The notes beneath the pieces are model-generated. The model was not told where the DNA came from. It did not search any database and saw nothing but the letters and a program-made list of their open reading frames with translations. Both the position numbers and the translations under genes were made by a program. Shown one piece after another: positions 1-64,000 of a stretch of 64,000 nucleotides of DNA (position 1 is the stretch's first letter; each line of letters opens with the position of its first letter). The stretch spans positions 164,984 through 228,983 of the forward strand of contig JBPOEZ010000003.1 in the NCBI GenBank assembly GCA_051252005.1. Direction: 5' to 3'. This stretch comes from Alphaproteobacteria bacterium. GTDB taxonomy: Bacteria > Pseudomonadota > Alphaproteobacteria > Caulobacterales > Maricaulaceae.

Positions 1-1595
1 CGACACAAGCTGAGAGCGGCGGGCCGCCTCAATTAGCATGGGCGGCTGATCAAGTAGCAGAGCCAATTTCGTGTGCTTCGATAGGGTTGAGGGCCTTGCT
101 TGAAAGCTCACTTGAGCAAGTCCGAGCGCTTTCGCTGACTCGAACACTGGATGCTGAAGGCTGGGCCACATCAGGATATCTTCCCACACCAACGATAGTT
201 GAAGCGGCACAAGCATTGTATCAAAACCATTCTGTTGAAGATATAGCGCGCTCGGATGCGGGCGCGAAGAACTTGAATGCGACGACGCAATGTCTACGAG
301 ATATCATTTCTGCCACGCATGAAAAACGAGAGAAGACGATTTGTTTTGTGACCGGCGTGCCAGGGTCAGGCAAAACGCTCGCTGGGCTAAATATGGCAAC
401 AGAGGCCGTCAATCGGCCTGACGGCGAGACGGCCGTTTTTCTATCGGGCAATGGACCTCTTGTCGATGTCTTAAGGGAAGCTCTCGCACGGGACCAAAAG
501 GAACGGACAGGCTGCTCGAAAATAGATGCTAAGCGCGAGGTCTCTAGCTTTGTTCAAAACATCCATCATTTCCGGGATGAGGCACTCAAGGATACTAAGG
601 CGCCGCCGGAGCACATCGTGATCTTCGATGAAGCGCAAAGGGCGTGGGACAAACATCAAGCCTCTAAGTTCATGCAGGCCAAAAGAGGTCAAACCGGTTT
701 CAATAAGTCCGAACCTGAATTTTTGATTGAAGTTATGGACCGCCATGAGGATTGGTCTGTCATCATTTGCCTTGTTGGCGGTGGCCAGGAGATCAACACG
801 GGCGAAGCGGGTCTTTCAGAATGGATAAGGGCCTTAGAGGGACGCTTCACCGAGTGGAATGTACATCTTTCAGATCGCCTCCTAGATCCGCATTATGGGC
901 TGGCAGAGACTGCGCTAGCGCTGAAGGCCGACAAAAGAATTCAGTGGCAACCGGATCTTCACTTAGGTGTCTCCATGCGGTCCTTTCGGGCGGAGGCTCT
1001 GTCCGGCTTTGTGGCTGCAGTGCTGGACGGTGATGCTGGAGAGGCATCTCGTCTTTTTGCGACGATCAAAACCCGCTACCCTATCGCTTTGGCACGGGAC
1101 CTGGAAACCGCACGCAAATGGCTAAGAGGCCATGCGCGTGGAAATGAACGGTTTGGATTTATGGCTTCCTCAGGCGCCCATCGCTTAAGGCCTGAAGGCT
1201 TGAATGTCCGCGTTAGTATTGATGCCGTGAATTGGTTTCTCAATGGGCCTGAAGATGTGCGCTCCGCTTATTACCTCGAAGAAGTTGCTACTGAGTTTGA
1301 TGTACAGGGCCTGGAAGTGGACTGGGCAGGTGTGTGTTGGGACGCGGACCTTCGTTATGTAGCCGGCGCTTGGGATATGTTGGCGTTTCGAGGGACCAAG
1401 TGGCAAAATGTTAACCAGGAAGCACGCAAAACTTATTTGATAAATGCCTATAGGGTTATTCTGACAAGGGCACGCCAAGGGCTCGTTATTTATATTCCAA
1501 AAGGGGATCCCTCAGATCCAACGCGTCCTCCGTGGTTTTATGACGAGACGGTGGAGTTTCTAGTTAGTTGCGGGATACCGATTTCAAGCATTTAG
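1..1595 (+). CDS. DUF2075-type (Schlafen-helicase-like) P-loop NTPase; the 5' end is probably outside the window
   Basis: Track ORF 87..1595. Walker A GVPGSGKT, Walker B IVIFDEAQRAW, SF1-like C-terminal motif ILTRARQGLVIYIP. The same frame has no stop from nt 3 up to the TTG at 87, so the gene probably begins upstream of the window. Confidence 0.7.
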   Translation, partial: TQAESGGPPQLAWAADQVAEPISCASIGLRALLESSLEQVRALSLTRTLDAEGWATSGYLPTPTIVEAAQALYQNHSVEDIARSDAGAKNLNATTQCLRDIISATHEKREKTICFVTGVPGSGKTLAGLNMATEAVNRPDGETAVFLSGNGPLVDVLREALARDQKERTGCSKIDAKREVSSFVQNIHHFRDEALKDTKAPPEHIVIFDEAQRAWDKHQASKFMQAKRGQTGFNKSEPEFLIEVMDRHEDWSVIICLVGGGQEINTGEAGLSEWIRALEGRFTEWNVHLSDRLLDPHYGLAETALALKADKRIQWQPDLHLGVSMRSFRAEALSGFVAAVLDGDAGEASRLFATIKTRYPIALARDLETARKWLRGHARGNERFGFMASSGAHRLRPEGLNVRVSIDAVNWFLNGPEDVRSAYYLEEVATEFDVQGLEVDWAGVCWDADLRYVAGAWDMLAFRGTKWQNVNQEARKTYLINAYRVILTRARQGLVIYIPKGDPSDPTRPPWFYDETVEFLVSCGIPISSI

Positions 1596-1691
1596 TGAAA
1601 GATTTTCCCCTCGCTAAATTTTGGGGTGGAAACATTCGTTGCTTACTTCTTCTCAGGGGGCAAACCGGACCTCAGCGAGTGCGGAATTTCA

Positions 1692-1742
1692 AACATTACC
1701 AGCGGCTGTTTTGGAGCGATTTTAGGACGCTGGTAAGAGGAC
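1692..1742 (+). repeat. Leader-head repeat copy A (AACATTACCAGCGGCTGTTTTGGAGCGATTTTAGGAC...GAGGAC)
   Basis: Aligns by eye with 2445-2506, 31643-31704 and the reverse complement of 8065-8125. All share the same 5' boundary (AACATTACC). Confidence 0.65.
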
Positions 1743-1777
1743 CGTTATTTGAACAGACTAGGCTTCAGGCCCGAGAT

Positions 1778-2320
1778 TTAGTCTAGGGGCGGACCAGGAA
1801 AACTGCTCTCATGTCGTTTCATATCTATTTCAAAAGTTTTAGAAATAGTGGGGTCTCCAGATTTGCTCGGGAATTCAGCCTCCAAACGTATGCAGAGTTT
1901 TTCAATATCGCTTTCGATATATACTTTATTAATTGCTCTTGCAGAGGTGTCGTGGTTATAGGCATCTTCAGACTTTTTGATTTCAATTTCTCCCATCTCC
2001 ATTTTAACGGGCCTATCACATCCCCCTGAATATGCAGATATTCCCGATGTAATCGCATCATAACGGGTGTCGAGATACTCAGGATAGCGCGATATTCGTG
2101 CCGAAATCCAAAAATCATGGTCGTCCCAAGACGCTCCGCTTGATCCGGAGAATGCAGTAACGCTAGCAGACACATTCCAGCCCTCAAAACTGACATCATT
2201 GGTTTGCTTAAACACGCGGGTCTTATAAATCACGCAGCCGCTTAAGGTGACCATTAGTCCAACGAGGGCAAAATTTAGACTAAGACGTCCAAGCCATCTC
2301 TTCATGGTGAGTTGAATCAT
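1778..2320 (-). CDS. Hypothetical lipoprotein
   Basis: Track ORF. N-terminal signal with lipobox LSGC. No recognisable family. Confidence 0.6.
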   Translation of the reverse strand: MIQLTMKRWLGRLSLNFALVGLMVTLSGCVIYKTRVFKQTNDVSFEGWNVSASVTAFSGSSGASWDDHDFWISARISRYPEYLDTRYDAITSGISAYSGGCDRPVKMEMGEIEIKKSEDAYNHDTSARAINKVYIESDIEKLCIRLEAEFPSKSGDPTISKTFEIDMKRHESSFPGPPLD

Positions 2321-2444
2321 GACGTCTATTTCGTCCCTCAGTAAATATCGTTCGACCTAATATTTTTAATTCTTACTTTAAGTTAAAGATTATAGAAAAC
2401 CACCGAGAATTATCCCATTTCCGATAGATGGTGGCGTATCGACT

Positions 2445-2506
2445 AACATTACCGGCGGCCGTTTTTGGGCGACAAAGGCCTCTGGGCTAATGTCCGCAAT
2501 GAGGAT
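2445..2506 (+). repeat. Leader-head repeat copy B (AACATTACCGGCGGCCGTTTTTGGGCG...GCTAATGTCCGCAATGAGGAT)
   Basis: Same head as copies A, D and E. Its last ~22 nt (GCTAATGTCCGCAATGAGGAT) recur at 4996-5016, where the leader of recombinase module 1 resumes. Confidence 0.7.
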
Positions 2507-2560
2507 GATCTTCTCAATCAGAGGGCTGAGTCGGATTTAAAATTCTGAACCACATTCATG

Positions 2561-3304
2561 TTATTGATGTGGTTCAATGGGCGGAAGTGACATCCCGTAG
2601 GCAGCGTAGTCGCCAAGTCCTGAAGAACGGTAAGGTGCGTGAAAGTATCCGTTATCCCCCCACGCTGACCCCAAACTATTCTTTATTCTCCAAAGTCTCG
2701 ACGTATTGTCGTATCCAGTGATGACAACCATGTGACTGTATTTCACGCCGTTAGGGTTCACCACAAAGGGATCACGACCTGTCCAGTTTATAAATGCATA
2801 ATCAATATCCATTGCCGCCGCGACAGGCGATCCACTCGCCAGAGTATATTTGACTTGGTCATCACCGGAGCAAGGTAAAAAGACTGGCGCGTAAATGTCG
2901 CGAAGGATATCGCAATTATCACTATCCCACGGAACACTCCCTTGGCTTGCCCGCGGGACATAGGAATCACTCAATTGCATGGAGACCGTTTCTGGATCAG
3001 CTCCGTTGTCACAGTGGACACCAGAAGAACAATTGTGGATCCACGCGGCTCCCACATCATAAAGCTTATTTGTGATCGCCAGATGGTAGCTTTCTATCAG
3101 CGCTGCGAAAGAGAAAGCTGTGCAAGCGCCTGAGCAGGGCAATTGGCTTTTTACAGGCGAAATTCTGCCTTCATTCACGAGATTCACGGATGGGCGTGCT
3201 GACAATGGCAGAAACTTAAACTCTCTGCCTAAAAAGTCCCCGGGCTGGTAACGCGCAATGAAATCATTTTCGGGAGGTTTGAACTTTACGGGGTGATCTA
3301 TCAT
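2561..3304 (-). CDS. Papain-like (C1 family) cysteine peptidase
   Basis: Motifs SPVKSQLPCSGACTAFSF (Gln / catalytic Cys region), HMVVITGYD (His) and WRIKNSLGSAWGDNGYF (Asn/Trp region). No obvious signal peptide. The 4-nt ATGA overlap with the upstream gene suggests translational coupling. Confidence 0.75.
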   Translation of the reverse strand: MIDHPVKFKPPENDFIARYQPGDFLGREFKFLPLSARPSVNLVNEGRISPVKSQLPCSGACTAFSFAALIESYHLAITNKLYDVGAAWIHNCSSGVHCDNGADPETVSMQLSDSYVPRASQGSVPWDSDNCDILRDIYAPVFLPCSGDDQVKYTLASGSPVAAAMDIDYAFINWTGRDPFVVNPNGVKYSHMVVITGYDNTSRLWRIKNSLGSAWGDNGYFHAPYRSSGLGDYAAYGMSLPPIEPHQ

Positions 3305-4749
3305 CCTCCCTCTAGCTCCGCGAGACGTGCCGCCGTTTCGAGCTGGGCAATACGTGCCTGATCAACCAAAGTATCAATTGTCAACATATCGATCAATTGC
3401 TGGCTTGCGGTAACATCTGGCGGGTTTAAAGTGGCAAGCGCCTCGCGACGTGCGACCTCGTCTTGCAATGCCTTAAGTTCTGCAGCTGCTTCTACCTCGC
3501 GAGCGGCCTCTAGTGCTTGCACTTCCGTTTTAATCGCATCCACTGCTGATGTCAGGGCGGCAATTGGTGCGCCAACCTGTTTGTAGCCGGCTTTTGTCAA
3601 ATTGCCCTTTTTCGAAAACTCAATGGTATATTCAAGACTCTCGAATGGGGCAGCAGAAACGACTAATTTATCTATGTAGCCAAGCTGAGCAACCTTGGCG
3701 CGATGGACGTGAATTTCAGACATAGCTACGGATGCAGGATATGGAAATGGTTTTGATGGATCTTTAATTTTCTCAAAGACCAACCGTCCCGGTTGCGGGG
3801 TGCGATAGGAAATTCCTTTGGCATTGATTGTTTTTTTGTCATCGAGATTGTCAATGCCATTTGCGTTGCTATCGGCTTCAAGCTTTACAAAGACATACAT
3901 GCTCTGCTTTTGGGTCGTGGTTGGGCTATTGCCTGCCCACTTCTTCAGAGTTGCTTCGGGAAGAGCATAGGGGGTCTTGTTTTCCCGGTCAGAGCCTTTT
4001 AGCGGCCAGTAAATAGGTTTTGTAGTGTGAGATATTGGCTTTAGCAAATCGGCGACATGTGCAATTTGTGCTTGCACTGCTGCGTTTGCGTCCCTCACTT
4101 CTGTAAGCTTAGCTTTAATATTTGGATCAAGGGCTGGGTCACTGGTATCAACTATGCCTTTGAATCCAGCTACCAGTTTGTTTAATTCAGTTTTACGTTT
4201 ATTAAGCGCTGCTGTTCTTGTTTTAAGTTCAGCTAATCCTGCATTAGCATCAGCTACGGCTGCTGGAATGCCCGCAGCGACGTTACAAGCATAAACGGGT
4301 GTTAATCCGGTTCCGGCTGGTACCCCCAGCGCTGCGCCAGCTACTTTGATCGCAGTTAATAATGCTGGCCCCGCCTCATCTTTAACGCTGGCATTTACTG
4401 TTTTCAGTAAGCGCGTGTCTTCATAAAAAGTAACTTCGACACCTGCTGAATTAAACCATGTCGAAAGTGATTGCGGATCAATAACAAATCGCGCATCAGC
4501 ATCTTCAATAGACCTATCTTTAACCGCGAAAGATGTAACAATTTTCATTTCGGCAGCAATATTATTCGCTGGATCAGCCTTTATGCATTCTGCAACACGG
4601 CGCGTTATATTGAATTCGAATTGTGTTAGCGGCAAGACATGAACAAGTCCCGTTTGAGGACCGGCTTGGTATTCATAGGTGTTGAGTGTTGAGCTACATC
4701 CAATCAGAACAATTGTCGCTGGAATGCTAATTCGCTTAATTTGTTTCAT
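3301..4749 (-). CDS. Hypothetical lipoprotein with coiled-coil segments
   Basis: Signal plus lipobox VLIGCSS. Ala/Leu/Glu-rich heptad-like stretches in the middle and at the C-terminus. No family recognised. Confidence 0.6.
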   Translation of the reverse strand: MKQIKRISIPATIVLIGCSSTLNTYEYQAGPQTGLVHVLPLTQFEFNITRRVAECIKADPANNIAAEMKIVTSFAVKDRSIEDADARFVIDPQSLSTWFNSAGVEVTFYEDTRLLKTVNASVKDEAGPALLTAIKVAGAALGVPAGTGLTPVYACNVAAGIPAAVADANAGLAELKTRTAALNKRKTELNKLVAGFKGIVDTSDPALDPNIKAKLTEVRDANAAVQAQIAHVADLLKPISHTTKPIYWPLKGSDRENKTPYALPEATLKKWAGNSPTTTQKQSMYVFVKLEADSNANGIDNLDDKKTINAKGISYRTPQPGRLVFEKIKDPSKPFPYPASVAMSEIHVHRAKVAQLGYIDKLVVSAAPFESLEYTIEFSKKGNLTKAGYKQVGAPIAALTSAVDAIKTEVQALEAAREVEAAAELKALQDEVARREALATLNPPDVTASQQLIDMLTIDTLVDQARIAQLETAARLAELEGG

Positions 4750-4995
4750 GCTGCGCCCCTAAATGTAGTTCCAACTAATTAGAAATAGCTCACCAAACTC
4801 GTTTTAGAGACGTTAGTATTCCAAATAAGTACATCTTATGATAGAGCATTGCCTGCAATTCGTCTAGTATATTTTGTAGAGACTTTAATTATTGAGAGTC
4901 ATAGGGAGGCCATATCACATGCATTTGTTTTATAGATTTTCGTACTCTGGGATTAACTCAGCCAATCCCCTAGATTAATCAAAGTGAGAGGTTTT

Positions 4996-5155
4996 GCTAA
5001 TGTCCGCTTTGAGGATCTTTTTCCGTTTTCAACATTCTCACACAATCCACTGGACTTTGTGCGCAAAGGAAGCGGTAGTGTGTTGCGGCCCAATGTGAGG
5101 GTCTTGTCTCGGTAGTAGCGGCCACGATGTGTGGGCGTCATTTACGGAGATTGAA
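4996..5155 (+). promoter_or_regulatory. Conserved 5' leader of recombinase module 1 (3' part only; the head is missing)
   Basis: Highly similar at the nucleotide level to 31684-31844. Contains hairpin candidates (GGCCCA..AGGGTC) and an RBS GGAGA before the ATG at 5156. Confidence 0.6.
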
Positions 5156-5404
5156 ATGGACATTCAAACACAAAAACCCGAAATTAAAGCACCGCGTACT
5201 GGAAGCAAACAAGCCAAGCTCGTTGTCATGCTCTCGCGCAAAAACGGCGTTACACTTGCGAAGGCCAGCGAGACTTTAGGATGGCTGCCGCATACCACCT
5301 CCGCAACCATGACAGGGCTGCGTGGGCGCGGCTATGAGATCACGCGGATTAAACGCGAGGGTAAAGATACGCTGTACGTCATCCATCCTGACGAGGCTGA
5401 GTAA
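5156..5404 (+). CDS. DUF3489-like small winged-helix protein
   Basis: Track ORF 5129..5404. I prefer the ATG at 5156 because it follows GGAGA and matches the start of the paralogue at 31845 (MDxQTQ..IKAPR.GSKQAKLV). HTH-like GVTLAKASETLGWLPHTTSA. Confidence 0.75.
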   Translation: MDIQTQKPEIKAPRTGSKQAKLVVMLSRKNGVTLAKASETLGWLPHTTSATMTGLRGRGYEITRIKREGKDTLYVIHPDEAE

Positions 5405-5904
5405 TGCGGCGGGCGAGCAAGATCGCATCAGAAGTCGCCGAGCTTGAAACACTGGACCGCGTTGCCCTCGCCGCGCAGTGGGAAGCTCTAATGAAACGTT
5501 CGCCGCCTAAGGCCTGTAGCCGTGTGTTTCTCCTCAGGGCTTTATCCTATGAACTGCAAAGTAAGCATGCTCCTGATCTCAGCAAGACGGACATGAGGGC
5601 ACTCAAAGCAAGCTTGGGCAAAGTACCAAGCAGTGCCGTTGAGAATGACAGGGAAGAGGATGCTGCGACCACAACACCTAACGCCAAGACCAAGCCGAGA
5701 CGCAAGGCCCCTGCCCGTCTGGCCCTTGTGCCGGGTGCCCGACTAGTGCGGGAATGGAACGGACAGGCCTATACGGTCTCGGTGATCAAAGAAGGTTTTG
5801 TCTATAAGGACAGAACTTGGAGCTCGCTGAGCGCTATCGCCAAGGATATCACGGGCGCACATTGGTCTGGGCCTCGCTTCTTTGGCTTGGATAAGGCAGC
5901 CTAA
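5404..5904 (+). CDS. DUF2924-like protein
   Basis: C-terminal WNGQAYTVSVIKEGFVYKDRTWSSLSAIAKDITGAHWSGPRFFGL. TAATG overlaps with both neighbouring genes. Confidence 0.75.
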   Translation: MRRASKIASEVAELETLDRVALAAQWEALMKRSPPKACSRVFLLRALSYELQSKHAPDLSKTDMRALKASLGKVPSSAVENDREEDAATTTPNAKTKPRRKAPARLALVPGARLVREWNGQAYTVSVIKEGFVYKDRTWSSLSAIAKDITGAHWSGPRFFGLDKAA

Positions 5905-7598
5905 TGTCTTCCCAGCGCAAACGCTGCGCTGTTTACACCCGCAAATCAAGTGAGGAAGGTTTGCAGCAAGACTTCAACTCTCTGGATGCGCAGGCCGAGA
6001 GTTGCTCAGCTTATATTCTGTCTCAAGCGGGTGAAGGCTGGTCCAAGGTCGATAAGGTCTATTCTGATGGCGGTATATCTGGAGGCCATATGGATAGGCC
6101 CGGTTTGATTGCCTTGATCGCGGATATCAAAGCGGGGCTGATTGATATCATCGTCGTTTACAAAGTTGACCGACTAACACGGTCACTGGCCGACTTTGCG
6201 CGGCTAGTAGATGTCTTTGATAAACATGACGTCTCGTTTGTGTCGATCACTCAAGCGTTCAATACAACGACCAGCATGGGACGGCTAACGCTGAATGTCC
6301 TGCTCTCCTTCGCCCAGTTCGAACGGGAAGTGACGGCGGAGCGTATCAGGGACAAGATCGCAGCCTCAAAGAAACGGGGGCAATGGATGGGCGGCCTTCC
6401 ACCTCTTGGATATGATAATATTAACAAGAAGCTGGTGGCAAATTCTGATGAAGCAAACACAGTCCAGCATATCATGACGCGGTATGTAGAGCTTAAGTCT
6501 GTCACAAAGCTCAAGCATGAACTTGACCTTGATGGTTATCTTACCAAAACCCGCATAACAAGGAAGCAGTCTCAGACAGGCGGCAAGCCCTTTAGCCGCG
6601 GCCACCTCTACAAGCTCCTTTGCAATCCCGTTTACATCGGCAAGACCACACATAAAGGCGTGGTCTTTGACGGACAGCATGATCCTATCGTTGATCAGGA
6701 ATTATGGAATTCGGTACAAGCAGGGCTCAAAGCAAATGCTCCTAAGCGAAGGCGTTCCATTAACATCGCATCGAATAGTCTTCTCACAGGGATGATCTTT
6801 GAAGATAGCGGAGACCGCCTTTCTCCCGTGCATTCTAGAAAGCCCAATGGAAGGCGTTACCGCTATTACATCTCGGCGCGATTATCAAAAGGCGAAATGG
6901 ATGACGGGACGGCCTTGAGGCTTCCGGCCAAACAGATTGAGGGTCAGGTGTTTAGGCGTCTGACAGACCTATTAAGCAATACAGGCCAATTGATGGGTAT
7001 GGTAGACGGCTCACACCTGACACCCCAACAGGTTTCAAAGGTAGAGCAGCATGCAAGCGAGCTAGCCGCGCGCCTCACATCAAACTGCGTTGAAACGCAG
7101 AGAACCCTACTGATTGATATCATTCAACGGATTACCATCTCGCCCAAGGACCTTATGTTGGAGCTTCGGAGGGACGCATTATTTCCAGATGGCATTTGCT
7201 CCCAAAAAGTCAAACTCGAAAACGACGCCATTACGCTCGCCTATCCGCTACAGATGAAGCGGCGCGGCATTGAGACTAAACTCATCATTGGCGGCGTGGC
7301 GTTAGGGCAGCCAGACCCCGAACTTATCAAACTTATTGCCAAGGCCAGAAACTGGTATGGTGGCCTTAAGACGGGACGCTTCAAATCTATCAAAGACATC
7401 GCAGCAATTGAAAAAATGGATGACGGTGATGTCAGCAGAACCTTATCCCTCGCCTTTCTTGCCCCCTCGATCATTCATGACATCATTGCTGGTAATCATG
7501 CTATAAATCTCACGCCAAGAGACTTAAGCCGCAAAGCTAATAGGCTTCCATTAGATTGGGCGCAGCAGCGCAGCTTTCTAGGCATGAAAGCTACCTAA
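5904..7598 (+). CDS. Large serine recombinase (resolvase/invertase N-domain plus recombinase domain)
   Basis: CAVYTRKSSEEGLQQDFNSLDAQ (catalytic Ser region), VVYKVDRLTRS, GHLYKLLCNPVYIGK. 564 aa. No CxxC pairs where a zinc ribbon would normally sit. Confidence 0.9.
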   Translation: MSSQRKRCAVYTRKSSEEGLQQDFNSLDAQAESCSAYILSQAGEGWSKVDKVYSDGGISGGHMDRPGLIALIADIKAGLIDIIVVYKVDRLTRSLADFARLVDVFDKHDVSFVSITQAFNTTTSMGRLTLNVLLSFAQFEREVTAERIRDKIAASKKRGQWMGGLPPLGYDNINKKLVANSDEANTVQHIMTRYVELKSVTKLKHELDLDGYLTKTRITRKQSQTGGKPFSRGHLYKLLCNPVYIGKTTHKGVVFDGQHDPIVDQELWNSVQAGLKANAPKRRRSINIASNSLLTGMIFEDSGDRLSPVHSRKPNGRRYRYYISARLSKGEMDDGTALRLPAKQIEGQVFRRLTDLLSNTGQLMGMVDGSHLTPQQVSKVEQHASELAARLTSNCVETQRTLLIDIIQRITISPKDLMLELRRDALFPDGICSQKVKLENDAITLAYPLQMKRRGIETKLIIGGVALGQPDPELIKLIAKARNWYGGLKTGRFKSIKDIAAIEKMDDGDVSRTLSLAFLAPSIIHDIIAGNHAINLTPRDLSRKANRLPLDWAQQRSFLGMKAT

Positions 7599-7633
7599 GC
7601 TAACAACTCCCCCAACACTTACATCATTGCAAC

Positions 7634-7831
7634 ATGCAGACTGCATCAGGCCGCAAACATCTTGGACGCTAAATTTGGGATCTGAGACGCTCTCGGAAAT
7701 AGGGCTAATTATCGGGCATTTTCCGTCTCATTTCGCGTCTCTACTCTGCATATATCCGGCTAAACCCCCGTTACTAGGGGACTTTCTCAGTCAGGACGTA
7801 TCGGCGGTGAAAAGCGCAGCGTGCGTGGTAG
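7634..7831 (+). repeat. Conserved non-coding arm downstream of recombinase 1 (copy 1 of 2)
   Basis: About 198 nt, near-colinear with 34344-34541. The similarity ends exactly after GTGCGTGGTAG. Contains GAGACG/CGTCTC hexamers and a CCCC..GGGG hairpin. Confidence 0.8.
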
Positions 7832-7839
7832 TGGACGCA
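7822..7839. other. attP-like junction between the two islands (TGCGT-N8-ACGCA dyad)
   Basis: The sequence tgcgtggtagtggacgca straddles the point (7831/7832) where homology with the tRNA-proximal arm stops. Confidence 0.5.
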
Positions 7840-7866
7840 GTCCGCAGATAGCCCGTCTCACGCCCA

Positions 7867-8058
7867 AATTCCCTGCTTTACAGGGAATTAACAGGGAATA
7901 TATTTGTTTTTCACCATAAATTCCGAATTCACCCCCTGCAAGCCACTGAAAACGCTATGAAATTTGGAGGTTTCCCTGCCTAAATTAACAGGGAATTTTA
8001 TTTTGCAAGCAGGGAAAGCTGATCGGGCGGCAGGGAATTACAAATTGGAAACAGGGTA
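7867..8058. repeat. Iteron-like cluster of CAGGGAA(T) motifs (8 copies)
   Basis: Copies at 7867-7875 (reverse complement), 7881-7889, 7892-7899, 7972-7978 (reverse complement), 7989-7997, 8010-8016, 8031-8038 and 8052-8058 (CAGGGTA). The first two form a perfect 9-bp inverted repeat AATTCCCTG/CAGGGAATT. Confidence 0.8.
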
Positions 8059-8064
8059 TATTAA

Positions 8065-8125
8065 AAACGCATAAGCCGCTGACATGGGAGTCCTAAACCG
8101 CCCAAAATAAGCCGCTGGTAATGTT
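8065..8125 (-). repeat. Leader-head repeat copy D (inverted orientation)
   Basis: The reverse complement reads AACATTACCAGCGGCTTATTTTGGGCGGTTTAGGACTCC..., which matches copies A and E. ATAAGCC(G/A)CT also recurs at 8071, 8107 and 8152. Confidence 0.7.
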
Positions 8126-8203
8126 TGTGAATACGGCAGAATTCGTCCAAAATAAGCCACTCATTTTATCTCCTACCAAACCCTGCGGACCTCAACTTGG
8201 TGG

Positions 8204-8983
8204 TTAAATTGCTTTCGCAATCATCCATATCCCCATGCCAATCATGGCTAGGTTTTCGGTGAGTGATACAAAGCCCAGCGGTACATTCGCCCCGCCGCCA
8301 ACACAGGCGCATTTTAGATCACGCTTATCGACATAGACCGCTTTAATAACTGAGATCGCGCCAATCGTCCCAATGAACAAAGCAATAGGCGCGGCTATCA
8401 ACCCAAATATTCCGCCTGCAACCATCAGGATTGCGGCCAGCGCTTCTGCAAACGGATAGACATAGGAATAACGCACAACCCGCCGCGCTAAAATATCATA
8501 GCCGACAAACATATTTGAGAAGGTTTCCAAATCTCGTAATTTGAGCATGGCCAGCATGCCCATTGAGAAGGCAATAAACCATTCCAGTGCTCGCAGATTG
8601 AGTACATCGCCTGATGTCGCCCAATTGGCCGCAATCGCGAGCAGTGCGGAGATATAGAAGACGACTAAAACAGGCGTGTAAGTCTTCTTATCCGGGTCTT
8701 TCACCTTATACCCGAAGTTCTCTCGCAGAGCATCAAAGCCGCCGATACGGTCACCGTCGATGAAAGTTTGCGGCGTGGTCTTTACATCATGCTTTTCTTT
8801 AAAGGCATCCGTGTCGACGCGGTTTGTCAGCCAATTATCCTCAACCTCAAACCCTTTGCGTTTGAGAAGGTCCACAGTCTTGATACCAAAGGGACAGATA
8901 TGTTTATCCGTCACCATGCGGTAGACAACGGCCTTTTTACCTTGAGACGTCTCTTTCACGGCAAGTTTGTCTGAAATACTCAT
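8204..8983 (-). CDS. Glutaredoxin-like domain fused to a MauE/DoxX-type membrane domain
   Basis: N-terminal Grx fold (VVYRMVTDKHICPFG...TPQTFIDGDRIGGFDAL) followed by about 4 TM helices typical of MauE. Confidence 0.7.
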   Translation of the reverse strand: MSISDKLAVKETSQGKKAVVYRMVTDKHICPFGIKTVDLLKRKGFEVEDNWLTNRVDTDAFKEKHDVKTTPQTFIDGDRIGGFDALRENFGYKVKDPDKKTYTPVLVVFYISALLAIAANWATSGDVLNLRALEWFIAFSMGMLAMLKLRDLETFSNMFVGYDILARRVVRYSYVYPFAEALAAILMVAGGIFGLIAAPIALFIGTIGAISVIKAVYVDKRDLKCACVGGGANVPLGFVSLTENLAMIGMGIWMIAKAI

Positions 8984-9005
8984 AACTGTCTCCTTCCAGT
9001 TTGAA

Positions 9006-9155
9006 TTATGCTTTAGCGGAACAACAACATTCGCTTTTTGGCTTAGTTAAAGGATCTACCTTTGGCTTGCTCGAAGGTGCATTATTATGGGTAGCGTTCG
9101 ATTTTTGGTTGCAACAGGCTGATTGCGAGGGAGCCGTTATGTGAGTGCAGGGCAT
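9006..9155 (-). CDS. Small Cys-rich peptide (49 aa), below the ORF-track cutoff
   Basis: Hand translation: MPCTHITAPSQSACCNQKSNATHNNAPSSKPKVDPLTKPKSECCCSAKA. RBS GGAAAGG lies 6 nt upstream. It starts ~40 nt downstream of a CsoR-type box and ends 22 nt before the Grx-MauE gene. Confidence 0.5.
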   Translation of the reverse strand: MPCTHITAPSQSACCNQKSNATHNNAPSSKPKVDPLTKPKSECCCSAKA

Positions 9156-9195
9156 GAAAAACCTTTCCTATGGATTGCATTTCCATATACATATA

Positions 9196-9212
9196 ATACC
9201 TATAGGGGGTAT
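9196..9212. promoter_or_regulatory. CsoR-type operator candidate ATACCTATAGGGGGTAT
   Basis: GC tract flanked by an AT-rich inverted repeat. Resembles the Bacillus copZA CsoR box (TACCCTACGGGGGTA) as I recall it. Confidence 0.6.
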
Positions 9213-9293
9213 ATTAAAGAGGCGGTATCATTTTTCTCTTATGCGGTGATCCAGCTAGCTTTCGGCAGTCATCTTGCCCAGCACTAGATAGCC

Positions 9294-10139
9294 CTAATGG
9301 TGATGGCCTCCGGGCCCCGTAAGGGTGGTTGCCAATAAGATACAGACGAGAACGAGTATAAATAAAGCGGCTTCAAGGCTTAATGATTTACGCAGCGCCG
9401 CACGTCCAAGCGATGGCGATTGCGTTAGGAGACCTGCAATTCGAAATTTATTATAAGCGCCCACACCCAATATCAACAAAGCCGAAATGAACTTGCCCAT
9501 TAACAGGCGGCCATAAAGCGTTGAGCTTAAATTGAGTAAATTACCGTTTAGCCGCCATAGCAAATAGAGCCCGGACACAAATAGAAGCGGCACAGCCCAA
9601 ACGGCAAAAAAACTAAACCGATCCGCCCTCGCGATTATGTCATTATCCGATGTCGCAGTTGAGGGCCAAAGACTGATCGGAGCCCATATCCAAAACCCCG
9701 CAATAAGACTATGAGGGACCACCCAGAGCGGAAGCAACGGCATGTTTTCGGCGCCTTGCGTATGCCCTGATGCCGCAAAACCTGCGCTCAATACGATTAT
9801 CGAAAAAGCCGCCGCTATTTTTCTCAAAGCGTTCGCGTTTATGAAGCTGGAGAGAATGGCTAAACCCGCGCCGCCCATGAACACCAAAAACTGAGTCCCA
9901 TTGGACTGCCAGACCCAGCCGAAAGTCTCTGGGTTAAAGGCCGGCGAAAGTGAGCCTGCTAATTGCGCATTGGCAATGATCAGCTTTGAGATGGCTCCTA
10001 TAATGAGAACCGCGACAAATACACGAAGACCCTTCAGTTTTTGCTGAATGCCGAGACAAAAATGCGACAAGATGCCGATTGTGACTAAAGCTGCAATATA
10101 GAGCGTTAGTTTTACAATCAGGGCTAAAGCGGTCAGCAT
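9294..10139 (-). CDS. copD: CopD-family copper resistance membrane protein
   Basis: Polytopic membrane protein immediately downstream of copC in the same operon. Confidence 0.7.
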   Translation of the reverse strand: MLTALALIVKLTLYIAALVTIGILSHFCLGIQQKLKGLRVFVAVLIIGAISKLIIANAQLAGSLSPAFNPETFGWVWQSNGTQFLVFMGGAGLAILSSFINANALRKIAAAFSIIVLSAGFAASGHTQGAENMPLLPLWVVPHSLIAGFWIWAPISLWPSTATSDNDIIARADRFSFFAVWAVPLLFVSGLYLLWRLNGNLLNLSSTLYGRLLMGKFISALLILGVGAYNKFRIAGLLTQSPSLGRAALRKSLSLEAALFILVLVCILLATTLTGPGGHHH

Positions 10140-10147
10140 AGAGACGC

Positions 10148-10507
10148 TTATTGAACTGTGAAGCTCAGGCCGCCTTTGACGATATGCCCGTCCTTAGAAA
10201 TGGCTCTCCACGTCATTTCGTATAGTCCGCTTTGAAACTTGGGCATGGGAATAGAGAATTTTTCTTCCCTGGATTTAGGCGGTGTGAAATCAACTGCAAT
10301 GTCTTTTCCCTCGCTATCTTTGAGAGAAAATGTCGCCAGTCCTACCTTTTGCGCGAACACCAGATCAAAGACTGCCGGCATCGTTTGATAAACGCCGCCG
10401 TCTTCTAATGTGGCGGATTGGACCTTAGTATGAGCCATAGCTGTAGGAGCCAGCAAAGACGCCATGAGAAAAGCCCCAAGCGTCAATTTTAAAAACGACC
10501 TTATCAT
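10148..10507 (-). CDS. copC: CopC-family periplasmic copper-binding protein
   Basis: Signal peptide ending AMA, followed by His as the first mature residue (HTKVQS...). C-terminal WRAISKDGHIVKGGLSF. Confidence 0.8.
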   Translation of the reverse strand: MIRSFLKLTLGAFLMASLLAPTAMAHTKVQSATLEDGGVYQTMPAVFDLVFAQKVGLATFSLKDSEGKDIAVDFTPPKSREEKFSIPMPKFQSGLYEMTWRAISKDGHIVKGGLSFTVQ

Positions 10508-10518
10508 CTGCTTATCCT

Positions 10519-10791
10519 TCAGCGTTTCAATTTATCAAAAAGGTCTACGAGTTCAGCGACTTTTTCGCGCTGAGCCGTCTCGTCACCGGACTGGATGGCT
10601 GCATTCACGCAACCCGCGGCATGTTCTTTGAGGATTTCGCTCTCCGCCCGCGCCATAGCGGATTTTACCGCCTGCATCTGGGTTAAGATATCAATGCAGT
10701 AGCGTTCATCTTCCAGCATTTTGATAATACCGCGCACTTGGCCCTCAATTCTTTTGAGGCGGTTAATTGTCTTAGGTGAGTGTACAGACAT
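10519..10791 (-). CDS. csoR: CsoR/RcnR-family metal-sensing repressor (C-H-C signature)
   Basis: [12 protein letters not shown] motif. Cys in ERYC and His-x3-Cys in KEHAAGC fit the Cu(I)-type C-H-C ligand pattern. Confidence 0.85.
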
Positions 10792-10844
10792 TTTTTCTCT
10801 TACATTAGATAGACACGAAAGCGTGACGCCTTTTGGGCGATAGC

Positions 10845-10861
10845 ATGCCCCATAGGGGTAT
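10845..10861. promoter_or_regulatory. CsoR-type operator candidate ATGCCCCATAGGGGTAT in a divergent promoter region
   Basis: CCCC-ATA-GGGG core between csoR (minus strand) and the cus-like operon (plus strand). Confidence 0.6.
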
Positions 10862-10896
10862 TTACTTTCTTAATCCTTTTGAGCTATGATGCAAGT

Positions 10897-11316
10897 ATGA
10901 GAGTCATTTCGACAGTCTTCTGCTTATTCGCAGCCTTCATCATGATGGCGACACCTGTCATGGCGTGCTGCGTCACAGGTCATGTTGATACGCCTATGAA
11001 TTCAGCACAGGCGGCTGATGCGTCAGCCCCGCCTTGTCACACGACGGCTGAGGCCAAATCAGGCGATAGCGACACGCAAACGCCAGAAAAATACTGTTCC
11101 TCTTGTGATGATTGCACTGTGTCATCTGCTTTCACGGCTTATACTGACCCGGTCACAAATACACAATCAGACCTGACCTTCGTAACGCTTATCAATAACC
11201 CTACGGCCCTGCCGCGTCCGGAAGTGCGCCTTTTGAGAACAACGGGACCGCCTCCAAGGCAACCCCTCGGGCCGTTTGACAGCCCGTTCTCACGCTTCGA
11301 CACTCAACTTATTTAA
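10897..11316 (+). CDS. Small secreted Cys-containing protein, first gene of the cus-like operon (CzcI/DUF2946-like architecture)
   Basis: Track ORF 10879..11316 starts at TTG; the ATG at 10897 is preferred. Signal peptide, then CC, C and CxxCxxC motifs, then a Pro-rich C-terminus (GPPPRQP). Confidence 0.5.
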   Translation: MRVISTVFCLFAAFIMMATPVMACCVTGHVDTPMNSAQAADASAPPCHTTAEAKSGDSDTQTPEKYCSSCDDCTVSSAFTAYTDPVTNTQSDLTFVTLINNPTALPRPEVRLLRTTGPPPRQPLGPFDSPFSRFDTQLI

Positions 11317-11385
11317 TCTCCAAACAGACTGACTGTTCAGAGTTTTCCTCTGAGCCTATTCGCCTGTTTAATTGGAGATTTTCGG

Positions 11386-12729
11386 ATGTTTATCCGCCAC
11401 ACAACATTTCATCAGACTCGGTTTCGTGCCGGAGCGCTCTCACTTTTACTTAGCGGCATAAGCGTCATGAGTTTGCAGTCCGCCGCCTTCGCTCAAGATA
11501 GGCTTTATGCGCCTGATTTACTTGATGCGACGCAAATCAGTGCCTTTGAACTGCCGCAAACTACAATGCGAGCTATGCCGTTTTCCGAATTAGAGGCTCA
11601 ATTGCGCGACCACCCATCATTGGACGCGCTTAGCCTAAGGGCGCAGGCCAATCGACACCGTGCAGAAGGCGCGCTGGGACTGCCTGATCCTGTGGTGTCG
11701 CTCCAACTTAACAATGTGCCGCTTTTTGATCCTTCTTTTTCCGAATATCTTCCGTCCAACAAAGCCGTCGGCATTCGGCAAGCCCTGCCAAGTCGATCTG
11801 ATCGCAAAGCCAATTCGCTTAAATCCCTGAGAAGCGCAGCGCAGCAAGAGCTCGATCGTGAGCAGCAATATGCCAGGCTTCGCGGACAGCTCTTGGTTTA
11901 CTTAATTGAGAAACAGAGCCTTGATACCCAGCGAGACTTAGCCCTCGCGCGCCAATCCAAATATAATGAATTGTCAGACATCATAGATATTGAAATCAAT
12001 GCGGGCCGCCCTTTGGTGTTCCGCCTCGCTAAAGTTGATGTAGAGCGCACAGAGGTTTCAAGAACCCTCTCGCAACTGGACGGTCAAAAGGCAGAAATTA
12101 ACGCAGAGCTTATCAATCTATTGGGCTTCATTCCTGAAACCGACACGCCTGCGCTTTCCAAGACGCCATGGACCGGGAATGCTCTTGGGTTTTATGCCGT
12201 CCGCGTCGCCGATGCGGATGTCGATATATCCGATGCTGATGTGCAGCGCGCAGAAGCCGACTTTAAGCCCAATTGGGGCGTCAATCTAACATACCAACAG
12301 CGCGAGTCTGGCCAAGGTCCACGATCAAATTTTGACGGTGAAGATTGGGTGTCAGGCGGCGTCAGTTTTTCAATCCCGCTTTGGGCAGGCAAACGTCAAG
12401 AACCCAATTTACGGGCCGCTAAGATTGACAAGATTGCCAGTATTGCGCGGCGCACAGCCATAGCGCGGCAAGTGCAATCCGAGTGGTCACGCTATGAGGC
12501 GCGGCGAGAGACCGCTGTCCAAAACATACGGATTATCGAGCAAAAAATTAGCGCGATTGAAGCGCAGACAGCCGCCCAATTGATCACATACGAATCCGGG
12601 GCTGGCGATTATTCCCCCATTCTGGACGGCGAGATTGCCATTCTTATGTTGCGCTCGGAAATCGTCAAAGAACAAACACGGCGCGATCAAATGATTGCAA
12701 AAATGAACAGCCTTTTGGTGACATCATGA
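11386..12729 (+). CDS. cusC: TolC-family outer membrane efflux protein (CusC-like)
   Basis: Signal peptide, OEP-type repeats, and operon position ahead of the adaptor and RND pump. Confidence 0.8.
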   Translation: MFIRHTTFHQTRFRAGALSLLLSGISVMSLQSAAFAQDRLYAPDLLDATQISAFELPQTTMRAMPFSELEAQLRDHPSLDALSLRAQANRHRAEGALGLPDPVVSLQLNNVPLFDPSFSEYLPSNKAVGIRQALPSRSDRKANSLKSLRSAAQQELDREQQYARLRGQLLVYLIEKQSLDTQRDLALARQSKYNELSDIIDIEINAGRPLVFRLAKVDVERTEVSRTLSQLDGQKAEINAELINLLGFIPETDTPALSKTPWTGNALGFYAVRVADADVDISDADVQRAEADFKPNWGVNLTYQQRESGQGPRSNFDGEDWVSGGVSFSIPLWAGKRQEPNLRAAKIDKIASIARRTAIARQVQSEWSRYEARRETAVQNIRIIEQKISAIEAQTAAQLITYESGAGDYSPILDGEIAILMLRSEIVKEQTRRDQMIAKMNSLLVTS

Positions 12730-14471
12730 CCCCTTTTAAATACGCCCTAATCCTAAGCAGCGCCTTCATTCTGGCGGCGTGCGAACCTGCATCCAAACAG
12801 CCATCGGCGTTAGACGCCGGACATGATCACGCGGCTATGCAGGCAGAGCAATCGCAGCAATCAAAAATGGATATGCCAGCAGAAGAGGTCAGCTCTTATA
12901 CCTGTCCAATGCATCCGCATTTTATTTCAACGGATCCCAATGGGAGCTGCCCAATTTGCGGTATGGATCTTGTGCCTGTCTCGACAGAGCCCAAAGGCAG
13001 TTCGGGCGTTTCCATCTCTCCTGAAATGCTCCAAACAATGGGTATCAGAACAGCCATCGTCTCCGTTTCAAACTTTAATCAAGCCTTGCGCGCTTACGGC
13101 ACAGTCGAGCCCAATACACGGCTGGAGTCTATGGCGGCCTCCCGTCTTGAAGGCTGGATCAATGGTCTGACCGTGAGGGCAGAGGGCGACAGCGTGCGCC
13201 GCGGACAACGTCTTTATAGCATTTACACACCTGAGCTAATCGCAGCCCAAAAGGACTACCTGGCCTCACTACAAATTGGCAATGAGCGCCGCATTGCTTC
13301 CGTCCGTCAAAGGCTAATATCTAAAGGCATGCAAGAAAGCCTTGTCGAGCGCCTGACCGAGACCCGCGAGCTCATTGAGCGCGTGCCCGTCTATGCGGAA
13401 AGTTCCGGCGTTGTAACGCAGCTTATGGTGCGCGACGGCGACTACCTCAAACCCGGTGACCCGATCATGCAGTTACAGGCTTATAATAAGGTTTGGGTTA
13501 TTGCGTCAGTACCGGAGTCTGATTTACCGAAAATGGTAATAGGGAAGACAGCAGCTTTGAAATTTGAAAGCGCGCCTGATGCCGCAAAATCAGGCAAGAT
13601 TGACTACATCTACCCAACCATTGATACAAAAACGAGAACGGCCCGCGTGCGTATCAGTGTTGATAATGCATCAGGCTCTTTACGCCCTGGCGCTTATGCG
13701 GACATAATCTTTGAAGCTGACAAAACTGAAACGCCGACATCACAGCTCTCTATCCCAAGCCAAGCCATATTACGCGATTCACGCGGAGCACATGTGATTG
13801 TCGCTCTAGGGGAAGGCCGTTTTGACTCCCGCGATATTACGATTGGCTCAAGTATTCGCGGCCGCACAGAGGTTTTATCAGGCCTTGCGGAAGGTGAGCG
13901 TATTGTCGCCAGTGGTCAATTCATGCTCGATTCTGAATCCAACCTGCGAGAAGGGTTTTCAAAACTCAGCGCGCCTACCTCAAATTTTGACGGAACAACC
14001 GCTTTGTCCGAGCTTCCAATAGACGGCTCTACACTGAGCCAAATTGATCACATGATTGATAGCGCGCTCTATTTCCATGAAGCCTTGATTGATGGCTATG
14101 CGATTGACCCTTACTTCCTAGATCCCACCCTCACATTGATTGAAAATCTAAAGGGCCGATTTGCAGGCTCCAAGCTGTCTCCGATTTTAGAAAAGGCTGA
14201 GACGTCCATAAGCGGCGCTAAAGAGAATAAAATGGGCGAGCCCTTAGCAGTCCAGCTTTCAAAGTTGATGACGGCTCTTGATCCGTGGCTGACGCTAGGC
14301 GCGCCCGCTCACTATAAAAGCAAGGGTCTCATATTTTATAGCGATGATGAAACGGCTCGTCTTTGGCTGCAAGAGGGCGGATTACCTGCTAATCCTTATT
14401 CGGATGCTACGGCTCAAGTCATTGCGTGGCCTGATCCCATGGCTGACGACATGTCTGGCACAACCCCATGA
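12726..14471 (+). CDS. cusB: RND periplasmic adaptor (CusB-like) with N-terminal CxxC metal-binding motifs and a C-terminal extension
   Basis: YTCPMHPHFIS..GSCPICGMDL, then an HlyD-type adaptor core, then an extra helical domain of ~180 aa (DUF3347-like). Confidence 0.8.
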   Translation: MTPFKYALILSSAFILAACEPASKQPSALDAGHDHAAMQAEQSQQSKMDMPAEEVSSYTCPMHPHFISTDPNGSCPICGMDLVPVSTEPKGSSGVSISPEMLQTMGIRTAIVSVSNFNQALRAYGTVEPNTRLESMAASRLEGWINGLTVRAEGDSVRRGQRLYSIYTPELIAAQKDYLASLQIGNERRIASVRQRLISKGMQESLVERLTETRELIERVPVYAESSGVVTQLMVRDGDYLKPGDPIMQLQAYNKVWVIASVPESDLPKMVIGKTAALKFESAPDAAKSGKIDYIYPTIDTKTRTARVRISVDNASGSLRPGAYADIIFEADKTETPTSQLSIPSQAILRDSRGAHVIVALGEGRFDSRDITIGSSIRGRTEVLSGLAEGERIVASGQFMLDSESNLREGFSKLSAPTSNFDGTTALSELPIDGSTLSQIDHMIDSALYFHEALIDGYAIDPYFLDPTLTLIENLKGRFAGSKLSPILEKAETSISGAKENKMGEPLAVQLSKLMTALDPWLTLGAPAHYKSKGLIFYSDDETARLWLQEGGLPANPYSDATAQVIAWPDPMADDMSGTTP

Positions 14472-17400
14472 GCGAGCATAATATCGACAACTTAGCGGGC
14501 AAAGATCCGTCAAAGTCAGCCATTGCCAAGCTGATTGCATGGTCTGTTGCCAATCAGCTTATCATCATTGTCCTCGCCATAGCATTAGCCGTCGGAGGCT
14601 GGCTGTCGCTCAAGGAAATGCCGCTCGATGCCATCCCTGACCTGACGGATACGCAGGTCATCATCCGGACCGAGTTTCCGGGACAGTCACCGCAAATTGT
14701 CGAAGATTTGGTGACCTATCCGCTTTCAACAAACTTATTAGGTCTGCCAAAGACGAAAGATGTACGCGGCTCGTCCATGTTCGGCACCAGTTTTGTTTAT
14801 GTCATCTTTGAAGAAAGCGTGGACCCTTATTGGGCGCGCTCACGCGTCGTCGAAGCGCTCTCTCGCCTCGGTTCTGAACTCCCCGAAAATGCCAATCCTC
14901 AAATTGGGCCCGACGCAACGGGCGTGGGCTGGATTTACCAATATGCCTTAGTCGATAAGACGGAGCAGACAGATTTGGCGGAGCTGCGGTCCCTCCAAGA
15001 TTGGTTCTTAAAGTTAGAGCTTTCAGGCGTAGAAGGCGTTTCAGAAGTGGCCTCCGTCGGCGGATTTGAACGGGAATATCAAGTCCACATCGACCCTAAT
15101 CAATTAGAGTCGTTTAACGTATCCATCGACCAGCTTGCTCGCGCCATTCGCGCCGCCAGCAGCGAGGTTGGCGGACGCGTGCTTGAGCAAGGCGAGACTG
15201 AATATGTCATCCGATCATCCGGCTATGTCAAAACAGCGCTCGACTTAGAACAAGTCGTGGTTTTGGCCGAAGACGGGACGCCTGTGATATTATCGGATGT
15301 GGCCCGCATCGTTGAAGGCCCAGCGCTTCGGCGCGGTATTGTCGAACTCAACGGCGAAGGCGAAACCGTGGCGGGCATCATCGTGATGCGTGACGGCGAA
15401 AATGCATTGGAGGTTATTGACCGGGTCAAAGATAAGCTCACAGAGCTGCAGCGTGGCCTTCCGGACGGTGTTGAGATCGTCACAGTCTATGATCGCGCGC
15501 CGCTCATTGAGGGGGCTGTGTCCTATCTGAAAAAGAAGCTGATTGAGGAAGGCCTTGTTGTCGCCCTCGTCATTTTTCTTTTCTTGCTGCATTTTAGAGC
15601 TGCCTTTGTCGCGGTGTTCACCTTACCGCTGGGCGTTCTAGGGGCTTTCATCATCATGTCAGGCCAAGGCGTAACAGCCAACATCATGTCTTTAGGCGGC
15701 ATTGCTATTGCGATTGGCGCGATGGTGGATGCGTCCATTGTCATGGTCGAAAACGGGGTGCGAAAACTCTCAGACTTGGGAGAGAAACCTGACGAAGCAA
15801 CGCGCAAACGCGTGCTAATTCAAGCCGCGCAGGAAGTCGGCCCCGGTCTCTTTTTCTCGCTATTGATTATCGTCGTCTCCTTTCTCCCTGTCTTCGCTCT
15901 AACTGGAGAAAGCTACCGTCTGTTCTCGCCGCTCGCTTTTACTAAAACCTACGCAATGGCCTTTGGCGCTTTGTTATCCGTTACGCTTATTCCTGTGCTG
16001 ATGATTTGGCTATTGCGCGGTAAGATGCGTCCGGAGACCGCCAACCCGCTTAACCGTTTCATTGTCTGGATTTATAAACCCATCATTTGGGCAGCACTCA
16101 AATTCAAATGGGTGACAGTGCTTATCGCCATAATCATCACGGCAAGCGTTATCATTCCCGCGCAAAAGCTAGGCACTGAATTCATGCCCGCGCTCTATGA
16201 GGGCGAGCTGCTATATATGCCGACCACCTTGCCGGGCGTTTCCTCAACTAAGATGCGTGAAATTCTCGGCCAGACTAACCGCGTGATTAAAACTGTTCCT
16301 GAAGTGGAGGCAGTCTTCGGTAAGGCGGGACGTGCCGATACGGCGACTGATCCCGCGCCGCTGACCATGATTGAGAGCTGGATTAAGCTAAAACCTAAAT
16401 CCGAATGGCGCGCAGGTATGACCGCTGACGGTATTGTCGATGATCTAAACAGCCGCCTTCAAATGCCGGGACTTGTAAACTCATGGGGTTATCCGATCAA
16501 AATTCGGATGGATATGGTCTCGACGGGTATCCGCACGCCTATTGGCATTAAGGTGACAGGTGACAACCTTACTCAGATTGAAGCTATCGCGCGCGAAATT
16601 GAAGGCGTTGTCACCGACATCCCCGGCACGCGGTCTGCTTTTGCTGACCGTGTTCTCGGCGGTAAATATCTTGAGATTACGCCTAACCGATTGGAACTGG
16701 CGCGTCGCAATATCGACATGGGGACTTTCCAAGGCGTTATCCAAACAGCGCTTGGCGGGATGACCTTGGCCGAGTCGGTGCAAGGACGTGAGCGCTATAA
16801 TATCATGCTGCGATATGAGCGGGCCTTCCGCGAAACGGATGCGGACATCGAGAACATTCTCATTCCCACACCAACGGGCGCGCATATACCGCTGCGCGAA
16901 GTTGCAAGCGTTGCCTACACTGAAGGGCCGCCGATGATCCGGTCTGAAAACGCGCGTCTTACGGGATGGGTATTTGTTGACATCGCGGGACGTGACCTTG
17001 GGGGCTATGTTGCTGAGGCCAAGGACATCGTTGCAAATGCTGTCACCTTGCCGCCGGGCTACGCCATTGGATGGTCGGGTCAGTATGAGCAATTACAGCG
17101 CGCCAATGAACGTCTAAAAATTGCAATACCTGCGGCTATCGGTCTTATCTTTCTGCTCCTAATGCTCCACTTTGGCCGTCTTGACCGCACACTGATCATC
17201 ATGCTGTCTCTGCCATTCGGCCTCGTTGGCGGTTTATGGGCCGTCTATTTAGCGGGCTATAACCTGTCTGTTGCGGTGGCTGTTGGCTTTATTGCTTTGG
17301 GCGGCATCGCTGTTGAAACCGCCGTGGTCATGCTGCTCTACATTGATCAACAAGTACGCACGGACGGCCCGAAAACACGCGATGAGCTTTTCCAAGCGGT

Positions 17401-17656
17401 TAGCCACGGCGCGGCGCTACGTGTCCGTCCTAAACTAATGACAGTTCTCACAGTCATGGCAGGTCTCGCCCCCATATTCCTGACTGAAGGGTTAGGCTCT
17501 GATGTCATGCGGCGCATCGCTCTGCCCATGCTCGGGGGCATGATTTCAACAACCCTGCTAACGCTCATCGTCATTCCAGCCATCTATTTCATCTGGGTCG
17601 GTCGCCAACTTCCAAAACTACCAACACATGCAACGCTTGAAGGAGAAACCGCATGA
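14468..17656 (+). CDS. cusA: CusA-type heavy-metal efflux RND pump (Cu/Ag type)
   Basis: Three-Met cluster positions are conserved relative to E. coli CusA: LLYMPTT, APLTMIES, RMDMVSTG. Confidence 0.9.
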   Translation: MSEHNIDNLAGKDPSKSAIAKLIAWSVANQLIIIVLAIALAVGGWLSLKEMPLDAIPDLTDTQVIIRTEFPGQSPQIVEDLVTYPLSTNLLGLPKTKDVRGSSMFGTSFVYVIFEESVDPYWARSRVVEALSRLGSELPENANPQIGPDATGVGWIYQYALVDKTEQTDLAELRSLQDWFLKLELSGVEGVSEVASVGGFEREYQVHIDPNQLESFNVSIDQLARAIRAASSEVGGRVLEQGETEYVIRSSGYVKTALDLEQVVVLAEDGTPVILSDVARIVEGPALRRGIVELNGEGETVAGIIVMRDGENALEVIDRVKDKLTELQRGLPDGVEIVTVYDRAPLIEGAVSYLKKKLIEEGLVVALVIFLFLLHFRAAFVAVFTLPLGVLGAFIIMSGQGVTANIMSLGGIAIAIGAMVDASIVMVENGVRKLSDLGEKPDEATRKRVLIQAAQEVGPGLFFSLLIIVVSFLPVFALTGESYRLFSPLAFTKTYAMAFGALLSVTLIPVLMIWLLRGKMRPETANPLNRFIVWIYKPIIWAALKFKWVTVLIAIIITASVIIPAQKLGTEFMPALYEGELLYMPTTLPGVSSTKMREILGQTNRVIKTVPEVEAVFGKAGRADTATDPAPLTMIESWIKLKPKSEWRAGMTADGIVDDLNSRLQMPGLVNSWGYPIKIRMDMVSTGIRTPIGIKVTGDNLTQIEAIAREIEGVVTDIPGTRSAFADRVLGGKYLEITPNRLELARRNIDMGTFQGVIQTALGGMTLAESVQGRERYNIMLRYERAFRETDADIENILIPTPTGAHIPLREVASVAYTEGPPMIRSENARLTGWVFVDIAGRDLGGYVAEAKDIVANAVTLPPGYAIGWSGQYEQLQRANERLKIAIPAAIGLIFLLLMLHFGRLDRTLIIMLSLPFGLVGGLWAVYLAGYNLSVAVAVGFIALGGIAVETAVVMLLYIDQQVRTDGPKTRDELFQAVSHGAALRVRPKLMTVLTVMAGLAPIFLTEGLGSDVMRRIALPMLGGMISTTLLTLIVIPAIYFIWVGRQLPKLPTHATLEGETA

Positions 17657-18105
17657 AACATCTAACTCAACTTACAATTACTGCCTTAGCTGCATTTATT
17701 CTGTCTGCGTGTGGCGGCTCCGGCGACATGGATCACAGTAAAATGGAACATGCTAAAACGGATGACGCCAAGATGGACCACAGCACAATGGACTACAGTA
17801 AATTGGATGAAGCGAAAACGATGGGCGGCACGGGCCATACAACAGGCGTAATATTATCCATCAGTCCAGACGGCACAGAAGCGACGATTGATCATCAGGC
17901 AATCGACGGCGTTGGCATGGGGGCGATGACGATGGGCTTTGGTATCACGTCTTCGGTCGATCTGTCCGGATTTGCGAAAGACGACAATGTCAGCTTCATG
18001 GTCAAAAAGGGCCGTGATGGAAGCTACCGCATCACCGCAATTTGTAACACAGATACAGAGGGCAAAGACTGCCTCAATGCGAAGATGGATCATAGCGGTC
18101 ACTGA
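17653..18105 (+). CDS. cusF: CusF-like periplasmic copper chaperone with a Met/His-rich N-terminal repeat
   Basis: Lipobox LSAC. MDHSKMEHAKTDDAKMDHSTMDYSK repeats. CusF-like core GVILSI..IDHQAIDGVGMGAMTMGF. Confidence 0.75.
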   Translation: MKHLTQLTITALAAFILSACGGSGDMDHSKMEHAKTDDAKMDHSTMDYSKLDEAKTMGGTGHTTGVILSISPDGTEATIDHQAIDGVGMGAMTMGFGITSSVDLSGFAKDDNVSFMVKKGRDGSYRITAICNTDTEGKDCLNAKMDHSGH

Positions 18106-18158
18106 TTGCTTGCGCCTGCGATTTTTGTCGTAGGCGCATCCGCTCTGAGGAGGGCACA

Positions 18159-18890
18159 ATGAATAAAGCGATATTAAACCGAAATTTGCGAAAGCTACAT
18201 TTATGGTTCGGGATTGGCATAGGTCTGCAATTGGGACTGTGGCTCATCTCTGGCTTATTCATGACACTTTTTCCAATCGACCAAGTGCGCGGTACACATC
18301 TGCGTAGTGACCAACCACCGCCGCTTTTAGAGCCGAGCCTGGATATATTAGGGCCCATGGACATTCTTATCCAACATGCCCTCACGCCGCAGTCTCTCAC
18401 ATTGCAATTAATTGAGACTGAGCCCGTTTATTTAGCGCTTAATGATGGCAAACCTCAGATTTTTGATGCCAAGACAGGTACCCCGCGCTCGCCGCTGAAC
18501 GAAGCTCTGGCGACTAAGATCGCCGTCACAAATTATGCCGGGCGCAGCACAGCTATGAGCGCAACACTTTTTTCAGGCAAAGCGCCGCGAGAATATGGAC
18601 GCGAAGGTCCAGTCTGGCGCATCGACTTCGCAAAGCCGGATGCTGCCAGTTTTTACGTCGATGCCACAACCGCCGAGGTCAAAGCGGTAAGAACGGGGCT
18701 TTGGCGCACCTATGATTTTATGTGGGGGCTGCACATCATGGATTGGAGCAACCGTGAGAATTTTAATTCGTGGTGGCTCAAGGCTTTTTCTGCACTTTCA
18801 ATTGTCTTCTTTCTTTCTGGATTTGGGCTCGCCGTTCTGAGGTTTCTCAGCACAGTTAAACGTCGCCGCCAAACCAAGATTGGAGGCTAA
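18159..18890 (+). CDS. PepSY-TM-like membrane protein
   Basis: N-terminal LRKLHLWFGIGIGLQLGLWLISG, typical of PepSY-associated TM helices, plus a C-terminal TM helix. Confidence 0.6.
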   Translation: MNKAILNRNLRKLHLWFGIGIGLQLGLWLISGLFMTLFPIDQVRGTHLRSDQPPPLLEPSLDILGPMDILIQHALTPQSLTLQLIETEPVYLALNDGKPQIFDAKTGTPRSPLNEALATKIAVTNYAGRSTAMSATLFSGKAPREYGREGPVWRIDFAKPDAASFYVDATTAEVKAVRTGLWRTYDFMWGLHIMDWSNRENFNSWWLKAFSALSIVFFLSGFGLAVLRFLSTVKRRRQTKIGG

Positions 18891-18892
18891 GC

Positions 18893-19960
18893 ATGGTCTC
18901 AACACTCCCGGAAACTCCAAATGATCCGTTATTTGGGAGTAATCATCTCACGCCTATTCGGTGGGTTCTTGCGGGCCTCGTTGCCCTAGGGCACTTTTGG
19001 CTTACGACTACGGGCTATGAACCTTTTCGCCTGCATCAATGGACGGGCGGCTATATGGCGGTGAACGGGTTTTTTGTGCTCTCTGGTCTGCTTATCATGA
19101 AAAGCCTCGCGACACGAAACGACTTGAAGTCCTATGCGGTTTCTCGGCTCCTTAGGATTTATCCGGCTTTAATAGCCCTCATGGTTGCTTTCATATTTAT
19201 CTTCTCAACCGTCTTTTCTAAACCGGGCGGTCTGCCTAATTTGACGTCACTCGATACATGGTCTTATGCGCTACGTGTCTTATTGATGGGAGATCCGGAA
19301 GGCGCGCCAAGCGGTATATTCATGGGTAATGTTGAGCAGGATTTTAATGGCCCGCTTTGGACTATCAGATATGAACTGGCGGCTTATGTTTTAGCGGCCT
19401 TCGCCTTTGCTATAGGTCTCGCAAAACGTTTATGGACAACCGTGGCAATGCTTATGGTGGTCCAAGCCATATATATTCTCGCGCCTTTAGCCGCTGATGT
19501 TTCCGCCCTGCCAACATCTCTATTGCCTTTGTTTAGACTATCAGGCTGCTTCCTTCTTGGCATGGCCCTCTGGCACTGGCCAGCAGGCCGCAGACCGCCT
19601 TTGTGGAGTATTGGGGTTGTCGCTATTCTATTCGCCGTCTTTGGCGCTGGGTTTGCGGGAGAGCTACTTGCAACACTTTTACTCACGGGGCTGATGTTGA
19701 GACTGGGGCTTTCGCGCCGTCAATTTAAGCCGCTGCTCAAACTGCCGGATTACTCATACGGCATTTATATTTGGCATTACCCAATTATCCAAGCGGTGCT
19801 ATTCTTCATCCCGGGTTTAGGGCCATTTGAAATCATGGCGATTTCAACGCCTCTATTCATTCTTTTTGCAGGACTGTCTTGGCACATGATCGAAAAGCCT
19901 GCGTTAAGGCTTAAATCGCGTATACCTAACGCCCGTGTTAATCCTAAGTCGAACAAGTGA
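18893..19960 (+). CDS. Acyltransferase family 3 membrane protein
   Basis: About 10 TM helices. Family-typical LRIYPAL and IYIWHYPI motifs. Confidence 0.7.
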   Translation: MVSTLPETPNDPLFGSNHLTPIRWVLAGLVALGHFWLTTTGYEPFRLHQWTGGYMAVNGFFVLSGLLIMKSLATRNDLKSYAVSRLLRIYPALIALMVAFIFIFSTVFSKPGGLPNLTSLDTWSYALRVLLMGDPEGAPSGIFMGNVEQDFNGPLWTIRYELAAYVLAAFAFAIGLAKRLWTTVAMLMVVQAIYILAPLAADVSALPTSLLPLFRLSGCFLLGMALWHWPAGRRPPLWSIGVVAILFAVFGAGFAGELLATLLLTGLMLRLGLSRRQFKPLLKLPDYSYGIYIWHYPIIQAVLFFIPGLGPFEIMAISTPLFILFAGLSWHMIEKPALRLKSRIPNARVNPKSNK

Positions 19961-20147
19961 GCCTTTCCACGGAGTGTCCAAGCGCGAGCTATTATTTAGA
20001 GCGAGTTTAATTACCCAGTTTTTTGGTCAATATGGAAGCTTGAGGCAATTTCCATATAACGGTTGTGAATGTCCAATTATGCATGTCTTTGCCCCTTAAA
20101 ACTGAACCATCTTTTACTTAGTAGTTTTGATGGAAAGGAATTGAGTT

Positions 20148-20435
20148 ATGGCAAGGAAGAGGTTTTCGGATGAGGACGTTATTCGGTTATTGCGTCAGAT
20201 TGAGGTTGAGTTGGCGTCTGGTGTGACGGTAGCGACGGCGTGCCGGTCTGTTGGCGTTAGTGATGCGACCTATTATGGCTGGCGAAAGAAATTCGGCGGC
20301 ATGGGGCCTTCTAAAGTCAAGCAGATGAAGGTTTTGGAGAAAGAGAACCAACGGCTTCGTAAAGCTGTATCGGATCTGACATTGGACAAGTTGATCTTGC
20401 AGGAGAGCCTTGATTATTTAAAGCCCAAGGCCTGA
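20148..20435 (+). CDS. IS3-family transposase OrfA
   Basis: KRFSDEDVIRLL...GVSDATYYGWRKKFGGM followed by a leucine zipper. Confidence 0.9.
   Translation: MARKRFSDEDVIRLLRQIEVELASGVTVATACRSVGVSDATYYGWRKKFGGMGPSKVKQMKVLEKENQRLRKAVSDLTLDKLILQESLDYLKPKA
20417..20423 (+). promoter_or_regulatory. Candidate -1 programmed frameshift heptamer T_TTA_AAG
   Basis: X_XXY_YYZ pattern in the orfA frame. The orfB frame (-1) is open from 20414 and overlaps the end of orfA. Confidence 0.6.
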
Positions 20436-20548
20436 CAGCTTCTAAGCTACGTCAGGCCATTATTCATTGTCGACAAAGGCTCAACACATCTGAACGTCGT
20501 ACGTGTCAGACCATAGGTGTATCCCGCAGTAGCTTCCGTTATCAATCA

Positions 20549-21268
20549 GTGCCGAAAGATGACGAAGCGGAACTGCGATTAGCTCTCATCCGGCTTGCTA
20601 AAAAATATGGCCGTTATGGCTACCGCAAGATAGCTGCACTTCTGCAAATGGAAGGCTGGATGATCAACCACAAAAAGGCTGAACGGTTGTGGAGAGAGGA
20701 AGGCCTTCAGCTTCCCAAGCGGCATAAGAAGCGTAAACGGCTGTATCACAAAGACAGCTCGGTCATAAGGCTCAGACCTCAGTATAAGAACCACATTTGG
20801 AGCGTAGACTTCGTACATGACAAGCTCAGTTCTGGCCGCTCTTATAAGATGCTGACAGTGCTGGATGAATATACCCGTCAGGCATTATGTGTTGAAGTGA
20901 AGTCAAAGATGGGCTCGGCGGATGTATTGGAAGCTTTGTATCCTCTTCTGCTAAAACACGGAAAGCCGGAATACATCCGCTCAGATAATGGCTCTGAGTT
21001 TATCGCAACTGCGCTCCAGCTCTGGTTACGCAAGGTTGGGGTCAAGCCGATACAGATCTACCCTGGGTCACCTTGGGAAAATGGATATAATGAGCGCTTC
21101 AATGGAACTCTCCGCCATGAAGTCCTCAATGCAGAATGGTTCACCAGCATCAATCAGGCCCAAACAGTTATCAACATGTGGCTCAAAGAGTACAATCACA
21201 TAAGGCCGCATCAATCCCTAAACATGCGTCCGCCGGTCCCAGAGACTCTACATCAAAGTGGTACATAA
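20549..21268 (+). CDS. IS3-family transposase OrfB (DDE integrase core), probably made as an OrfAB fusion
   Basis: WSVDFVHD, SDNGSEF and ERFNGTLRHEV motifs. The frame is open upstream to 20414 without its own obvious start. Confidence 0.85.
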   Translation: MPKDDEAELRLALIRLAKKYGRYGYRKIAALLQMEGWMINHKKAERLWREEGLQLPKRHKKRKRLYHKDSSVIRLRPQYKNHIWSVDFVHDKLSSGRSYKMLTVLDEYTRQALCVEVKSKMGSADVLEALYPLLLKHGKPEYIRSDNGSEFIATALQLWLRKVGVKPIQIYPGSPWENGYNERFNGTLRHEVLNAEWFTSINQAQTVINMWLKEYNHIRPHQSLNMRPPVPETLHQSGT

Positions 21269-21372
21269 AAAAGGGGCTGGACACTATAGTCAGCAGTTTC
21301 TTGATAGTTCTGCATTATGGCGAATCTAAACGCCGGGGACAGGAGCCATCCACACCATCCGCTATGGGGATC

Positions 21373-21456
21373 AACCTACGTTTCTGCGAGCGGCCGTAGT
21401 TGGCGATTTTAAGCCGCTCAGTTTTCGGCAGCGCGGGGGTTGCGGACGTTAGAATC
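21373..21456 (+). repeat. Leader-head repeat copy F (diverged)
   Basis: GAGCGGCCGTAGTTGGCGATTTTAAGCCGCT...GTTAGAATC aligns with copy A (CAGCGGCTGTTTTGGAGCGATTTTAGGACGCT) and copy E (..CTTAGAGGATC). Its head is poorly conserved. Confidence 0.4.
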
Positions 21457-21507
21457 AAATGAAGAACGGTATAAAAAATAAATTCCGAACGATGCGCGCC
21501 GCCGCGA

Positions 21508-23541
21508 TTACGATGTATGCTTGCTACGTTTGTATCCTAACAACCGCAGCGCATTGAAAACCACAATCAAGGTGGAGCCTTCATGGATTAAGACCGCCGG
21601 ACCAATCCCTAGTCCAAATAAAGTCGCCGGAATAAGCAGCGCAACAGTACCGAGGCTCGCCCATAAATTTTGCCGAATGATCCGGCTGGTCTGACGGCTA
21701 AGCCCAACGGCAAAGGGCAAGGTTTCCAAATCATCCGCCATCAAGGCAATGTCTGCGGTTTCGAGCGCCACATCAGAACCTGCAGCGCCCATGGCGATAC
21801 CAACCGTTGCATTGGCCATAGCGGGCGCATCATTGACGCCATCCCCAACCATAGCGACGCCACCTTGAGCTTTCAGTTCTGCGATTTTGGTCACTTTATC
21901 TTCGGGCATCAGGTCGCCGAACGCGATATCCAATCCAACCTCTTTCGCTACAGCATTGGCCACATTCTGATTGTCTCCCGAGATCATCATCATGCGCTTG
22001 AGACCAATAGCGCGAAGGTCAGCGATAACGGTTTTGGCCGTCTCGCGCGGCGTATCCATGAGGCCTATTGCACCTAAATATCGCTCGCCCGCGCGCACGA
22101 TCATCGTCGTGCGGCCTTTGGTTGATAGTTCTTCAACGAGCCTGCGTAAGTCATCCGGTAACGGCGAACCCTCGGCCTCATCAAACAGCGCTGTCTTACC
22201 GATATGTACGAGTTCACCATTCACTCTGGCCGATACGCCTTGGCCGATAATATTCGCAAAATCTGTTGCCTCACGGGGATTATCTCCCAAGCGCTTTTTG
22301 ACATCTTCAACAACGGCCTGCGCTAATGGATGGTCACTGAGCGCTTCGACCGCCGCGCTGATTTCAAGGAGTTCTGTTTCCGATGTGTCGCCATAAGGCA
22401 CGATGTCCACCAGAAGAGGCTCACCAATGGTCAGCGTGCCAGTCTTGTCAAAAGCAATTGCGTCGAGACGACCCAGTGCTTCAAGCGGCGCGCCGCCTTT
22501 TATCAAAACGCCGCCGCGCGCAGCTCGGGCAACGCCTGACAATATGGCGCTCGGCGTTGCAATCGCCAGCGCGCAGGGACTGGCCGCGACTAAGACCGCC
22601 ATGGCGCGGTAAAAACTCGTGGCGGGACTCTCATCTAAGACAAGGAATGACAGGCTCGTCAAAACGGCCAAGACAATCACGCACGGCACGAATATTCTTT
22701 CAAACTTCTTGGTGAAGCTCTGCGTCGGAGATTGTCGAGTTTGCGCTTCGGCGACCATTGTCATCACGCGCGCCAATGTTGTTTCACCCGCCAGTTTTGT
22801 GACGAGCACTTCAAGACTACCGCTGCCGTTAATTGAGCCGGCAAAGACGCGGCCCGATGCAGAGACAGCATCCGGATTTTCTAATGCCCGTGCGCGGTCC
22901 TCAACCGGCAATTTGTCTACAGGCGCGCTTTCACCTGTAATCGGCGCTTGATTGACGGCGCTTGCACCTTTGACAACAAATCCGTCTGCAGGCAGGCGTT
23001 CATTTGAGCGCACAATAACAATGTCGCCAATTTTGAGCGCGTTGATATGAACAGTTTCCGTTTTATCGCCGCGCCGAACCAAAGCCTCATCGGGCGTTAA
23101 ATCGGCGAGCGCTGCAACAGCATTTCGGGCGCGGGCCATAGCATAATTCTCAAGCGCATGGCCAATACTGAATAAGAAAAGTAAAAATGCGCCTTCCGCC
23201 CATTCGCCTAAAAATGCGGCTCCCGATGCGGCCACTATCATCAGAAAATCTATTTGGAATTGCCCTTTGAGTATTTTCCCGAGCGCTTCGCGCAAAGCGA
23301 AATACCCGCCGAAGAAATAAGCGGCAAGCAAAAACCCAAACCCGACTTGTCCGGGAATGAGATTAAGTTTCGGCCCAAGCCAGCCCGTCAGCAAACAAAT
23401 CCCGCAAAGGGCCGCAAATATGATTTCAGCGCGTCCGCCTAGAAGACGGTTTAAGACATCATCATGGGCGTGGTTGTGTCCGTCATTTTCAGTGTGATCA
23501 TCGCCATCAGGCTCATTTGAATGTTCGTGTTTATCAGACAT
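21508..23541 (-). CDS. P1B-type heavy-metal ATPase with an SPC motif (P1B-4-like, Co/Zn/Cd type)
   Basis: DKTGTLT, GDGVNDAPA, TM motif ASPCALAIATP, His-rich N-terminus (HEHSNEPDGDDHTENDGHNHAHDD). No ferredoxin-fold CxxC metal-binding domain. Confidence 0.85.
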   Translation of the reverse strand: MSDKHEHSNEPDGDDHTENDGHNHAHDDVLNRLLGGRAEIIFAALCGICLLTGWLGPKLNLIPGQVGFGFLLAAYFFGGYFALREALGKILKGQFQIDFLMIVAASGAAFLGEWAEGAFLLFLFSIGHALENYAMARARNAVAALADLTPDEALVRRGDKTETVHINALKIGDIVIVRSNERLPADGFVVKGASAVNQAPITGESAPVDKLPVEDRARALENPDAVSASGRVFAGSINGSGSLEVLVTKLAGETTLARVMTMVAEAQTRQSPTQSFTKKFERIFVPCVIVLAVLTSLSFLVLDESPATSFYRAMAVLVAASPCALAIATPSAILSGVARAARGGVLIKGGAPLEALGRLDAIAFDKTGTLTIGEPLLVDIVPYGDTSETELLEISAAVEALSDHPLAQAVVEDVKKRLGDNPREATDFANIIGQGVSARVNGELVHIGKTALFDEAEGSPLPDDLRRLVEELSTKGRTTMIVRAGERYLGAIGLMDTPRETAKTVIADLRAIGLKRMMMISGDNQNVANAVAKEVGLDIAFGDLMPEDKVTKIAELKAQGGVAMVGDGVNDAPAMANATVGIAMGAAGSDVALETADIALMADDLETLPFAVGLSRQTSRIIRQNLWASLGTVALLIPATLFGLGIGPAVLIHEGSTLIVVFNALRLLGYKRSKHTS

Positions 23542-23595
23542 AGTAAATTCCTTTAGTCAGGCTCCGACGGGCAGAGGCCAATCGGAGCCCTTTAA

Positions 23596-26500
23596 TCATT
23601 CAGCCAAAGCCGCGTTACCTTCATGCAACGTCTCAACCATAGAATGGTGCCCGCCGGGTTTTGGCGCGAACCATTTATGGAGCGCGGGCATAACAAGGAG
23701 CGTGAGTAAGGTTGATGTTACTAAGCCGCCAATGACCACGGTTGCCAATGGGCGTTGCACTTCTGCGCCGACGCCTGTCGCGAGCAATAAAGGCGCAAGC
23801 CCCAGTGCGGTTGTCAGGGCCGTCATTAAGACGGGGCGCGCCCGAAGTCCGGCGGCATCAATCGCGAGCGTATCGCGGTCGCGTCCGGCGCGGGCAAAAT
23901 CATCCATGAAGCTCACCAGCACCATGCCGTTTCCGAGCGCAATACCAAACAGCGCAATGAAACCAACTGTTGCAGGCACTGAAACAGGCAGGCCCGTTAT
24001 CCACAGCGCCAAAGCACCGCCCGTCAAAGCCAGCGGGATATTCAACAAGATGAGTATAGCCGATTTCATTCTGCCGAATGTGATGAGCAATATGAAGAAC
24101 ACAATGGCCAGCGTGATCGGAATGACAACGGCAAACCTTGCATTGGCCTGTTGTTGCAATTCGAATTGCCCGCCCCAAATCAGGCGATAGCCCGGCGGTA
24201 GATTAAGCTGTTCGTCCGTCAACGCCTGCGCGTCTAAAACGAAAGACCCAATATCACGTCCGCGTACATTGGATTGCACCGTGATGAAACGCTCACCATC
24301 CTCTCGCGTGATCTGGCGCGGACCGATAACGGTTTCAATACTGGCAACGGTCTCTAAAGGCACGCGCGCACCAGTAGAGGATTTTAAAATTATCCGACTA
24401 ATTGCCTCCGGCGTATTTCTGTCCTCGGCATGGAAGCGCACAACAATCGGGAATTGCCTAACACCCTCAAAGAGCGCACCCGCTTCAGCGCCGCCAACAG
24501 AGGCACGCAGGGCATCCAACGCATCTTCGACATCCAAACCGTAACGGCCCAACGCTGCCCGATCCATTGTCACAACGAGCTGCGGAGCGCCTGTGATCTG
24601 GTCGGCCTGCACTTCGGCGGCTCCCTCGACTTGCTGTAGCAGAGCCTGCAAAACCTTTGACTGCTCAAGCAAAACATCAGAATCGGGTCCAAATATTTTG
24701 ACGGCTAATTCTGCTCGGGTGCCTGTTAGTAGCTCATCAACTGACATCGCAATGGGCTGACCAATATTAACGACAATTCCCGGATAACTTTCTAGGTTTT
24801 CAGAAATGCCAGCACGCAAATCCTCAGCCGACAGTCCAGCCCGCCATTGATCTTGCGTCTTAAGCTCAACAAAGCTTTCCGCACTATTGGTCGGATCGGC
24901 ATGAGCACCGACTTCGCCGCGCCCGATACGTGTCACAATAGATTTGATTTCAGGGAAGGTTTCCAGAAGACGTTTTTCGACACGCGTTGTGGTCGCAGAC
25001 GCTTCGGTCAATGAAATAGACGGCGCCATAGTCATGCGCAGTAAAATATCCCCTTCTTCTAAGGCTGGCGTAAATTCAGAGCCAAGGCGCGACCCCGCCA
25101 ATCCTCCGGCAAGCAATAAAATGCCGGCAAGCACTATGGCGGCAAATCTTTTCCTCACGAAAAAGCTTGAAGCCATACTTACATATTTGGCTAATGGGTC
25201 TGGCTTGTCAGATTTACGTTTAGATGAGCGGCGCATGAGTCCATTGGCCATCGCAGGCGCGATAAGCGCGGCATAAAAAAGAGACCCTGTCATCGCCAAG
25301 GCAGCCGAAGCAGCCAGCGGCCTAAATGTCTTACCTTCTACGCCTTGAAGAGAAAATAAGGGCAAAAAGACAACGATAACCACGATCACGGCGGCAACCA
25401 GAGGCGCAATAACCTCAGCCGATGAGCGCGCGACAATCGTGCGTGTGTCAACACTGAAATCGCTTTCTCGCAATCCCCGGTCAACATTCTCGGTAATGAC
25501 AATAGCGCCGTCCACCATCATACCGATGGCAATAGCCACGCCGCCCAATGACATGAGGTTAGCGCCTATCCCCAAGACATGCATCGCAATGAACGCAAAG
25601 CCAACCGAAAACGGAATTGAGAGGACGACGACCAAGCTTGGACGCCAACCGCCTAGGAAAATAAATACGACCACCGCTACCAGTAGAGCGCCTTGCCACA
25701 AAGCCGTTGTGACGGTGGCTGACGCTTTATTGACTAGATTGCCTTGATCATAATAGGGAATGGCTGTGACGCCTTCGGGGAGTGTTGTATTGATTTCATC
25801 GAAACGGGTCTGCACTTTGGCAATCACGTCAGATGTGTTGGTTCCGTAGAGCTTTAAGACGAGACCTGCGACGACTTCACCTTCACCATTGGCTGTCGCA
25901 AGGCCTTGGCGCACACCGCCGCCAATAATGATTTCGCCCAAATCGCGAACCCGAATAGGACGTCCATCATCAACATTAACAACGATTTCGGCTAAGTCTT
26001 CGACTGACCGCGCAAGACCTACGCCGCGAACCGTATATTGCTCCGCGCCGATTTCAAGAAATTGAGCGCCCTCGGTTTTATTTCCGCGCTCCAGCGCCGT
26101 CATCACATCACCGATTTGAATATCATAGGCAAGTAAGGCATCCGGATCTAGCTGAACCTGATATTGTTTCTCAAAACCGCCGAGCGACAAAACTTCAGTA
26201 ACGCCAGGAACCGTTTGCAATTGATATTTAATTATCCAGTCTTGTATTTCGCGCATATCAACAAGACTTCGTGTGCCCGTTTCATCCGCCAGTCTGAAAT
26301 ATAGAATAATGCCGAGGCCGGTAGAAATTGGCCCCATTTGCGGGTCGCCAAACCCGTCGGGAATATTGCCGCGCGCTTCCGCTAACCTCTCGCCGACAAC
26401 CTGCCGGGCAAAGTAAACATCCGTGCCGTCTTCAAAGTATATATTGACCACTGAAAGGCCAAAGTTTGAGACCGAACGCATGTTTTTAAGCTTTGGCAAG

Positions 26501-26721
26501 CCTGCCATGGCTGTCTCAATCGGATAGGTGACGTAGCGTTCGACTTCTTCAGGGGCGAGGCCTTCGGTTTCGGTGAACACCTGAACCAGTGAGGGTGTAA
26601 CGTCGGGAAAGGCGTCAACAGGCAATGCGCGGAACGCGTATATGCCGCCAAGTGTAATGGCGAGTGCGGCGATTGCAGCCAACAGGCGGCCTCCCGCAAT
26701 GCGATGCATAAAATTAAACAT
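23596..26721 (-). CDS. czcA: CzcA-type heavy-metal efflux RND pump
   Basis: 1041-aa HME-RND protein in a czcCBA-ordered operon. It lacks the CusA Met triad. Confidence 0.85.
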   Translation of the reverse strand: MFNFMHRIAGGRLLAAIAALAITLGGIYAFRALPVDAFPDVTPSLVQVFTETEGLAPEEVERYVTYPIETAMAGLPKLKNMRSVSNFGLSVVNIYFEDGTDVYFARQVVGERLAEARGNIPDGFGDPQMGPISTGLGIILYFRLADETGTRSLVDMREIQDWIIKYQLQTVPGVTEVLSLGGFEKQYQVQLDPDALLAYDIQIGDVMTALERGNKTEGAQFLEIGAEQYTVRGVGLARSVEDLAEIVVNVDDGRPIRVRDLGEIIIGGGVRQGLATANGEGEVVAGLVLKLYGTNTSDVIAKVQTRFDEINTTLPEGVTAIPYYDQGNLVNKASATVTTALWQGALLVAVVVFIFLGGWRPSLVVVLSIPFSVGFAFIAMHVLGIGANLMSLGGVAIAIGMMVDGAIVITENVDRGLRESDFSVDTRTIVARSSAEVIAPLVAAVIVVIVVFLPLFSLQGVEGKTFRPLAASAALAMTGSLFYAALIAPAMANGLMRRSSKRKSDKPDPLAKYVSMASSFFVRKRFAAIVLAGILLLAGGLAGSRLGSEFTPALEEGDILLRMTMAPSISLTEASATTTRVEKRLLETFPEIKSIVTRIGRGEVGAHADPTNSAESFVELKTQDQWRAGLSAEDLRAGISENLESYPGIVVNIGQPIAMSVDELLTGTRAELAVKIFGPDSDVLLEQSKVLQALLQQVEGAAEVQADQITGAPQLVVTMDRAALGRYGLDVEDALDALRASVGGAEAGALFEGVRQFPIVVRFHAEDRNTPEAISRIILKSSTGARVPLETVASIETVIGPRQITREDGERFITVQSNVRGRDIGSFVLDAQALTDEQLNLPPGYRLIWGGQFELQQQANARFAVVIPITLAIVFFILLITFGRMKSAILILLNIPLALTGGALALWITGLPVSVPATVGFIALFGIALGNGMVLVSFMDDFARAGRDRDTLAIDAAGLRARPVLMTALTTALGLAPLLLATGVGAEVQRPLATVVIGGLVTSTLLTLLVMPALHKWFAPKPGGHHSMVETLHEGNAALAE

Positions 26722-26732
26722 ATCTGATTTCC

Positions 26733-28007
26733 TTAATGTCCGTGACCATCGCCAAAGGCATCTTTTTCGAGCTGAGCTTTAAGCGTGAACGCACCTTCTG
26801 AGACAAAACTATCTCCGGCGCGTAGGCCTGACTGTATTTCGACGTAACCACCGGATTCAGATCCAATCGCCACAGATTGCGGGCTAAATCCGCCCTCGAC
26901 AGGCACGAAGACAGATATTTTGTTTTCGACTGTTTGAACGGAGCCGAGCGGAACACGTAGAACCGGCTGGGATTGCCCGACGCTGATGTCTGCTGTTACA
27001 AACTGCCCGGGGCGCAAGTTACCACCGGGATTATCTAGGATAACCCGCGCCGTGGCTGTGCGTGAGGTCTCATTAATTATGGGAAGAATAAAGGCGACGC
27101 TCGACTCTGCCAAAATATCGCCGTCATCAGATTTAAGAACAACGCGCGCCTGTTTTTTTATGCGGCTGATATCTTGCTTATAAACACCAATATCTGCCCA
27201 AACTACACTATCGTCAGCTATCGTGAACAGCGTTTGCGAACTTGCGTCGCCTGCGGAAACGGTTTCACCTAACGTCACGCTACGGCGGACTATTGTGCCG
27301 CTGATCGGCGCTCTCAAATATGAGTTGGAATTATCGCCGTCATCTGCCGTTGCGACTTTTTCCAATGCAGCATCGCTCACCCCCGCAGCATGGAGCTCAT
27401 TCTCAGCAGCGTCTTTTGCAGCTGTCATGGCTTCAAAATTGGCGCGGGCGGCTTGAACGTCAGCCTCGGCAGTAATTTTTTCAGCAAAGAGGTTTTCTTC
27501 TCGCGCCAGCGCTTTACCCGCTAAGGCCGATTGAGTTTGCGCTTTCAGCCAAACCGCTTTCAACCCTGCTAATTCGCGGCTGGAAATCAGCGCCAGCGTA
27601 TCCCCGCGCTTTACAGCATCGCCTTCGCTTGCATAAAGTTTGGCAATGATACCGCTGACCCTCGGCGATATATTGGCGACCCGATCTGCATCAAAACGGA
27701 TTTCAGCCGGTAGGCTGATATATTGACCTAGCTCTCCGAGCGTTGCTTGGGACACAACTATACCGGCTTCACGCGCGGCAGGCTCGGTCAATTTCACGAT
27801 GTCTTCATCACCGTCTTCGTCGCCATGCTCATCACCATGTTCGTCTTCATGGCCACCCTTATCAGCTCCATGATCATCGGAGCTTTGGGCCGAAGTTGGT
27901 GATATATTGGTGTCGGATTGTTGAATAACCCCTTTGTCGGCTCCGCAGGCTGTCAAAAGCAAAGCGGTTACGACTAAGGCCGTATTCAGTAGAAAATACT
28001 TTTTCAT
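26733..28007 (-). CDS. czcB: RND adaptor subunit (CzcB-like) with His/Asp/Glu-rich N- and C-termini
   Basis: Lipobox LTAC. DDHGADKGGHEDEHGDEHGDEDGDED. Ends in GDGHGH. Confidence 0.85.
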   Translation of the reverse strand: MKKYFLLNTALVVTALLLTACGADKGVIQQSDTNISPTSAQSSDDHGADKGGHEDEHGDEHGDEDGDEDIVKLTEPAAREAGIVVSQATLGELGQYISLPAEIRFDADRVANISPRVSGIIAKLYASEGDAVKRGDTLALISSRELAGLKAVWLKAQTQSALAGKALAREENLFAEKITAEADVQAARANFEAMTAAKDAAENELHAAGVSDAALEKVATADDGDNSNSYLRAPISGTIVRRSVTLGETVSAGDASSQTLFTIADDSVVWADIGVYKQDISRIKKQARVVLKSDDGDILAESSVAFILPIINETSRTATARVILDNPGGNLRPGQFVTADISVGQSQPVLRVPLGSVQTVENKISVFVPVEGGFSPQSVAIGSESGGYVEIQSGLRAGDSFVSEGAFTLKAQLEKDAFGDGHGH

Positions 28008-29299
28008 TGGATGTCTCCATTAAAGGGGGACGCACCTGTAAGGCTGCGTAATTTCATGTCTTGAGTGTTGACGATGCGCGCTGCATCAATGACCGCAAGC
28101 CCGGCTTCAATCAGGGCTTTACGGGCATTGAGCGTTGTCGTGAGGTCAAACTTTCCTGCCTGATACCCTTTGACAGACGCGTCATAGGCTGACCGTGCGT
28201 CAGGAAGCGCTTCATTTTCCAAAAGTATGAGCTGCTTTTGCGCAGATATGAGCTGCGCGCGCGCGGCATTTTGTTGTGAGCGCAGATCACGTTCAACCGC
28301 AACGCGGTTAAGTATTTCTGCCTGATGCCGAAACTCGGCGGCTTTCACGGCACCCTTGTTTCGATCAAATATTGGAAAGGGAACGCTCACGCCAAATAAC
28401 AGGGCGTTATCATTACCCTGCTCAAATCGCCTCAAACCGGCACTGAGGGTTATATCAGGCATAGATTGGGACTTAGCCAAGTCTTGATTAGCTTCGCTGA
28501 CAACAGTCTGTGCGCTCGCCATATTCAATAAAGGATGGCCTGCAATCCGGCTTTCGCCAATCACCGAAGACGGCAATGGCGCTGGCGTTCGGGCAATAGG
28601 CGCGGCAAATTTGGGATCAGCGTTGCCCCACATGCCCGCCAACATATAACGGAGTGTGTCCGTGCGCGCATTTGCGCGTTCAGCGGCGGCTTTCAGAGCC
28701 ACAGCATCAGCCCGGGATCTCGAAAGCTCAGGCGGAGCGCTTGCTCCGGCTTTCACCCGCTTACCTACAGTTTCTACGAGCGTTTGAGCTAAAAGAGCGG
28801 ACTCATTTGCAAAATTCGCGACCTGAAAAGCGGCCTCCAATTCATAGAATAAGATTGCCGCTTCGAGTTGGGTTTCCCGCAATATAGCGCTGCATTCTGC
28901 ACTCGCGAGTGCAGCATTCGCGCTTGCTGCGTCTCTACGAAGACGACGTTTATCGCCAAGCTCTAAAGTTTGAGCGAAAGAGAACGTCGCTTCCGATTGC
29001 CCAAATCCTGACAGAGCGCCCGATCCTGCAAAGTTTTCCAGTTCAACACCCACGACAGGGTTAAGTCGGCGTCCGGCTTGCTCCACTTCGGCCTGACGGG
29101 CTTTCGTTTCTAAAGCGGCGCGCCGAACCTGCGGAGAGGCATTAGTGATTTCTGCCATAACGGCAGGCAAAGTAAGCGGCGCGCCGGGCATAATTGCCGA
29201 CGCAGATTGATTCGACTCACCGCAGGGAGCCGCGACCGCAACACCCGCAAAGGCGGTTGCGGTCAGAACGCATACCGCGCCCCGTAATAATTTTAACAT
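28004..29299 (-). CDS. czcC: TolC-family outer membrane factor (CzcC-like)
   Basis: OEP repeats, and a 4-nt overlap with the adaptor gene. Confidence 0.8.
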   Translation of the reverse strand: MLKLLRGAVCVLTATAFAGVAVAAPCGESNQSASAIMPGAPLTLPAVMAEITNASPQVRRAALETKARQAEVEQAGRRLNPVVGVELENFAGSGALSGFGQSEATFSFAQTLELGDKRRLRRDAASANAALASAECSAILRETQLEAAILFYELEAAFQVANFANESALLAQTLVETVGKRVKAGASAPPELSRSRADAVALKAAAERANARTDTLRYMLAGMWGNADPKFAAPIARTPAPLPSSVIGESRIAGHPLLNMASAQTVVSEANQDLAKSQSMPDITLSAGLRRFEQGNDNALLFGVSVPFPIFDRNKGAVKAAEFRHQAEILNRVAVERDLRSQQNAARAQLISAQKQLILLENEALPDARSAYDASVKGYQAGKFDLTTTLNARKALIEAGLAVIDAARIVNTQDMKLRSLTGASPFNGDIQ

Positions 29300-29364
29300 T
29301 GAAATTTATTCCTCGTGATAACCTAGAGACAAAACCAAGTGACAACTTGGCTATTTGCTAAAGG

Positions 29365-29721
29365 TTAGGCACGGGGAGGACGATACAGACCCATAGGAGC
29401 CGCGCGAGGCGCGACGTCGTAGACATTAAGACTATATCCGAGCCTGGCTGATATAGTATCAGCAGCCGACGCCAGTTGGAGCGAGGTTGCATGGATATGA
29501 CAGCTTCCACAGTTGTGAGCATGATGATCATGTGGCGGCTTGTTCGGTCGTTCCTGCTTTTGATCAACAGAGGCTGAGGACACAGCACCTTCATCCTGAC
29601 AAGCAATCTCATCCGGCTCTACGGGATGAATATCCGGCGTCACCGTTGCAAAGCTCATCATAACCGCCACGCAGACAGTCAGCCAAAATTTGGCAAGGGA
29701 TATGTAGCGTGTTGCAAACAT
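29365..29721 (-). CDS. CzcI-like small periplasmic His/Cys protein
   Basis: N-terminal TM/signal segment, HDHHAHNCGSCHIH motif, C-terminal RPPRA. First gene of the czc operon. Confidence 0.5.
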   Translation of the reverse strand: MFATRYISLAKFWLTVCVAVMMSFATVTPDIHPVEPDEIACQDEGAVSSASVDQKQERPNKPPHDHHAHNCGSCHIHATSLQLASAADTISARLGYSLNVYDVAPRAAPMGLYRPPRA

Positions 29722-29727
29722 TGGGTC

Positions 29728-29758
29728 TAATTAGCACCTACAGTCACTGGAGGGTCAA
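29728..29758 (-). promoter_or_regulatory. MerR-type promoter (TTGACC-N19-TAATTA) with dyad CCTCCAGTGACTGTAGG
   Basis: Read on the minus strand. The 19-bp spacer contains an imperfect copy of the operator found at 30245-30259. Confidence 0.6.
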
Positions 29759-29776
29759 GAGAATAATACAGTCTGC

Positions 29777-30226
29777 TTATCCGATAGGTGTAAATTCTTT
29801 GTGAGTGTGATGATCGTCCAGACATTCGTCATGATTTGAAAGTGTTTGCAGTACTTTGCAATTCGCAATAACGCCGCCTGCGCAAGTAGACACCATGTGT
29901 TTTAATTCTGCCTCTAACGCTTCGAGTTGACTAAGCCGCCGCCTAACATCAGCGAGTTGTCGCCGCGCTATGCGGTCAACGCTGGCGCAATCAGTACCGG
30001 GGCTTTCTTGAAGATCAATCAAGTCTCGGATAGCTTCAATGGGAAAGCCTAGGTCTCTTGCGTGACGGATAAAATTTAAGCGCTCAACCGCAGCCTCGTC
30101 ATATATACGTTGCCCGCTGCCCGTTCTGTCAGGCTCCCGAATGAGTCCTATAGATTCATAGTAACGAATGGTCGTGACTTTTACGCCGCATTCGCGGGAC
30201 AGGATGCCAATGGTTTTCCGGCTCAT
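29777..30226 (-). CDS. MerR-family metal-responsive regulator (ZntR/CadR-like)
   Basis: The N-terminal HTH KVTTIRYYESIGLI. Cys in PGTDCAS plus CAGGVIANC in the metal-binding loop, a pattern expected for divalent-metal sensors. Confidence 0.8.
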   Translation of the reverse strand: MSRKTIGILSRECGVKVTTIRYYESIGLIREPDRTGSGQRIYDEAAVERLNFIRHARDLGFPIEAIRDLIDLQESPGTDCASVDRIARRQLADVRRRLSQLEALEAELKHMVSTCAGGVIANCKVLQTLSNHDECLDDHHTHKEFTPIG

Positions 30227-30238
30227 ATCATTTTTCTC

Positions 30239-30269
30239 TTGCCTCTACAGTGACTGTAGACAGTAGATT
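30239..30269 (+). promoter_or_regulatory. MerR-type promoter TTGCCT-N19-TAGATT with a perfect dyad CTACAGT-G-ACTGTAG
   Basis: Lies between the divergent merR-family gene and the CDF gene. The 19-bp spacer is the MerR-family hallmark. Confidence 0.7.
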
Positions 30270-30302
30270 ATTCTCGAAATTGCACAAGAGGACGATGATA
30301 AG

Positions 30303-30935
30303 ATGAGTGGATGTTGCGACGATAAAGTTTTTGAGGGTATGTCAGACGGCTATAAACGCGCCTTGATGACGGTAATCCTGATCAATGCTATCATGTTCTT
30401 TGTGGAGATAACAGCGGGTCTCAAATCAGGTTCCCAAGCTCTACTCGCTGACTCTCTGGATTTTGCAGGCGATAGCGCGACCTACACGATTAGCTTCTTG
30501 GTGATCGGCGCGTCATTGCGCACGCGCGCCATGGCATCTCTCTTTAAGGGGGGCAGCCTTGCTGTCATTGCCATGATTATCTTGGCATCGTCTTTATATC
30601 GCTTTTTAGGTGACACAGTCCCGGCGGCGGAGACTATGGGCCTCATCGGGTTTCTGGCCCTGCTGGCCAATCTCACGAGCCTGTTGGTTTTAATGCGTTG
30701 GCGCGATGGCGATTCAAATGTGCGGTCTGTCTGGCTTTGTTCGCGCAATGACGCCATTGGTAATGTCGGCGTTATCATCGCCGGGATCGTGGTCGCAATA
30801 ACGGGCGCGGCTTGGCCAGATTTACTGGTCGCTATCCTACTTGCAACACTGTTCTTACGCTCTGCCGTCTCAATCGTTTCACAGGCGCGAGCCGAACTTA
30901 AATTTGGTGAGGTTATCCAACATGATAAATGCTGA
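30303..30935 (+). CDS. Short cation diffusion facilitator (CDF) transporter, membrane domain only
   Basis: LLADSLDFAGDS and SRNDAIGN motifs. About 6 TM helices and no cytoplasmic C-terminal domain. Confidence 0.7.
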   Translation: MSGCCDDKVFEGMSDGYKRALMTVILINAIMFFVEITAGLKSGSQALLADSLDFAGDSATYTISFLVIGASLRTRAMASLFKGGSLAVIAMIILASSLYRFLGDTVPAAETMGLIGFLALLANLTSLLVLMRWRDGDSNVRSVWLCSRNDAIGNVGVIIAGIVVAITGAAWPDLLVAILLATLFLRSAVSIVSQARAELKFGEVIQHDKC

Positions 30936-31485
30936 AACAGGTCTGATTGGACTGATGCTCTTTAATGGCTTTCTATCAATTCCATTTGGGATTCTCGCTA
31001 AACGCTCCTTTGCAAAAAACGGTAATCTCACGCCTTTTCTGGCCGCTTGGTCTGGCGTTGCGATGCACGGCCACGCTTTGATGACCTTTGGGATTGCATG
31101 GATAAACCGAGGAACCCTTTACAAGCCGCTATATTGGACGGTTTTGCCGGGGCTTCTGGTCCTAACAGTGGGCGCTTATATTATCTATCTTGGGCGGAAG
31201 GCTTATGGTGATCAATCACGGGTCTACGGGCTAAAAGAAGATTCCCTGATTACTCACGGCATTTATACCCGATCTCGAAACCCGCAATATTTTGGTTATG
31301 GCCTCATGTTCTTGGGAGCTGCGATTGCGTCAGGGTCAATGCTGGCCTTTGTCTTCGTCGCTGTGTTTGCCCTCATGGTGCATGTTGGAATAACAAAGGT
31401 TGAAGAACCGCATCTTGAATGCATATTTGGCAGACCATTTTCAGACTATAAAAAAAGGGTTGGTCGATATTTTACTTTATTGTGA
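30922..31485 (+). CDS. ICMT / phospholipid-methyltransferase-family membrane protein
   Basis: Track ORF 30841..31485. The ATG at 30922 is preferred because it overlaps the CDF gene by only 14 nt. RSRNPQYFGYGLMFLG motif. Confidence 0.65.
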   Translation: MINAETGLIGLMLFNGFLSIPFGILAKRSFAKNGNLTPFLAAWSGVAMHGHALMTFGIAWINRGTLYKPLYWTVLPGLLVLTVGAYIIYLGRKAYGDQSRVYGLKEDSLITHGIYTRSRNPQYFGYGLMFLGAAIASGSMLAFVFVAVFALMVHVGITKVEEPHLECIFGRPFSDYKKRVGRYFTLL

Positions 31486-31642
31486 AAAGAGATTTGCCTT
31501 TCAAGGTGACTACTTTCAAACTTAAGGCTGTCAGCGATAGTCTTAGCATCGCCTCAAGAATAGTACGGGGCTAATGACCAATTTGGGGATGGACTTTCTT
31601 TTTTTAAGTGCCCGAAATAGATCGAATACTCTGCATATCGCA

Positions 31643-31844
31643 AACATTACCAGAGGCCGTGTTTGGGCGTTTTAAGACTCCGAGCTAAGGTCGTCTTAGA
31701 GGATCTTTTTCCGTTTTCCATTATCTTCCACAACCCACTGGACTTCCTTCGCAAAGGAAGCAGTAGTGTCTTGCGGCCCTGATGTGAGGGCCTTGTCTCA
31801 GTAGTAGCGGTCACATTGAGTGATCGCCAATCACGGAGACCAAA
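31643..31844 (+). promoter_or_regulatory. Complete conserved leader of recombinase module 2 (head = repeat copy E, 31643-31704)
   Basis: Begins with AACATTACCAGAGGCCGTGTTTGGGCG. Hairpins CTTCCTT-cgca-AAGGAAG and GGCCCT-gatgtg-AGGGCC. RBS GGAGA before the ATG at 31845. Confidence 0.65.
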
Positions 31845-32090
31845 ATGGACACTCAAACACAAACATTAGATATCAAAGCCCCGCGCGCAGGGAGCAAACA
31901 GGCAAAGCTTGTGGCCATGCTATCGCGTAAATCAGGGGTCACGCTTGCAAAGGCGAGTGAGGCATTGGAATGGCTTCCTCATACAACGTCAGCCGCCATG
32001 ACTGGCTTGCGTAAGCGCGGTTACGTCATCACCAGCATAAAACGGGAAACCAAAGACATGCTATATGTCATTCACCCGGATGAGGCATAG
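31845..32090 (+). CDS. DUF3489-like small winged-helix protein (paralogue of 5156..5404)
   Basis: MDTQTQTLDIKAPRAGSKQAKLVAMLSRKSGVTLAKASEALEWLPHTTSAAMTGLRKRGY. Confidence 0.8.
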   Translation: MDTQTQTLDIKAPRAGSKQAKLVAMLSRKSGVTLAKASEALEWLPHTTSAAMTGLRKRGYVITSIKRETKDMLYVIHPDEA

Positions 32091-32092
32091 CC

Positions 32093-32608
32093 GTGGCAAG
32101 CAGCCATAAAGTAGCGGCGGGCCTTCTTGAACTATCAGACATGGACCGCGCGGGATTAGCGGCTAAGTGGCAGGATATTATGCACCGCCCTGCCCCAAAG
32201 GCCGCCAGCCGTATATTTCTCCTTCGGGCCTTATCTTTTGAGCTTCAAAGCAAACATGCACCCGGTCTGGGCAAGGCAGACCTAAAGGCCCTGAGGGCAA
32301 GCTTTGGTAAAATCTCCAGTGTCGGGGCCGACAACATCAGGGAAGATGTAGGCGGCACTGCAGTGAGTGTAGATCAGCCCTTGGGACCTAAGGCTAAGCC
32401 AAAACGGAAGTCTTCGCCTCGCCTTAGCTTAGTCCCCGGCTCCCGCCTTGTGCGCGAATGGAACGGTCATGCCTATACGGTGGCCGTTATCAAAGAAGGC
32501 TTTGTCTATAAAGACAGGACATGGAGCTCGCTCTCTGCCATTGCCAAAGATATCACGGGCGCCCACTGGTCTGGCCCGCGCTTCTTTGGGCTGGATAGTG
32601 CCGCCTGA
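32093..32608 (+). CDS. DUF2924-like protein (paralogue of 5404..5904)
   Basis: GTG start. C-terminus WNGHAYTVAVIKEGFVYKDRTWSSLSAIAKDITGAHWSGPRFFGL. Confidence 0.75.
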   Translation: MASSHKVAAGLLELSDMDRAGLAAKWQDIMHRPAPKAASRIFLLRALSFELQSKHAPGLGKADLKALRASFGKISSVGADNIREDVGGTAVSVDQPLGPKAKPKRKSSPRLSLVPGSRLVREWNGHAYTVAVIKEGFVYKDRTWSSLSAIAKDITGAHWSGPRFFGLDSAA

Positions 32609-34302
32609 TGCCCTCGGGTCGTAAACGCTGCGCGGTCTATACGAGGAAGTCCACTGAGGAAGGACTGCAGCAGGACTTTAACTCTCTGGACGCGCAAGCT
32701 GAGAGCTGCTCGGCCTATATCCTGTCTCAAGCGGGGGAGGGCTGGAGCCATATAGGCAAAGTCTATTCAGACGGCGGTATATCGGGCGGTCATATGGAAC
32801 GGCCCGGTTTATTGGCCATGATTGCCGACATTGAATCGGGGTTAATTGATATTGTTGTTGTCTATAAGGTGGATAGGCTTACCCGGTCTCTGGCCGACTT
32901 TGCCAAGCTTGTAGATGTGTTTGATAAGCACCGTGTGTCCTTTGTCTCAATCACCCAAGCTTTTAATACCACCACCAGTATGGGACGGCTGACACTCAAT
33001 GTCCTGCTCTCCTTTGCCCAATTTGAACGCGAAGTCACAGCAGAGCGTATCAGGGATAAGATAGCCGCCTCTAAGAAGCGCGGACAGTGGATGGGAGGCT
33101 TGCCGCCCCTTGGGTATGATAATATTGATAAGAAGCTCGTGGTGAGTGCTGGTGAAGCCAGAACAGTAAAACATATCATGAAACGCTATGTGGATATGAA
33201 GTCCGTGAGCAAGCTTAAGACCGAACTGGATAGGGATGGCTATCTGACAAAGAGCAGAATGACCAAGAAAAAGTCACAAACGGGCGGCAGGCCCTTTAGT
33301 CGGGGGCATCTCTACAAGCTGCTTTGTAATCCCGTTTACATAGGCAAGATCACGCATAAGGGCGAAGTGTTTGACGGGCAGCATGAGCCCATTGTTGATC
33401 AAGAATTATGGGAGCAAGTTCAGGCGGGTCTGAAGCATAATGCACCCAAGCGCAGGCGATCCATCAACATCGCGTCCAATAGTCTTCTCACAGGTATGAT
33501 ATACGGCGAGGAAGGTGAGCGTCTTACGCCCATCCATTCTAAGAAGCCCAATGGCCGGAGATATCGCTACTATATCTCCGCAAGGTTATCCAAAGGTGAG
33601 ATGGATGATGGGACAGCTCTGCGGCTTCCGGCCAAACAGATAGAAGGCCATGTCATCAACCGGCTGACTGATCTGCTGGGCCATACAAGCCAAATGATGC
33701 AGATGGCTGGCAGCCAGCAGATAAAGCCGCATCAGGCCTCTAAGCTGGACGTGCATGCTAATGAGCTCTCACAGCGCATCACATCAGATAATATTGATAC
33801 CCAGAGAACCGTGCTGATTGATCTCATCTCCCAGATAACTATTAGCCCCAAAGACCTAACACTGGACCTACGAAGAGACGTCTTACTCCCCGAGTGCCTT
33901 AAATCCAGCAAACCCAAAAGCGGAGGCGACAACATCGCCTCCCTCAGCTACCCGCTGCAGATGAAACGGCGCGGGGTTGAGACCAAGCTTATTATTGGCG
34001 GCGTAGCCTTAGGCCACCCGGACCCCGAACTTATAAAGCTGATTGCCAAAGCTAGGGGTTGGTATGACGGGCTTAAGAGAGGACGATATGAATCCATCAA
34101 AGACATCGGGGTCGCCCATAAATTGGATAACGGCGATGTCAGCCGCACGCTGTCTCTCGCCTTCCTCGCTCCGTCAATCATTCATGATATCATTGCAGGA
34201 AAACATCCCGTTGATCTCACGCCAAGAGACATAAGCCGCAAAGCTTCACGGCTACCATTAGATTGGGCTCAGCAGCGCAAGTTTCTGGGCATGAAAGCCT
34301 AG
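32608..34302 (+). CDS. Large serine recombinase (paralogue of 5904..7598, same 564-aa length)
   Basis: CAVYTRKSTEEGLQQDFNSLDAQ. Highly similar to copy 1 over the N-terminal two thirds and more diverged around residues 350-450. Confidence 0.9.
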   Translation: MPSGRKRCAVYTRKSTEEGLQQDFNSLDAQAESCSAYILSQAGEGWSHIGKVYSDGGISGGHMERPGLLAMIADIESGLIDIVVVYKVDRLTRSLADFAKLVDVFDKHRVSFVSITQAFNTTTSMGRLTLNVLLSFAQFEREVTAERIRDKIAASKKRGQWMGGLPPLGYDNIDKKLVVSAGEARTVKHIMKRYVDMKSVSKLKTELDRDGYLTKSRMTKKKSQTGGRPFSRGHLYKLLCNPVYIGKITHKGEVFDGQHEPIVDQELWEQVQAGLKHNAPKRRRSINIASNSLLTGMIYGEEGERLTPIHSKKPNGRRYRYYISARLSKGEMDDGTALRLPAKQIEGHVINRLTDLLGHTSQMMQMAGSQQIKPHQASKLDVHANELSQRITSDNIDTQRTVLIDLISQITISPKDLTLDLRRDVLLPECLKSSKPKSGGDNIASLSYPLQMKRRGVETKLIIGGVALGHPDPELIKLIAKARGWYDGLKRGRYESIKDIGVAHKLDNGDVSRTLSLAFLAPSIIHDIIAGKHPVDLTPRDISRKASRLPLDWAQQRKFLGMKA

Positions 34303-34343
34303 CCAGCCCAACACCTCCCTCTAATCATTTACATCACGCCAGT

Positions 34344-34541
34344 ATGCAGACTACATCTGGCAGGAAACATGTTGGACGCGGAATTTGGGATCTGAGACGC
34401 GTCTCAAAATAGGCCCTATTATAGGCCAATTACCGTCTCTTATCGCGTCTCTACTTCGCTCATATCCGGCTAAACCCCCGTTACTACGGGGCTTTCTCAG
34501 GTAGTACGTATCGGTGGTGAAAAGCGCAGAGTGCGTGGTAG
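34344..34541 (+). repeat. Conserved non-coding arm downstream of recombinase 2 (copy 2 of 2), running into the tRNA 3' end
   Basis: Colinear with 7634-7831. The last bases, TGGTA, are the complement of the tRNA ..TACCA end. Confidence 0.8.
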
Positions 34542-34612
34542 GGGGAGAGGGACTTGAACCCCCGACCAGTCCGTTATGAGCGGACGGCTCTAACCAACTG
34601 AGCTATCCCCCC
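34536..34612 (-). tRNA. tRNA with anticodon CAT (elongator Met, or Ile2 if lysidine-modified)
   Basis: Hand-folded: GGGGGGA/TA/GCTC-AGTTGGTTA-GAGC/C/GTCCG-CTCATAA-CGGAC/TGGTC/GGGGG-TTCAAGT-CCCTC/TCCCCCT-A-CCA. 77 nt with an encoded CCA. A G1-U72 pair rules out the initiator type. Confidence 0.85.
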
Positions 34613-34754
34613 ATTGGTAATCAGCGCGCGGTATAGCGCGGGATCGCGTCTGTGGAAAGACCTTTTATGACGTCAAAGTACGCATGTTTTCTGTCTGCTA
34701 CGCAATATTGTTTCGCGCATACGCCTATGCCATAATGAGGCATGGAGATTTACT

Positions 34755-35462
34755 ATGAAAACTATTCTTACCTTATGCGCCGGACTGCTTCTTATGAGTG
34801 CTAGTACCGCGAGCGCGCAGTCCTGTTGTAATACCCCGCAGGCTGGCCAGATATCCGTATCGGCCACAGGGCAGTCCTACCGCGTGCCTGACACGGCGAC
34901 AGTTTCGGCCGGCGTTGTAACCCAGGCTGCAACGGCGGGCGAGGCTATGGCCGCCAATTCGCGCCAAATGAACGCGACGTTTAACGCGCTTTTGCAAGCG
35001 GGTGTCGCGCAGCGTAACATTCAAACTTCTCAGCTCTCACTGCAGCCCCGTTATGACTATACGGACCGCCAAGCGCCTAAAATCACGGGCTATGAGGCGC
35101 GCAACACGGTGACAGCGAAAAGCGAGAACCTCGAAAGTGTCGGCGCAATGCTCGACGCGCTAGTCCGCGCGGGCGCGAATAACATTAACGGCGTGACGTT
35201 CTCGATTAAAAATCCTGAGGCGGCGAAATCTGAAGCCCGCGCTATGGCGATCCAAAACGCCCGCAGACAGGCCGAAGAAATGGCGGGCGCAGCGGGCATA
35301 CGGCTTGGGCGCATTGTGAGCCTCACAGAATCAGGCGGCTACAATCAACCCCGCCCTATGATGATGTCCGCGCGCGCTGATAGCATGGAAAGCACGCCCG
35401 TGGCTGCCGGTGAGCAAGCGCTGTCCGTGACTGTCAACATTACCTACGAAATTGTGCAATAA
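34755..35462 (+). CDS. SIMPL (DUF541) domain periplasmic protein
   Basis: Signal peptide. GYEARNTVTAK and AIQNARRQAEEMAGAAG motifs. Confidence 0.75.
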   Translation: MKTILTLCAGLLLMSASTASAQSCCNTPQAGQISVSATGQSYRVPDTATVSAGVVTQAATAGEAMAANSRQMNATFNALLQAGVAQRNIQTSQLSLQPRYDYTDRQAPKITGYEARNTVTAKSENLESVGAMLDALVRAGANNINGVTFSIKNPEAAKSEARAMAIQNARRQAEEMAGAAGIRLGRIVSLTESGGYNQPRPMMMSARADSMESTPVAAGEQALSVTVNITYEIVQ

Positions 35463-35492
35463 AACCTTAGACGCAAAACATTTCAATAAACG

Positions 35493-35521
35493 AAAGCCGC
35501 CCTCTGAAGGCGGCTTTTTTT
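35493..35521 (+). terminator. Rho-independent terminator
   Basis: AAGCCGCC-ctctga-aGGCGGCTT followed by a T7 run. Confidence 0.75.
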
Positions 35522-35555
35522 ATGCTTCGAATATTATGGCTAGGGTGCGTTCAGC

Positions 35556-35945
35556 TCAATCTTCAACATCACGGGATTGGACATCACGATGTCCGGCTTC
35601 TCGGGCCTGGTTCACCCATTGCAGGCTAAACATAATGCCGCGTAGAGGTCTAAGGAGCGCAAGACAGCTCATGACAAGGATGGGCATCCAGATCAGCATG
35701 GTGAGCCACATAGGCGCATCTGTGATGAGCTGAAAGGCGAGCGCGAGGGGAATGATAACAATCCCGACGATGAGGATAACAAAGACGGCTGGCCCGTCGC
35801 CCGCATCCTCAATATCAAAATCAGCACCGCAGCCTTCGCAGCGCTGAGAAAACTTTAGAAAACCATCAAATAAAGCTCCCTCCCCGCAAGCAGGACACCG
35901 ACCTTTTAGGCCGGTGGTAAAGGGTGACAAAGTGGGTTTCGTCAA
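35556..35945 (-). CDS. DUF983-family protein
   Basis: CPACGEGALFDGFLKFSQRCEGCGADF zinc-ribbon-like motif plus 2 TM helices. The position after ctaE is typical. Confidence 0.75.
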   Translation of the reverse strand: MTKPTLSPFTTGLKGRCPACGEGALFDGFLKFSQRCEGCGADFDIEDAGDGPAVFVILIVGIVIIPLALAFQLITDAPMWLTMLIWMPILVMSCLALLRPLRGIMFSLQWVNQAREAGHRDVQSRDVED

Positions 35946-35952
35946 AGCTTAG

Positions 35953-36906
35953 TTAGCTAAAGGCGACGTAGATAAAGGCAAACAAGAAGAGCCATACCAC
36001 GTCAACAAAGTGCCAATACCAAGCGGCTGCTTCGAGGCCGAAATGCTTCTGCGGTGTAAAGCCGCCGCGTATAAGACGCAGGTAACACACGAAGAGGAAG
36101 ATCGTACCGATCAAAACATGCAGACCGTGGAAACCTGTCGCAAGGAAGAACGCAGACCCGTAAACATTTGTCGAGAGCCAGAAAGAGCCGCCCGCACCGT
36201 CAATATCACGGTGAGCAAAAGCTTCCATATATTCAACGCCTTGAAGGTAGGTAAAGAATATACCGAGGATAACCGTCAGTAATAACCCCCACTTCGCGCC
36301 CTTACGGTCGCCATGGATCAAGGCATGGTGCGCCCAAGTTACGGTCGTTCCAGACAGTAGCAATACCAATGTATTCATAAGCGGCAAATGCCATGGATTG
36401 ATGGTTTCAATACCGGGCGGCGGCCAGCTTTCATAACCCGCAGCCGTTTCTAGAATATCTGGGTTCCATTTGGCGCGGACTTTGTGGAAAAGGCCGAGCT
36501 CGAAAAACATCCAGAACCATCCAACAAAGAACATAGCTTCTTGCATGATGAACATGATCATGCCGTAGCGTAGACCAATATCAACAACTGGCGTATGATC
36601 ACCGGCTGCAGATTCACGGGCCACATCACGCCACCAACCGAACATTACATACGCGGCAAACAAAGTTCCTAAGACGAGGATAATCCAGCCACCATTAGAA
36701 ACATCGCGGCCTTGCAGCGTCGGCAAACCGCGCGCAAAGAAAAACTCCATCATGGTGTTAGGGTCAGCCGGATTTCGCTCTACGAGTCCTGCAAAAAATG
36801 TGACCATGCCCAAACCCCAAACGAGGCAGGCACAACCAGACAGGAAGGGCCAAGGGCTGGGCGGTATTAGGTGATAGTCATGTTCTACGACGGCATGTCC
36901 AGCCAT
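35953..36906 (-). CDS. ctaE: Cytochrome c oxidase subunit III
   Basis: Track ORF extends to 36936. The ATG at 36906 is preferred because GGAGGG lies upstream. HDYHLIPPSPWPF is the typical N-terminus. Confidence 0.85.
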   Translation of the reverse strand: MAGHAVVEHDYHLIPPSPWPFLSGCACLVWGLGMVTFFAGLVERNPADPNTMMEFFFARGLPTLQGRDVSNGGWIILVLGTLFAAYVMFGWWRDVARESAAGDHTPVVDIGLRYGMIMFIMQEAMFFVGWFWMFFELGLFHKVRAKWNPDILETAAGYESWPPPGIETINPWHLPLMNTLVLLLSGTTVTWAHHALIHGDRKGAKWGLLLTVILGIFFTYLQGVEYMEAFAHRDIDGAGGSFWLSTNVYGSAFFLATGFHGLHVLIGTIFLFVCYLRLIRGGFTPQKHFGLEAAAWYWHFVDVVWLFLFAFIYVAFS

Positions 36907-36988
36907 ATGATCCCTCCGCGGATTCGCGTAATTCAATATTTATAAGATGCTATAGCCAAGCGAGCGCTGACCTGCAACATCCTAGTTT

Positions 36989-37564
36989 TCAGTTTAAGGC
37001 ATCGCGGCCTTGCGCCGCAGGGGATGCCTCTTTTTTTATTTCTGGGTTTTCAACCCGGAAAAATGTGTAGGACAGCGTAATATCCTTAACGTCCTTTAAG
37101 CGTTCTTCTTCGTCCAGAGTAGAGTCCACATAGAATAAAACCGGCATGGAAACTTCTTGCCCCGGTTCTATGCGCTGCTCTGTGAAGCAAAAGCACTCTG
37201 TTTTAACGAAATAGGTCGCTGCTTTCATCGGCGTCACGTTAAACGTTGCCGTGCCAGTGATGGCTTCATTCGATACATTTTTGACCTTGTAATAGGCAAG
37301 CCCTGACTGACCCAGGTGTAGCTCCATAGAGGCTTGTTCGGGTACAAAATCCCAAGGCAATCCCATAGAGACATTCGAGTCAAAGCTAACTTTGACCATC
37401 CGGTCAATGACTTCGCTTGTATTGGCATCAGCCTTCTGGGTTGTTCCCCCAAAGCCAGTGACCTTACAAAACGTATCGTAAAGCGGCTTGGATGCGAACC
37501 CGAGCCCTAACATCCCAAAGGCAACAGCGACTAAGACTAATCTTATATGTTGGTTACGGCCCAT
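36989..37564 (-). CDS. ctaG: Cytochrome c oxidase assembly protein CtaG/Cox11
   Basis: LYDTFCKVTGFGGTT and CFCF motifs. Confidence 0.9.
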   Translation of the reverse strand: MGRNQHIRLVLVAVAFGMLGLGFASKPLYDTFCKVTGFGGTTQKADANTSEVIDRMVKVSFDSNVSMGLPWDFVPEQASMELHLGQSGLAYYKVKNVSNEAITGTATFNVTPMKAATYFVKTECFCFTEQRIEPGQEVSMPVLFYVDSTLDEEERLKDVKDITLSYTFFRVENPEIKKEASPAAQGRDALN

Positions 37565-37566
37565 GC

Positions 37567-37710
37567 TTAAATAGCGCCGACGCGAGCGAGCATAGAAAAG
37601 AACACGAACACCATAAAAGCAGCAAGCAGCAAGCCTATGGCGACGTTACGTTTACGGCGCGCGGATAGCTCTGCTTCTGTTGGCTGGTAGGTTGTTAGAT
37701 CATCAGACAT
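37567..37710 (-). CDS. Small single-TM protein (47 aa) between ctaB and ctaG, below the ORF-track cutoff
   Basis: Hand translation: [47 protein letters not shown]. Its ATG overlaps the ctaB stop (TAATG), and its stop lies 2 nt before the ctaG ATG. Confidence 0.55.
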   Translation of the reverse strand: MSDDLTTYQPTEAELSARRKRNVAIGLLLAAFMVFVFFSMLARVGAI

Positions 37711-38726
37711 TAGGTCAATCCCCGCATCAAATTCTCCGCCGCAAGAACGCCGAATGTTACAAACAAATAGAGTAGCGAGAACGCGAAGAGATTACGCGCC
37801 GCAAGGTCGCCAGCTTTGACAGCGTAGAGCGACGCTTCGTCTGCGCTATCGGCCTGTTCGCCCGCGCGTGACCGCCAGACTTTAAAGGCAAGGGCGACAA
37901 AGCTAAGATTGAGAACCGCCGCAACAAAGCCGTAAAGCATGCCGCCAAGTCCAGTCATAAACGGGATAGCGCAAACAACAGCTAGTACAACGGCATAGGC
38001 AAAAATTTGAAACCGCGTGGATGCCGCGCCTTTAACATTGGGCATCATCGGAATTCCAACTTTGGCGTAATCCCCAGTTTTATAAAGCGCGAGAGCCCAA
38101 AAATGCGGCGGCGTCCAGAGAAAAATAATCAAAAACAACGCAAAGGAATTGAGCGATACATCGCCGGTAACCGCAGCCCAGCCAATCATCGGCGGGAGCG
38201 CGCCGGGGGCGCCGCCAATAACAATGTTTTGCGGGGTACTGCGCTTTAGCCACATCGTGTAAATGACGGCATAGAAGAAAATAGTGAAAGCCAATAGCCC
38301 AGCGGCGACGGCGTTTGTCGTGTGGTAAAGCGCCCAAACTGAGATGACAGAGAGTAAGAAGCCAAACGTCAGAGCGGTCCCTGCTTTCACGCTTCCGCGC
38401 GGAACGGGACGTGTTTTCGTGCGGGACATTTTCGCGTCAATATCGGCGTCATACCACATATTAAGCGCGGCAGATGCTCCCGCGCCAACGGCGATGCAAA
38501 GAATTGCGGCAAACGCTTTGAACAAAGAAATTTCGCCTGGCGCGCAGACAAGTCCGGCCCATGCTGTGAACACTACCAAAGACATAACGCGCGGTTTCAT
38601 CAGCGCAAAATAGTCACGAGGCTCCGCCGCGCCAAGAATCAAGGCGGCCGCTTTACCAGATGAGGCAAAGGCCGGATCTGTCTCCAGTCCGGCCTCTGAC
38701 GCTTTTATGTCAGCAGATATGGTCAA
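37710..38726 (-). CDS. ctaB: Protoheme IX farnesyltransferase (heme O synthase)
   Basis: UbiA-family motifs [19 protein letters not shown]. Confidence 0.9.
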
Positions 38727-38735
38727 ATCATATCC

Positions 38736-40358
38736 TTAGTGATGATTGTCTTTACCGATAACCGGCAAAGTGTTGAACTGGTGGTACGGCGGAGGAGAAG
38801 ACAGTGTCCACTCCAATGTCGTCGCGCCCTCGCCCCAGTAATTATCACCAACGCGCTTACGCTGAATGAAAGACGCGATGAGCATACAGAAGAAGAAGAA
38901 CACACCAGCAAGCGTGATAAACGCACCGATAGATGAGACATAGTTCCAGTGAGCAAACTCTTCAGGGTAATCCACGTAACGTCGCGGCATGCCCTGCATT
39001 CCAAGGAAATGCTGCGGGAAGAACACGACGTTCACGCCAACGAAGAAGAACCAGAAGTGAAGCGTCGCAAAGAAGCGGTTATACTGATAGCCGCTCATTT
39101 TACCGAACCAGTAATAGAAGCCGCAGAAGATACCAAACACAGCGCCCATTGAGAGCACGTAATGGAAGTGAGCAACAACATAATATGTATCGTGCAGGGC
39201 CGCATCAATACCCGCATTAGCGAGCATAACGCCGGTCACACCGCCAATAACGAAGAGGAAGATAAAGGCAATCGCCCACATCATCGGGATCGTATAACGG
39301 ATTGACCCGCCCCACATAGTCGCGAGCCATGAGAAGATTTTAACACCTGTTGGCACCGCAATCACCATGGTCGCCGCAAGGAAGTAAGCCTTAAGGTTCA
39401 CATCCATACCGACCGTATACATGTGGTGAGCCCAGACAACGAAGCCGACAACACCGATGGCAACCATCGCGTAAGCCATGCCGAGATAACCAAAGATCGG
39501 CTTTCTCGAGAACGTTGAAATAACATGCGAAACGATACCGAAAGCCGGCAAGATCATGATGTATACTTCAGGGTGACCAAAAAACCAGAACAAGTGCTGA
39601 TACATAACCGGATCGCCGCCCATGGACGGGTCGAAAAAGCCAGTACCGCCTGGAATACGGTCAGTGAAGAGCATGAACAAAGATGCCGCGAGAACGGGAA
39701 GCGCCAAGAGAAGCAAGAAAGCTGTCACAAGAACAGACCACGCAAACAATGGCATTTTATGCATTGTCATGCCCGGCGCGCGCATATTCAAAATTGTCGT
39801 GATGAAGTTAATCGCGCCAAAAATAGACGAGAAGCCAGCCGCAAGAAGACCTATGATAATAAAATCAAACGCCGGCCCCGGCGATCCGGTCGTCGACAAC
39901 GGCGGATACATCACCCACGAGCCTCCAAAGCCGTCTCCAGACGCGCTGCCTGGGACGAAGAATGAAATCATCAAACAAATCAGCGCAACAGGAAGAAGCC
40001 AGAACGACAGATTGTTCATACGCGGGAACGCCATATCAGGCGCGCCAATCATAAGTGGCACGAACCAATTACCAAACCCGCCAATAACGGCTGGCATCAC
40101 CATGAAGAAGATCATGATAAGACCGTGCATCGAAACATAGACGTTAAAGGTATAAAGATCGTGGAAGTGCTGAATACCAGGTTCCATCAACTCTAAGCGC
40201 ATCATGAAGGATAAATATCCGCCAATCAGACCCGCAAGTATCGAGAACATTAAATAGAGCGTACCAATGTCTTTGTGGTTTGTTGAATAAAACCAACGCG
40301 CAAAAAAGGCTGGTTTGCCATCATCATGTGCGGCGTCGCCGCCATATCCTGCTGCCAT
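38736..40358 (-). CDS. ctaD: Cytochrome c oxidase subunit I
   Basis: [10 protein letters not shown] and HHMYTVG motifs, with the canonical His ligands. Confidence 0.95.
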
Positions 40359-40367
40359 GATCAGTTC

Positions 40368-41213
40368 CTACTTCTTCGCGGCGGACATAAACGTCCCGCC
40401 AGTTACATTTGAGGCCAAGTCCGTATTCAGAACGCCGTCATTCGCCACAAAGGCTTCAAACGCTGATTTACTGACCACTTTAATTTCAATCGGCATATAC
40501 GCATGGCGTACGCCGCATATCTCGGAACACTGTCCGTAATATGTACCTTCTTTACCGGCGTTTACTTTGAACCAAGTTTCGTTGATGCGCCCTGGAACGG
40601 CATCAATTTTAATACCAAAAGCAGGCATAGCAAACGCATGGATATTATTGTTGGACGTCACAAGCACCTTAACAACCGTATCGACAGGCACGACAAGCGG
40701 CGCGTCAGAACCGAGCAAGTAAGGCTTGCCCGCAGCAATAGCGTCTTCTTTTTCAAGAACATTTGAAACGAACGAGTCGATATTTTCAAACCCGGGATAA
40801 GAATATTCCCAGTTCCATGTATTGCCCGTCGCCTTAATGGTCATTTCAGCTTCAGGAATATCGTCCTGCAAATAAAGGAGCTGCATACTTGGGACGACCA
40901 TCACAAGCAAAATAGCAACCGGAGCGATCGTCCAGATAATTTCGATCAACGCATTGTGTGACGTTTTGGACGGAACAGGGTTCGCCTTCTCGCGGAACCT
41001 AATCATAATGAAGAGCAGTAGTACCGTAACAAAAATGGTAATCGCAGCGATGATTGGGAAGACCATCGTGTTATGGAACCAAGTCAAGCGCTCCATCACA
41101 GGCGTAACTGCCTCTTGGAAGCCTATATCGCCGTCAACGGGTATAGCTGCGAAGGCTGTGTTGGCAAATGCCGCTATAGCAGAGCCAGTTAGAAAAAGAC
41201 GTGTTAGACGCAT
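40368..41213 (-). CDS. ctaC: Cytochrome c oxidase subunit II
   Basis: CuA motif HAFAMP...CSEICGVRHAYMP. Confidence 0.95.
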   Translation of the reverse strand: MRLTRLFLTGSAIAAFANTAFAAIPVDGDIGFQEAVTPVMERLTWFHNTMVFPIIAAITIFVTVLLLFIMIRFREKANPVPSKTSHNALIEIIWTIAPVAILLVMVVPSMQLLYLQDDIPEAEMTIKATGNTWNWEYSYPGFENIDSFVSNVLEKEDAIAAGKPYLLGSDAPLVVPVDTVVKVLVTSNNNIHAFAMPAFGIKIDAVPGRINETWFKVNAGKEGTYYGQCSEICGVRHAYMPIEIKVVSKSAFEAFVANDGVLNTDLASNVTGGTFMSAAKK

Positions 41214-41406
41214 GAATGCCCCTCAAGTTTTGTGCGCGGCATTATTTGCCGCAAATTTGCCTGTGTATACGCATAAAAGCCACGCGGGTCAGCCCTTTGA
41301 CTCGCGCGGATTGTCGCATTTGCCCTAGACTATCTCGCGCGGCCCCTTAAATAAAGCCGTAAGACAAAGAAAAATAAGATTTTTAAGTTTGATCGAAGAC
41401 ACGCCT

Positions 41407-42822
41407 ATGACCGATTTCGTATTTGATGACAGTGACCTGTCCTCCAGTTTTGCGCAAAAATGCGTGGACGAAGTCATGACAGGCGCCGACGACGGCGAGC
41501 TTTTCATTGAACGCGGCATCTCAGAATCGCTGACATTTGACGATGGACGCCTTAAAAACGCTAGTTTTGACACTTCCCGCGGGTTTGGCCTGCGCTGCGT
41601 CGCGGGAGAAACGACAGGTTTCGCCCAAGGTACGGACCTCAGCCCCGCAGCCTTAACTCGCGCGTCCAACGCCGTAATCATGGCGAAATCAGGTTACTCT
41701 GGCACGCTCGCGCCTTCGCCTCAACGGACAAACCGCAAGCTCTATTCCGACATTGACCCAGTCAGCCATCCTGAATTTGCAGGCAAAGTTGAGCTTTTAC
41801 AGGAAATCGACGCTTATTGCCGAAGCCTATCTGATTCGATTGTACAAGTATCCGCCACAGTAAGCGGAGAGCGGCGCGCTATTTCCATTATCCGAGCAGG
41901 CGGAGCGCGATTCGATGATATGCGCCCCCTCGTCCGCATCAGCATCTCTATCACGGCCGAAAAAGACGGCCGCCGAGAAACTGGATTCGCAGGCGCCGGT
42001 GGCCGCACCTCATATGAACGCTATATTGACCCTGCTCATTGGAAACCGCTAGCGCAAGAAGCCCTACGCCAAGCCGAAGTCAATTTGCGCGCCGTCCCTG
42101 CCCCCGCCGGACAGATGGATGTTGTACTCGGCCCTGGCTGGCCCGGCGTCTTACTCCACGAAGCAATCGGACACGGCCTAGAAGGTGATTTCATTCGCAA
42201 AGGCACTTCGGCGTTTGCGGGTATGATCGGGCAGCGCGTCGCAGCGCCCGGTGTTACGATTGTAGATGACGGCTCTATACCTGATCTTCGCGGCTCGCTC
42301 ACTATGGACGATGAAGGCACGCCGACATCGCGCACCACCCTTATCGAAGACGGTATCTTAAAAGGCTTTATGCAAGACCGCATGAATGCCCGCTTGCTCG
42401 GCGTTCCGGCCACAGGCAATGGCCGCCGTGAAAGCTTTGCCCACGCCCCCATGCCGCGTATGACCAACACCTTTATGCTTGGCGGCGACAAAGACCCTGC
42501 GGAAATTGTTGCTGACCTTAAAGACGGCATCTATGCCACCAACTTCGGCGGCGGACAGGTCGACATCACCTCTGGAAAATTCGTCTTCCAGTGCACAGAG
42601 GCCTATAGAGTCCGTAATGGTAAAATCGAAGAACCCGTCACAGGCGCGACGCTTATCGGCGACGGGCCAACCGTGCTCACCCAAATCCGGCACCTCGGCA
42701 ATGATATGGAACTTGATCCCGGTATCGGAGTCTGCGGCAAAGCCGGACAAGGCGTCCCTGTCGGCGTAGGACAGCCCACGGTCTATGTCGAAAACCTCAC
42801 CGTAGGTGGCAGCGCGGTTTAG
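41407..42822 (+). CDS. tldD: Metalloprotease TldD
   Basis: HEAIGHGLEGD motif. Track ORF starts at the TTG at 41389; the ATG at 41407 is preferred. Confidence 0.9.
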   Translation: MTDFVFDDSDLSSSFAQKCVDEVMTGADDGELFIERGISESLTFDDGRLKNASFDTSRGFGLRCVAGETTGFAQGTDLSPAALTRASNAVIMAKSGYSGTLAPSPQRTNRKLYSDIDPVSHPEFAGKVELLQEIDAYCRSLSDSIVQVSATVSGERRAISIIRAGGARFDDMRPLVRISISITAEKDGRRETGFAGAGGRTSYERYIDPAHWKPLAQEALRQAEVNLRAVPAPAGQMDVVLGPGWPGVLLHEAIGHGLEGDFIRKGTSAFAGMIGQRVAAPGVTIVDDGSIPDLRGSLTMDDEGTPTSRTTLIEDGILKGFMQDRMNARLLGVPATGNGRRESFAHAPMPRMTNTFMLGGDKDPAEIVADLKDGIYATNFGGGQVDITSGKFVFQCTEAYRVRNGKIEEPVTGATLIGDGPTVLTQIRHLGNDMELDPGIGVCGKAGQGVPVGVGQPTVYVENLTVGGSAV

Positions 42823-42954
42823 AGTGCGAGTTCGTAGCGACTACGCCTCTACATGAACTGAAAATAACAGCCATTTCGCGACCTGAAATTCGCCCTCGCC
42901 TAAAACCGTCACGCTCTCTATAGAAGACGTGTAAGAAAATTGGAGGGCTTAAAC

Positions 42955-43620
42955 ATGGCTATGAACTTACTTGATATGATTATGCAGGCACAAGGCGGCG
43001 CATCTGCGCAGCAAGCTGGGCAAACTTTAGGACTTGATCAGTCTCAAACACAAAAAGCGATTGCGGCGCTTCTGCCTGCTGTTTCGTCTGCACTCAAACA
43101 AAACACAAGCTCACCACAGGGCCTCGCAGGGCTTTTGGGCGCTCTGCAAAACGGCAATCACAGCCAGTATATTGACCAGCCGGAAGCGCTAGCACGGCCT
43201 GAAACTGTCGCAAACGGTAACGCCATCCTTGGACATCTTTTTGGGTCCAAAGAAGTCAGCCGCGCTGTTGCAGGACGCGCCTCAGAACAAAGCGGCATCA
43301 GCAGTGACCTACTTAAGAAAATGCTCCCGCTTGTCGCGACTATGGCGATGGGTAGCCTCTCGAAGCAAACACAAGCGCCTGATATGAAATCACAGCTTGC
43401 GCAAATGGCCATGTCTCAAATGATGGGCGGTAGCGCGAAATCCGGCGGACTTGGCGGATTACTCGGCGGCCTCCTCGGCGGCGGAGCGAAAAAGCAACAA
43501 GCTCAAGCGCAACAAAGCCATCAACAAGGCCTCGGCATGCTCGGTAAAATGCTCGACGCAGACGGCGACGGCAGCATGATGGATGACATCCTGCAAATGG
43601 CGATGAATAGCCGCCGCTAA
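42955..43620 (+). CDS. DUF937-family protein
   Basis: N-terminal MNLLDMIMQAQGG..AIAALLPAV. GGAGG lies 8 nt before the ATG at 42955. Confidence 0.7.
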   Translation: MAMNLLDMIMQAQGGASAQQAGQTLGLDQSQTQKAIAALLPAVSSALKQNTSSPQGLAGLLGALQNGNHSQYIDQPEALARPETVANGNAILGHLFGSKEVSRAVAGRASEQSGISSDLLKKMLPLVATMAMGSLSKQTQAPDMKSQLAQMAMSQMMGGSAKSGGLGGLLGGLLGGGAKKQQAQAQQSHQQGLGMLGKMLDADGDGSMMDDILQMAMNSRR

Positions 43621-43642
43621 AACCGGCCCTTATTAAATGCGG

Positions 43643-43674
43643 AAAGCCCGGCTCATTGAGCCGGGCTTTTTTTG
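43643..43674. terminator. Bidirectional rho-independent terminator between convergent genes
   Basis: AAAGCCCGGCTC-att-GAGCCGGGCTTTTTTT. Confidence 0.8.
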
Positions 43675-43694
43675 CATCTAAAATTTGAAACTGA

Positions 43695-45812
43695 TTATTC
43701 GTGACCAACAGGCTCCATCATGTTCGCGGCATCAACTTCGACTTCGTCCATCCAGCGCTTCACGATTGGAGAGATTAAGAGCATAAGAACGCCGATACCC
43801 ATACCGATATAACCGATAGACGAGAACACTTGAATATAGTTCTTCTTAGCTCCCGCCACATCAACGATTTGTCCGCCAACAGTTTCAGCACCCGCTGCCG
43901 CAGCGATGACGCCGGACATAGCATTACCTAATCCAGAATAAACAAACCAACCGGCCATAAACAAGCCTACGAGTTTGGCTGGCGCTAGTTTGGTCATTGC
44001 AGAGAGACCTACTGGGCTGAGCATGAGCTCGGCCATAGTATGTACCCAATAGATCGCGAAGATAAAGAACACAGGCGTTAGGGCCGCAGGTCCTACTGAC
44101 TTCATACCAAAGACAAGAACCATATAACCAAGACCCGCGCCAAATACGCCAAGAGCAAACTTAACGGGTGTAGAAGGTTCCCATTTCCGTTTAGCGAGCC
44201 ATATCCATAACCACGCAACAATCGGCGCGAAGATAAAGATAAAACCAGCGTTCAGAGACTGGAAGACAGGTGTTGGAACATCCCAGCCAGCAATATTCGT
44301 ATTGACCAAGCGGCTCGTTACAAGTGTGAGCGATGACCCAGCTTGTTCAAACAATGACCAGAAAGGAATTTGAGCAACGGCGAAATAGAGAGCGGCCCAC
44401 ATCCGTGTCCGCGCTCGCCCTTTAAGCTTGATAAATGAGTAAGCGATGAAGCCTGCGAAAAACGCTACCCCAACAAAAGCGGCGATCGGGCCAATAACTT
44501 TCGCGTAGTTAAGTAGTGTCATACAAAGAATTACAACAATGACCGCAGACAAGTAACAGGCCCATTCGACATTGATCGGGCCAAGCACTTTTTCTTTGAG
44601 CTTAGTAACAGACGGAGGATTTGCCACGCCTTTGAGCCAACCTTGGCCAAAATGGAAGACAAGCAAACCAAAGAGCATACCGATACCCGCTAGCCCAAAG
44701 CCCCAAGCCCAACCATAAACGATCCCAAGAATACCACACGACCATGTCGCTAAGAAACTACCGAGGTTGATACCCATATAGAAGAGCGTGAAGCCACCGT
44801 CACGTCTTGGATCACCTTTCGGGTACAAGTCACCAACAATAGTAGAAATATTGGGCTTTAAGAAACCCACGCCAGCGATAATCAAGGCCAACGAAAGGAA
44901 CAGAATGTTGACATAGAGGGGCTGTTTTTCAATAGACGTACTGTAGTCACCTTCTGCTACAACTGTTAGCGGCGTGCTAATTTCAGCCGTTTCATCATTA
45001 TCATCTTCAAAGGCATGAACCTCAAAAGGCGCGCCTACAGCATCACGTCTAACTTTAATAACGTCGCGGCTATCAGATTGTAATAGAACGATGTCACTAG
45101 AAGTTTTTTCGGCGAAGACAACATCGTTACCAGCGTAAGAAATAACCATATCAGCTCCGCTCTCAGTTTCCCGAAGCGTGACTGGATAGGTTGTCTCATT
45201 TATAACAATTTCAGTAAAGGGATCAGGTCCAGCGCAGCCTAAGCCGACAACATTACAAATATTTTGAATAACACCCCGTGTTGTACGGTTGATAATATAA
45301 TCACCATTACCATCATCGCCTATAGGCACCAAACGCTGCCCAGAAAGCGTTACGAACTTATCTGTATCAAAGACCATACGGCGGTTTTGACCATCATAAT
45401 CGATGAAGAGTTTCCGGTGCTTATCACGGGCTTCGTCTTGAATTTCATAGGCGCTATCATTGAAACTCAAGGTTTCAACGGAACCAGCACCTTCAAAGGC
45501 CATGCCGAAGTGCCCGAGGACAAGAAGTATAGCGCCGTATGTGACGGCCTTGCGCTGTCCAAGATATCGATCGGATAAAATACCGCCAACCATAGACATA
45601 ATATAGACGAGCGCGATGTAGCCGCCATATATAAGATTAGCTTCGGTATCCGAGAACAAGAAGTGTTGAACCAGATACAGGGTCAGAAGACCGCGCATTC
45701 CATAATAGGAAAAACGTTCCCACATTTCTGTTAAAAAGCAAATTACGAGACCTCTTGGATGACCCAAGAAGGTTTCCTCTTCGCGTGGCACGGCTACAGT
45801 ATCAGTCATACG
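43695..45812 (-). CDS. POT/PTR2-family peptide:proton symporter with a large inserted loop domain
   Basis: WERFSYYGMRGLLTLYL signature. The ATG at 45812 (after GGGGGGAG) is preferred over the track start at 45866. A soluble insert of ~190 aa follows GHFGMAFEG. Confidence 0.8.
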   Translation of the reverse strand, partial: RMTDTVAVPREEETFLGHPRGLVICFLTEMWERFSYYGMRGLLTLYLVQHFLFSDTEANLIYGGYIALVYIMSMVGGILSDRYLGQRKAVTYGAILLVLGHFGMAFEGAGSVETLSFNDSAYEIQDEARDKHRKLFIDYDGQNRRMVFDTDKFVTLSGQRLVPIGDDGNGDYIINRTTRGVIQNICNVVGLGCAGPDPFTEIVINETTYPVTLRETESGADMVISYAGNDVVFAEKTSSDIVLLQSDSRDVIKVRRDAVGAPFEVHAFEDDNDETAEISTPLTVVAEGDYSTSIEKQPLYVNILFLSLALIIAGVGFLKPNISTIVGDLYPKGDPRRDGGFTLFYMGINLGSFLATWSCGILGIVYGWAWGFGLAGIGMLFGLLVFHFGQGWLKGVANPPSVTKLKEKVLGPINVEWACYLSAVIVVILCMTLLNYAKVIGPIAAFVGVAFFAGFIAYSFIKLKGRARTRMWAALYFAVAQIPFWSLFEQAGSSLTLVTSRLVNTNIAGWDVPTPVFQSLNAGFIFIFAPIVAWLWIWLAKRKWEPSTPVKFALGVFGAGLGYMVLVFGMKSVGPAALTPVFFIFAIYWVHTMAELMLSPVGLSAMTKLAPAKLVGLFMAGWFVYSGLGNAMSGVIAAAAGAETVGGQIVDVAGAKKNYIQVFSSIGYIGMGIGVLMLLISPIVKRWMDEVEVDAANMMEPVGHE

Positions 45813-45925
45813 ACTCCCCCCGGGAAATTCGTTAATGTTATATTTTGCGATCCTCATGCCCTGCAATTAACCGTCACTCAAGTATTTTTTGAAAAATTGG
45901 TATATGTCAAAATTTTAACTTTCAA

Positions 45926-45944
45926 ATACGACGCATGTCGTTTA
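45926..45944. promoter_or_regulatory. Candidate BlaI-family operator ATACGAC-gcat-GTCGTTTAT
   Basis: Inverted repeat 11 nt upstream of the blaI-like start. Confidence 0.4.
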
Positions 45945-45954
45945 TGGATGATTC

Positions 45955-46332
45955 ATGACAAAAATTAGAAAACCTTCTGAAGCTGAAACCGCTATCTTGC
46001 ATGTCCTCTGGGAAAGACAGCCTTGCCTCGTCAAGACGGTCCACGACGCCCTGAGCGCAACTAAAGATGTCGGTTACACAACAACCTTGAAACAAATACA
46101 GCGCTTACTCGACAAGGGCCTCGTCAAACGCGAGCCCGGCCCCGGCAAATCCTTCCTCTACAGCGCCGCTGTTACCGAGGAAGACACAAAGGGGAAATTA
46201 TTCGACCGGTTTGTAGAGACCACTTTTTCGAATTCCGTCTCCGAGCTTGTTATGCACGCACTAGGCAACGGGAAACCGTCCGACGCGGAAATAGACGAAA
46301 TTAGAAAATTTTTGGATCAACTCGATCATTAA
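45955..46332 (+). CDS. BlaI/MecI/CopY-family transcriptional repressor
   Basis: Winged-helix N-terminus AETAILHVLWERQPCLVKTVHDAL..GYTTTLKQIQRLLDKGLV. Confidence 0.85.
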   Translation: MTKIRKPSEAETAILHVLWERQPCLVKTVHDALSATKDVGYTTTLKQIQRLLDKGLVKREPGPGKSFLYSAAVTEEDTKGKLFDRFVETTFSNSVSELVMHALGNGKPSDAEIDEIRKFLDQLDH

Positions 46333-46444
46333 AATTCGCTTGCTGAGGACATCAGCTAACACGTTGAAGGCAGGACAACTCAGGAGCGCGGCTCCGCACG
46401 AAAAATATAAGGGGGAAAACCCCATATAAATAAGGGAGAGATAT

Positions 46445-49051
46445 ATGGGACCGGAGTTAGGGCATTTCTTAGATAGTCTCGGATGGGCGATCGTCCATAG
46501 TGTTTGGCAAGGGGCCTTGGCCGCTATTGCCGTTGTTATCTTCCGTAATCTTACCAAAGACAGTCATGCATCCCTTCGATACGGCTTTCAGGTCATATGC
46601 CTCATCGGTACCCTTGCCGCGTTTTTAACGACCTTCACCCTCTATCAACTTCGTGCGCCTTCAAACATAAGCATAACATTTCAAACCGGAGCAGTTTTTG
46701 AGCCAATCTCGGCCTTGCTTAATCAGAAATCGGCTCTCCCCGAAGGGCGAACTTTTTCTGATCTATTGACGCTCTACATGCCGTTTTTAGGGGTACTTTG
46801 GTGCTTAGGGTTTGCACTCTTAGCGGCTCGCTATAGCGGGGCATTCATCATGACGCAGCGCCTGCGCCGCCTTGGTCTCTCGGACGCGCCTGCTGCTTGG
46901 CAGTCCCGCTTTCACACACTTGTTTTAAATGCAGGTCTACGCCGCGATGTTAGAATATTCATCTCAAACCGCGTAAGCGGGCCTTTAACATTAGGGTTTT
47001 TCAAGCCTATCGTTCTCGTTCCAGCTAGTTTTTTCACCGGCCTCACAGCGCCGCAGGTCGAAGCCATATTGCTCCATGAAATCGCACATATTCGCCGCCA
47101 TGATTATCTCATAAATCTGTTCCAGACAGCCGTGAAGTCCATCTTCTTCTTCCACCCCGCTATTCATTATATCTCCCGCCGTATCGATCAAGACCGCGAA
47201 CATGCATGCGATGATTTCGCTGTTGCTCTAACACGGGACCCACAAGCCCTCGCCCGAGGACTAGCTGCCCTTCGGCTTAATCTTACGCCGAAAACCTTTG
47301 CGCTCGCCGCAGATAACGGGAATACGCCACTCGTCGCTCGTCTTAAACGACTCGGCAATATAAACGACACACGCCGCAGACCTGAGCATGTTTTAACATC
47401 TGCTGCGACGCTCCTTATCGCGGCAGGCCTATATGTCTTCGCAAGCCCTCTTGCCGACGCACATCAGCCCGCTTCACTCGACACTGATAACGCAGACACA
47501 CACCCATCAAAAAAATCAACGAATTACTACTTTGAGCAAGCAACCCTTAACGGCCAAACCTTCACCGTCAAAGTCGCAGAAGATGGGTCACGCTGGATCA
47601 ATGTGAACGGCGCGTGGTATGATGTTGACAAAAACCCTGATATGATTGGCAAGCTTCCCCAAGCTCCTGAACCCCCGAAACCGCCCGCGAGCTACTCTGA
47701 CGATAGCCAATATGCAGTCGATATGGACTACTATATCGCGCAACTTAGACAGTCCGAGACCCCAGAAGATATGCCCGAGCTTGCAGGTAAGCCCCATCAC
47801 GTCCCGAACGTGCACAATGAAACCGCAAAAGCCGAACTAACCAGAAACCGCATCGAGCGCATCGTAGACGAGGCTCTAACCGAAGGCATGAAGGAAAGAG
47901 ATAATGCTTGGGACGAAGCGAAAAAGTCTCTGAGCCAATCCTCTATGGCACCAGGTCTATATATTGACGGAGAATATTTTGACGCGCCCGACGCCAAATC
48001 GTGGACTCATGAATTTGAAAAAGCCATGGCGAAAATCAATAAGGACGTCATTAAAGGCCGAATTAATGCCGAACAGGCGCAAGAGGCACGTGACCGCGCC
48101 GAAGAAAGCCTAGAAGCCCGTATAGAGCAGGTGACTGACCTACGGGAAGCAGCGCATGACCGAGCGCAGGAACAACGCGAACGCGCACTGGAGCGCGCTG
48201 AAGAACAACGTGAACGCGCAATTGAACGTGCAGAAGAACAACACGAGCGGGCTATGGAGCGCGCAGAAGAACAACGTGAACGGGCCATGGAACGCGCTAT
48301 GGAGCGTGCAGAAGAGGCACGCGAAAAAGCCCATGCCTTTGATGAAGCCATGCTATCGCAGCTCAAAGCTGACAAACTTATTTCGCAAGATGCTAAAACC
48401 GTTACCATTAGCTTCCCGAACAAAGCAATGGCTGTGAACGGGACTTTAGTCTCAAATGAAGTTGAAGGAAACTACTGCGATATATTAGAGACTTACGGCA
48501 TTGAAAAGAACAGCAACACCGAGATAAAAATAACGTTTGGCGCATTCACCCATAAAACCTCGTCACAAAACAAACGATCTAGCCGCCAATCTTATGAGAG
48601 CGGGATGGCTAATGCGCATAGCGAAAACATGCAATTAGCCGCAACACCCATATCGATAAAATTACCGCCTCTCCCCTTCATTAATCCTGCGCCGCAAAGC
48701 TGGGTCAGCCAATCCTACTCAGCTTTGAGCAGCGCGCATAAGTCCCACGGCGGAATTGACCTCGCTTCCCCCAGAAACACTACCATCAATGCCAGTGCGC
48801 CTGGCCTTGTCACCTATGCAAAAACCAAGGGGAAATGGGGCAATATGGTGAAAATCAAGCATAAAGACGGATACGAAACCCATTACGCACATGTCGGAGA
48901 AATCTGCGTGGACGAAGGCAAAACTGTTAATCAGGGGGACCCGATTGGCTTGGTGGGCTCTACCGGCGCGTCATCGGCCCCTCACTTACACTTCGAAATT
49001 CGCCAACATGGCCAAAGCCTTAATCCAGAAAAAATGATCACCGGTACGTAG
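46445..49051 (+). CDS. BlaR1-like M56 peptidase/sensor fused to a coiled-coil repeat region and a C-terminal M23 peptidase domain
   Basis: HEIAHIRRHD (HExxH) after 3-4 TM helices. ERAEEQRERA repeats. M23 motifs HGGIDLAS and GSTGASSAPHLHFEI. Confidence 0.8.
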   Translation: MGPELGHFLDSLGWAIVHSVWQGALAAIAVVIFRNLTKDSHASLRYGFQVICLIGTLAAFLTTFTLYQLRAPSNISITFQTGAVFEPISALLNQKSALPEGRTFSDLLTLYMPFLGVLWCLGFALLAARYSGAFIMTQRLRRLGLSDAPAAWQSRFHTLVLNAGLRRDVRIFISNRVSGPLTLGFFKPIVLVPASFFTGLTAPQVEAILLHEIAHIRRHDYLINLFQTAVKSIFFFHPAIHYISRRIDQDREHACDDFAVALTRDPQALARGLAALRLNLTPKTFALAADNGNTPLVARLKRLGNINDTRRRPEHVLTSAATLLIAAGLYVFASPLADAHQPASLDTDNADTHPSKKSTNYYFEQATLNGQTFTVKVAEDGSRWINVNGAWYDVDKNPDMIGKLPQAPEPPKPPASYSDDSQYAVDMDYYIAQLRQSETPEDMPELAGKPHHVPNVHNETAKAELTRNRIERIVDEALTEGMKERDNAWDEAKKSLSQSSMAPGLYIDGEYFDAPDAKSWTHEFEKAMAKINKDVIKGRINAEQAQEARDRAEESLEARIEQVTDLREAAHDRAQEQRERALERAEEQRERAIERAEEQHERAMERAEEQRERAMERAMERAEEAREKAHAFDEAMLSQLKADKLISQDAKTVTISFPNKAMAVNGTLVSNEVEGNYCDILETYGIEKNSNTEIKITFGAFTHKTSSQNKRSSRQSYESGMANAHSENMQLAATPISIKLPPLPFINPAPQSWVSQSYSALSSAHKSHGGIDLASPRNTTINASAPGLVTYAKTKGKWGNMVKIKHKDGYETHYAHVGEICVDEGKTVNQGDPIGLVGSTGASSAPHLHFEIRQHGQSLNPEKMITGT
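48161..48330 (+). repeat. Tandem 33-nt (11-aa) coding repeat RAEEQRERA(L/I/M)E, about 4.5 units
   Basis: Read directly from the sequence. The units differ mostly at synonymous positions. Confidence 0.8.
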
Positions 49052-49098
49052 TTCACCCACTAACGCCACATTAATTATAAAAACCTAAGAGTTTTCAC

Positions 49099-51150
49099 AT
49101 GACTATACACCTCAAAAGGCCGCTTTTGGCGGCAATGGCTGGACTCATCCTAATTTCTGGGACAGCATCAGCGCAAACGGACAAAACGAATGCAAAGTCC
49201 TCAGAGGCAAAACGCGCGTTTGAACCCGCCTATTTCACGCAATATGCCCCCCGCACTGCACTCGATATGATCGGCCGCATTCCCGGCTTTCAGCTCGACG
49301 GCGGAGACAGCAAACGCGGCCTTGGGCAAGGCGGCGCGAATGTTCTCATCAATGGCCAGAGACTATCAGGAAAAGCTGACGATCCATTTGATCAAGTCGG
49401 GCGCATCGCCGCTAAAAACGTGGTTAAAATTGAGATCGTCGACGGCAACTCTCTCAACATTCCCGGCCTATCTGGACAAGTTGCCAACGTCACAACAAAA
49501 TCCACGGGCATGACAGGCACATGGGAATGGCGTCCCGAATGGCGCGAAGGACTGGAGCCCAACCTATTCGCGGGAGAGGCTACAATCTCCGGAGAAAAAG
49601 GGAACCTTGCTTACACAGCCAAAATACAAAACGACTCACAGCGCAACGGACATTGGGGGCCGGAAAAACGCAGCACGGCCGCTGGGGATTTGTTTGAAAT
49701 TCGCGATGAGTTCGGACGCTACAATGGCGACAGACCAGGCGGTTCTCTAAGCCTAAAATGGACACCAGATGAAGAGCGCGTAGGCAACTTAAATTTTGAG
49801 TACAATGTCAGCAATTTCAATGAGCAGACCCGCTCTACCCTTACCAAAAAGGGGCCTAATGGCAAAGATGGCCAGCATTTATTCACGTTTGCGGAAGATG
49901 AATGGAACGCAAAAATAGATGGTGACTATGAATTTCCGCTGGCCGACGGCAAGCTCAAACTCATAGGCTATTACCGCGCTGAGCACTCCCCTACCGTTAG
50001 CCGTTTTGATGTTTATGATGCGACAACTCATCGAGTCAGTGATCGCTTCTTTCAAGTCGCCGACGAAGGCGAGGCCATTGCGAGAAGCGAATATTCTTGG
50101 TCTGCGAAAGAAGGCCGTGACTGGCAAATTGGCGTCGAAGGCGCGTTTAATTTCCTTGATATAGAAAATCAATTTATTGACCTTCTAACGCCTGCTAACT
50201 CTGGCAATGTCGACACGTCTCGTGTCGAAGAAAAACGCGCCGAAGCCACGCTGACACACACGCGAACACTCTCCCCGAAATGGGATACACAAGTCTCAGT
50301 GGGCGGTGAATATTCACAGCTTGCACAAGGCGCATTGCAAAGAGATTTTTTCCGGCCGAAAGGTTTCATCTCCGCAACTTATAAGCCCGAAGACAATTTT
50401 AACATCGTCACCAAAATTGAACGCGATGTGGGGCAGCTCAACTTCTTCGACTTCACCTCATCAGTAGACTTGCAAAACAATCAAGGCACGACGGGTAACC
50501 CTAATCTTGTCCCAAGCCAAAGTTGGGTAGGAGAGGTCGAATTCAGTAAACAGTGGACAGCTGGACACAGCTTTAAGGCCCGTGTTTACGGTCAGAAAAT
50601 TTCAGACCTCGTTGACCGCATTCCTATCGGCCTCACCGGAGATGCAGTTGGCAATATCGATAGCGCCGAACTCTACGGCGTTGACTTTAATGCCACGGTC
50701 AAAGGCGATCCCTATGGCCTGAAAGGCGTTGAACTGGAACTCGAACTCGATTTCCGGAATTCCTCCGTTGAGGATCCGGTCGAAGGATTTTCGCGGCGCC
50801 TGAACGGCGATAAAAAATCATATTGGAGCGTGAGTTTCCGCCATGATATCCCAAATTCCGATTGGGCTTATGGCTTCTTCGCTGATCAATATAACGAAGC
50901 GCCTGTTTACCGGCTCCATTCGATCAACACGTTTCAATTTGACGGCCCTTTTGGCCTCGCCTTTATTGAACATAAAGATATCTTTGGCCTCAAAGTAAGG
51001 GCTGACATTCGCAACCTGTTTGATGGCTCCGATGATTTTAAACGCGAGGTTTACACAGGCCGGCGCGACCAAGGCACACTCGACTTCATCGAAGACCGCA
51101 CGCGGCCCTTTGGTTACTTTTTCCGGCTTAATATTAGCGGGACTTTTTAA
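49099..51150 (+). CDS. TonB-dependent receptor
   Basis: Signal peptide, plug region (GANVLINGQRLSGK), and a beta-barrel ending in a C-terminal Phe. Confidence 0.85.
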   Translation: MTIHLKRPLLAAMAGLILISGTASAQTDKTNAKSSEAKRAFEPAYFTQYAPRTALDMIGRIPGFQLDGGDSKRGLGQGGANVLINGQRLSGKADDPFDQVGRIAAKNVVKIEIVDGNSLNIPGLSGQVANVTTKSTGMTGTWEWRPEWREGLEPNLFAGEATISGEKGNLAYTAKIQNDSQRNGHWGPEKRSTAAGDLFEIRDEFGRYNGDRPGGSLSLKWTPDEERVGNLNFEYNVSNFNEQTRSTLTKKGPNGKDGQHLFTFAEDEWNAKIDGDYEFPLADGKLKLIGYYRAEHSPTVSRFDVYDATTHRVSDRFFQVADEGEAIARSEYSWSAKEGRDWQIGVEGAFNFLDIENQFIDLLTPANSGNVDTSRVEEKRAEATLTHTRTLSPKWDTQVSVGGEYSQLAQGALQRDFFRPKGFISATYKPEDNFNIVTKIERDVGQLNFFDFTSSVDLQNNQGTTGNPNLVPSQSWVGEVEFSKQWTAGHSFKARVYGQKISDLVDRIPIGLTGDAVGNIDSAELYGVDFNATVKGDPYGLKGVELELELDFRNSSVEDPVEGFSRRLNGDKKSYWSVSFRHDIPNSDWAYGFFADQYNEAPVYRLHSINTFQFDGPFGLAFIEHKDIFGLKVRADIRNLFDGSDDFKREVYTGRRDQGTLDFIEDRTRPFGYFFRLNISGTF

Positions 51151-51162
51151 AGTCCCGCTAAT
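51134..51162. terminator. Perfect 13-bp hairpin TTAGCGGGACTTT-tt-AAAGTCCCGCTAA spanning the receptor stop codon
   Basis: Lies between convergent genes. There is no long T-run, so terminator function is tentative. Confidence 0.5.
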
Positions 51163-51171
51163 ACGCTCCCC

Positions 51172-53316
51172 CTATTGCCCCGGCGTGTAGTCACGCTCTG
51201 CGAGCGGTAGAACCTCATCAAGTGTCATTGGCATAGCCTTATACTCGCCGCGCGCAAAAAGCGGCGCTTGATCGGCATAATGCGGCGAGGTTTCGTCGAG
51301 TGTCGCCGCGCCGAACTGATGAATAGATTCCAACGATAGCACACCGTTTTCATCCCAATCCGCATACATAATATGCGTATCGCCGGCGACCCCAGTCAGG
51401 CCTTTATTCTCAACAAATTTTTCTCGAAGGCCATATATAGCGCGCAGCGTATCCGGTCCGCCCGTAAGTGGTAAGTCAACATCGCCTCGGCGAAGACGGT
51501 TCACCTCGCCCCATGTCGGATCAATGCGGCCATAAACCATCATAAGCTCGTCAACCGTCTCCTCTAAGGCCTGCATCACATCCATTTTATCTTCGATGAT
51601 TTCATAGCCGCCGACTTTCATAGCCGTCAAAACGGCGAGCGCCGTCGCGCGGTTTTCCAAATTGGTTTCTCCATCCCAGGATTTCAACAAAGCTATAGGT
51701 TCAGCTAGGTCAGCATTCGCCGTATCCGCCTTAGCAAATATTTCTTCGAGGCGCTTACGGATCGGCGAGTCAGGGTGATATTGCCCGTTGGCACGGTACG
51801 AGAGAAGCTCTTCGCCTGATATAGACTCGTCTGCCGGAATGAGCGCAAGCGCCATCATAGCCCGGTTTGTCATACGCGGTTCAATACCCATGGTTACAGA
51901 ATAATCCTCGCGTTTATTATCAAAAGCCGGATCCGTGATCCGAAACGGCGTAGAATTGGCGGAGAACAGCCAGCCGCTTTCAGGGTTATAGTGCTGCGGT
52001 AGATCAGACACAGGTCGATACTCGTTCCAAATCAGCTCTGGCTTATCTCCCGGAAGAACGCCTGACCAATCGGGGCCTTCAATACGTTTAGGCATTTTCG
52101 CATTATATATTTCGCTAATATTGCCGTTCTTATCGGCGTAAGTGATATTGAAACTAAGAACGGTATTGAGAGCAATCGCGGCCTTCCAATCTTCAAGGCT
52201 TTGCGCCTTACCCATCATATACCACTGCTCCATCGCGCCGACTTCTTGAAGCCCTGCAAATTTAATCGCGTAAAACCCAGACGGGGCGTCCAAAACGGGG
52301 CCGTGCTCTGACCAAAGGACATCACGCGTAATCGGCAAGGAAAAAGGCCCCCATAGCTTCACGCGAAATTTAGACTTAGAGCGCTCAAAATCTTTCCACG
52401 TACCATCGAATTTATACTGCGTTGGTTTTTTGGTATCGTTCACTTCAAGCTCGTAAATGTCAACAAGATCAGGGCGATTAACCGTCTGCGCCCAGCCATG
52501 ATGCGGCGTGACGCCTTGGGTCAAGATCGGCGTTCCTGGGAAGCCAGCGCCTGCAAGGTTAAGTCCTTCTTCTGATACAACGTGCGCTTCAAACCACGCA
52601 TAAGGCCCAACAAATGGCTGATGCGAGTTGACAATAAGGCGCGTATGGCCATCTGTAGAGCGTTTGGGGGCCACGGCAAAAGCGTTAGACCCGCGCACCG
52701 CTTCCGGTAAGTTTAGTTTTGTTTCTTGCCGCCAAGGGGAAACGGCCGGCTTTCCCTCAGCCGAAAACAAGTCCTGAATATAACCATCCATACGATAAAA
52801 GAACGGCGTGTTCCACGTAAATCCAGCGATGATATCTTTGTCTGTCACCGGCAAAATTGATGGCAGAACTCTATCTTTATTCTCCGACGCCCAGAGGTTT
52901 AACCCGTCAGCATAGGCAGTCGCCATAGCCCGTGTTTGCGGCGAAAGGTCAGTGTCAATTTTCTCGTCGACAGCTTCGCGAACCTTAAAAAGGTCAAGCA
53001 AATAATCTGTGGCCGCACCGGACTTGCCATTATACTGCCCAGACATCCCGCGCGAAGAGATCACGGAAACCTGTATCGTCTCCCAATCGTCTTCGGCATG
53101 AGAATATCCAAGACCAAAGGATGTATCGGGGTCTGTCTTGCCAAAAATATGCGCCACGCCCCAATTATCCCTAATGATACGGGCGTCATAAGCTTTTGCT
53201 GCCGCCTTGATTGTGGCCTCATCCACTTTAGGTCCGTTCGGTGTTCTCAGCCATATAGCGGCGGCCAAAAGCCCTACTAAAATCAAACCACCTGCAGTTT
53301 TCAAAAATAAGCGCAT
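51172..53316 (-). CDS. Penicillin acylase (S45, Ntn-hydrolase) family protein
   Basis: Signal peptide. Nucleophile region RGSNAFAVAP. Size is typical of the family. Confidence 0.8.
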   Translation of the reverse strand: MRLFLKTAGGLILVGLLAAAIWLRTPNGPKVDEATIKAAAKAYDARIIRDNWGVAHIFGKTDPDTSFGLGYSHAEDDWETIQVSVISSRGMSGQYNGKSGAATDYLLDLFKVREAVDEKIDTDLSPQTRAMATAYADGLNLWASENKDRVLPSILPVTDKDIIAGFTWNTPFFYRMDGYIQDLFSAEGKPAVSPWRQETKLNLPEAVRGSNAFAVAPKRSTDGHTRLIVNSHQPFVGPYAWFEAHVVSEEGLNLAGAGFPGTPILTQGVTPHHGWAQTVNRPDLVDIYELEVNDTKKPTQYKFDGTWKDFERSKSKFRVKLWGPFSLPITRDVLWSEHGPVLDAPSGFYAIKFAGLQEVGAMEQWYMMGKAQSLEDWKAAIALNTVLSFNITYADKNGNISEIYNAKMPKRIEGPDWSGVLPGDKPELIWNEYRPVSDLPQHYNPESGWLFSANSTPFRITDPAFDNKREDYSVTMGIEPRMTNRAMMALALIPADESISGEELLSYRANGQYHPDSPIRKRLEEIFAKADTANADLAEPIALLKSWDGETNLENRATALAVLTAMKVGGYEIIEDKMDVMQALEETVDELMMVYGRIDPTWGEVNRLRRGDVDLPLTGGPDTLRAIYGLREKFVENKGLTGVAGDTHIMYADWDENGVLSLESIHQFGAATLDETSPHYADQAPLFARGEYKAMPMTLDEVLPLAERDYTPGQ

Positions 53317-53404
53317 AAAAATCTCCCGTCAGTCACCATTCATGTAGCCTCCTTATAAATCAAGTCCATATTGGGATTTCATTTTATCTATGTTAGGAAC
53401 AGAC

Positions 53405-54121
53405 ATGAGCAACACCGCCCTATCCGCACAAGAACTCATCGATCAAATTCTTTCAGCGGGGCGTGACCTTGCAAATGAGGGCAAAGCCCGCTCAGGAGAG
53501 CTTACGAAAAAGGGCAAAGATATTGCAGCGAAAGGCGAGGATATTCTTGTCGACAAACTCGGTATCGAAGATATTGACGTATCCCGAGACGCGCTACGCA
53601 AAGGCCTAGGCGCCGGAGCCGCAGCAGGCGCTCTGGCACTGCTTCTTTCTTCCCGATCAGGCCGCAAAATGGCAACCCTCGGCGGCCTCGCTGGACTAGG
53701 CGTTCTGGCCTATAAGGCTTTTGAGAGAAACGGCGGCAAAATGCCGAGCTGGAAAGACGAAGTCGTAGGCCTCATTGGCGGCCCAAAAGCGGAAACCCGC
53801 GCAGAGGCCTTGATACGCGCGATGATCGCAGCGGCGAAGGCCGACGGCGGGATCAGCGACGACGAAATAGCCCTGATAGAGGCCCATGATAAAGCCTCCC
53901 CGCAAATTCTGCAGGACGCGCTCAATCAAGCCCCTGACGCAGCCGCCATCGCGGCGCTCGCAGATGGCCCGCAGGCCGCCCGAGAAATTTACGCCGTGTC
54001 CTGCCGCGTCGCTAGCGAGCTCTCTGCTTCTGAGCGCGATTATCTCGACGCCCTCGCCATGGCCCTAAAGCTCGACCCTGAGCTTGCCGCCCGCATAGAA
54101 ACGGATGTTAGAACTGGATGA
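53405..54121 (+). CDS. DUF533/TerB-like protein
   Basis: C-terminal TerB-like region AMIAAAKADGGISDDE. A central TM helix. An alternative ATG is at 53390. Confidence 0.6.
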   Translation: MSNTALSAQELIDQILSAGRDLANEGKARSGELTKKGKDIAAKGEDILVDKLGIEDIDVSRDALRKGLGAGAAAGALALLLSSRSGRKMATLGGLAGLGVLAYKAFERNGGKMPSWKDEVVGLIGGPKAETRAEALIRAMIAAAKADGGISDDEIALIEAHDKASPQILQDALNQAPDAAAIAALADGPQAAREIYAVSCRVASELSASERDYLDALAMALKLDPELAARIETDVRTG

Positions 54122-55548
54122 AAAAGCCCTTAACCGCCCTACTCTTCGCCCTACTCTGCGCCGCGCCTATCGCGGCGCACGCCCAAAATGACGCGCGAGA
54201 ACAAAGGCTCGAAAACGTTTTAGCCCTCACGTCTGTAGATGCAAAACTGGAAGGGCTGAAAGCGCTACTCGTAGACAGCACAGAGCCCGACGAGCAGATC
54301 ATGCTCAACTATCATATCGCCCAAGCTTATATAAGCACATCCCACTTTGGTTCGGCCATAGAGCCACTCAAAGCCGCCGTAGCGCTCAACGAAAAGCATA
54401 CTCCGGATCATCACAAACGCCGCGATGCTCTCTCGAGCCTCTTACAGAAATCCCTTCTAAAAGCGGGCCGAGTAGCTGAAGGCATGCAAGTCTCAAACGC
54501 CCTCGTTGAGAAAAACGACGCGCTCCTCATTGATATGTGGAGCCGCAATGACAGCTCGATCATTCACCGTACAACGGCCCTTACATGTCCGCACACAATC
54601 GGAAAATTTGATAGAACAAAATCTCACAGTTTTGACACAAGCGGTCGTGACCTTGGGTGCTCCTACAAAATTCACGGCGAGACAGAAAACCTGCTCACGG
54701 TTTACTTTACTGACTACCAAGACGAAGCGCTAAGCTCGTCTGCCGCCCATGCTTCCGCGACGAAAATGATGTCGGACGCCAGAAGTTCCAAAGATGCAGA
54801 GCTTATCTACGCTGCGAGGGCAACGGATGTTGACAGCCCCGCCGTGCATGATGTTTTGGGAACATTATACCTTCGAAGTAAAGGCACGCAATATACGGGA
54901 ACTTGGACAGCCGTGATCGAGGGCTGGGTTTTAAAAACCCGCGTCACATGGGACGTTTCCTTAGGAAAAAATTTCGGCGAGACCGCAAGCAAAAAAGCAT
55001 TTGCCTTAACGCCCATGCATACTGCCGCTCAGATAAAGGCTTGCAAAACCGCGACATGGCCAGAAAAGGGAGAACCCGTTCCAGACACTACGCAGATGCA
55101 ATATGTTATGTTTGAAGCCATGAACACGGCGAGCGAAAGACCGCCGCTAGAATGTATGCTCGGCAGTTCCAATACCGGTAATGCTTTCATCGCGGGCCAT
55201 ATGAATGAGCGCCGCCTGTATACGATTGCTGGGACGGCCATTGAAACCGATGTGTTCGTTGAGACGGGCCACAGCTCAGGCGGCGTCGTTGACCTGATTA
55301 CATCACCAGAATATATTCTAAAATCGAAGCTTACCGCCAGTAAAGATCACAAAGCCAGTACCATCATACTCAAAGCTTACAAAACTAAACCCAGCCCCAA
55401 TCAGGTGTTTCAGGATTTCATCGGCGTCTATTCCGGTAAAGTGAAAGAATATGGCCACGTAGAATATGATGAAACTGGCGGCACAAATATTGTTATCCGC
55501 CCTATGGAAACAGACGAAGACACACCCCAGAATGAGCCTAAGGAGTAA
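54118..55548 (+). CDS. Hypothetical secreted protein
   Basis: Signal peptide ...AAHA/QN. No family recognised. 4-nt overlap with the upstream gene. Confidence 0.55.
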   Translation: MKKPLTALLFALLCAAPIAAHAQNDAREQRLENVLALTSVDAKLEGLKALLVDSTEPDEQIMLNYHIAQAYISTSHFGSAIEPLKAAVALNEKHTPDHHKRRDALSSLLQKSLLKAGRVAEGMQVSNALVEKNDALLIDMWSRNDSSIIHRTTALTCPHTIGKFDRTKSHSFDTSGRDLGCSYKIHGETENLLTVYFTDYQDEALSSSAAHASATKMMSDARSSKDAELIYAARATDVDSPAVHDVLGTLYLRSKGTQYTGTWTAVIEGWVLKTRVTWDVSLGKNFGETASKKAFALTPMHTAAQIKACKTATWPEKGEPVPDTTQMQYVMFEAMNTASERPPLECMLGSSNTGNAFIAGHMNERRLYTIAGTAIETDVFVETGHSSGGVVDLITSPEYILKSKLTASKDHKASTIILKAYKTKPSPNQVFQDFIGVYSGKVKEYGHVEYDETGGTNIVIRPMETDEDTPQNEPKE

Positions 55549-55550
55549 TC

Positions 55551-55913
55551 ATGTTATCTTCATTCAAAGCGCTTTGCGTCTCCCTTCTTTTTCTTGCGGC
55601 CTGCGCGCCTTATTCTTACGGTCCGCCTTCAAATCCTGGGCCTCAAGTTCCGCCAAACCGTGTCGTTGATACGGGAGCGGCGTGCGGCGGTATGATGGGG
55701 CTAGTCTGCGGACAGTCTCAAGATTTTTGCCGCATCCCTATAGAAGGCCAATGCGGGGCGGCCGATCAGATGGGCACTTGCAGCCCGCGTCCGCAAATTT
55801 GCACGCAAGACTATCGCCCTGTCTGCGGCTGCGACGGGAAAACCTACGGCAATCAATGTATGGCAAACGGCGCAGGTGTTAGCGCCGCCTATAGCGGTGA
55901 ATGCCGGAATTAA
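55551..55913 (+). CDS. Kazal-type protease-inhibitor-domain lipoprotein
   Basis: Lipobox LAAC. Kazal signature C..DYRPVCGCDGKTYGNQCMANGAGV..YSGEC. Confidence 0.75.
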   Translation: MLSSFKALCVSLLFLAACAPYSYGPPSNPGPQVPPNRVVDTGAACGGMMGLVCGQSQDFCRIPIEGQCGAADQMGTCSPRPQICTQDYRPVCGCDGKTYGNQCMANGAGVSAAYSGECRN

Positions 55914-55922
55914 TCCTGATGC

Positions 55923-57104
55923 CTAATCTCGTAACCAAGGCCAAAAAATGCGCTCTCGGCACCACAGTGTCGCGAGCCACTTTTCGCCTGATGTCACGGG
56001 CGTTCCGGCATGGAGCGAGTCTTGTATAGGCACGCCGCTCGCGGCGGTATTTTGAAATAAAAGCCCCTGCCCGCGCGCGCCTTTGACAGAAATGTCCAGT
56101 TTTGGAAACGCCGTTTTCCCGCCCGTGTAACCCTCATTCAAATAAGTCAGAAGCGTATGGCTACGTTGCCCGCAGGCTTTGACCTTTGAATAGTCGCCTG
56201 CGTCTTCTTCAAGGAAGTCATGATGCGGGCGGTATTCTTGCCCAGGCCTGTACCGCAATAAGGTGATAAATTCACCGTTCTCAGGCGGAATGCCTGCCGC
56301 GAAAGACAATTTGCGCTGCAACAGAGCGCTCACAACATCCATCGACGCCGGAAGCAAAACCGCCCCATCAGATGTGCGGTATTGCGCGCGCGCCGCAGTG
56401 GCCGCCTCCGCATCCACGACCTTTGACGGCTGCATCAAAGATGAAGACACAGCGACAAGATAATCACATTCTAGGGACGAGAGAACACCGCCGAGGGTTT
56501 CCACATTCGGGTTTTTCGCTAGTCCAGTTCGCTCAAACACGGGCTGCGCCTCAAACGCCGCTTCCAAAGCCCTTTCACATACGCCCTGACTAAAAGGCAC
56601 GGTTTTTATGTCTGGCGTATCGCCCGCCGCGTTTAATTGCTTCACGCTTTCAAAAAACGGCACAGCAGGGCTAAGCCGCGCGGCCAGCGCGGAGAGCTCT
56701 GCTGCGGGCGCATAAATGTGCCCGCGGCCCGCTTCGCGCAAAAGTAAAAATGCGGCGATCCAGTCGCCCGATTGCGCGGCGCGGCGAAGAAGGCTTGCGC
56801 CTAAACCCCGGCTTGCATCCTGTCCCAACAGGATAACTGCGAGGCCGCGTACCGCAGGAGGGAACCCGCCCATGGCCGCCCGTAAAAACAAAGCTTGCGC
56901 GGCCTTGTCGTTGCTAGCCTCGTGGCATCGCAGCATATGCAAAGCCGCTAGCTGCGCTGCTATCACCGGAGAGCTATCTTTGATTGCCTCTAAACTACGG
57001 CAAGCCTCCTGGACATCTGCGCGCGAAGGATCCGCCCCGCCGCCTGACAAGAGCGCCATGGCCCGCGTATAAATCCCGCGCAACTGTTCCTGATTATGAA
57101 CCAT
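55923..57104 (-). CDS. Sel1/TPR-like repeats fused to a prolyl-4-hydroxylase-type 2OG-Fe(II) oxygenase
   Basis: C-terminal RYRPGQEYRPHHDF (HxD) ... SLHAGTPV...KW. Confidence 0.65.
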   Translation of the reverse strand: MVHNQEQLRGIYTRAMALLSGGGADPSRADVQEACRSLEAIKDSSPVIAAQLAALHMLRCHEASNDKAAQALFLRAAMGGFPPAVRGLAVILLGQDASRGLGASLLRRAAQSGDWIAAFLLLREAGRGHIYAPAAELSALAARLSPAVPFFESVKQLNAAGDTPDIKTVPFSQGVCERALEAAFEAQPVFERTGLAKNPNVETLGGVLSSLECDYLVAVSSSLMQPSKVVDAEAATAARAQYRTSDGAVLLPASMDVVSALLQRKLSFAAGIPPENGEFITLLRYRPGQEYRPHHDFLEEDAGDYSKVKACGQRSHTLLTYLNEGYTGGKTAFPKLDISVKGARGQGLLFQNTAASGVPIQDSLHAGTPVTSGEKWLATLWCRERIFWPWLRD

Positions 57105-57148
57105 AGGTTCTCCTAGCAGACACGCATCTTGTTTGATATAGCGCCAAC

Positions 57149-57814
57149 ATGGAACACACGAAAAATGCCGCGTCGGAATATAGCCAAAAGGGCCGCGCGC
57201 TTCTGCCTGCGCTGATGTCGCCTTTAGCCGCGTCGAACATGACGTTTGAAATTCAAAAGATCATCGCCCAAGTCGGCGACCACCTTTTGGCGGCGCCCCG
57301 TGTCGGCGAAAAACCCGCTTACGAGCTTTACGGTTATAAATGGTGGCCCATGGCGACCTTCCACATGGGCCTTACAGCCTATATGGAAACTGTCACAGGC
57401 AAAGCGCTCTTACCGACCTATGCGTTTTTCAGATCCTACCAGAAAGGCGACATTTGCCGTATTCACGCTGACCGCGCGGCCTGTGAACATTCTTTGTCGC
57501 TTACCCTTGCTTACGGCGACAAGCAGCCTTGGGCGCTTAGCGTCGAAGACCAGCCGCTCACCGAGAACACATATTTCAAAGCCGGACAGGCGGCGGATTA
57601 CGGCGGCAACCCTTATACGGATTTCCCCATGTCACCTGGCGACGCCGTCCTTTATAAAGGCATAGAGCACCGCCACGGACGCCTTGCCCCCAATCCGAAC
57701 AGATGGTCGGCGCATATGTTTTTACACTGGGTTGAAAAAGACGGACCTTATGCCGGTGAGGCCTATGACGGCCATACACTGCCCGCCCATGGCGACATTG
57801 TTTTCCCCGCATAA
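57149..57814 (+). CDS. Hypothetical protein, possibly a 2OG-Fe(II)-oxygenase-like fold
   Basis: IHAD ... GIEHRHGR is reminiscent of an HxD...H triad. Weak evidence. Confidence 0.4.
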   Translation: MEHTKNAASEYSQKGRALLPALMSPLAASNMTFEIQKIIAQVGDHLLAAPRVGEKPAYELYGYKWWPMATFHMGLTAYMETVTGKALLPTYAFFRSYQKGDICRIHADRAACEHSLSLTLAYGDKQPWALSVEDQPLTENTYFKAGQAADYGGNPYTDFPMSPGDAVLYKGIEHRHGRLAPNPNRWSAHMFLHWVEKDGPYAGEAYDGHTLPAHGDIVFPA

Positions 57815-57817
57815 TTG

Positions 57818-59005
57818 ATGAGTGCGAAAGCCTACAACATTGGCATTGCAGGCTCTGGCATCGCTGGGTTATCTGCGGCTCTGTTTCTGCAGCGTGCGGG
57901 CCACACGCCAACGCTCTATGACCAAATGGAAACGCCGAAGCCTATCGGCTCAGGCCTAATGCTACAGCCCACGGGCCTCGCCGTAATGGAGAGACTTGAC
58001 CTTCTCAACGCGATTAAAAGTTACGGACAGCCTATAGAACGGCTCATCGGCGTCGCAGGCAAGCGCCCAATACTTGACGTCCGCTATGACGCTTTGAAGG
58101 GCAGATATAGCGGCCTCGCTGTTCACCGCGCCGCGCTTTTTGATGTGCTCTACCAAGCCGTAATAGCCGAAAACATTCCGATCCAAACCGGACGCGCTGT
58201 GCGTTCTGTGAAAAATGGCGCTTTGGTTTTCTCAGACGGTAAAATCTCAGGGACACATGATTTCGTCATCGACGCCCTCGGCGTTACCTCGCCGCTTAAA
58301 CCCAAACAGGCTAAACCCCTGCCCTACGCCGCGCTTTGGGCGACGCTGGACTGGAATGCAGCGGGCGGGTTTAACGAGGAATGGCTTGAGCAGCGCTATA
58401 AGGCAGCGCGTAAAATGATCGGGGTTCTGCCCGTCGGGACAATTCCGGGTGACCCTATCCCTAAAGCCACGTTCTTTTGGAGCCTGAAACATACAGATTA
58501 TGCCAAATGGCAAGAGCGTGGGTTGGATGCGTGGAAAGCGGAAGTCAAAGCCCTCTGGCCGGAAACTACGCAGTTACTTTCGCAGATTACAAAGCCGGAA
58601 CAGCTCACCCTTGCACGCTATGCAAGCCAAACTCTCTCTCCGCCATACATTGGTAAATTAGTCCACATCGGCGATGCCTATCACTGCGCCTCGCCGCAAC
58701 TTGGCCAAGGGGCGAACATGGCGCTCCTCGATGCTTACGCCCTTGCGGAGACTATCACGCAAGAACCCTCTCCTGAAATGGCCTTCCACGCTTTCCATAG
58801 AAATCGCCGAATGCATGTCAATCTTTATCAACTCATGGCGAGCGCTTTCACGCCTGTCTATCAATCTGACGGCCGGATTATTCCGTGGCTAAGAGATCAC
58901 ATCGTCCCGATCATTGCCCGCATTTGGCCGTTCCCAAAGATATTAGCCGCAATCGTCGCCGGTTTGATTGGAAGCCCGCTCAAAACTTTAGGCCTTAAAA
59001 AATAA
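57818..59005 (+). CDS. FAD-dependent monooxygenase (UbiH/salicylate-hydroxylase class)
   Basis: GIAGSGIAGLSAALFL dinucleotide fold and GDAYHCASPQLGQGANMALLDA. Confidence 0.8.
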   Translation: MSAKAYNIGIAGSGIAGLSAALFLQRAGHTPTLYDQMETPKPIGSGLMLQPTGLAVMERLDLLNAIKSYGQPIERLIGVAGKRPILDVRYDALKGRYSGLAVHRAALFDVLYQAVIAENIPIQTGRAVRSVKNGALVFSDGKISGTHDFVIDALGVTSPLKPKQAKPLPYAALWATLDWNAAGGFNEEWLEQRYKAARKMIGVLPVGTIPGDPIPKATFFWSLKHTDYAKWQERGLDAWKAEVKALWPETTQLLSQITKPEQLTLARYASQTLSPPYIGKLVHIGDAYHCASPQLGQGANMALLDAYALAETITQEPSPEMAFHAFHRNRRMHVNLYQLMASAFTPVYQSDGRIIPWLRDHIVPIIARIWPFPKILAAIVAGLIGSPLKTLGLKK

Positions 59006-59116
59006 GCAGCAAAAGAAGCCGCAGCCCACTCATACAAAAAGGCTGCCCAGCAAAATGCCTGCAGCCTCTATAGTTAGTTAGGTATGTCTTAAGCGATTTA
59101 TACCGCGTAGACTCCG

Positions 59117-59929
59117 CTAGAATTTGTGCGCAAAGGCAAGAGAGACACTATCTAAAGCACTGCTCGTACTATCTTCTTCATACCGCGTATAATCAACGCG
59201 CACAGAGTTACGAGGATTCCAAGCATATTCTGCGCCGCCGCCATACGCCACGCCGTCTAAGGTCACCGAACCGCCGCCTATGCCAATTTGAGTGCTATGA
59301 TAACCCCCACGCGCATGCACGGCAATTCTATCCGTGATCGGCAACCGGCCGACCGCAAAACCTGCAATCTGGTAATCAACATTTGCTGCACTCGCAGACT
59401 CTTTGATCACCCCGACAGAGCCTTCCAGTTCTGCGCCAACATAGTAAGCGGATTGATATCCCAAGCGCGCTTGCAAGCCAATCGCATCAGAATCTACATC
59501 ATATAAACTCGTGCCTAATGAGCCATATATATATCCATTTCGGCGAGCTTTATGCGGCCCGCGAAGCTGCGGAGCGCCGTAAGTATACTGCCCGCCTTGA
59601 GCGTATGCCGCCGGAGTATAATGTCCGCCCTGAACCTGTGTGCCATAAACGTGTGGATCAGGCTGTTGAGCGTAATCATAGGAATAACTCTGGGCTTGAG
59701 GCTGTTGTTGATAGCCTTGGTTATAGTCATACTGTGTAGAACTTTGCTGGTTTGCGACTGAATAAGTCGCCCCTGTCGGGCATTGACTGACATAACATCC
59801 AGACGCGCACTGACTGACGTAGCAGCCCGAAGAAGCTGTTTGGCTATGGCCATATGTTCTAGCCTCATTGTTCATAGAACAGGCTGAAATGAGAACTGCC
59901 GAGGACGACAGAAGAAGAATACGATACAT
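59117..59929 (-). CDS. Outer-membrane beta-barrel protein with a Q/Y-rich low-complexity N-terminal region
   Basis: Lipobox-like ISAC. A QQSSTQYDYNQGYQQQPQAQSYSYDY stretch. Alternating beta-strand pattern ending in ...FAHKF. Confidence 0.65.
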   Translation of the reverse strand: MYRILLLSSSAVLISACSMNNEARTYGHSQTASSGCYVSQCASGCYVSQCPTGATYSVANQQSSTQYDYNQGYQQQPQAQSYSYDYAQQPDPHVYGTQVQGGHYTPAAYAQGGQYTYGAPQLRGPHKARRNGYIYGSLGTSLYDVDSDAIGLQARLGYQSAYYVGAELEGSVGVIKESASAANVDYQIAGFAVGRLPITDRIAVHARGGYHSTQIGIGGGSVTLDGVAYGGGAEYAWNPRNSVRVDYTRYEEDSTSSALDSVSLAFAHKF

Positions 59930-60091
59930 AATTTAGCCCACCTAATTCAAAAACGCCTATGTAGCCTATCAAGTTTAAAATACGTTGAATCCTCCTTTAA
60001 GGTTTGATTCAAGGTTTGTGATCGTTTGGCCCTACATAATCGTGCCGCCTTTACCCTTGATCACCTCTGAGCAGCGGCGTAACAACACCCT

Positions 60092-61279
60092 ATGTTTCAG
60101 ACCTTTTTCTCCGAGCTACGCTCTGCAAAAATTCCCGTTACCATAAGGGAGTACCTCACCTTGCTTGAAGGACTTGAAAAAGACGTGCCGGGCGAGAGCC
60201 TTGATGGGTTCTATTATCTATCCCGCACAGCCCTTGTCAAAGATGAGCGTGATCTTGATAAGTTTGATCAGGTCTTCTCTCATGTCTTTCGGGGAATGGA
60301 TTATCTTTCTGATATTTTCGGACAGTCAGAAGCAGAAATCCCGTCAGATTGGCTCAAGGCGCTCGCTGAAAAATATCTGACCCCTGAAGAGATGGCAGAA
60401 ATACAAGGCCTCGGCGACCTCGACAAAATCATGGAAGCCCTCAAAGAACGGCTTGAAAACCAAGATAAACGCCATGAGGGCGGCAATAAGAATATTGGCA
60501 CGGCAGGTACATCCCCGTTTGGCGCGCATGGGTATAACCCCGAAGGCGTTCGCATAGGCCAAGACAAAGGCCGACACGGCAAGGCTGTGAAAGTTTGGGA
60601 TAAGCGGCAGTTTAAAAACCTTGACGGCGACAAAGAACTCGGCACCCGCAACATCAAAGTCGCTCTGAGGCGTCTACGCCGTTTTGCCCGCGAAGGCGCG
60701 CAGGACGAACTTGATTTAGACGGCACCATTAAAGGCACGGCAAAGCAAGGCTGGCTCGACATTCAAATGCGAGCCGAGCGCCGCAACGCGGTGAAAGTTC
60801 TCGCGCTGTTTGACATTGGCGGGTCCATGGATGCCCACGTTAAACAGGCCGAGGATCTCTTTTCCGCTGCCAAATCCGAGTTCAAACGGCTTGAATATTT
60901 CTATTTTCATAACTGCATCTATGAGCACGTTTGGAAGGATAATATCCGCCGCATGCGCGAAGTCACGCCGACGTGGGACATCCTGCATAAGTTCCCATCC
61001 GACTACCGCGTTGTGTTTATTGGCGACGCGGCCATGAGCCCTTACGAAGTGGCCATGCGCGGCGGCTCGGTCGAACACTGGAACGAAGAAGCTGGCGCGG
61101 TATGGTTACAGCGCTTTGTTGATGTCTACCCGCACATAATTTGGATCAACCCGACGCCCGAAAAATATTGGCAATATTCACAATCGACGAATATGATCCA
61201 AGAAATAATCGGCAAAGACCGCATGTTCCCAATGACCCTCTCGGGCCTCGAAAATGCAATGAAAGAATTGGCGCGTTAA
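60092..61279 (+). CDS. VWA domain protein (CoxE-like)
   Basis: The N-terminal FFSELRSAKIPVTIREYLTLLEGL. The C-terminal half has a MIDAS-like motif, FDIGGSM. Confidence 0.65.
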   Translation: MFQTFFSELRSAKIPVTIREYLTLLEGLEKDVPGESLDGFYYLSRTALVKDERDLDKFDQVFSHVFRGMDYLSDIFGQSEAEIPSDWLKALAEKYLTPEEMAEIQGLGDLDKIMEALKERLENQDKRHEGGNKNIGTAGTSPFGAHGYNPEGVRIGQDKGRHGKAVKVWDKRQFKNLDGDKELGTRNIKVALRRLRRFAREGAQDELDLDGTIKGTAKQGWLDIQMRAERRNAVKVLALFDIGGSMDAHVKQAEDLFSAAKSEFKRLEYFYFHNCIYEHVWKDNIRRMREVTPTWDILHKFPSDYRVVFIGDAAMSPYEVAMRGGSVEHWNEEAGAVWLQRFVDVYPHIIWINPTPEKYWQYSQSTNMIQEIIGKDRMFPMTLSGLENAMKELAR

Positions 61280-61280
61280 C

Positions 61281-62603
61281 ATGAATTATGACCTTATCAT
61301 TTCCGGCGGCACGGTCGTCAATCAAGACGGAATGGGAGTCGCCGATATTGGCATAGTCAGTGGCAAAATTGCGGAAATCGGTGATCTTTCCACGGCAAGT
61401 GCGGGACGCACCCTGAACGTAAAAGGGCTGCATGTCCTCCCCGGCGTTATCGATACGCAGGTGCATTTCAGAGAACCTGGCCCCACCCATAAAGAAGACT
61501 TAGAGCACGGCTCACGCGGTGCGGTGCTTGGCGGCGTTACGGGCGTGTTTGAGATGCCCAACACCAACCCAACCACAAGCACACCCGCTATGCTCGAAGA
61601 TAAATTATCCCGCGCGCGAAACCGTATGCATTGTAATTTCGCCTTCTATGTCGGCGGGACACACGATAATGCTGACCACCTCAATGAGCTTGAACGCCTA
61701 CCCGGATGTTGCGGCGTCAAAGTGTTTATGGGCGCTAGCACAGGCGATTTGCTAATCGCTGATGATGACGGACTGCGCCGTGTTTTAGCCTCCATCAATC
61801 GCCGCGCGAGTTTTCATTCCGAAGACGAAGAGCGCATGAACGGCCGCAAACACCTCGCCCGCAAAGGCGACTGGACGAGCCATACGGATGTCCGCGATAA
61901 AAAAGCTGCGCTGATCTCGACTGAACGGCTCATTCGCATGGCAAGGGAAGCGCGCAAACGCATTCACGTTCTGCATATTTCAACCATGGAAGAACTGCCT
62001 ATTCTTGCGGCGAACAAAGATTTGGTGAGCTGCGAAGTCACCCCTAATCACCTCACTCTGATCGGGCCAGAGGACTACGCAAACCTCAAAGGCCGCGTGC
62101 AGCAAAACCCTCCGATCCGCGATAACGCGAACCGCCTTGGCCTCTGGGCCGGCGTCGCCAATGGCACGATTGATATTCTGGCGACAGATCACGCACCGCA
62201 TACGCTAGAAGAAAAATCTAAGCCTTATCCGGCCTCGCCGTCTGGCATGCCGGGCGTGCAAACGCTCGTGCCGATGATGCTTGATTGGGTCAGTAAAGGC
62301 GCGCTTACACTACAACGTTTCGTCGACCTTACCTCTCACGGCCCGAACCGCATTTGGGGAATCGCCGGAAAAGGTCGTCTCGCAGTTGGGTATGACGCCG
62401 ACATCACCATTGTAGACATGAAGGCGAAACGCGCGATCCTTGATAAAGACCAAGCTAACAAATCTGGCTGGACACCTTATCATGAACGCGAAGTTACAGG
62501 CTGGCCAACGCACACCATCATCGACGGCAACGTCATCATGGAAAATGACGAAGTCGTCTTAGAAGCGCAGGGGCAAGCCTACCATTTTAGTGAGTGCCTT
62601 TAA
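61281..62603 (+). CDS. pyrC: Dihydroorotase (long, allantoinase-like class)
   Basis: DTQVHFREPG, VKVFMG, HVLHIST and ATDHAPH motifs. Confidence 0.85.
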   Translation: MNYDLIISGGTVVNQDGMGVADIGIVSGKIAEIGDLSTASAGRTLNVKGLHVLPGVIDTQVHFREPGPTHKEDLEHGSRGAVLGGVTGVFEMPNTNPTTSTPAMLEDKLSRARNRMHCNFAFYVGGTHDNADHLNELERLPGCCGVKVFMGASTGDLLIADDDGLRRVLASINRRASFHSEDEERMNGRKHLARKGDWTSHTDVRDKKAALISTERLIRMAREARKRIHVLHISTMEELPILAANKDLVSCEVTPNHLTLIGPEDYANLKGRVQQNPPIRDNANRLGLWAGVANGTIDILATDHAPHTLEEKSKPYPASPSGMPGVQTLVPMMLDWVSKGALTLQRFVDLTSHGPNRIWGIAGKGRLAVGYDADITIVDMKAKRAILDKDQANKSGWTPYHEREVTGWPTHTIIDGNVIMENDEVVLEAQGQAYHFSECL

Positions 62604-62616
62604 AACTGCCCAATAA

Positions 62617-62645
62617 AAAAGGCCCCGAAATCGGAGCCTTTTTAA
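62617..62645. terminator. Rho-independent terminator between convergent genes
   Basis: AAAAGGCCCCGA-aa-TCGGAGCCTTTTT. Confidence 0.7.
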
Positions 62646-62658
62646 ATATATTTCTACG

Positions 62659-63264
62659 CTAATGCCCGTTACGGCGATTGTGGTAACGTCTGCGATTGTG
62701 GTTATTATAACGATGCCCGTAATTACGACCACCGGAATAATTATAGCCCGTGCCGACAGTAATGCTCACACCTGAACGGGGCGCGTAATAAGGATTTCCG
62801 TAATAATAGGTTGGCTGTGGTTGGTAGTAAGTGCCGCCGTAATAGGGCTGCGTTTGATATGTCTGCGTATACGTTGTCTGCGGATAATACCCACCAGAGC
62901 TGTACCCATTATTGTAATAGCCGTTATTGTAACCGCCGCTATACCCATTGTTGTAGTGCCCACCGCCATAAGTCCGGCTTTGGTGGCTACTATTATCCCC
63001 CGCAATAGCTGCGCCGGCTACGCCGCCTATGACAGCGCCAAGTACAGAGCCTTCTGTCCGCGCGCCGCTACCTGCTACTTGTGACCCAATAACACCGCCA
63101 GCGATTGCGCCGATAACGCCGCCGACAAGCTGCTGGTCACCATTACTGCTTTGATGACGGTGATTATAGCCGTTATCGTGGGCGGTTGCCGTCATAGGCA
63201 AGAACCCAACAATAGCGGTTGCCGCGATGGCATATCCAAATTGTTTAATCATGATTGTCTCCAT
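62659..63264 (-). CDS. Glycine-zipper (17-kDa-antigen-like) envelope protein with a G/Y/N-rich tail
   Basis: GGVIGAIAGGVIGSQVAGSGARTEGSVLGAVIGGVAGAAIAG, followed by YNNGY/YYQP repeats. Confidence 0.75.
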   Translation of the reverse strand: METIMIKQFGYAIAATAIVGFLPMTATAHDNGYNHRHQSSNGDQQLVGGVIGAIAGGVIGSQVAGSGARTEGSVLGAVIGGVAGAAIAGDNSSHQSRTYGGGHYNNGYSGGYNNGYYNNGYSSGGYYPQTTYTQTYQTQPYYGGTYYQPQPTYYYGNPYYAPRSGVSITVGTGYNYSGGRNYGHRYNNHNRRRYHNRRNGH

Positions 63265-63421
63265 TTATCGCGGATAACCCCGCTCCCATTCCGTGCCATT
63301 ATAGCAAAACCGTAAACTTAGTGCAAAAGGAAGACACAGTCGTCCGCCAAGCAGGAAAGCCCGGCCAGTAGCCGAGCTTTATTATTCTATGATCCGTGTT
63401 CACATTAGGCCTTTTAAGGCT

Positions 63422-64000
63422 CTACCGTGTGCGGTTTTTCACGTCACGCTTGCGGTCTTTTAACCGATCAAGGTCTTGTCCGATTTGCGTGATCCGTTGA
63501 GCACGGTGTTGACTATACCCATAACGCTGCTGCGCTTGCAATCTATCCCGTTCTGCCCGCAAGCCATCAATTCTGTCCTTGATGTTCTCTACGCGGTTAA
63601 CGCCGTGACCATAACCATGGCCGTAATTTACTGGGCGCGAATTATGCGAGGTCGTTGTATAACCGCCGCCATAAGTGCGTGATGGGCCGGAGCTATAGGT
63701 CGTTGTCGTCCGAGTCGTTCCGCCGTAAGTACGGGTTGGCGTAGAGCGGTAAGTCGTGCCGTATGTATTGCCGCCATTATAGGTCGTTGGATATAATGAT
63801 CCGCCAGAGTAACCGCTTCCGTATACTTGGGCGCTTTCCTGGCGGCAGTTGCGCTTATCACCGGCAATACCGGCTCCGGCTGCTGCGCCGAGGACTGCGC
63901 CAATGGCTGAACCTTCACTGCGAGCGCCGTTACCAGAGACTTGTGATCCGAAGACACCACCTGCGACAGCGCCAAGAAGGCCGCCGACAATTTGGTTGTT
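63422..64000 (-). CDS. Second glycine-zipper envelope protein, N-terminus outside the window (not in the ORF track)
   Basis: The hand-translated minus frame is open from nt 64000 down to the TAG at 63424-63422: NNQIVGGLLGAVAGGVFGSQVSGNGARSEGSAIGAVLGAAAGAGIAG...TYGG repeats...RLKDRKRDVKNRTR. Paralogous to 62659..63264. Confidence 0.7.
   Translation of the reverse strand, partial: NNQIVGGLLGAVAGGVFGSQVSGNGARSEGSAIGAVLGAAAGAGIAGDKRNCRQESAQVYGSGYSGGSLYPTTYNGGNTYGTTYRSTPTRTYGGTTRTTTTYSSGPSRTYGGGYTTTSHNSRPVNYGHGYGHGVNRVENIKDRIDGLRAERDRLQAQQRYGYSQHRAQRITQIGQDLDRLKDRKRDVKNRTR

Follow-up and report, generated by a model that had tools for sequence, protein, structure and literature searches.

The window, i.e. 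the whole 64,000-nt stretch analysed here, probably contains two related integrative islands that follow one another head-to-tail from the 3' end of a tRNA-Met gene, each of them with a tRNA-proximal operon of DUF3489, DUF2924 and large serine recombinase genes and an arm of about 235 nt. We put the probability of this reading at roughly three in four. The stacking of both islands at the tRNA-Met gene (Table 1) agrees with the initial proposal that a second element integrated into the att junction of an already integrated relative, whereas the number of islands and the order of integration are unproven, since the 8.2 kb to the left of the window revealed no left att junction for island 1 and a cointegrate that keeps an internal attP in unused form would look alike locally.

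Table 1 Features of the two islands and of the tRNA-Met gene (window coordinates).
Feature	Position	Strand	Remarks
Island 1 right-hand cargo	1-4995		ORFs, Pfam; continues left of the window
Schlafen-type helicase, 3' part	to 1595	+	659 aa
180-aa ORF	1778-2320	-	
Papain-like C1 peptidase	2561-3304	-	Pfam
482-aa ORF	3301-4749	-	no family match in Pfam
Leader 1	4996-5155	+	conserved non-coding start of module 1
DUF3489 gene, copy 1	5156-5404	+	82 aa, winged-helix-like; Pfam PF11994, E=5.7e-15
DUF2924 gene, copy 1	5404-5904	+	166 aa; Pfam PF11149, E=7e-38
Large serine recombinase 1	5904-7598	+	564 aa; Resolvase and Recombinase domains (Pfam)
Arm 1, P side of att region	7599-7831	+	233 nt; ends GAAAAGCGCAGCGTGCG+TGGTAG
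TGGTAG, island 1/island 2 junction	7826-7831		
P' half-site	7832-7862	+	TGGACGCAGTCCGCAGATAGCCCGTCTCACG; taken as left end of island 2
CAGGGAA array	7867-8058		about eight repeats
Inverted repeat, left arm	8087-8130		44 nt; partner 31638-31681
Copper cargo	8204-20083		ORFs, family matches
IS3-family insertion sequence	20084-21402	+	orfA 20148-20435, orfB 20549-21268
Zn/Cd/Co-type cargo	21403-31637		inverted relative to L089
Inverted repeat, right arm	31638-31681		44 nt; immediately before module 2
Leader 2	31684-31844	+	
DUF3489 gene, copy 2	31845-32090	+	81 aa; Pfam
DUF2924 gene, copy 2	32093-32608	+	171 aa, GTG start; ORF, Pfam
Large serine recombinase 2	32608-34302	+	564 aa; 80% identical to copy 1
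Arm 2	34303-34541	+	239 nt; final six bases are the tRNA-Met 3' end
tRNA-Met(CAT)	34536-34612	-	intact; integration target

Two paralogous recombinase modules

The first-pass annotation had described two directly oriented paralogous blocks of about 2.9 kb. Indeed, a repeat finder recovered five collinear direct-repeat segments (4996-7834 vs 31684-34544) with 76-83% ungapped identity at a spacing of 26.7 kb, and in a global alignment the two blocks are 73% identical at the nucleotide level over 2861 columns. Homology begins with GCTAA (4996/31684) and ends with ...GTGCGTGGTAG (7831/34541). ORFs and Pfam domains likewise validated the described layout of a leader, three coupled genes and a non-coding arm ending in GTGCGTGGTAG, although the arms, given as about 198 nt, measure 233 and 239 nt. 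Between the copies, the encoded proteins share 81% (DUF3489), 64% (DUF2924) and 80% (recombinase) of their amino acids. Translational coupling of the three genes is plausible, because the stop and start codons of neighbouring genes overlap by 1 nt, as at the start of DUF2924 copy 1, or lie 2 nt apart. The suggestion that the direct repeats could delete the 26.7-kb metal island was not upheld: loss of island 2 through homologous recombination appears unlikely, because the modules are only 73% identical and their longest identical run in the global alignment is 25 nt.

Neither recombinase is truncated, and the catalytic R-x-S and D-R..R motifs are present in both. In recombinase 1, the catalytic domain with its R13-K14-S15 motif is followed by the recombinase domain, a zinc-ribbon-like region without cysteines (residues 293-353) and an extra C-terminal domain (residues ~437-560). 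DUF3489 copy 1 has an additional weak Pfam match to HTH_39, and the AlphaFold model of DUF2924 copy 1 shows a four-helix domain at the N-terminus that a disordered linker connects to a small beta domain at the C-terminus. Structure searches gave no informative match, and it is position and co-occurrence that suggest roles for DUF3489, DUF2924 and the CAGGGAA array. The last ~110 nt of leader 1 (5049-5155) are kept in nine modules of the tRNA-Met clade, in which the predicted fold lets GUCUC pair with GGAGAC, the ribosome-binding site that serves DUF3489; 6 of the 27 predicted pairs show compensatory changes, which lends the fold modest support.

The tRNA-Met gene and the att junctions

As noted at the outset, arm 2 runs into the 3' end of an intact tRNA gene, and it provides the last six bases of tRNA-Met, since the TGGTAG of positions 34536-34541, read on the minus strand, is the CTACCA-3' with which the tRNA itself ends. 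Arm 1 contains GAGACG/CGTCTC motifs. The crossover is presumed to lie within TGGTAG, because only these bases recur in all of the arms, the tRNA 3' end and the site that is unoccupied in the close relative L084. Such a sharing of 6 nt fits the crossover of a serine recombinase and not the long direct repeats of tyrosine integrases; dyad symmetry about the proposed core is weak (11/22). L084 and a second close relative, L085, are 94-95% identical to the window at the nucleotide level from exactly 34536 rightwards, and to the left of the tRNA gene they carry unrelated DNA with no recombinase module adjoining the tRNA. These relatives give the tRNA side of the proposed comparison with an empty site, but a clean empty site cannot be rebuilt, because the left flank beyond island 1 differs from the left flank of L084.

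The DNA that follows arm 1 had been taken for unrelated sequence at the start of the metal-resistance cargo, but it is more than that: it consists of a conserved P' half-site and a CAGGGAA array, so that the junction reads P-arm/TGGTAG/P' half-site/CAGGGAA array. Within it, GTGCGTGGTAGTGGACGCAGTC is identical in Algimonas arctica (L004), with 22 nt at 100% identity vs ~70% in the flanks, and the motif TGG-N-CGCAGTC...GTCTC was found again in L071 and L022. The array opens with the palindrome AATTCCCTGCTTTACAGGGAATT (7867-7889) and continues with direct copies at 7892, 7989, 8010, 8031 and 8052 (the last being CAGGGTA) and an inverted copy at 7972; the last four direct copies are phased with an exact spacing of 21 bp. 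Seven exact CAGGGAA copies occur in 190 nt vs six across the other ~72 kb. In L004 the repeats are kept while their spacers have diverged. The complete arm/TGGTAG/P'/CAGGGAA junction is conserved in A. arctica and in a two-module locus of Limibaculum at a tRNA-Ser gene, and L022 shows the same layout with another heptamer (GGTTGAC, seven copies). CAGGGAA arrays are present in 16 related arms, and DUF3489 is encoded in all of the evaluable modules among them (13/13).

Contents of the islands

Island 1 reaches at least 4.1 kb past the window start; its leftward extension (L002) encodes a DUF5681 protein, a ParB_N/N6_N4 methyltransferase, an HTH_3 protein and an M78 peptidase, to a window coordinate of about -4112. 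The flank further left holds an STN-less TonB receptor, PhoD and then a truncated second copy of the island HTH gene. Because no structural genes were found in island 1, we infer that it represents a satellite-like element in need of a helper, or else a prophage in decay.

The copper cargo of island 2 encodes a Grx/MauE protein, CopD, CopC, a CsoR/RicR-like repressor, CusC, CusB, CusA, CusF, a PepSY_TM protein and an acyltransferase, and the segment 15785-20083 is 91% identical to an island in a Maricaulaceae MAG. The Zn/Cd/Co-type cargo comprises a P-type ATPase, CzcA, CzcB, CzcC, a DUF2946 protein, MerR (100% identical in the other species), a CDF transporter and a PEMT-like methyltransferase. 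In the related single-module island L089, island-1 backbone genes lie between two island-2 cargo blocks. The IS3 element of the window occupies the place of M78-HTH-ParB/MTase-DUF5681 in L089, and 21403-31692 is inverted relative to that island, whose breakpoints carry short inverted repeats. L090 has cargo identical to that of island 2 and a recombinase only 86% identical to recombinase 2; identity to L090 drops at 31638-31681 from 99-100% (cargo) to about 90% (module). Since island 2 is without regulatory and transfer genes and has been rearranged by the IS3 insertion and the inversion, it may be immobile now.

Distribution of the module family

In 27 of 60 related loci a tRNA 3' end lies 193-400 nt beyond the recombinase gene, the tRNA being Met, Ser or Thr depending on the clade, and both the arm lengths and the P-arm sequences are clade-specific. 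A DUF2924 gene directly precedes the recombinase gene in 64 of 80 loci. Single-module relatives occupy the same tRNA-Met and adjoin the same SIMPL gene, namely the island-1-like L007, a single island with the same helicase (80% amino acid identity), and the island-2-like L044 and L089. In L007 and L033, DUF5681 is encoded between the ParB-methyltransferase and TerL. The first-pass annotation had called for strains with one or both islands and for circular junctions. The single-module relatives at tRNA-Met answer the former in part, but the arrangement does not vary among the contigs that carry recombinase 1 or the first gene of the island-2 cargo, and among these contigs we found no island-1-only or island-2-only chromosome, no excision product and no circular form.

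Alternative explanations

The two islands could instead be one composite element, in which two related circular elements fused, or one captured the module of the other, before integration. Arm 1/TGGTAG/P' would in that case represent an internal attP that is intact but was never used, entry would have proceeded via the attP of module 2, and only the whole element would excise. The junction after arm 1 is structured exactly as expected for an attP, and the elements of the family are highly mosaic, as illustrated by the backbone and cargo mix of L089 with its single module and by the cargo of L090 with its 86% identical recombinase. Moreover, canonical serine integrases recombine attP with attB only, so that attR and attL are no targets for them and the entry of a second element there would be a non-standard reaction. 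However, single-module islands like island 1 (L007) and like island 2 (L044, L090) lie directly at tRNA-Met, and Limibaculum has the same arrangement of two modules at another tRNA. We regard a composite origin as unlikely.

The closeness of the two recombinases (80% here, 90% for the pair in A. arctica) makes in-situ duplication or gene conversion possible. An old module duplication within a fixed, immobile island, with the recombinases as relics or co-opted, would also agree with recombinase 2 being the best full-length match of recombinase 1, with the failure to find polymorphism for either island alone and with the break-up of island 2 by the IS and the inversion. Yet neither three-gene module is disrupted, DUF2924 copy 1 resembles relatives from other samples more closely (85% and 75%) than it does copy 2, recombinase 2 is closer to that of L090 than to recombinase 1, the att junction is strictly conserved in another genus against its flanks, and the whole block is absent from the close relatives, all of which renders this scenario improbable. 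Finally, the 44-nt inverted repeat bracketing the cargo, together with the inversion relative to L089 and the short repeats at its breakpoints, could point to invertases or resolvases that mainly reshuffle cargo. We give very little credence to this idea, as the inverted repeat is unlike the conserved arm/TGGTAG/P' site, the IS3 at one inversion breakpoint is a simpler cause, the juxtaposition to tRNA ends throughout the family is an integrase signature and the proteins are large serine recombinases, not small invertases.

Relation to known systems

WO phages integrate at protein-coding or intergenic sites and are not known to use tRNA ends. They are complete phages, and the large serine recombinase of Wolbachia phage WO is 34% identical to the window recombinase at 98% coverage; in a WO-like region that has been rearranged, the gene immediately preceding a recombinase gene encodes a DUF2924 protein (PMC10299305), and DUF2924 is described as a partial match to the RAMA DNA-binding domain (PMC11342252). 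The temperate phage AcaML1 of Acidithiobacillus caldus integrates at 'srrA' (spelling of the paper) with only 10-bp repeats (PMC3826726). Its DUF2924 gene (Gp4) directly precedes the one for a large serine recombinase (Gp3/Gp2, 'site-specific recombinase large/small subunit') that is 49% identical to the window recombinase over residues 4-357, and the C-terminal domain of the latter is homologous to the separate Gp2 ORF. In contrast to the islands, AcaML1 is a complete 59-kb phage with a recombinase split into two ORFs and a zinc ribbon above the Pfam cut-off, and no DUF3489 was detected in it; the islands differ by their lack of structural genes, their tRNA-Met target and their tandem stacking. 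The Paracoccus aminophilus phage vB_PamS_Pami6, reported to be temperate and active, encodes a serine recombinase and is predicted to integrate at tRNA-Met (PMC6536676); the likeness is by description, and this is a complete phage for which neither accessory genes nor tandem arrays are described. Islander-type tRNA/tmRNA islands also integrate at tRNA 3' ends, restore the gene, commonly form tandem arrays and carry resistance or defence cargo, but with a tyrosine enzyme and a displaced tRNA fragment of 15-80 nt in place of 6 shared nt. A tyrosine integrase is the rule for tRNA-gene islands (PMC4383910, PMC5704250), and the targeting of tRNA or tmRNA genes by a serine recombinase, which the first-pass annotation had singled out as unusual, has scattered precedents in AcaML1 and Pami6.

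With canonical serine integrases (phiC31, Bxb1, TP901-1, SPbeta SprA) the islands share a very short identity between sites, and sequence matches of the catalytic and recombinase domains include TP901-1 (E=6e-23) as well as further integrase and SprA/YokA chains. PMC12286644 ascribes to such integrases minimal sites of ~40-50 bp, a four-cysteine zinc ribbon and an RDF encoded elsewhere. The window differs by its cysteine-less zinc-ribbon region, the extra C-terminal domain, two small proteins plausibly co-translated with the recombinase, att flanks that extend over ~235 and ~250 nt on their respective sides and carry phased repeats, and a tRNA 3' end as target. The way of working may resemble that of SCC elements, which likewise stack at the 3' end of a conserved gene. 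SCCmec and other SCC islands are inserted by large serine recombinases (CcrAB) at the 3' end of rlmH without inactivating it, and stack in tandem; they differ in recombinase subfamily (usually a CcrA/CcrB pair), protein-coding target, host phylum and accessory genes.

Proposed mechanism

In the two-island reading, the recombinase would join attP (arm, TGGTAG and P') to attB (tRNA 3' end and downstream flank) by a crossover inside TGGTAG. A second element would enter the junction left by the first, as SCC elements do at rlmH, so that 34541 would be joined to 7832 when island 2 is excised. Accessory DNA-binding components could bind the extended att flanks; candidates are the winged helix of DUF3489, DUF2924 and/or the recombinase's additional C-terminal domain, and they may assemble into a higher-order complex or control expression and directionality.

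From these comparisons we infer that the family originated in temperate phages of the AcaML1 and WO type. Island 1 would have retained a repressor/antirepressor pair (HTH and M78 peptidase), the ParB-methyltransferase and the DUF5681 protein, which takes the small-terminase position in relatives, and island 2 would have lost its backbone to the IS3 insertion and the inversion while the metal-resistance cargo, the module for integration and the att sequences of both sides were retained. The modules belong to a large and widespread but barely described family that is aimed at the ends of tRNA genes, a job usually done by tyrosine integrases.

Two related integration modules in tandem at the 3' end of a tRNA-Met gene

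The locus is best read as two islands stacked head-to-tail at the tRNA-Met 3' end, with island 1 running off the left side of the window and island 2 (taken as 7832-34541) carrying the metal cargo. Each ends in an integration module, which consists of a leader and the genes for DUF3489, DUF2924 and a large serine recombinase (Rec1 and Rec2, respectively), followed by a non-coding arm. The repeat finder detected five collinear direct-repeat segments (4996-7834 vs 31684-34544) with 76-83% ungapped identity, and a global alignment of both blocks comprised 2861 columns with 73% identity. According to pairwise alignments, the homology begins at GCTAA (4996/31684) and stops at ...GTGCGTGGTAG (7831/34541). 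The copies share 81% protein identity for DUF3489, 64% for DUF2924 and 80% for the recombinase, and successive genes either overlap by one base at their stop and start or lie two bases apart. The two paralogous direct blocks with three genes each, which had been described in the first-pass annotation, were thus borne out by repeat finding, alignments and gene and domain content, and the accompanying interpretation was largely right. Corrections concern the arms, which were put at about 198 nt and measure 233 nt (arm 1) and 239 nt (arm 2), the nature of the DNA following arm 1 (see below), and the proposed deletion of island 2 by homologous recombination between the blocks. The latter is unlikely at this level of identity, and the longest identical run of 25 nt between the blocks rules it out as a likely event.

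Features of the two islands and their integration modules
Feature	Copy 1 or single position	Copy 2	Strand	Remarks
Left part of island 1	left of window			rest of Schlafen-type helicase, DUF5681 protein, ParB_N/N6_N4 methyltransferase, HTH_3 regulator, M78 peptidase; left of the island: TonB-dependent receptor, PhoD
Island 1 cargo beside module 1	1-4749			Schlafen-type helicase, 180-aa ORF, papain-like peptidase, 482-aa ORF without family match
DUF3489 gene	5156-5404	31845-32090
DUF2924 gene	5404-5904	32093-32608
Recombinase gene	5904-7598	32608-34302		564-aa protein with Resolvase and Recombinase domains
tRNA-Met(CAT), intact	34536-34612		minus	ARAGORN and Rfam

Because of the position of the tRNA gene, the TGGTAG closing arm 2 represents the tRNA's own CTACCA-3'. 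A search with SIMPL, the protein encoded just right of the tRNA, identified two relatives (L084 and L085, SIMPL 98% identical) whose DNA is 94-95% identical to the window, starting exactly at 34536 and continuing rightwards, and which carry unrelated genes without a recombinase left of the tRNA. The bases beside the tRNA read ...GTTTGAGGTTTGT followed by TGGTAG in these relatives vs ...GCGCAGAGTGCG followed by TGGTAG in the window, the six tRNA bases being the only common ones. The site is likewise unoccupied in a more distant relative (L086); the comparison of related genomes suggested in the first-pass annotation thus gave three relatives without a module at the tRNA. The intact tRNA, the presence of its last 6 nt in the arm repeat and the break in homology to the unoccupied relatives fit a tRNA island, and these comparisons show that the tRNA-Met 3' end is a real insertion point. 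Single modules at the same tRNA and beside the same SIMPL neighbor are present in two species other than the source organism, an uncultured marine alphaproteobacterium placed near Algimonas within the Hyphomonadaceae/Maricaulaceae group: one (L007) is island-1-like with a helicase that is 80% identical at the amino acid level, and the other (L044/L089, a Maricaulaceae MAG island) is island-2-like with a MerR protein of 100% identity and cargo DNA of 91-92% identity.

The recombinase and its co-encoded partner proteins

Both recombinase copies contain the PF00239 catalytic domain (E=5e-37 and 9e-38) with the motifs YTRKS(S/T)EEG (R-x-S serine motif) and VDRLTRS (D-R..R), match the TP901-1 integrase catalytic domain (E=6e-23) and continue with the PF07508 Recombinase domain (residues ~182-277, E=3e-13 and 2.5e-15). 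Judged by these catalytic and recombinase domains, the protein is a genuine large serine recombinase. The zinc ribbon (PF13408, residues 293-353), which in large serine recombinases has four cysteines and an embedded coiled coil, stays below the Pfam cut-off in the window recombinase (E=0.048, 14.5 bits, cut-off 25.3), and this region of Rec1 (window 6780-6962) contains no cysteines, whereas the ribbon of the homologue from AcaML1, a temperate phage of Acidithiobacillus caldus, lies above the cut-off. An extra C-terminal domain of about 120 aa (Rec1 residues ~437-564; window 7212-7598) matches phrog_14161; in AcaML1, this domain is a separate ORF, Gp2, annotated as 'recombinase small subunit'. 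The plasmid collection contained only distant recombinase matches (65-71% nucleotide identity).

The DUF2924 gene immediately precedes the recombinase gene and has the same orientation in both window copies, in AcaML1 (Gp4) and in 64 of 80 related loci, while DUF3489 was found by HMM in 37 of the 80. The DUF2924 family comprises at least 7,855 matches and has been linked to the RAMA DNA-binding domain (PMC11342252). The structural model of DUF2924 (pLDDT 75) consists of an N-terminal domain of helices and a small C-terminal domain rich in beta structure, joined by a disordered linker, and had no significant structural match in the PDB or BFVD; neither partner has a solved relative by sequence, and the single-sequence model of DUF3489 (pLDDT 52) was too poor to use. 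By their position, both proteins are candidate recombination directionality factors.

A leader of about 110 nt upstream of DUF3489 (5049-5155; 31737-31844) is kept in nine modules of the tRNA-Met clade, with the conserved elements ACTGGACTT...GCGGTAGTGT...GTCTCGGTAGTAGCG...ACGGAGAC. In the hairpins predicted for this leader, the Shine-Dalgarno sequence GGAGAC is paired with GUCUC, and compensatory changes occur at 6 of the 27 predicted pairs. Rfam returned the tRNA as its sole match, and leader and arms match no known RNA family. Two GGTAGT motifs in the leader resemble the att core.

The junction between the islands is a probable extended att region

The DNA following arm 1, which had been taken for the start of the metal cargo, is not arbitrary cargo. 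It begins with a half-site, termed P' (7832-7862, TGGACGCAGTCCGCAGATAGCCCGTCTCACG), and continues with about eight CAGGGAA repeats within 7867-8058, with a palindrome at the start of the array and the last four copies exactly 21 bp apart, and this combination recurs in other genomes. On contig 23 of Algimonas arctica (L004), the arm of a module with 70% protein identity is joined to the same P' sequence (GTGCGTGGTAGTGGACGCAGTC, 100% identical), and the CAGGGAA copies of its array are conserved, while the spacers have diverged; a second module of A. arctica (L005) is located at tRNA-Met. A Limibaculum MAG carries two modules 23 kb apart on one contig, both with arms ending in GCGTGGCGG, of which arm A runs into a tRNA-Ser and arm B into TGGGCGCAGTCTGC...GGTCTC...AATTCCCTGGTTGCAGGGAA. 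In a motif scan, the P'-plus-array combination was found at only three arm ends, i.e. those of the window, L004 and Limibaculum, and in one further case at the left end of an element in a deltaproteobacterial MAG (L022; 1-160, 11840-11870). There, a P'-like site (GATGGCGCAGTCTGATTCGAATTGGTCTC) precedes seven GGTTGAC repeats, the first pair of which forms the palindrome GTCAACCGGTTGAC, and TGGCGCAG recurs at the right end. This element of about 11.9 kb looks complete; neither DUF3489 nor a tRNA was detected in it. CAGGGAA arrays are also present inside 16 of 41 arms, many of them in tRNA-Ser-clade loci, and DUF3489 is encoded in all 13 evaluable cases of such arms.

The proposed att region is thus large, extending for about 235 nt to one side and about 250 nt to the other, and its conserved sequence reaches far past 50 bp. 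Because the layout is conserved and the repeat motif varies by lineage, the comparison points to sequence-specific binding of the repeats by accessory proteins, with the identity of the binding protein being a matter of inference. The arms have nothing but TGGTAG in common with the tRNA and the L084 site, which is consistent with the short att sites of serine integrases, which have a 2-bp crossover and no long flanking direct repeats. In attP and attB as reconstructed, dyad symmetry was too weak to place the crossover.

Island 1 appears to be phage-derived

Contigs of the same organism extend the window by 8.2 kb to the left (L002; negative coordinates). The island 1 cargo beside module 1, including two ORFs without family matches, may be defense cargo. 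At the same position, L007 (3965-9125) encodes the same helicase together with a SMODS cyclase and a patatin, a CBASS-like pair. Two relatives show the gene order ParB-methyltransferase, DUF5681, large terminase (L007 1085-3050, L033 5610-7540), so that DUF5681 occupies the small-terminase position, and the source organism encodes a longer DUF5681 protein of 256 aa (L002 12867-13637) without the terminase that is present in these relatives. Phage structural genes are absent from 1-34612 and from the 8.2 kb to the left, the ParB-methyltransferase and DUF5681 being the sole remnants, and neither a replication module nor a helper phage was identified for island 1. The HTH regulator and M78 peptidase, the ParB-methyltransferase, the DUF5681 protein in the relatives' TerS position and the lack of structural genes may correspond to the make-up of PICI-like phage satellites, which are mobilized by a helper phage and combine an integrase, a repressor module and a TerS-like gene for redirecting packaging. 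The gene content suggests a phage-derived island that is either satellite-like or decaying.

When -8223..5200 was scanned by BLAST and for matches with mismatches, using CAGGGAA, the P' site and the attB flank of L084 as queries, the left att junction of island 1 was not found, nor was a distal tRNA fragment or P'-like site. In this and in its serine recombinase, the locus differs from tRNA islands of tyrosine integrases, which combine a tyrosine enzyme with a distal displaced tRNA fragment. Left of M78 (L002/L093, about -4436 to -8900) follow a TonB-dependent receptor without STN domain, PhoD, and then the HTH_3 gene of the island a second time, truncated at its 5' end and 92% identical. All Logan contigs stop at this copy; further related material probably lies left of PhoD. 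With this flank, a clean empty site is not reconstructable. A truncation of the receptor by the island was considered and dropped, since the signal peptide is kept and only the STN domain is missing. The Hyphomonas homologue of the receptor has an STN domain, and an ECF sigma factor and FecR are encoded in front of it.

Metal cargo has been exchanged between integration modules

The cargo of island 2 comprises Cop/Cus and Czc/P-type ATPase/CDF genes. An IS3-family element (20084-21402) lies where L089 has an M78-HTH-ParB/methyltransferase-DUF5681 backbone, and the adjacent Czc/ATPase/MerR/CDF segment (21403-31692) is inverted vs L089. Short inverted repeats (TAAGCCTCTG...) are present at both breakpoints in L089. 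When 30001-34541 was compared with an independent metagenome contig carrying the same cargo (L090), the cargo was 99-100% identical up to about 31700, beyond which the module showed about 90% DNA identity, dropping to 57-80% around 33600-33900, and the recombinase 86% protein identity. The same cargo is 99-100% identical behind an 86%-identical recombinase and 92% identical, in opposite orientation, behind a 74%-identical one. From the identical cargo beside a diverged module we conclude that cargo and integration modules have been exchanged. The boundary of this exchange falls where the repeated block begins and at a 44-nt inverted repeat (TCGCAAACATTACCAG...GGGCGTTTTAAGACTCC, 82% complementary, 8087-8130 / 31638-31681) that flanks the whole island 2 cargo and, in a circular form, would flank the integration module and att region. 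Copies of this repeat occur in two other genomes (L089 8492-8544, L004 17942-17963). The MerR protein (29777-30226) has 100% protein identity in a different species, whose SIMPL is 77% identical, and in several unrelated metagenome contigs, which suggests that the metal cargo has spread horizontally in the recent past.

The recombinase family is associated with tRNA 3' ends

Scanning a recombinase alignment against one genome per species yielded the 80 loci of our survey. Of 60 loci that were scanned for tRNAs, 27 have an opposite-strand tRNA gene that starts 193-400 nt past the recombinase stop and points its 3' end toward the recombinase. The tRNA depends on the clade, being tRNA-Met in the closest clade, tRNA-Ser (GCT, GGA or TGA) in a clade of about 45% identity and tRNA-Thr(TGT) in sphingomonads, and arm length and P-arm sequence, which runs directly into TGG..., are clade-specific as well. 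Chance cannot yield such a pattern, which by these comparisons marks an integrase family specialized on tRNA 3' ends. In loci from Planctomycetota and Acidobacteriota (L045-L050, L053, L061, L066), the recombinase is preceded, at a distance of about 1-6.7 kb, by a tRNA-Asn(GTT) on the same strand; small elements of this distant clade may carry the module at the end that is farther from the tRNA.

In the open literature, we found no account of the recombinase family as such, and there are scattered precedents in AcaML1, Pami6 and WO. For AcaML1, integration at 'srrA' with repeats of 10 bp has been reported (PMC3826726). In a rearranged WO-like region, a DUF2924 gene is followed immediately by a recombinase gene (PMC10299305), and the recombinase of the Wolbachia phage WO is a full-length homologue of the window recombinase. 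DUF2924-linked phages of the AcaML1 or WO type are complete, whereas the islands in 1-34612 lack terminase, capsid, tail and lysis genes.

Stacking of the islands and implications

Excision of island 2 would join arm 2 to 7832 (...GCGCAGAGTGCGTGGTAGTGGACGCAGTCC) and would also leave arm 1 joined to the tRNA (...GCGCAGCGTGCGTGGTAGGGGGAGAGGG). All contigs with 100%-identical Rec1, 180-aa ORF, island 2 Grx/MauE protein or SIMPL show the same arrangement, and none of them represents an excised or single-island variant. An exact junction search in viral contigs gave no match, and a search of metagenomes with a loose pattern returned 120 chance matches, none of them related. We infer by analogy with SCC elements that a later element entered the already occupied junction; the analogy is needed because standard serine integrases, to our knowledge, do not recombine attP with attR or attL. 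A cointegrate with an unused internal attP, instead of successive integrations, would produce the same local picture.

Overall, the locus consists of serine-recombinase integrative elements of probable phage origin. It is of interest that the family as a whole targets tRNA 3' ends, that two partner proteins are conserved, that the att region is extended and contains repeats, and that tandem stacking recurs. Serine integrases are prized for their simplicity, i.e. one protein and two sites of about 50 bp, and are generally described as inserting inside genes, with tRNA ends being the territory of tyrosine integrases. The modules might represent a mechanistically distinct class of serine integrases, which would have an extra C-terminal DNA-binding domain and two small co-translated DNA-binding partners (DUF3489 and DUF2924), would assemble on an att region of about 500 bp whose phased heptamer arrays differ by clade (CAGGGAA; GGTTGAC in the case of L022) and resemble lambda integrase's arm-type sites in function, would have repeatedly switched targets among the 3' ends of tRNA and tmRNA genes, and would be able to use occupied junctions, so that islands stack. 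We consider this reading tentative, with a probability of roughly one in four.

The locus shows copper, zinc and cadmium resistance cargo swapped between different integration modules, and together with its relatives it points to a large, mostly unstudied branch in Alphaproteobacteria and beyond that precisely targets the last bases of tRNA genes and travels with two conserved proteins annotated without function (DUF2924 and DUF3489) and with extended att regions that contain repeats. Should recombination be controlled by these repeats and the partner proteins, a layer of accessory sites would be added to the biology of serine integrases. If true, this would provide new, naturally retargetable integrases as well as a function for DUF2924, with its thousands of members, and for DUF3489.

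Follow-up and report, generated by a model that had tools for sequence, protein, structure and literature searches.

What delimits the modules of a mobile island, and which enzyme joins them, is the question raised by a 64-kb stretch of an alphaproteobacterial contig (the window), where a short repeat, here called head, recurs in an island to the left of a tRNA-Met gene (Table 1). A preliminary description of this DNA had regarded the head as the 5' end of a recombinase leader and as the terminus of an element. The island contains four strong copies (A, B, E and the inverted D) and one decayed copy, F. The exact 15-mer AACATTACCRGNGGC, for which 0.78 matches with up to two mismatches are expected by chance, is present at 1692, 2445 and 31643 on the plus strand and at 8111-8125 on the minus strand. 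A repeat search of the window returned a direct repeat family at 1690, 2443 and 31641 and two inverted pairs, 8087-8130 against 31638-31681 (44 nt, 82%) and 1690-1722 against 8095-8127 (33 nt, 85%). A profile built on 156 unique copies, all from other contigs, recovers the same five heads, F only with its centre and right arm (21389-21429); the best match in the window beyond these has E=5.6, and the 29 kb of core genes are free of heads, the profile scoring nothing across 34.6-64 kb. The copies A, B, F and inverted D listed before are thus real, and D and E are indeed an inverted pair. Their position at the borders of functional blocks is supported by Pfam, except that the border between the protease operon and module 1 has only a truncated distal right arm, the protease cassette being flanked by a 23-nt direct repeat of this arm (2485-2507 and 4996-5018).

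Table 1. Parts of the island in their order along the window.
Feature	Coordinates	Strand	Description
Head A	1650..1762	+	Pre-head of flavour 1 GGCAAACCGGACCTCAGCGAGTGCGGAATTT, core AACATTACCAGCGGCTGTTTTGGAGCG, right arm ATTTTAGGACGCTGG; profile E=3e-20
Single-gene cassette between A and B	1763..2413	-	180-aa ORF (1778-2320) with no Pfam match, the "lipoprotein" of the preliminary description
Head B	2414..2515	+	Complete long right arm (..GGCCTCTGGGCTAATGTCCGCAATGAGGATG); profile E=9e-16
Protease cassette	2516..4995	-	Papain-family C1 peptidase (2561-3304) and 482-aa ORF (3301-4749)
Truncated head	4996..5018	+	Distal long right arm GCTAATGTCCGCTTTGAGGATC alone, fused to leader 1
Recombinase module 1	5019..7598	+	Leader, DUF3489 (5129-5404), DUF2924 (5404-5904), large serine recombinase (5904-7598)
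Conserved 3' flank of module 1	7599..8071	+	Ends at GTGCGTGGTAG (7834), followed by TGGACGCAGTC and CAGGGAAT iterons
Head D	8072..8170	-	Only inverted copy; left arm and pre-head toward the copper module, right arm toward the iterons; profile E=1e-22
Copper module	8171..21372	.	MauE/glutaredoxin, CopD, CopC, CsoR-type repressor, CusCBA, CusF, PepSY_TM, acyltransferase 3
IS3-family element in the copper module	20148-21268		
Head F	21373..21429	+	Left arm decayed (..GCGAGCGGCCGTAGTTGG), centre and right arm intact (CGATTTTAAGCCGCTCAG); profile E=0.0012
Zn/Cd/Co module	21430..31604	.	P-type ATPase, CzcCBA-type RND pump, MerR regulator, CDF transporter, PEMT-like protein
Head E	31605..31721	+	Pre-head of flavour 2, core AACATTACCAGAGGCCGTGTTTGGGCG, long right arm ending GAGGATC into leader 2; profile E=3e-17
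Recombinase module 2	31722..34302	+	Leader, DUF3489 (31845-32090), DUF2924 (32093-32608), large serine recombinase (32608-34302)
Island/chromosome junction	34303..34612	.	Conserved 3' flank ending GTGCGTGGTAG, joined to the 3' end of tRNA-Met (34536-34612, minus)

The boundary CA|AACATTACC, which had been taken as the fixed outer end of the repeat, is not an end, as a further 35-45 nt to its left are conserved in two flavours; positions 1656-1691 of A are 88-95% identical to many metagenome copies. Nor is the loss of similarity on the inner side a truncation. The cause is the variable nature of the right arm, a half-site whose long form ends with GAGGAT.

A pattern scan of metagenomes yielded at least 120 contigs with the repeat, mostly shorter than 15 kb; since every contig had to contain at least one copy with positions 1-26 as set by the pattern, the sharp conservation is partly by construction. 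Among the contigs listed, 118 contain heads according to the profile, with 248 copies in total. Two or more copies are present in 79 of these, with a single orientation throughout in all but one (78 of 79). The heads are spaced with a median of 822 nt (interquartile range 565-1157), and tandem doublets 45-110 nt apart also occur, 17 of 130 spacings being below 150 nt. Replichore and transcription were rejected as causes of this polarity: on the head strand, 33 contigs have a positive and 27 a negative GC skew, and 50 ORFs inside the arrays lie on the head strand and 66 on the opposite one. Among the 116 ORFs between heads, Pfam matches were found in only 41 families, all of them accessory or DUF, and the larger ORFs in the flanks of the arrays are housekeeping genes. 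All-against-all clustering of 586 ORFs gave no recurrent protein family, and in a plasmid database the head was unmatched and the recombinase had distant matches only.

Pairs of related loci indicate where the heads are exchanged. Thirteen non-redundant pairs share the left flank only, their right flanks being unrelated; the copies in these pairs are identical through position 19 or further, with divergence at position 20 (two pairs), at 28-30 (six) or later (five); L095/L105 is an exception among left-sharing pairs and differs at positions 17-19. Five other pairs share the right flank but have unrelated left flanks, and here the differences inside the head at positions 16-19 follow the left flank. 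The half-sites are chimeric, the left part tracking the left flank and the right part the right flank, and from these alignments the exchange point maps to an 8-nt segment, TTTGGGCG, at positions 20-27 of the conserved core. Whole cassettes are replaced as well: L124 and L142 have flanks that are 90-93% identical and, between two heads, unrelated inserts of 0.68 kb and 0.82 kb, respectively, and L069, L145 and L076 contain common cassettes in different order. The Zn/Cd/Co module of the window (21403-30903) is found with 92% identity in a Maricaulaceae MAG, inverted in situ with breakpoints inside F and E, and L150 has the same module end and head followed by unrelated DNA. In head-less relatives czc and cop are contiguous. 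PEMT touches E and MauE touches D in the window, and both are only 36-40 nt apart in five head-less contigs, which fits the circle proposed before, in which D and E enclose the backbone. Because these rearrangements break inside the repeat, the earlier notion of a cargo-capture site or recombination hot spot was right in spirit, although the head is not an element terminus. Neither an occupied/empty allele pair nor an excised circle was found among the contigs compared, and the leader junction of L009/L158 is not a clean reciprocal product, as it consists of right arm, centre and right arm with small indels.

We infer that the exchange is enzymatic and site-specific, and consider it probable that the heads are a family of double-stranded recombination sites that delimit exchanged cassettes, and that the island grew and was reshuffled at them. 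Such a site of about 50-110 bp would comprise a conserved left arm (AACATTACCAGCGGC plus four variable nt), the invariant crossover segment and a variable right arm, nTTTARGvCnCTC, extended by CTAAnGTCCGCnnTGAGGAT in some copies. A recombinase would exchange DNA within the crossover segment, so that the left arm would travel with the left DNA and the right arm with the right DNA, and circular cassettes that are inserted, excised and exchanged time and again would give rise to one-way arrays. In the island, the sites would delimit the one-gene cassette, the protease cassette, the copper and Zn/Cd/Co modules and two serine-recombinase backbones. The trio of DUF3489, DUF2924 and large serine recombinase (LSR) would integrate the whole island at a separate site, the 3' end of tRNA-Met, and would accompany the head system as passenger or neighbour without owning it. 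The window would thereby have two layers of mobility, which the preliminary description had merged: integration of the island at tRNA-Met by the LSR, and shuffling of modules at the heads by something else.

If, instead, the heads were termini or attachment-type sites of LSR elements, the trio would capture or fuse cargo at them in a Ccr/SCC-like manner, which we regard as decidedly improbable. Heads or remnants do lie 52-74 nt before the conserved leader core in module 2, module 1, L009 and L003, but across ten trios the conservation of the leader begins only at CACTGGACTT (31741), about 100 nt further in than the 5' end formerly assigned to it. A head at the leader is confined to module 2 and L003, with remnants at module 1 and L009, and the leaders of L001, L002, L007, L030, L169 and L170-L174 are without one. 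In L001, L007, L030 and L170-L174 no head is within reach of the trio (10 kb), in L169 the heads are 6 kb upstream in opposite orientation, and none of the at least 120 head-bearing metagenome loci encodes the trio. The 3' flank of module 1 is an attP-like junction that is conserved in Algimonas arctica (L002), and the heads of L002 lie downstream of this site, as does D. The junction of the recombinase itself, however, is another sequence, GTGCGTGGTAG|, which is found at tRNA-Met in five loci and, attP-like before the iterons, in module 1 and L002, and on which the head weight matrix gives negative scores no better than background. With a junction sequence unlike the heads, and five heads in one island, the heads do not behave as attL and attR of a trio element. 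A resemblance between the left arm of the head and an att arm of the recombinase (E against the module 2 arm, 14/20 by eye) was discarded, as the weight-matrix scan was not significant. In the inferred circle, backbone 2 lies between D and E, at precisely the place of the PEMT|MauE spacer in head-less relatives, and CcrB is the best named relative of the recombinase, though with a score far below the family cut-off; yet a composite island of the SCC type is not what is seen, since the heads are unrelated to the attachment core, heads occur without trio and trios without heads. Moreover, canonical LSRs do not recombine identical hybrid sites, and same-direction arrays are therefore not expected from them. 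In the literature we found nothing on DUF2924/DUF3489 trios or on such arrays.

A generic repeat, dispersed without connection to these recombinases, had been named as what would overturn the earlier reading, and half of this holds, because the repeat is dispersed and LSR-independent yet not REP/MITE-like. A passive repeat of REP/BIME or MITE type would have spread by transposition or conversion, with borders and swaps resulting from homologous recombination on short anchors. The abundance of the repeat, its intergenic position beside housekeeping genes at many loci, the tandem doublets, the many contigs without adjacent recombinase and the missing occupied/empty pair all suit such a repeat, which we nevertheless consider unlikely. 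Both the uniform orientation, unlinked to skew or gene strand, and the cassette-like gene content between copies speak against it, and the exchange points cluster at positions 20-27 and not across the 27-nt identity. Copies do not generally occur in two orientations or as inverted doublets, the right end is variable, no target duplication was seen, and a stable hairpin is missing: in DNA folding of eight copies the z-scores range from -3.2 to +0.4, six of the eight being no better than shuffles, and the longest perfect stem in heads averages 5.3 nt against 4.7 nt in shuffles. A dyad-symmetric site was also rejected, as the apparent centres split between 24.5-25.5 and 32; with dyad symmetry and hairpin potential this weak, the site architecture points to no recombinase class. 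A structured RNA was rejected as well, since Rfam 15 gave no match at gathering score in the window besides tRNA-Met and none at E<=1 in 31500-31900 or 1600-2600. The same folding data bear on integron attC sites, as which the heads would form integron arrays or CALINs; we find this hardly credible. attC sites and their arrays are defined by an imperfect palindrome of complementary R'' (RYYYAAC) and R' (GTTRRRY) boxes that folds into a stable hairpin as single strand, by G|TT crossover at the 3' end, so that nearly the whole site moves with one cassette, and by IntI with attI at the origin of the array. One-way arrays of short sites with cassettes of some 0.8 kb whose functions are mostly unknown are reminiscent of them, as are the AAC that is invariant at the left edge of the head and the GGGCG|TT at the inferred crossover, which recalls G|TTRRRY. 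However, in 70 copies inspected complementary R''/R' boxes and a GTT at the far end are absent, the exchange point is in the middle of the core and not at the end of the site, and the cassette genes have both orientations. An IntI-type integrase was found neither in the 64-kb window nor among recurrent families of the 586 ORFs.

With regard to the enzyme, a small tyrosine recombinase of 207-213 aa, Xer-like and not IntI, has a head-like core 2-3 nt past its stop codon in two lineages, L169 and L177-L182, with more head-like sites further downstream. This family is a lead as candidate enzyme for the heads, resting on few lineages; since its distant homologues in IMG/VR have no arrays and another, quite unlike sequence at the 3' site, a link between this family and the heads would be lineage-specific. 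A 465-aa DUF6538 tyrosine integrase with relaxase (L111/L154) and a 189-aa resolvase (L088) were set aside as array enzymes, each being a single case. Our broadest proposal is tentative and somewhat less likely than not: the heads could mark the cassette junctions of a so far undescribed system for gene capture, similar to integrons, in marine Caulobacterales (Algimonas/Litorimonas-like Robiginitomaculaceae, Maricaulaceae), with double-stranded sites, crossover in the middle of the site at TTTGGGCG and cassettes inserted either way. Its enzyme would be different from IntI; a tyrosine recombinase of about 210 aa that consists of the catalytic domain only and whose gene has a head-like site at the stop codon would be the most likely candidate, the trio a less likely one, and related variants (AGCGRCCG-N4-5-GGGGCGAnTTTAAGCCGCTC) would exist in other genera. 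If true, this would be a second, unrelated cassette system, different in site, crossover, gene orientation and recombinase, and the cassette strategy would have evolved more than once. It would also explain how flexible islands, those for metal resistance included, are assembled in alga-associated marine bacteria, and would offer a new pair of site and recombinase for genome engineering. The head profile is a means to find cassette arrays that would be missed by tools of the IntegronFinder type.

Integrons are the classic example of a system that captures and shuffles single-gene cassettes, with sites in the same direction and mostly co-oriented, promoterless single genes. Head arrays resemble them in their short one-way sites, in cassettes (about 0.5-1.2 kb) whose genes are diverse and for the most part without known function, in cassette replacement between strains and in each site being a chimera of two neighbouring units; they differ in the missing attC palindrome, R''/R' boxes, stable single-strand fold and, in the DNA covered, IntI, in the mid-core crossover, in cassette genes of both orientations and in the host group, the Alphaproteobacteria, where integrons were reportedly not found (Cury et al. 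2016). SCCmec-type islands (Ccr) likewise have an LSR (the CcrB likeness named above), a single chromosomal site, tandem modules with direct border repeats and two recombinase modules per island. Their border repeats, however, are copies of the attachment core, whereas the heads bear no relation to the tRNA-Met junction, exist in hundreds of copies with no such recombinase nearby and separate cassettes most of which are single genes. REP/BIME and MITE elements are also short, abundant, intergenic and sometimes tandem, but unlike them the heads lack a stable hairpin, pairing in two orientations or as REPINs, a fixed right end and target duplication, and their internal variants segregate with the flanks. 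The pdif modules of Acinetobacter plasmids (XerC/XerD) are similar as discrete modules between short sites in varied contexts, with the enzyme encoded elsewhere; pdif sites are 28-bp XerC/XerD sites of alternating orientation, whereas the heads are longer, have no Xer-type arms and point in one direction. The sfx sites of the shufflon, recombined by the tyrosine recombinase Rci, have the same asymmetric design of one conserved arm, a conserved spacer and one variable arm, but they are inverted and cause inversions within one gene cluster only, whereas the heads are direct and separate unrelated genes.

The 15-mer AACATTACCRGNGGC occurs exactly in heads A, B, D and E, with a chance expectation of 0.78 matches at up to two mismatches. 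A repeat search recovered the heads as a direct family together with the inverted pairs D/E (44 nt, 82%) and A/D (33 nt, 85%), and a profile built exclusively from copies of other contigs detected four copies with E-values from 1e-22 to 9e-16. The match of F is limited to the centre and the right arm (E = 0.0012), and the profile scan of the whole window gave no match besides A, B, D, E and F. The repeat itself is therefore real, and also the functional blocks named in the preliminary description agree with the Pfam matches. Every head lies in the island left of the tRNA-Met gene; the 29 kb to its right carry core genes (cytochrome oxidase operon, TldD) and neither heads nor recombinases. Elsewhere, an 868-aa ORF contains four or five in-frame tandem copies of a 33-nt unit (ERA(M/L)ERAEEQRE-like). 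A 23-nt direct repeat, GCTAATGTCCGC(A/T)(A/T)TGAGGAT(G/C), flanks the protease operon on both sides. One copy is the distal right arm belonging to head B, the other a truncated head at leader 1; either the operon inserted into a long head or a second head lost its left half.

Positions of heads, recombinase modules and neighbouring features in the window and in comparison loci (L numbers)
Feature	Position	Remark
Head A	1650-1762 (+)	
Head B	2414-2515 (+)	
Head D	8072-8170 (-)	sole inverted copy
Head E	31605-31721 (+)	
Head F	21373-21429	decayed left arm; profile match 21389-21429
15-mer AACATTACCRGNGGC	1692, 2445, 31643 (+); 8111-8125 (-)	exact
23-nt direct repeat	2485-2507, 4996-5018	
Recombinase module (leader and DUF3489-DUF2924-recombinase trio)	5019-7598 (module 1); 31722-34302 (module 2)	
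Module 1/module 2 homology	4996/31684 to 7834/34544	head distal right arm to GTGCGTGGTAG
Trio leader core	window 5049-5128, 31741-31844; L001, L002, L003, L007, L009, L030	upstream of DUF3489
Recombinase 3' flank	7599-8071; 34303-34545; L002 9865-10330	conserved part ends at GTGCGTGGTAG (7834/34544)
tRNA-Met	34536-34612	minus strand
3' half of second tRNA gene	L001 1868-1917	TGGTGCCCCACACGGACTCGAACC...
Inverted segment in Maricaulaceae MAG	21403-30903	L009/L158
merR-flanking inverted repeat	29738-29767 / 30230-30259	
Spacer after PEMT, head-less	L163 11181-11215; L159 10138-10165	contains CCAAACCGTTTTT
Methyltransferase/DUF5681 segment	L168 1-4097; L158 11469-14982	
33-nt tandem repeat	48179-48325	in ORF 46445-49051
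Small tyrosine recombinase	L169 5552-6175; L175 10001-10642; L177 2434-3075	207-213 aa, catalytic domain only
Resolvase/invertase, 189 aa	L088 3263-3832	
DUF6538 tyrosine integrase, 465 aa	L111 3275-4672; L154 9758-11155	
TrbI/VirB9 conjugation genes	L056 6863-9117	

Counting the A of AAC as position 1, positions -1 to 15 (A-AACATTACCAGCGGC) are almost invariant, positions 16-19 are variable, positions 20-27 are again almost invariant (TTTGGGCG or TTGGAGCG) and positions 28-41 (nTTTARGvCnCTC) are moderately conserved; in each contig at least one copy has positions 1-26 set by the scan pattern, which affects the conservation seen there. Some heads extend into CTAAnGTCCGCnnTGAGGAT, beyond which there is no similarity at all. 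A stretch of 35-45 nt left of the core is also conserved, in two versions, and therefore the CA/AAC boundary, which had been taken as the end of an element, is not a terminus. An impression of dyad symmetry was lost under a systematic test, and on single-strand folding six of eight head copies were no better than shuffles.

Thirteen non-redundant pairs of copies have a common left flank (at least 93% identity) and unrelated right flanks. In all of them identity extends through position 19 or further, and it breaks off at position 20 in two pairs, at 28-30 in six and later in five, the right arms of the late-diverging ones happening to resemble each other. Five other pairs have a common right flank but differ on the left, and there the differences at positions 16-19 track the left flank. 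Both patterns together therefore place the exchange within positions 20-27. If the exchange were homologous recombination across the 27 identical bases, breakpoints should often lie left of position 16, where they are almost never seen. The best explanation of the heads, and a fairly probable one, is that they are site-specific cassette-junction sites.

Whole segments are exchanged between heads as well. The flanks of the comparison loci L124 and L142 match at 90-93% identity over several kb, yet these loci hold unrelated segments of 0.68 kb and 0.82 kb between two heads, and three further loci (L069, L145, L076) have common cassettes in differing order. In a Maricaulaceae MAG (L009/L158) most of the Zn/Cd/Co module is present at 92% identity and inverted in place, between the copper module, at its acyltransferase end, and the recombinase leader, with one breakpoint within F and the other within E and a complete head retained at the PEMT end. 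In L150 the PEMT end of this module and its head are followed by unrelated DNA. From the preliminary description, the proposal of a recombination hot spot at the module borders thus holds, borne out by the chimeric pairs, the cassette replacement and the inversion within F/E. The 4.1 kb left of the window (in L168) encode an M78 peptidase, an HTH protein, an N6/N4 methyltransferase and DUF5681. The genes for the latter two have counterparts with 79% DNA identity in the related MAG (L158), where they abut a head right arm, with M78 peptidase and HTH genes alongside; this segment is another module occurring in two contexts. The SLFN/DUF2075 helicase comprises 659 aa in L168; its ORF as called in the window is shorter.

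The metal genes also occur without heads, in the loci L159 and L163-L167. In L163-L167 the stop codons of PEMT and MauE are 36-40 nt apart, and in L159 the two genes are separated by a MerR and arsenic-resistance module. Since PEMT touches E and MauE touches D in the window, the unit of E, backbone, att, iterons and D sits in the PEMT/MauE spacer, the metal block being circularly permuted. The head-less spacer after PEMT contains CCAAACCGTTTTT, which resembles the head core minus its middle and could be chance or a footprint. Within the Zn/Cd/Co module, a 30-nt inverted repeat (87% complementary) on both sides of a merR-family gene resembles MerR operator palindromes (CTACAGTnnnnnACTGTAG type) in duplicate, serving divergent czc and CDF promoters.

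A degenerate core pattern matched at least 120 metagenome contigs, and among the matches listed the profile found 248 copies on 118 contigs. Of the 79 contigs carrying more than one copy, 78 have all heads in one direction; the sole exception is the window, owing to D. Copies lie 822 nt apart in the median, and some form tandem doublets at distances of 45-110 nt. GC skew and gene strand were considered as determinants of polarity and neither correlates, as the skew on the head strand is positive in 33 and negative in 27 contigs and 50 between-head ORFs run with and 66 against the head. These 116 ORFs matched 41 Pfam families in all, their content being accessory or unknown, and the bigger ORFs of the flanks are housekeeping genes (thiolase, CoA ligase, FabD, BamB, TldD); no recurrent protein family was found among 586 ORFs. 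Some arrays abut mobility genes: a resolvase/invertase is encoded about 400 nt from a head in L088, a DUF6538 tyrosine integrase and a DUF3363 relaxase abut arrays in L111 and L154, and TrbI/VirB9 genes do so in L056. Arrays are therefore carried by integrative or conjugative elements as well.

The preliminary description had regarded the repeat as the 5' head of the recombinase leader and as an element terminus, and neither assignment survives; nor is the repeat specific for these recombinases. Across eight aligned trios the leader is conserved only from CACTGGACTT onwards, roughly 100 nt past the point where the head starts. The core upstream of DUF3489 spans about 105-115 nt in all eight (CACTGGACTT..GCGGTAGTGTG.TGCGGCC..GTGAGGGCCTTGTCTCGGTAGTAGCG.TCACA..GTGTGG.CGCC..CGGAGAC.AAATG), has no match in Rfam and could act as an operator region or as a regulatory RNA. 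Heads at the leader are limited to the clade of module 1, module 2 and L009 and to L003; the leaders of L001, L002, L007, L030 and L169 have none, and no head lies within 10 kb of the trios of L170-L174. Conversely, the trio is absent from all 120 head-bearing metagenome loci among the matches listed. Trios and heads are therefore independent of each other and come together in flexible regions.

The trio recombinase is a bona fide large serine recombinase, the catalytic domain of which matches TP901-1 integrase; among named families CcrB matches best, with a score under the cut-off. The homology between both modules ends at GTGCGTGGTAG, which is the 3' end of tRNA-Met in module 2, L001, L003, L007, L009 and L169. 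In module 1 and in A. arctica L002, GTGCGTGGTAG is followed by TGGACGCAGTC and CAGGGAAT iterons in an attP-like junction. These endings suggest an attR versus an intact attP-like site, and tandem or nested elements. The GTGCGTGGTAG junction is the recombinase's own site, and it showed no resemblance to the head. Downstream of the recombinase gene, the 230 nt up to GTGCGTGGTAG are conserved and contain GAGACG/CGTCTC repeatedly. In Algimonas arctica L001 the trio lies between tRNA-Met and a fragment of a second tRNA gene just upstream of the leader, and the contig extends only about 1.9 kb upstream, with a single unannotated ORF.

A different enzyme is a candidate for acting on the heads. L169 encodes a 207-aa tyrosine recombinase with a head-like core 3 nt past the stop codon and an inverted one about 90 nt upstream; the protein is Xer/invertase-like and far below all family cut-offs. 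In its homologues L177-L182, GAGCGGCGCTCTTGGGGCGATTTTAAGCCGCTAAGC (22 bits) follows 2 nt past the stop codon and further head-like sites of the same orientation lie downstream among small ORFs, similarly in L175. The family has thousands of relatives with 60-95% identity across phyla. Remoter IMG/VR homologues (L183-L204) have a conserved GGTTGTCAGGGCTGCAACAGCAGCCCTGTGCC directly after the stop codon instead of a head-like site, no arrays were found near distant homologues, and the window does not encode the enzyme. This association is suggestive, but no proof, of the small tyrosine recombinase as head enzyme.

A search of the literature found no description of such a layout. The heads differ from REP/MITE repeats, and they are unlike pdif modules with their alternating Xer sites. 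SCC composite islands likewise combine a Ccr-like recombinase with bordered modules, but head borders are not attachment cores. Finally, the layout works like an integron array, although the heads fail attC tests.

What the first reader, a model, noticed from the sequence alone, without database searches (positions are those of the whole stretch)
1778..4950. AT-richer cargo of island 1: coiled-coil lipoprotein plus a signal-less papain-like protease, with a separate lipoprotein cassette
A 482-aa lipoprotein with long coiled-coil segments is translationally coupled (ATGA) to a 247-aa C1-family cysteine protease. The protease has intact Q/C/H/N-type motifs but no visible export signal. A 180-aa orphan lipoprotein lies in the neighbouring cassette, and a DUF2075 helicase-like NTPase lies beyond that. 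The segment looks clearly more AT-rich than its surroundings (by eye, needs computing). It sits in a mobile island, and I recognise no characterised system with this gene pair. Candidate roles are a protease-activated envelope effector, a toxin/immunity-like pair, or an anti-phage module.
Basis: inference. Interest (0 to 1): 0.7.

Follow-up and report, generated by a model that had tools for sequence, protein, structure and literature searches.

The report
Lipoprotein with swappable partner protease
A membrane-anchored protein with no recognisable fold is encoded next to a protease in 14 of the 15 places examined, often among anti-virus genes, so it is probably a new protease-triggered envelope weapon or guard, although nobody has tested what it does.

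Summary
On the minus strand, a 482-aa lipobox lipoprotein (3301-4749) overlaps by ATGA a 247-aa signal-less papain-family protease (2561-3304) with intact Gln/Cys/His/Asn. A 180-aa orphan lipoprotein (1778-2320) forms a separate cassette. The segment is the most AT-rich 3.2 kb of the window (GC 0.456 vs 0.510).

The lipoprotein is not an orphan. An exhaustive profile search found 829 cluster representatives, nearly all about 480-aa lipoproteins with no Pfam, NCBIfam, PADLOC or PHROG model. A confident AlphaFold model (pLDDT 83.5) has no match in PDB or BFVD.

In 14 of 15 loci examined a protease gene is adjacent, but its family changes:
- C1 in 10 loci
- C70 in 1 locus
- trypsin in 1 locus
- S8 plus trypsin in 1 locus

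Lipoprotein and C1 partner diverge in step (Mantel r 0.96). Neighbours often include known defence systems (short pAgo, Gabija, Septu, PDC-S41) and mobile-element genes.

Best reading (confidence about 0.45): the lipoprotein is a protease-gated envelope effector with gasdermin-like logic but a new fold and a periplasmic location.

One point is unresolved. The cysteine proteases lack export signals, while the serine proteases have them. Function is inferred, not shown.

The parts
3301..4749 (-). 482-aa lipoprotein, the conserved core of the module and the proposed protease-gated effector
   Evidence: ORF. Family of 829 representatives. Confident AF2 model with no known fold.
4696..4749 (-). Signal peptide and lipobox (residues 1-18, Cys18)
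   Evidence: Read directly from the sequence. Cys18 is invariant. A lipobox is present in 123 of 143 full-length representatives.
4309..4377 (-). Conserved hydrophobic Ala/Gly-rich segment (residues 125-147, GxxxGxxxG at G138/G142/G146), a candidate membrane-insertion element
   Evidence: Low pLDDT but conserved. It is the most hydrophobic stretch of the mature protein in most members, mean KD19 1.43.
3508..3570 (-). Low-confidence linker (residues 394-414) before the C-terminal helical hairpin, a candidate cleavage region
   Evidence: pLDDT below 50. Variable-length alignment region. The cleavage role is inference only.
3304..3504 (-). C-terminal helical hairpin (residues 416-482), a candidate autoinhibitory or oligomerisation element
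   Evidence: H416-441 and H450-481. The conserved LNPP turn motif is seen in the alignment.
3301..3304 (-). ATGA stop/start overlap (translational coupling)
   Evidence: Sequence. Overlap or a gap of at most 5 nt is present in all 10 C1-type loci.
2561..3304 (-). 247-aa papain-family (C1) cysteine protease with no signal peptide; catalytic Cys61 at 3122-3124 and His191 at 2732-2734
   Evidence: Pfam PF00112 E 1e-14. PDB profile hits to Der p 1 and cathepsin K, E 7e-24. Catalytic residues are invariant.
4838..4866 (-). Weak sigma-70-like promoter match upstream of the lipoprotein gene
   Evidence: The number of matches is within chance expectation, so this is only a candidate.
2486..2513 (+). 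R half-site repeat, left boundary of the protease-pair cassette
4996..5023 (+). R half-site repeat, right boundary of the pair cassette and start of the recombinase-module leader
   Evidence: Homology with module 2 resumes here.
1692..1719 (+). L half-site repeat, left boundary of the 180-aa cassette
2445..2472 (+). L half-site repeat, right boundary of the 180-aa cassette
1778..2320 (-). 180-aa orphan lipoprotein in a separate cassette, not part of the conserved module
   Evidence: ORF and lipobox. No family or hit. AF2 pLDDT 53. Absent from all related loci except the identical element L005/L006.
1..1595 (+). Neighbouring PDC-S41 / SLFN-g3 (DUF2075) helicase, a candidate defence gene truncated by the window edge
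5129..7598 (+). DUF3489-DUF2924-large serine recombinase module of the island
   Evidence: An 80% identical paralogous module lies at 31845-34302.

Best explanation
The two overlapping genes form a conserved, horizontally mobile conflict module, most likely anti-phage. The constant part is a roughly 480-aa periplasmic lipoprotein of a previously undescribed fold. The variable part is a protease. The proposal is that the lipoprotein is the protease's substrate. It is made as an inert, lipid-anchored precursor. When triggered, the partner protease cuts it in one of two flexible conserved regions: the linker before the C-terminal helical hairpin (residues 394-414) or the loop around residues 123-150. 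Cutting would free the hydrophobic Gly/Ala-rich segment (residues 125-147) to insert into a membrane and damage or seal the envelope, causing abortive infection or exclusion. Shown here: the gene pair, its conservation, the swapping of protease families, co-divergence, the intact active site, the lipoprotein signal, the novel fold, the defence and mobile-element neighbourhood, and the cassette structure. Inferred: that the lipoprotein is cleaved, where it is cleaved, that cleavage activates a membrane activity, and that the trigger is phage infection.
For: (1) Synteny. A protease gene is adjacent in 14 of 15 loci, counting the window. The related loci come, and lipoprotein identity to the window protein goes down to 20-25%.
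(2) The protease family changes while the lipoprotein stays. C1 occurs in 10 loci. Peptidase_C70 occurs in L012. A trypsin-family lipoprotein occurs in L009. S8 plus trypsin occurs in L013. Unrelated catalytic types serving one partner is the pattern expected when the cleavage event is what matters, as in gasdermin-protease operons (known from the literature, from my own knowledge).
(3) Lipoprotein and C1 identity matrices correlate (r 0.96, Mantel p 1e-4). In the C1-type loci the genes overlap or lie within 5 nt.
(4) The protease is catalytically intact.
(5) The lipoprotein model is confident (pLDDT 83.5, pTM 0.79). It has two low-confidence but conserved segments and a terminal helical hairpin. 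One of those segments is the most hydrophobic stretch of the mature protein in most members.
(6) Defence context. PDC-S41 lies in the window. SIR2-APAZ/short pAgo and Gabija lie immediately upstream in L001. Septu, a PDC-S71 helicase, WYL and E1-E2/JAB lie in L008; PDC-S31 in L010; an Mrr-type REase in L012; a TIR protein in L002.
(7) Mobile context. The window has a serine-recombinase island with repeat-flanked cassettes and low GC. L001 and L013 are conjugative elements. L009 and L010 have an IS3 element next door. L011 has an integrase.
(8) Sporadic, hyper-diverse distribution. Clusters at 90% identity hold 1-6 members and are almost all metagenomic.
Against: No experiment exists, and no cleavage or toxicity has been shown. 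All 10 C1 partners and the C70 partner lack a signal peptide, while the lipoprotein is exported, so enzyme and proposed substrate are predicted to sit in different compartments. The C1 proteases carry no sensor domain, only an N-terminal extension of about 40 aa, so the trigger is unknown. One full-length family member (L016) has no protease nearby. Several loci (L007, L014) show no defence genes. The sample is 15 loci out of 829 representatives, chosen for long contigs. The hydrophobic segment averages below the usual transmembrane threshold and might simply be a buried strand. Foldseek found no pore-former similarity.
Confidence: 0.45

Rival explanations
1. The protease is the effector, and the lipoprotein is its regulator, anchor, inhibitor or immunity protein. 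One version is an inter-bacterial effector-immunity pair: a signal-less papain-like toxin is delivered into a neighbour's periplasm, and a periplasmic lipoprotein protects the producer.
For: A signal-less protease next to an exported lipoprotein is the classic layout of periplasm-acting effector-immunity pairs (my own knowledge of T6SS Tae/Tai and Tle/Tli pairs). The C1 partners keep Cys at columns that form disulfides in papain-family enzymes, which suggests they act in an oxidising compartment. Tight co-divergence also fits a binding pair. A Tle1-like gene lies 1.7 kb away in L008.
Against: One lipoprotein family pairs with four mechanistically unrelated protease families, which is unlikely for a specific inhibitor or immunity protein. 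The serine-protease partners have their own signal peptides or a lipobox, so they are not delivered effectors. No VgrG, Hcp, PAAR or adaptor gene appears in any of the loci. The lipoprotein is large (480 aa) and is the more conserved partner. It shows no similarity to known inhibitors.
Confidence: 0.2
2. The pair is an accessory envelope function unrelated to defence. Examples are surface or periplasmic proteolysis for nutrient scavenging, adhesion or colonisation, or a conjugation-related exclusion function, carried as cargo on mobile elements.
For: Lipoproteins with adjacent secreted proteases are common in nutrient acquisition (my own knowledge). L007 and L014 lie among transport, regulator and TonB-receptor genes rather than defence genes. 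L001 and L013 sit in conjugative elements, where surface-exclusion lipoproteins are known. The window island otherwise carries metal-resistance cargo.
Against: Recognised defence systems lie next to the pair in at least 6 loci that have enough context. The signal-less cysteine proteases do not fit a secreted digestive role. The extreme diversity and sporadic distribution are typical of conflict genes. The family was not found in phage collections or PHROGs, so it is not a phage lysis or structural function.
Confidence: 0.2
3. The adjacency is fortuitous, and the two genes are functionally independent.
For: One family member lacks a neighbouring protease.
Against: Protease adjacency occurs in 14 of 15 loci across very divergent sequences and hosts. 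The coding overlap is conserved and the two proteins co-diverge.
Confidence: 0.02

Closest known systems
Bacterial gasdermin-protease operons (anti-phage pore formers activated by an adjacent protease)
   Same: Both are two-gene modules with an effector gene followed by a protease gene. In both, the protease family varies between loci while the effector family is constant, the effector has a lipid-modified N-terminus, a terminal segment follows a flexible linker, and the module sits in defence islands.
   Different: There is no sequence or structural similarity (no Pfam hit; no Foldseek hit in PDB). The protein is twice the size. It is an exported Sec/lipobox lipoprotein rather than a cytosolic palmitoylated protein. 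The C1 partners have no sensor or repeat domains. Cleavage and pore formation have not been shown.
Protease-activated secreted pore-forming toxins (aerolysin-type protoxins, monalysin)
   Same: Both have elongated beta-rich architecture with long hairpins and are proposed to be activated by removal of a terminal peptide.
   Different: No fold match was found (best PDB E 0.25). The candidate insertion segment here is a Gly/Ala-rich hydrophobic stretch, not an alternating amphipathic beta-hairpin. The protein stays lipid-anchored in the producer.
Papain family C1A peptidases (cathepsin K, Der p 1, xylellain)
   Same: The 247-aa protein shares the fold-level sequence signature, the Gln/Cys/His/Asn catalytic set and several Cys columns.
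   Different: It has no signal peptide and no I29-type prodomain, only an N-terminal extension of about 37 aa. It is translationally coupled to a lipoprotein gene.
Cysteine protease-inhibitor gene pairs (staphopain-staphostatin, chagasin/ICP-type lipoprotein inhibitors)
   Same: A papain-like protease is co-encoded with a dedicated partner. A lipid-anchored chagasin-like inhibitor exists in Pseudomonas (bioRxiv 10.64898/2026.06.02.729523, seen).
   Different: Those inhibitors are small beta-barrel proteins of about 110 aa, specific for cysteine proteases. Here the partner is 480 aa, has an unrelated fold, and also pairs with serine proteases.

Membership tests
Peptidase C1 (papain family) | Sequence match to the family model above the curated threshold | tested here: met
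   PF00112 scores 55.5 bits against a cut-off of 20.7, covering residues 44-224. The profile matches Der p 1 and cathepsin K at E 7e-24.
Peptidase C1 (papain family) | Catalytic Cys-His dyad with oxyanion-hole Gln and orienting Asn | tested here: met
   Gln54, Cys61, His191 and Asn209 are invariant in the first 5 partners aligned and conserved in all 10 C1 partners. Cys61 aligns with the catalytic Cys34 of Der p 1.
Peptidase C1 (papain family) | Secretory signal and I29-type inhibitory prodomain, typical of C1A zymogens but not strictly defining | tested here: not met
   Only about 37 residues precede the mature-domain match. None of the 10 partners has a hydrophobic N-terminus.
Bacterial lipoprotein (Lgt/LspA substrate) | N-terminal signal peptide ending in a lipobox with an invariant Cys | tested here: met
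   The window protein reads MKQIKRISIPATIVLIGC18. The Cys is invariant in 59 aligned members. A lipobox pattern is present in 123 of 143 full-length representatives. Actual lipidation cannot be tested here.
Bacterial gasdermin-protease system | Effector belongs to the gasdermin fold or family | tested here: not met
   No Pfam family for the window protein or 59 relatives. No PDB fold match with E below 0.25.
Bacterial gasdermin-protease system | Adjacent protease of interchangeable family | tested here: met
   C1, C70, trypsin and S8 partners are found.
Bacterial gasdermin-protease system | Cleavage releases autoinhibition and the product forms membrane pores | not testable with these tools
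   Only candidate linker and hydrophobic segments were identified.
Known or candidate defence systems in PADLOC-DB v2.0.0 | Match of either protein to a system model | tested here: not met
   No hit for the 482-aa, 247-aa or 180-aa proteins at E up to 0.1. The neighbouring helicase does match PDC-S41.
T6SS-type effector-immunity pair | Genetic linkage to VgrG, Hcp, PAAR or adaptor genes, and an immunity protein specific to one effector family | tested here: not met
   No such genes appear in the Pfam listings of the fetched loci. The lipoprotein pairs with four protease families, three of whose members carry their own export signals.
Phage-encoded lysis or structural lipoprotein (spanin-like) | Presence in phage genomes or phage protein families | tested here: not met
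   No PHROG hit. No relative in IMG/VR with three pattern sets. The BFVD fold search was negative.

The most novel reading that the evidence does not exclude
A widespread, unannotated family of periplasmic lipoproteins with a new fold acts as protease-gated executioners of the diderm cell envelope. This would be a gasdermin-like immune logic that evolved independently and works from the periplasmic side. In the cysteine-protease versions, the inner membrane itself may be the switch. The signal-less protease would reach its lipoprotein substrate only when the membrane is breached or export fails during infection.
Probability: 0.3. Interest if true: 0.85.

Novelty: new variant of a known kind. 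Interest (0 to 1): 0.7.

Why it matters
If the lipoprotein is a protease-activated envelope effector, it would add a second, structurally unrelated example of the protease-plus-executioner design known from gasdermins. It would be the first such example placed in the periplasm of Gram-negative bacteria. The family is large: 829 representatives at 50% identity. It has no domain annotation and a confident but unmatched predicted fold, so it is a good target for defining a new protein family and possibly a new membrane-active mechanism. Signal-less cysteine proteases pair with an exported partner, while serine-protease variants carry signals. That contrast can be tested directly by fractionation and cleavage assays, and it could reveal a new way of sensing envelope breach.

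Tried and rejected
- **'Rare orphan' idea.** The word-indexed search gave only 3 relatives and none for the protease. The exhaustive profile search showed a large family, so rarity was an artefact of the index. A third indexed search with a 59-sequence profile added only one usable protein.
- **Programmed frameshift fusing the two proteins.** Rejected. The junction geometry differs between loci: a 4-nt ATGA overlap, a 1-nt TGATG overlap, an 8-nt overlap and a 5-nt gap. No slippery site is shared.
- **Hydrophobic segment as a transmembrane helix that puts the C-terminal half in the cytoplasm.** Rejected. Mean hydropathy is 1.43, below 1.6. Invariant Cys55 and Cys155 flank the segment. Most members have a further CxxxxC pair in the C-terminal half, which fits a wholly periplasmic protein.
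- **Phage origin.** No relative in IMG/VR, and no PHROG for the lipoprotein.
- **Plasmid carriage.** Four tblastn queries found only one distant member.
- **Metagenome and genome pattern scans.** They added only L004 (the same locus as L001) and L011.
- **Remote homology.** PDB sequence search, Foldseek against PDB and BFVD, Pfam on 59 members and on profile consensus sequences, and Pfam on 10 longer members to look for fused domains gave nothing significant. The only recurring signal is a sub-threshold DUF4831 hit.
- **180-aa protein.** No family, PDB or plasmid hit. The single-sequence AF2 model is too poor to search with (pLDDT 53).
- **Promoter and terminator scan.** No more matches than chance.
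- **Literature.** Seven searches found no description of such a pair.
Full report
**1. Checking the observation**

The minus strand carries three ORFs exactly as described: 482 aa (3301-4749), 247 aa (2561-3304) and 180 aa (1778-2320).

- **The 482-aa protein.** It starts MKQIKRISIPATIVLIGC, a signal peptide ending in a lipobox. The Cys18 codon is at 4698-4696.
- **The junction.** It reads GGAGGATGATAG, so the lipoprotein's TGA stop overlaps the protease's ATG, with a Shine-Dalgarno-like GGAGG just upstream.
- **The 247-aa protein.** It matches Pfam Peptidase_C1 well above the curated cut-off. A profile of it and its relatives matches the mature domains of Der p 1 and cathepsin K at E 7e-24, starting near residue 37. 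It therefore has no I29 prodomain. Gln54, Cys61, His191 and Asn209 are conserved. No partner protease of this type has a hydrophobic N-terminus.
- **The DUF2075 gene.** It lies at 87-1595 and is PF09848. It equals the PADLOC candidate PDC-S41 (E 2e-230) but is cut by the window edge. A longer copy of the same element shows it is 659 aa and is followed by DUF5681 and an N6/N4 methyltransferase.
- **AT-richness.** GC of 1778-4950 is 0.456 against 0.510 +/- 0.019 for all windows of that size, the lowest 0.3%.

**2. The lipoprotein belongs to a large unannotated family**

The word-indexed search returned only the protein itself (an NCBI MAG 'Alphaproteobacteria bacterium' hypothetical protein) and three relatives at 43-57% identity. 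The exhaustive profile search told a different story. It found 829 representatives at E <= 1e-3, 489 at <= 1e-10 and 96 at <= 1e-30, and almost all were full-length matches of 460-520 aa.

- Of 143 full-length representatives, 123 show a lipobox pattern.
- In a 59-sequence alignment, Cys18, Cys55, Asp83, Pro249 and Gln355 are invariant, and Cys155 is nearly so.
- No Pfam, NCBIfam, PADLOC or PHROG model matches the window protein. None of the 59 relatives has a consistent Pfam hit. Profile consensus sequences gave nothing either.
- Clusters at 90% identity hold 1-6 members and are nearly all metagenomic.

**3. Structure**

With the 59-sequence alignment, AlphaFold2 gives a confident model (mean pLDDT 83.5, pTM 0.79). 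Its elements are:

- a long beta-hairpin (35-57 and 67-91)
- a helical hairpin (161-196 and 209-239)
- a second beta-rich domain (240-391)
- a C-terminal helical hairpin (416-441 and 450-481)

Three low-confidence stretches remain: 123-138, 147-150 and 394-414. Foldseek found nothing significant in PDB (best E 0.25) or BFVD (best E 0.024). PDB sequence search was also negative.

The stretch around 125-147 is conserved despite its low confidence. It is rich in Ala, Gly, Val and Ile, and the window protein has a GxxxGxxxG pattern there. It is the most hydrophobic part of the mature protein in most members, with mean 19-residue hydropathy of 1.43. I read it as a candidate membrane-interacting element. 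That is an inference.

**4. Synteny and protease swapping**

I fetched neighbourhoods for family members spanning the whole identity range.

| Adjacent protease | Loci |
|---|---|
| C1, overlapping or at most 5 nt downstream | window, L001, L002, L003, L007 (Pseudomonas gingeri), L008, L010, L011, L014, L015 |
| Trypsin-family protease with its own lipobox signal | L009 |
| Peptidase_C70 plus a 202-aa unknown, just upstream | L012 |
| Convergent S8 subtilase and trypsin, both with signal peptides | L013 |
| None within about 2 kb | L016, a Cupriavidus plasmid; full-length member, hhalign probability 99.8 |

So 14 of 15 loci have an adjacent protease, drawn from four unrelated families. Pairwise identities of lipoproteins and of their C1 partners correlate at r 0.96 (Mantel p 1e-4). 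The 180-aa gene is absent from every other locus, so it is not part of the module.

**5. Genomic context**

In the window, the pair is a cassette.

- A composite site (L and R halves) is contiguous at 31643-31711. That is upstream of a second DUF3489-DUF2924-serine recombinase module, whose recombinase is 80% identical to the first.
- In island 1 the layout is: L (1692), the 180-aa gene, L|R (2445-2513), the protease pair, R (4996-5023), then the recombinase module. Homology between the two module leaders resumes exactly at R.
- Together with the low GC, this supports separately acquired cargo cassettes.

Elsewhere the pair lies next to recognised defence systems:

- SIR2-APAZ/short pAgo and a complete Gabija, directly upstream in L001, inside a conjugative element
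- Septu, a PDC-S71 helicase, WYL and an E1-E2/JAB module in L008
- PDC-S31 in L010, an Mrr-type restriction enzyme in L012 and an LmuB-like protein in L009
- a TIR protein in L002

Mobile-element genes (IS3, integrases, relaxase and T4SS genes) are frequent. L007 and L014 show no defence neighbours. The family was not found in viral contigs.

**6. Most likely mechanism**

One conserved lipoprotein keeps a protease next to it but tolerates any of four catalytic types. The simplest explanation is that the lipoprotein is the protease's substrate and that the cut, not the chemistry, is what counts. This is the logic of gasdermin-protease operons (my own knowledge of that literature).

I propose the following. 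The lipoprotein is an inert, lipid-anchored precursor. Cleavage in a flexible conserved region, either the 394-414 linker before the terminal helical hairpin or the 123-150 loop, releases a membrane-active form. That form disrupts or seals the envelope, giving abortive infection or exclusion. Only the genetic architecture, conservation, active site, export signal, fold novelty and context are shown. Cleavage, its site, the membrane activity and the trigger are inferred. Confidence is about 0.45.

**7. The unresolved point**

The lipoprotein is exported, and its conserved Cys pairs fit a periplasmic protein. Yet all ten C1 partners and the C70 partner lack a signal peptide, whereas all three serine-protease partners have one.

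The C1 partners also keep Cys residues at columns that align with disulfide-forming Cys31, Cys65 and Cys71 of Der p 1 (the disulfide assignment is from my own knowledge). That hints at an oxidising location.

Possible resolutions are:

- non-classical export of the C1 protease
- contact only after inner-membrane breach
- cleavage of the unexported precursor

None can be tested here. I rejected a frameshift fusion and a transmembrane topology.

**8. Rival explanations**

- **The protease is the effector and the lipoprotein is its inhibitor, anchor or immunity protein** (confidence 0.2). This includes a T6SS-like effector-immunity pair. It neatly explains a signal-less protease with an exported partner. 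It is weakened by the four protease families, by the signal-bearing serine proteases, and by the absence of T6SS linkage.
- **A non-defence accessory envelope function** (confidence 0.2). It fits L007, L014 and the conjugative-element contexts. It does not fit the defence neighbours or the signal-less proteases.
- **Chance adjacency.** Effectively excluded.

**9. Comparison with what is known, and novelty**

The 247-aa protein is a member of the papain family, with an atypical lack of signal and prodomain. The lipoprotein is a member of no described family. The pair works like a gasdermin-protease module but fails the membership test, because the effector lacks the gasdermin fold. It matches no PADLOC v2 system, and seven literature searches found no description.

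I rate it a new variant of a known kind: a protease-gated effector module with a new effector fold and a new cellular location. Interest is 0.7. The family is large, unannotated and structurally unmatched, the protease swapping is a strong functional clue, and the key predictions are cheap to test. But nothing about function has been demonstrated.

Noticed in passing
window 5129-7598 and 31845-34302: Two paralogous DUF3489-DUF2924-large serine recombinase modules lie in the window. The recombinases are 80% identical and the modules share a homologous upstream leader. The copper/silver resistance genes lie between them, which suggests a composite or tandemly accreted island.
   Followed up: partly
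window 1692-1719, 2445-2513, 4996-5023, 8095-8127 (inverted), 31643-31711: A repeat of about 70 nt, made of two halves (L and R), occurs whole at two places and as half-sites flanking the 180-aa cassette (L copies) and the protease-pair cassette (R copies). An inverted L copy lies downstream of recombinase 1. These may be recombination sites or element ends. None are expected by chance in shuffles.
   Followed up: partly
window 1-1595; L005 13155-17283: The PDC-S41 / SLFN-g3 helicase is cut by the window's left edge (659 aa in full). In the longer contig it is followed by a DUF5681 gene, an N6/N4 DNA methyltransferase, an HTH_31 regulator and a Peptidase_M78 gene, which may form a larger defence or mobile-element block.
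   Followed up: partly
window 8204-17656: A metal-resistance cluster lies here: a glutaredoxin-MauE fusion, CopD, CopC, a CsoR-type repressor, a 145-aa Cys/His-rich unknown, and a CusCBA-type RND efflux system.
   Followed up: no
L002 12241-15361: In this related locus the pair is followed directly by an Exo_endo_phos nuclease/phosphatase gene and, 2 kb on, by a second, xylellain-like C1 peptidase of 291 aa with a longer N-terminal region.
   Followed up: no
L012 2529-5106: This variant module has the opposite gene order: Peptidase_C70 (182 aa, no signal), a 202-aa unknown protein, then the family lipoprotein. The 202-aa protein may be an extra component.
   Followed up: no
L016 8001-9728 (Cupriavidus malaysiensis plasmid NZ_CP017756): A full-length 575-aa family member has no protease gene within about 2 kb. 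It sits beside a tyrosine recombinase and an unannotated ORF that looks like a PpiC-type rotamase. It is the only solitary member seen.
   Followed up: partly
window 4600-4650 (lipoprotein residues ~34-50) and family consensus: The conserved N-terminal strand motif (Y-x-L-P-x-T-Q-F) gives recurring sub-threshold hits to Pfam DUF4831, a Bacteroides lipoprotein family (E 0.008 for one member, 0.13 for the consensus). This may be a very distant relationship.
   Followed up: partly
window 1778-2320: The 180-aa lipoprotein has no hit in any library. A single-sequence AlphaFold model suggests an all-beta protein, but at low confidence (pLDDT 53). Its function and origin remain unknown.
   Followed up: partly
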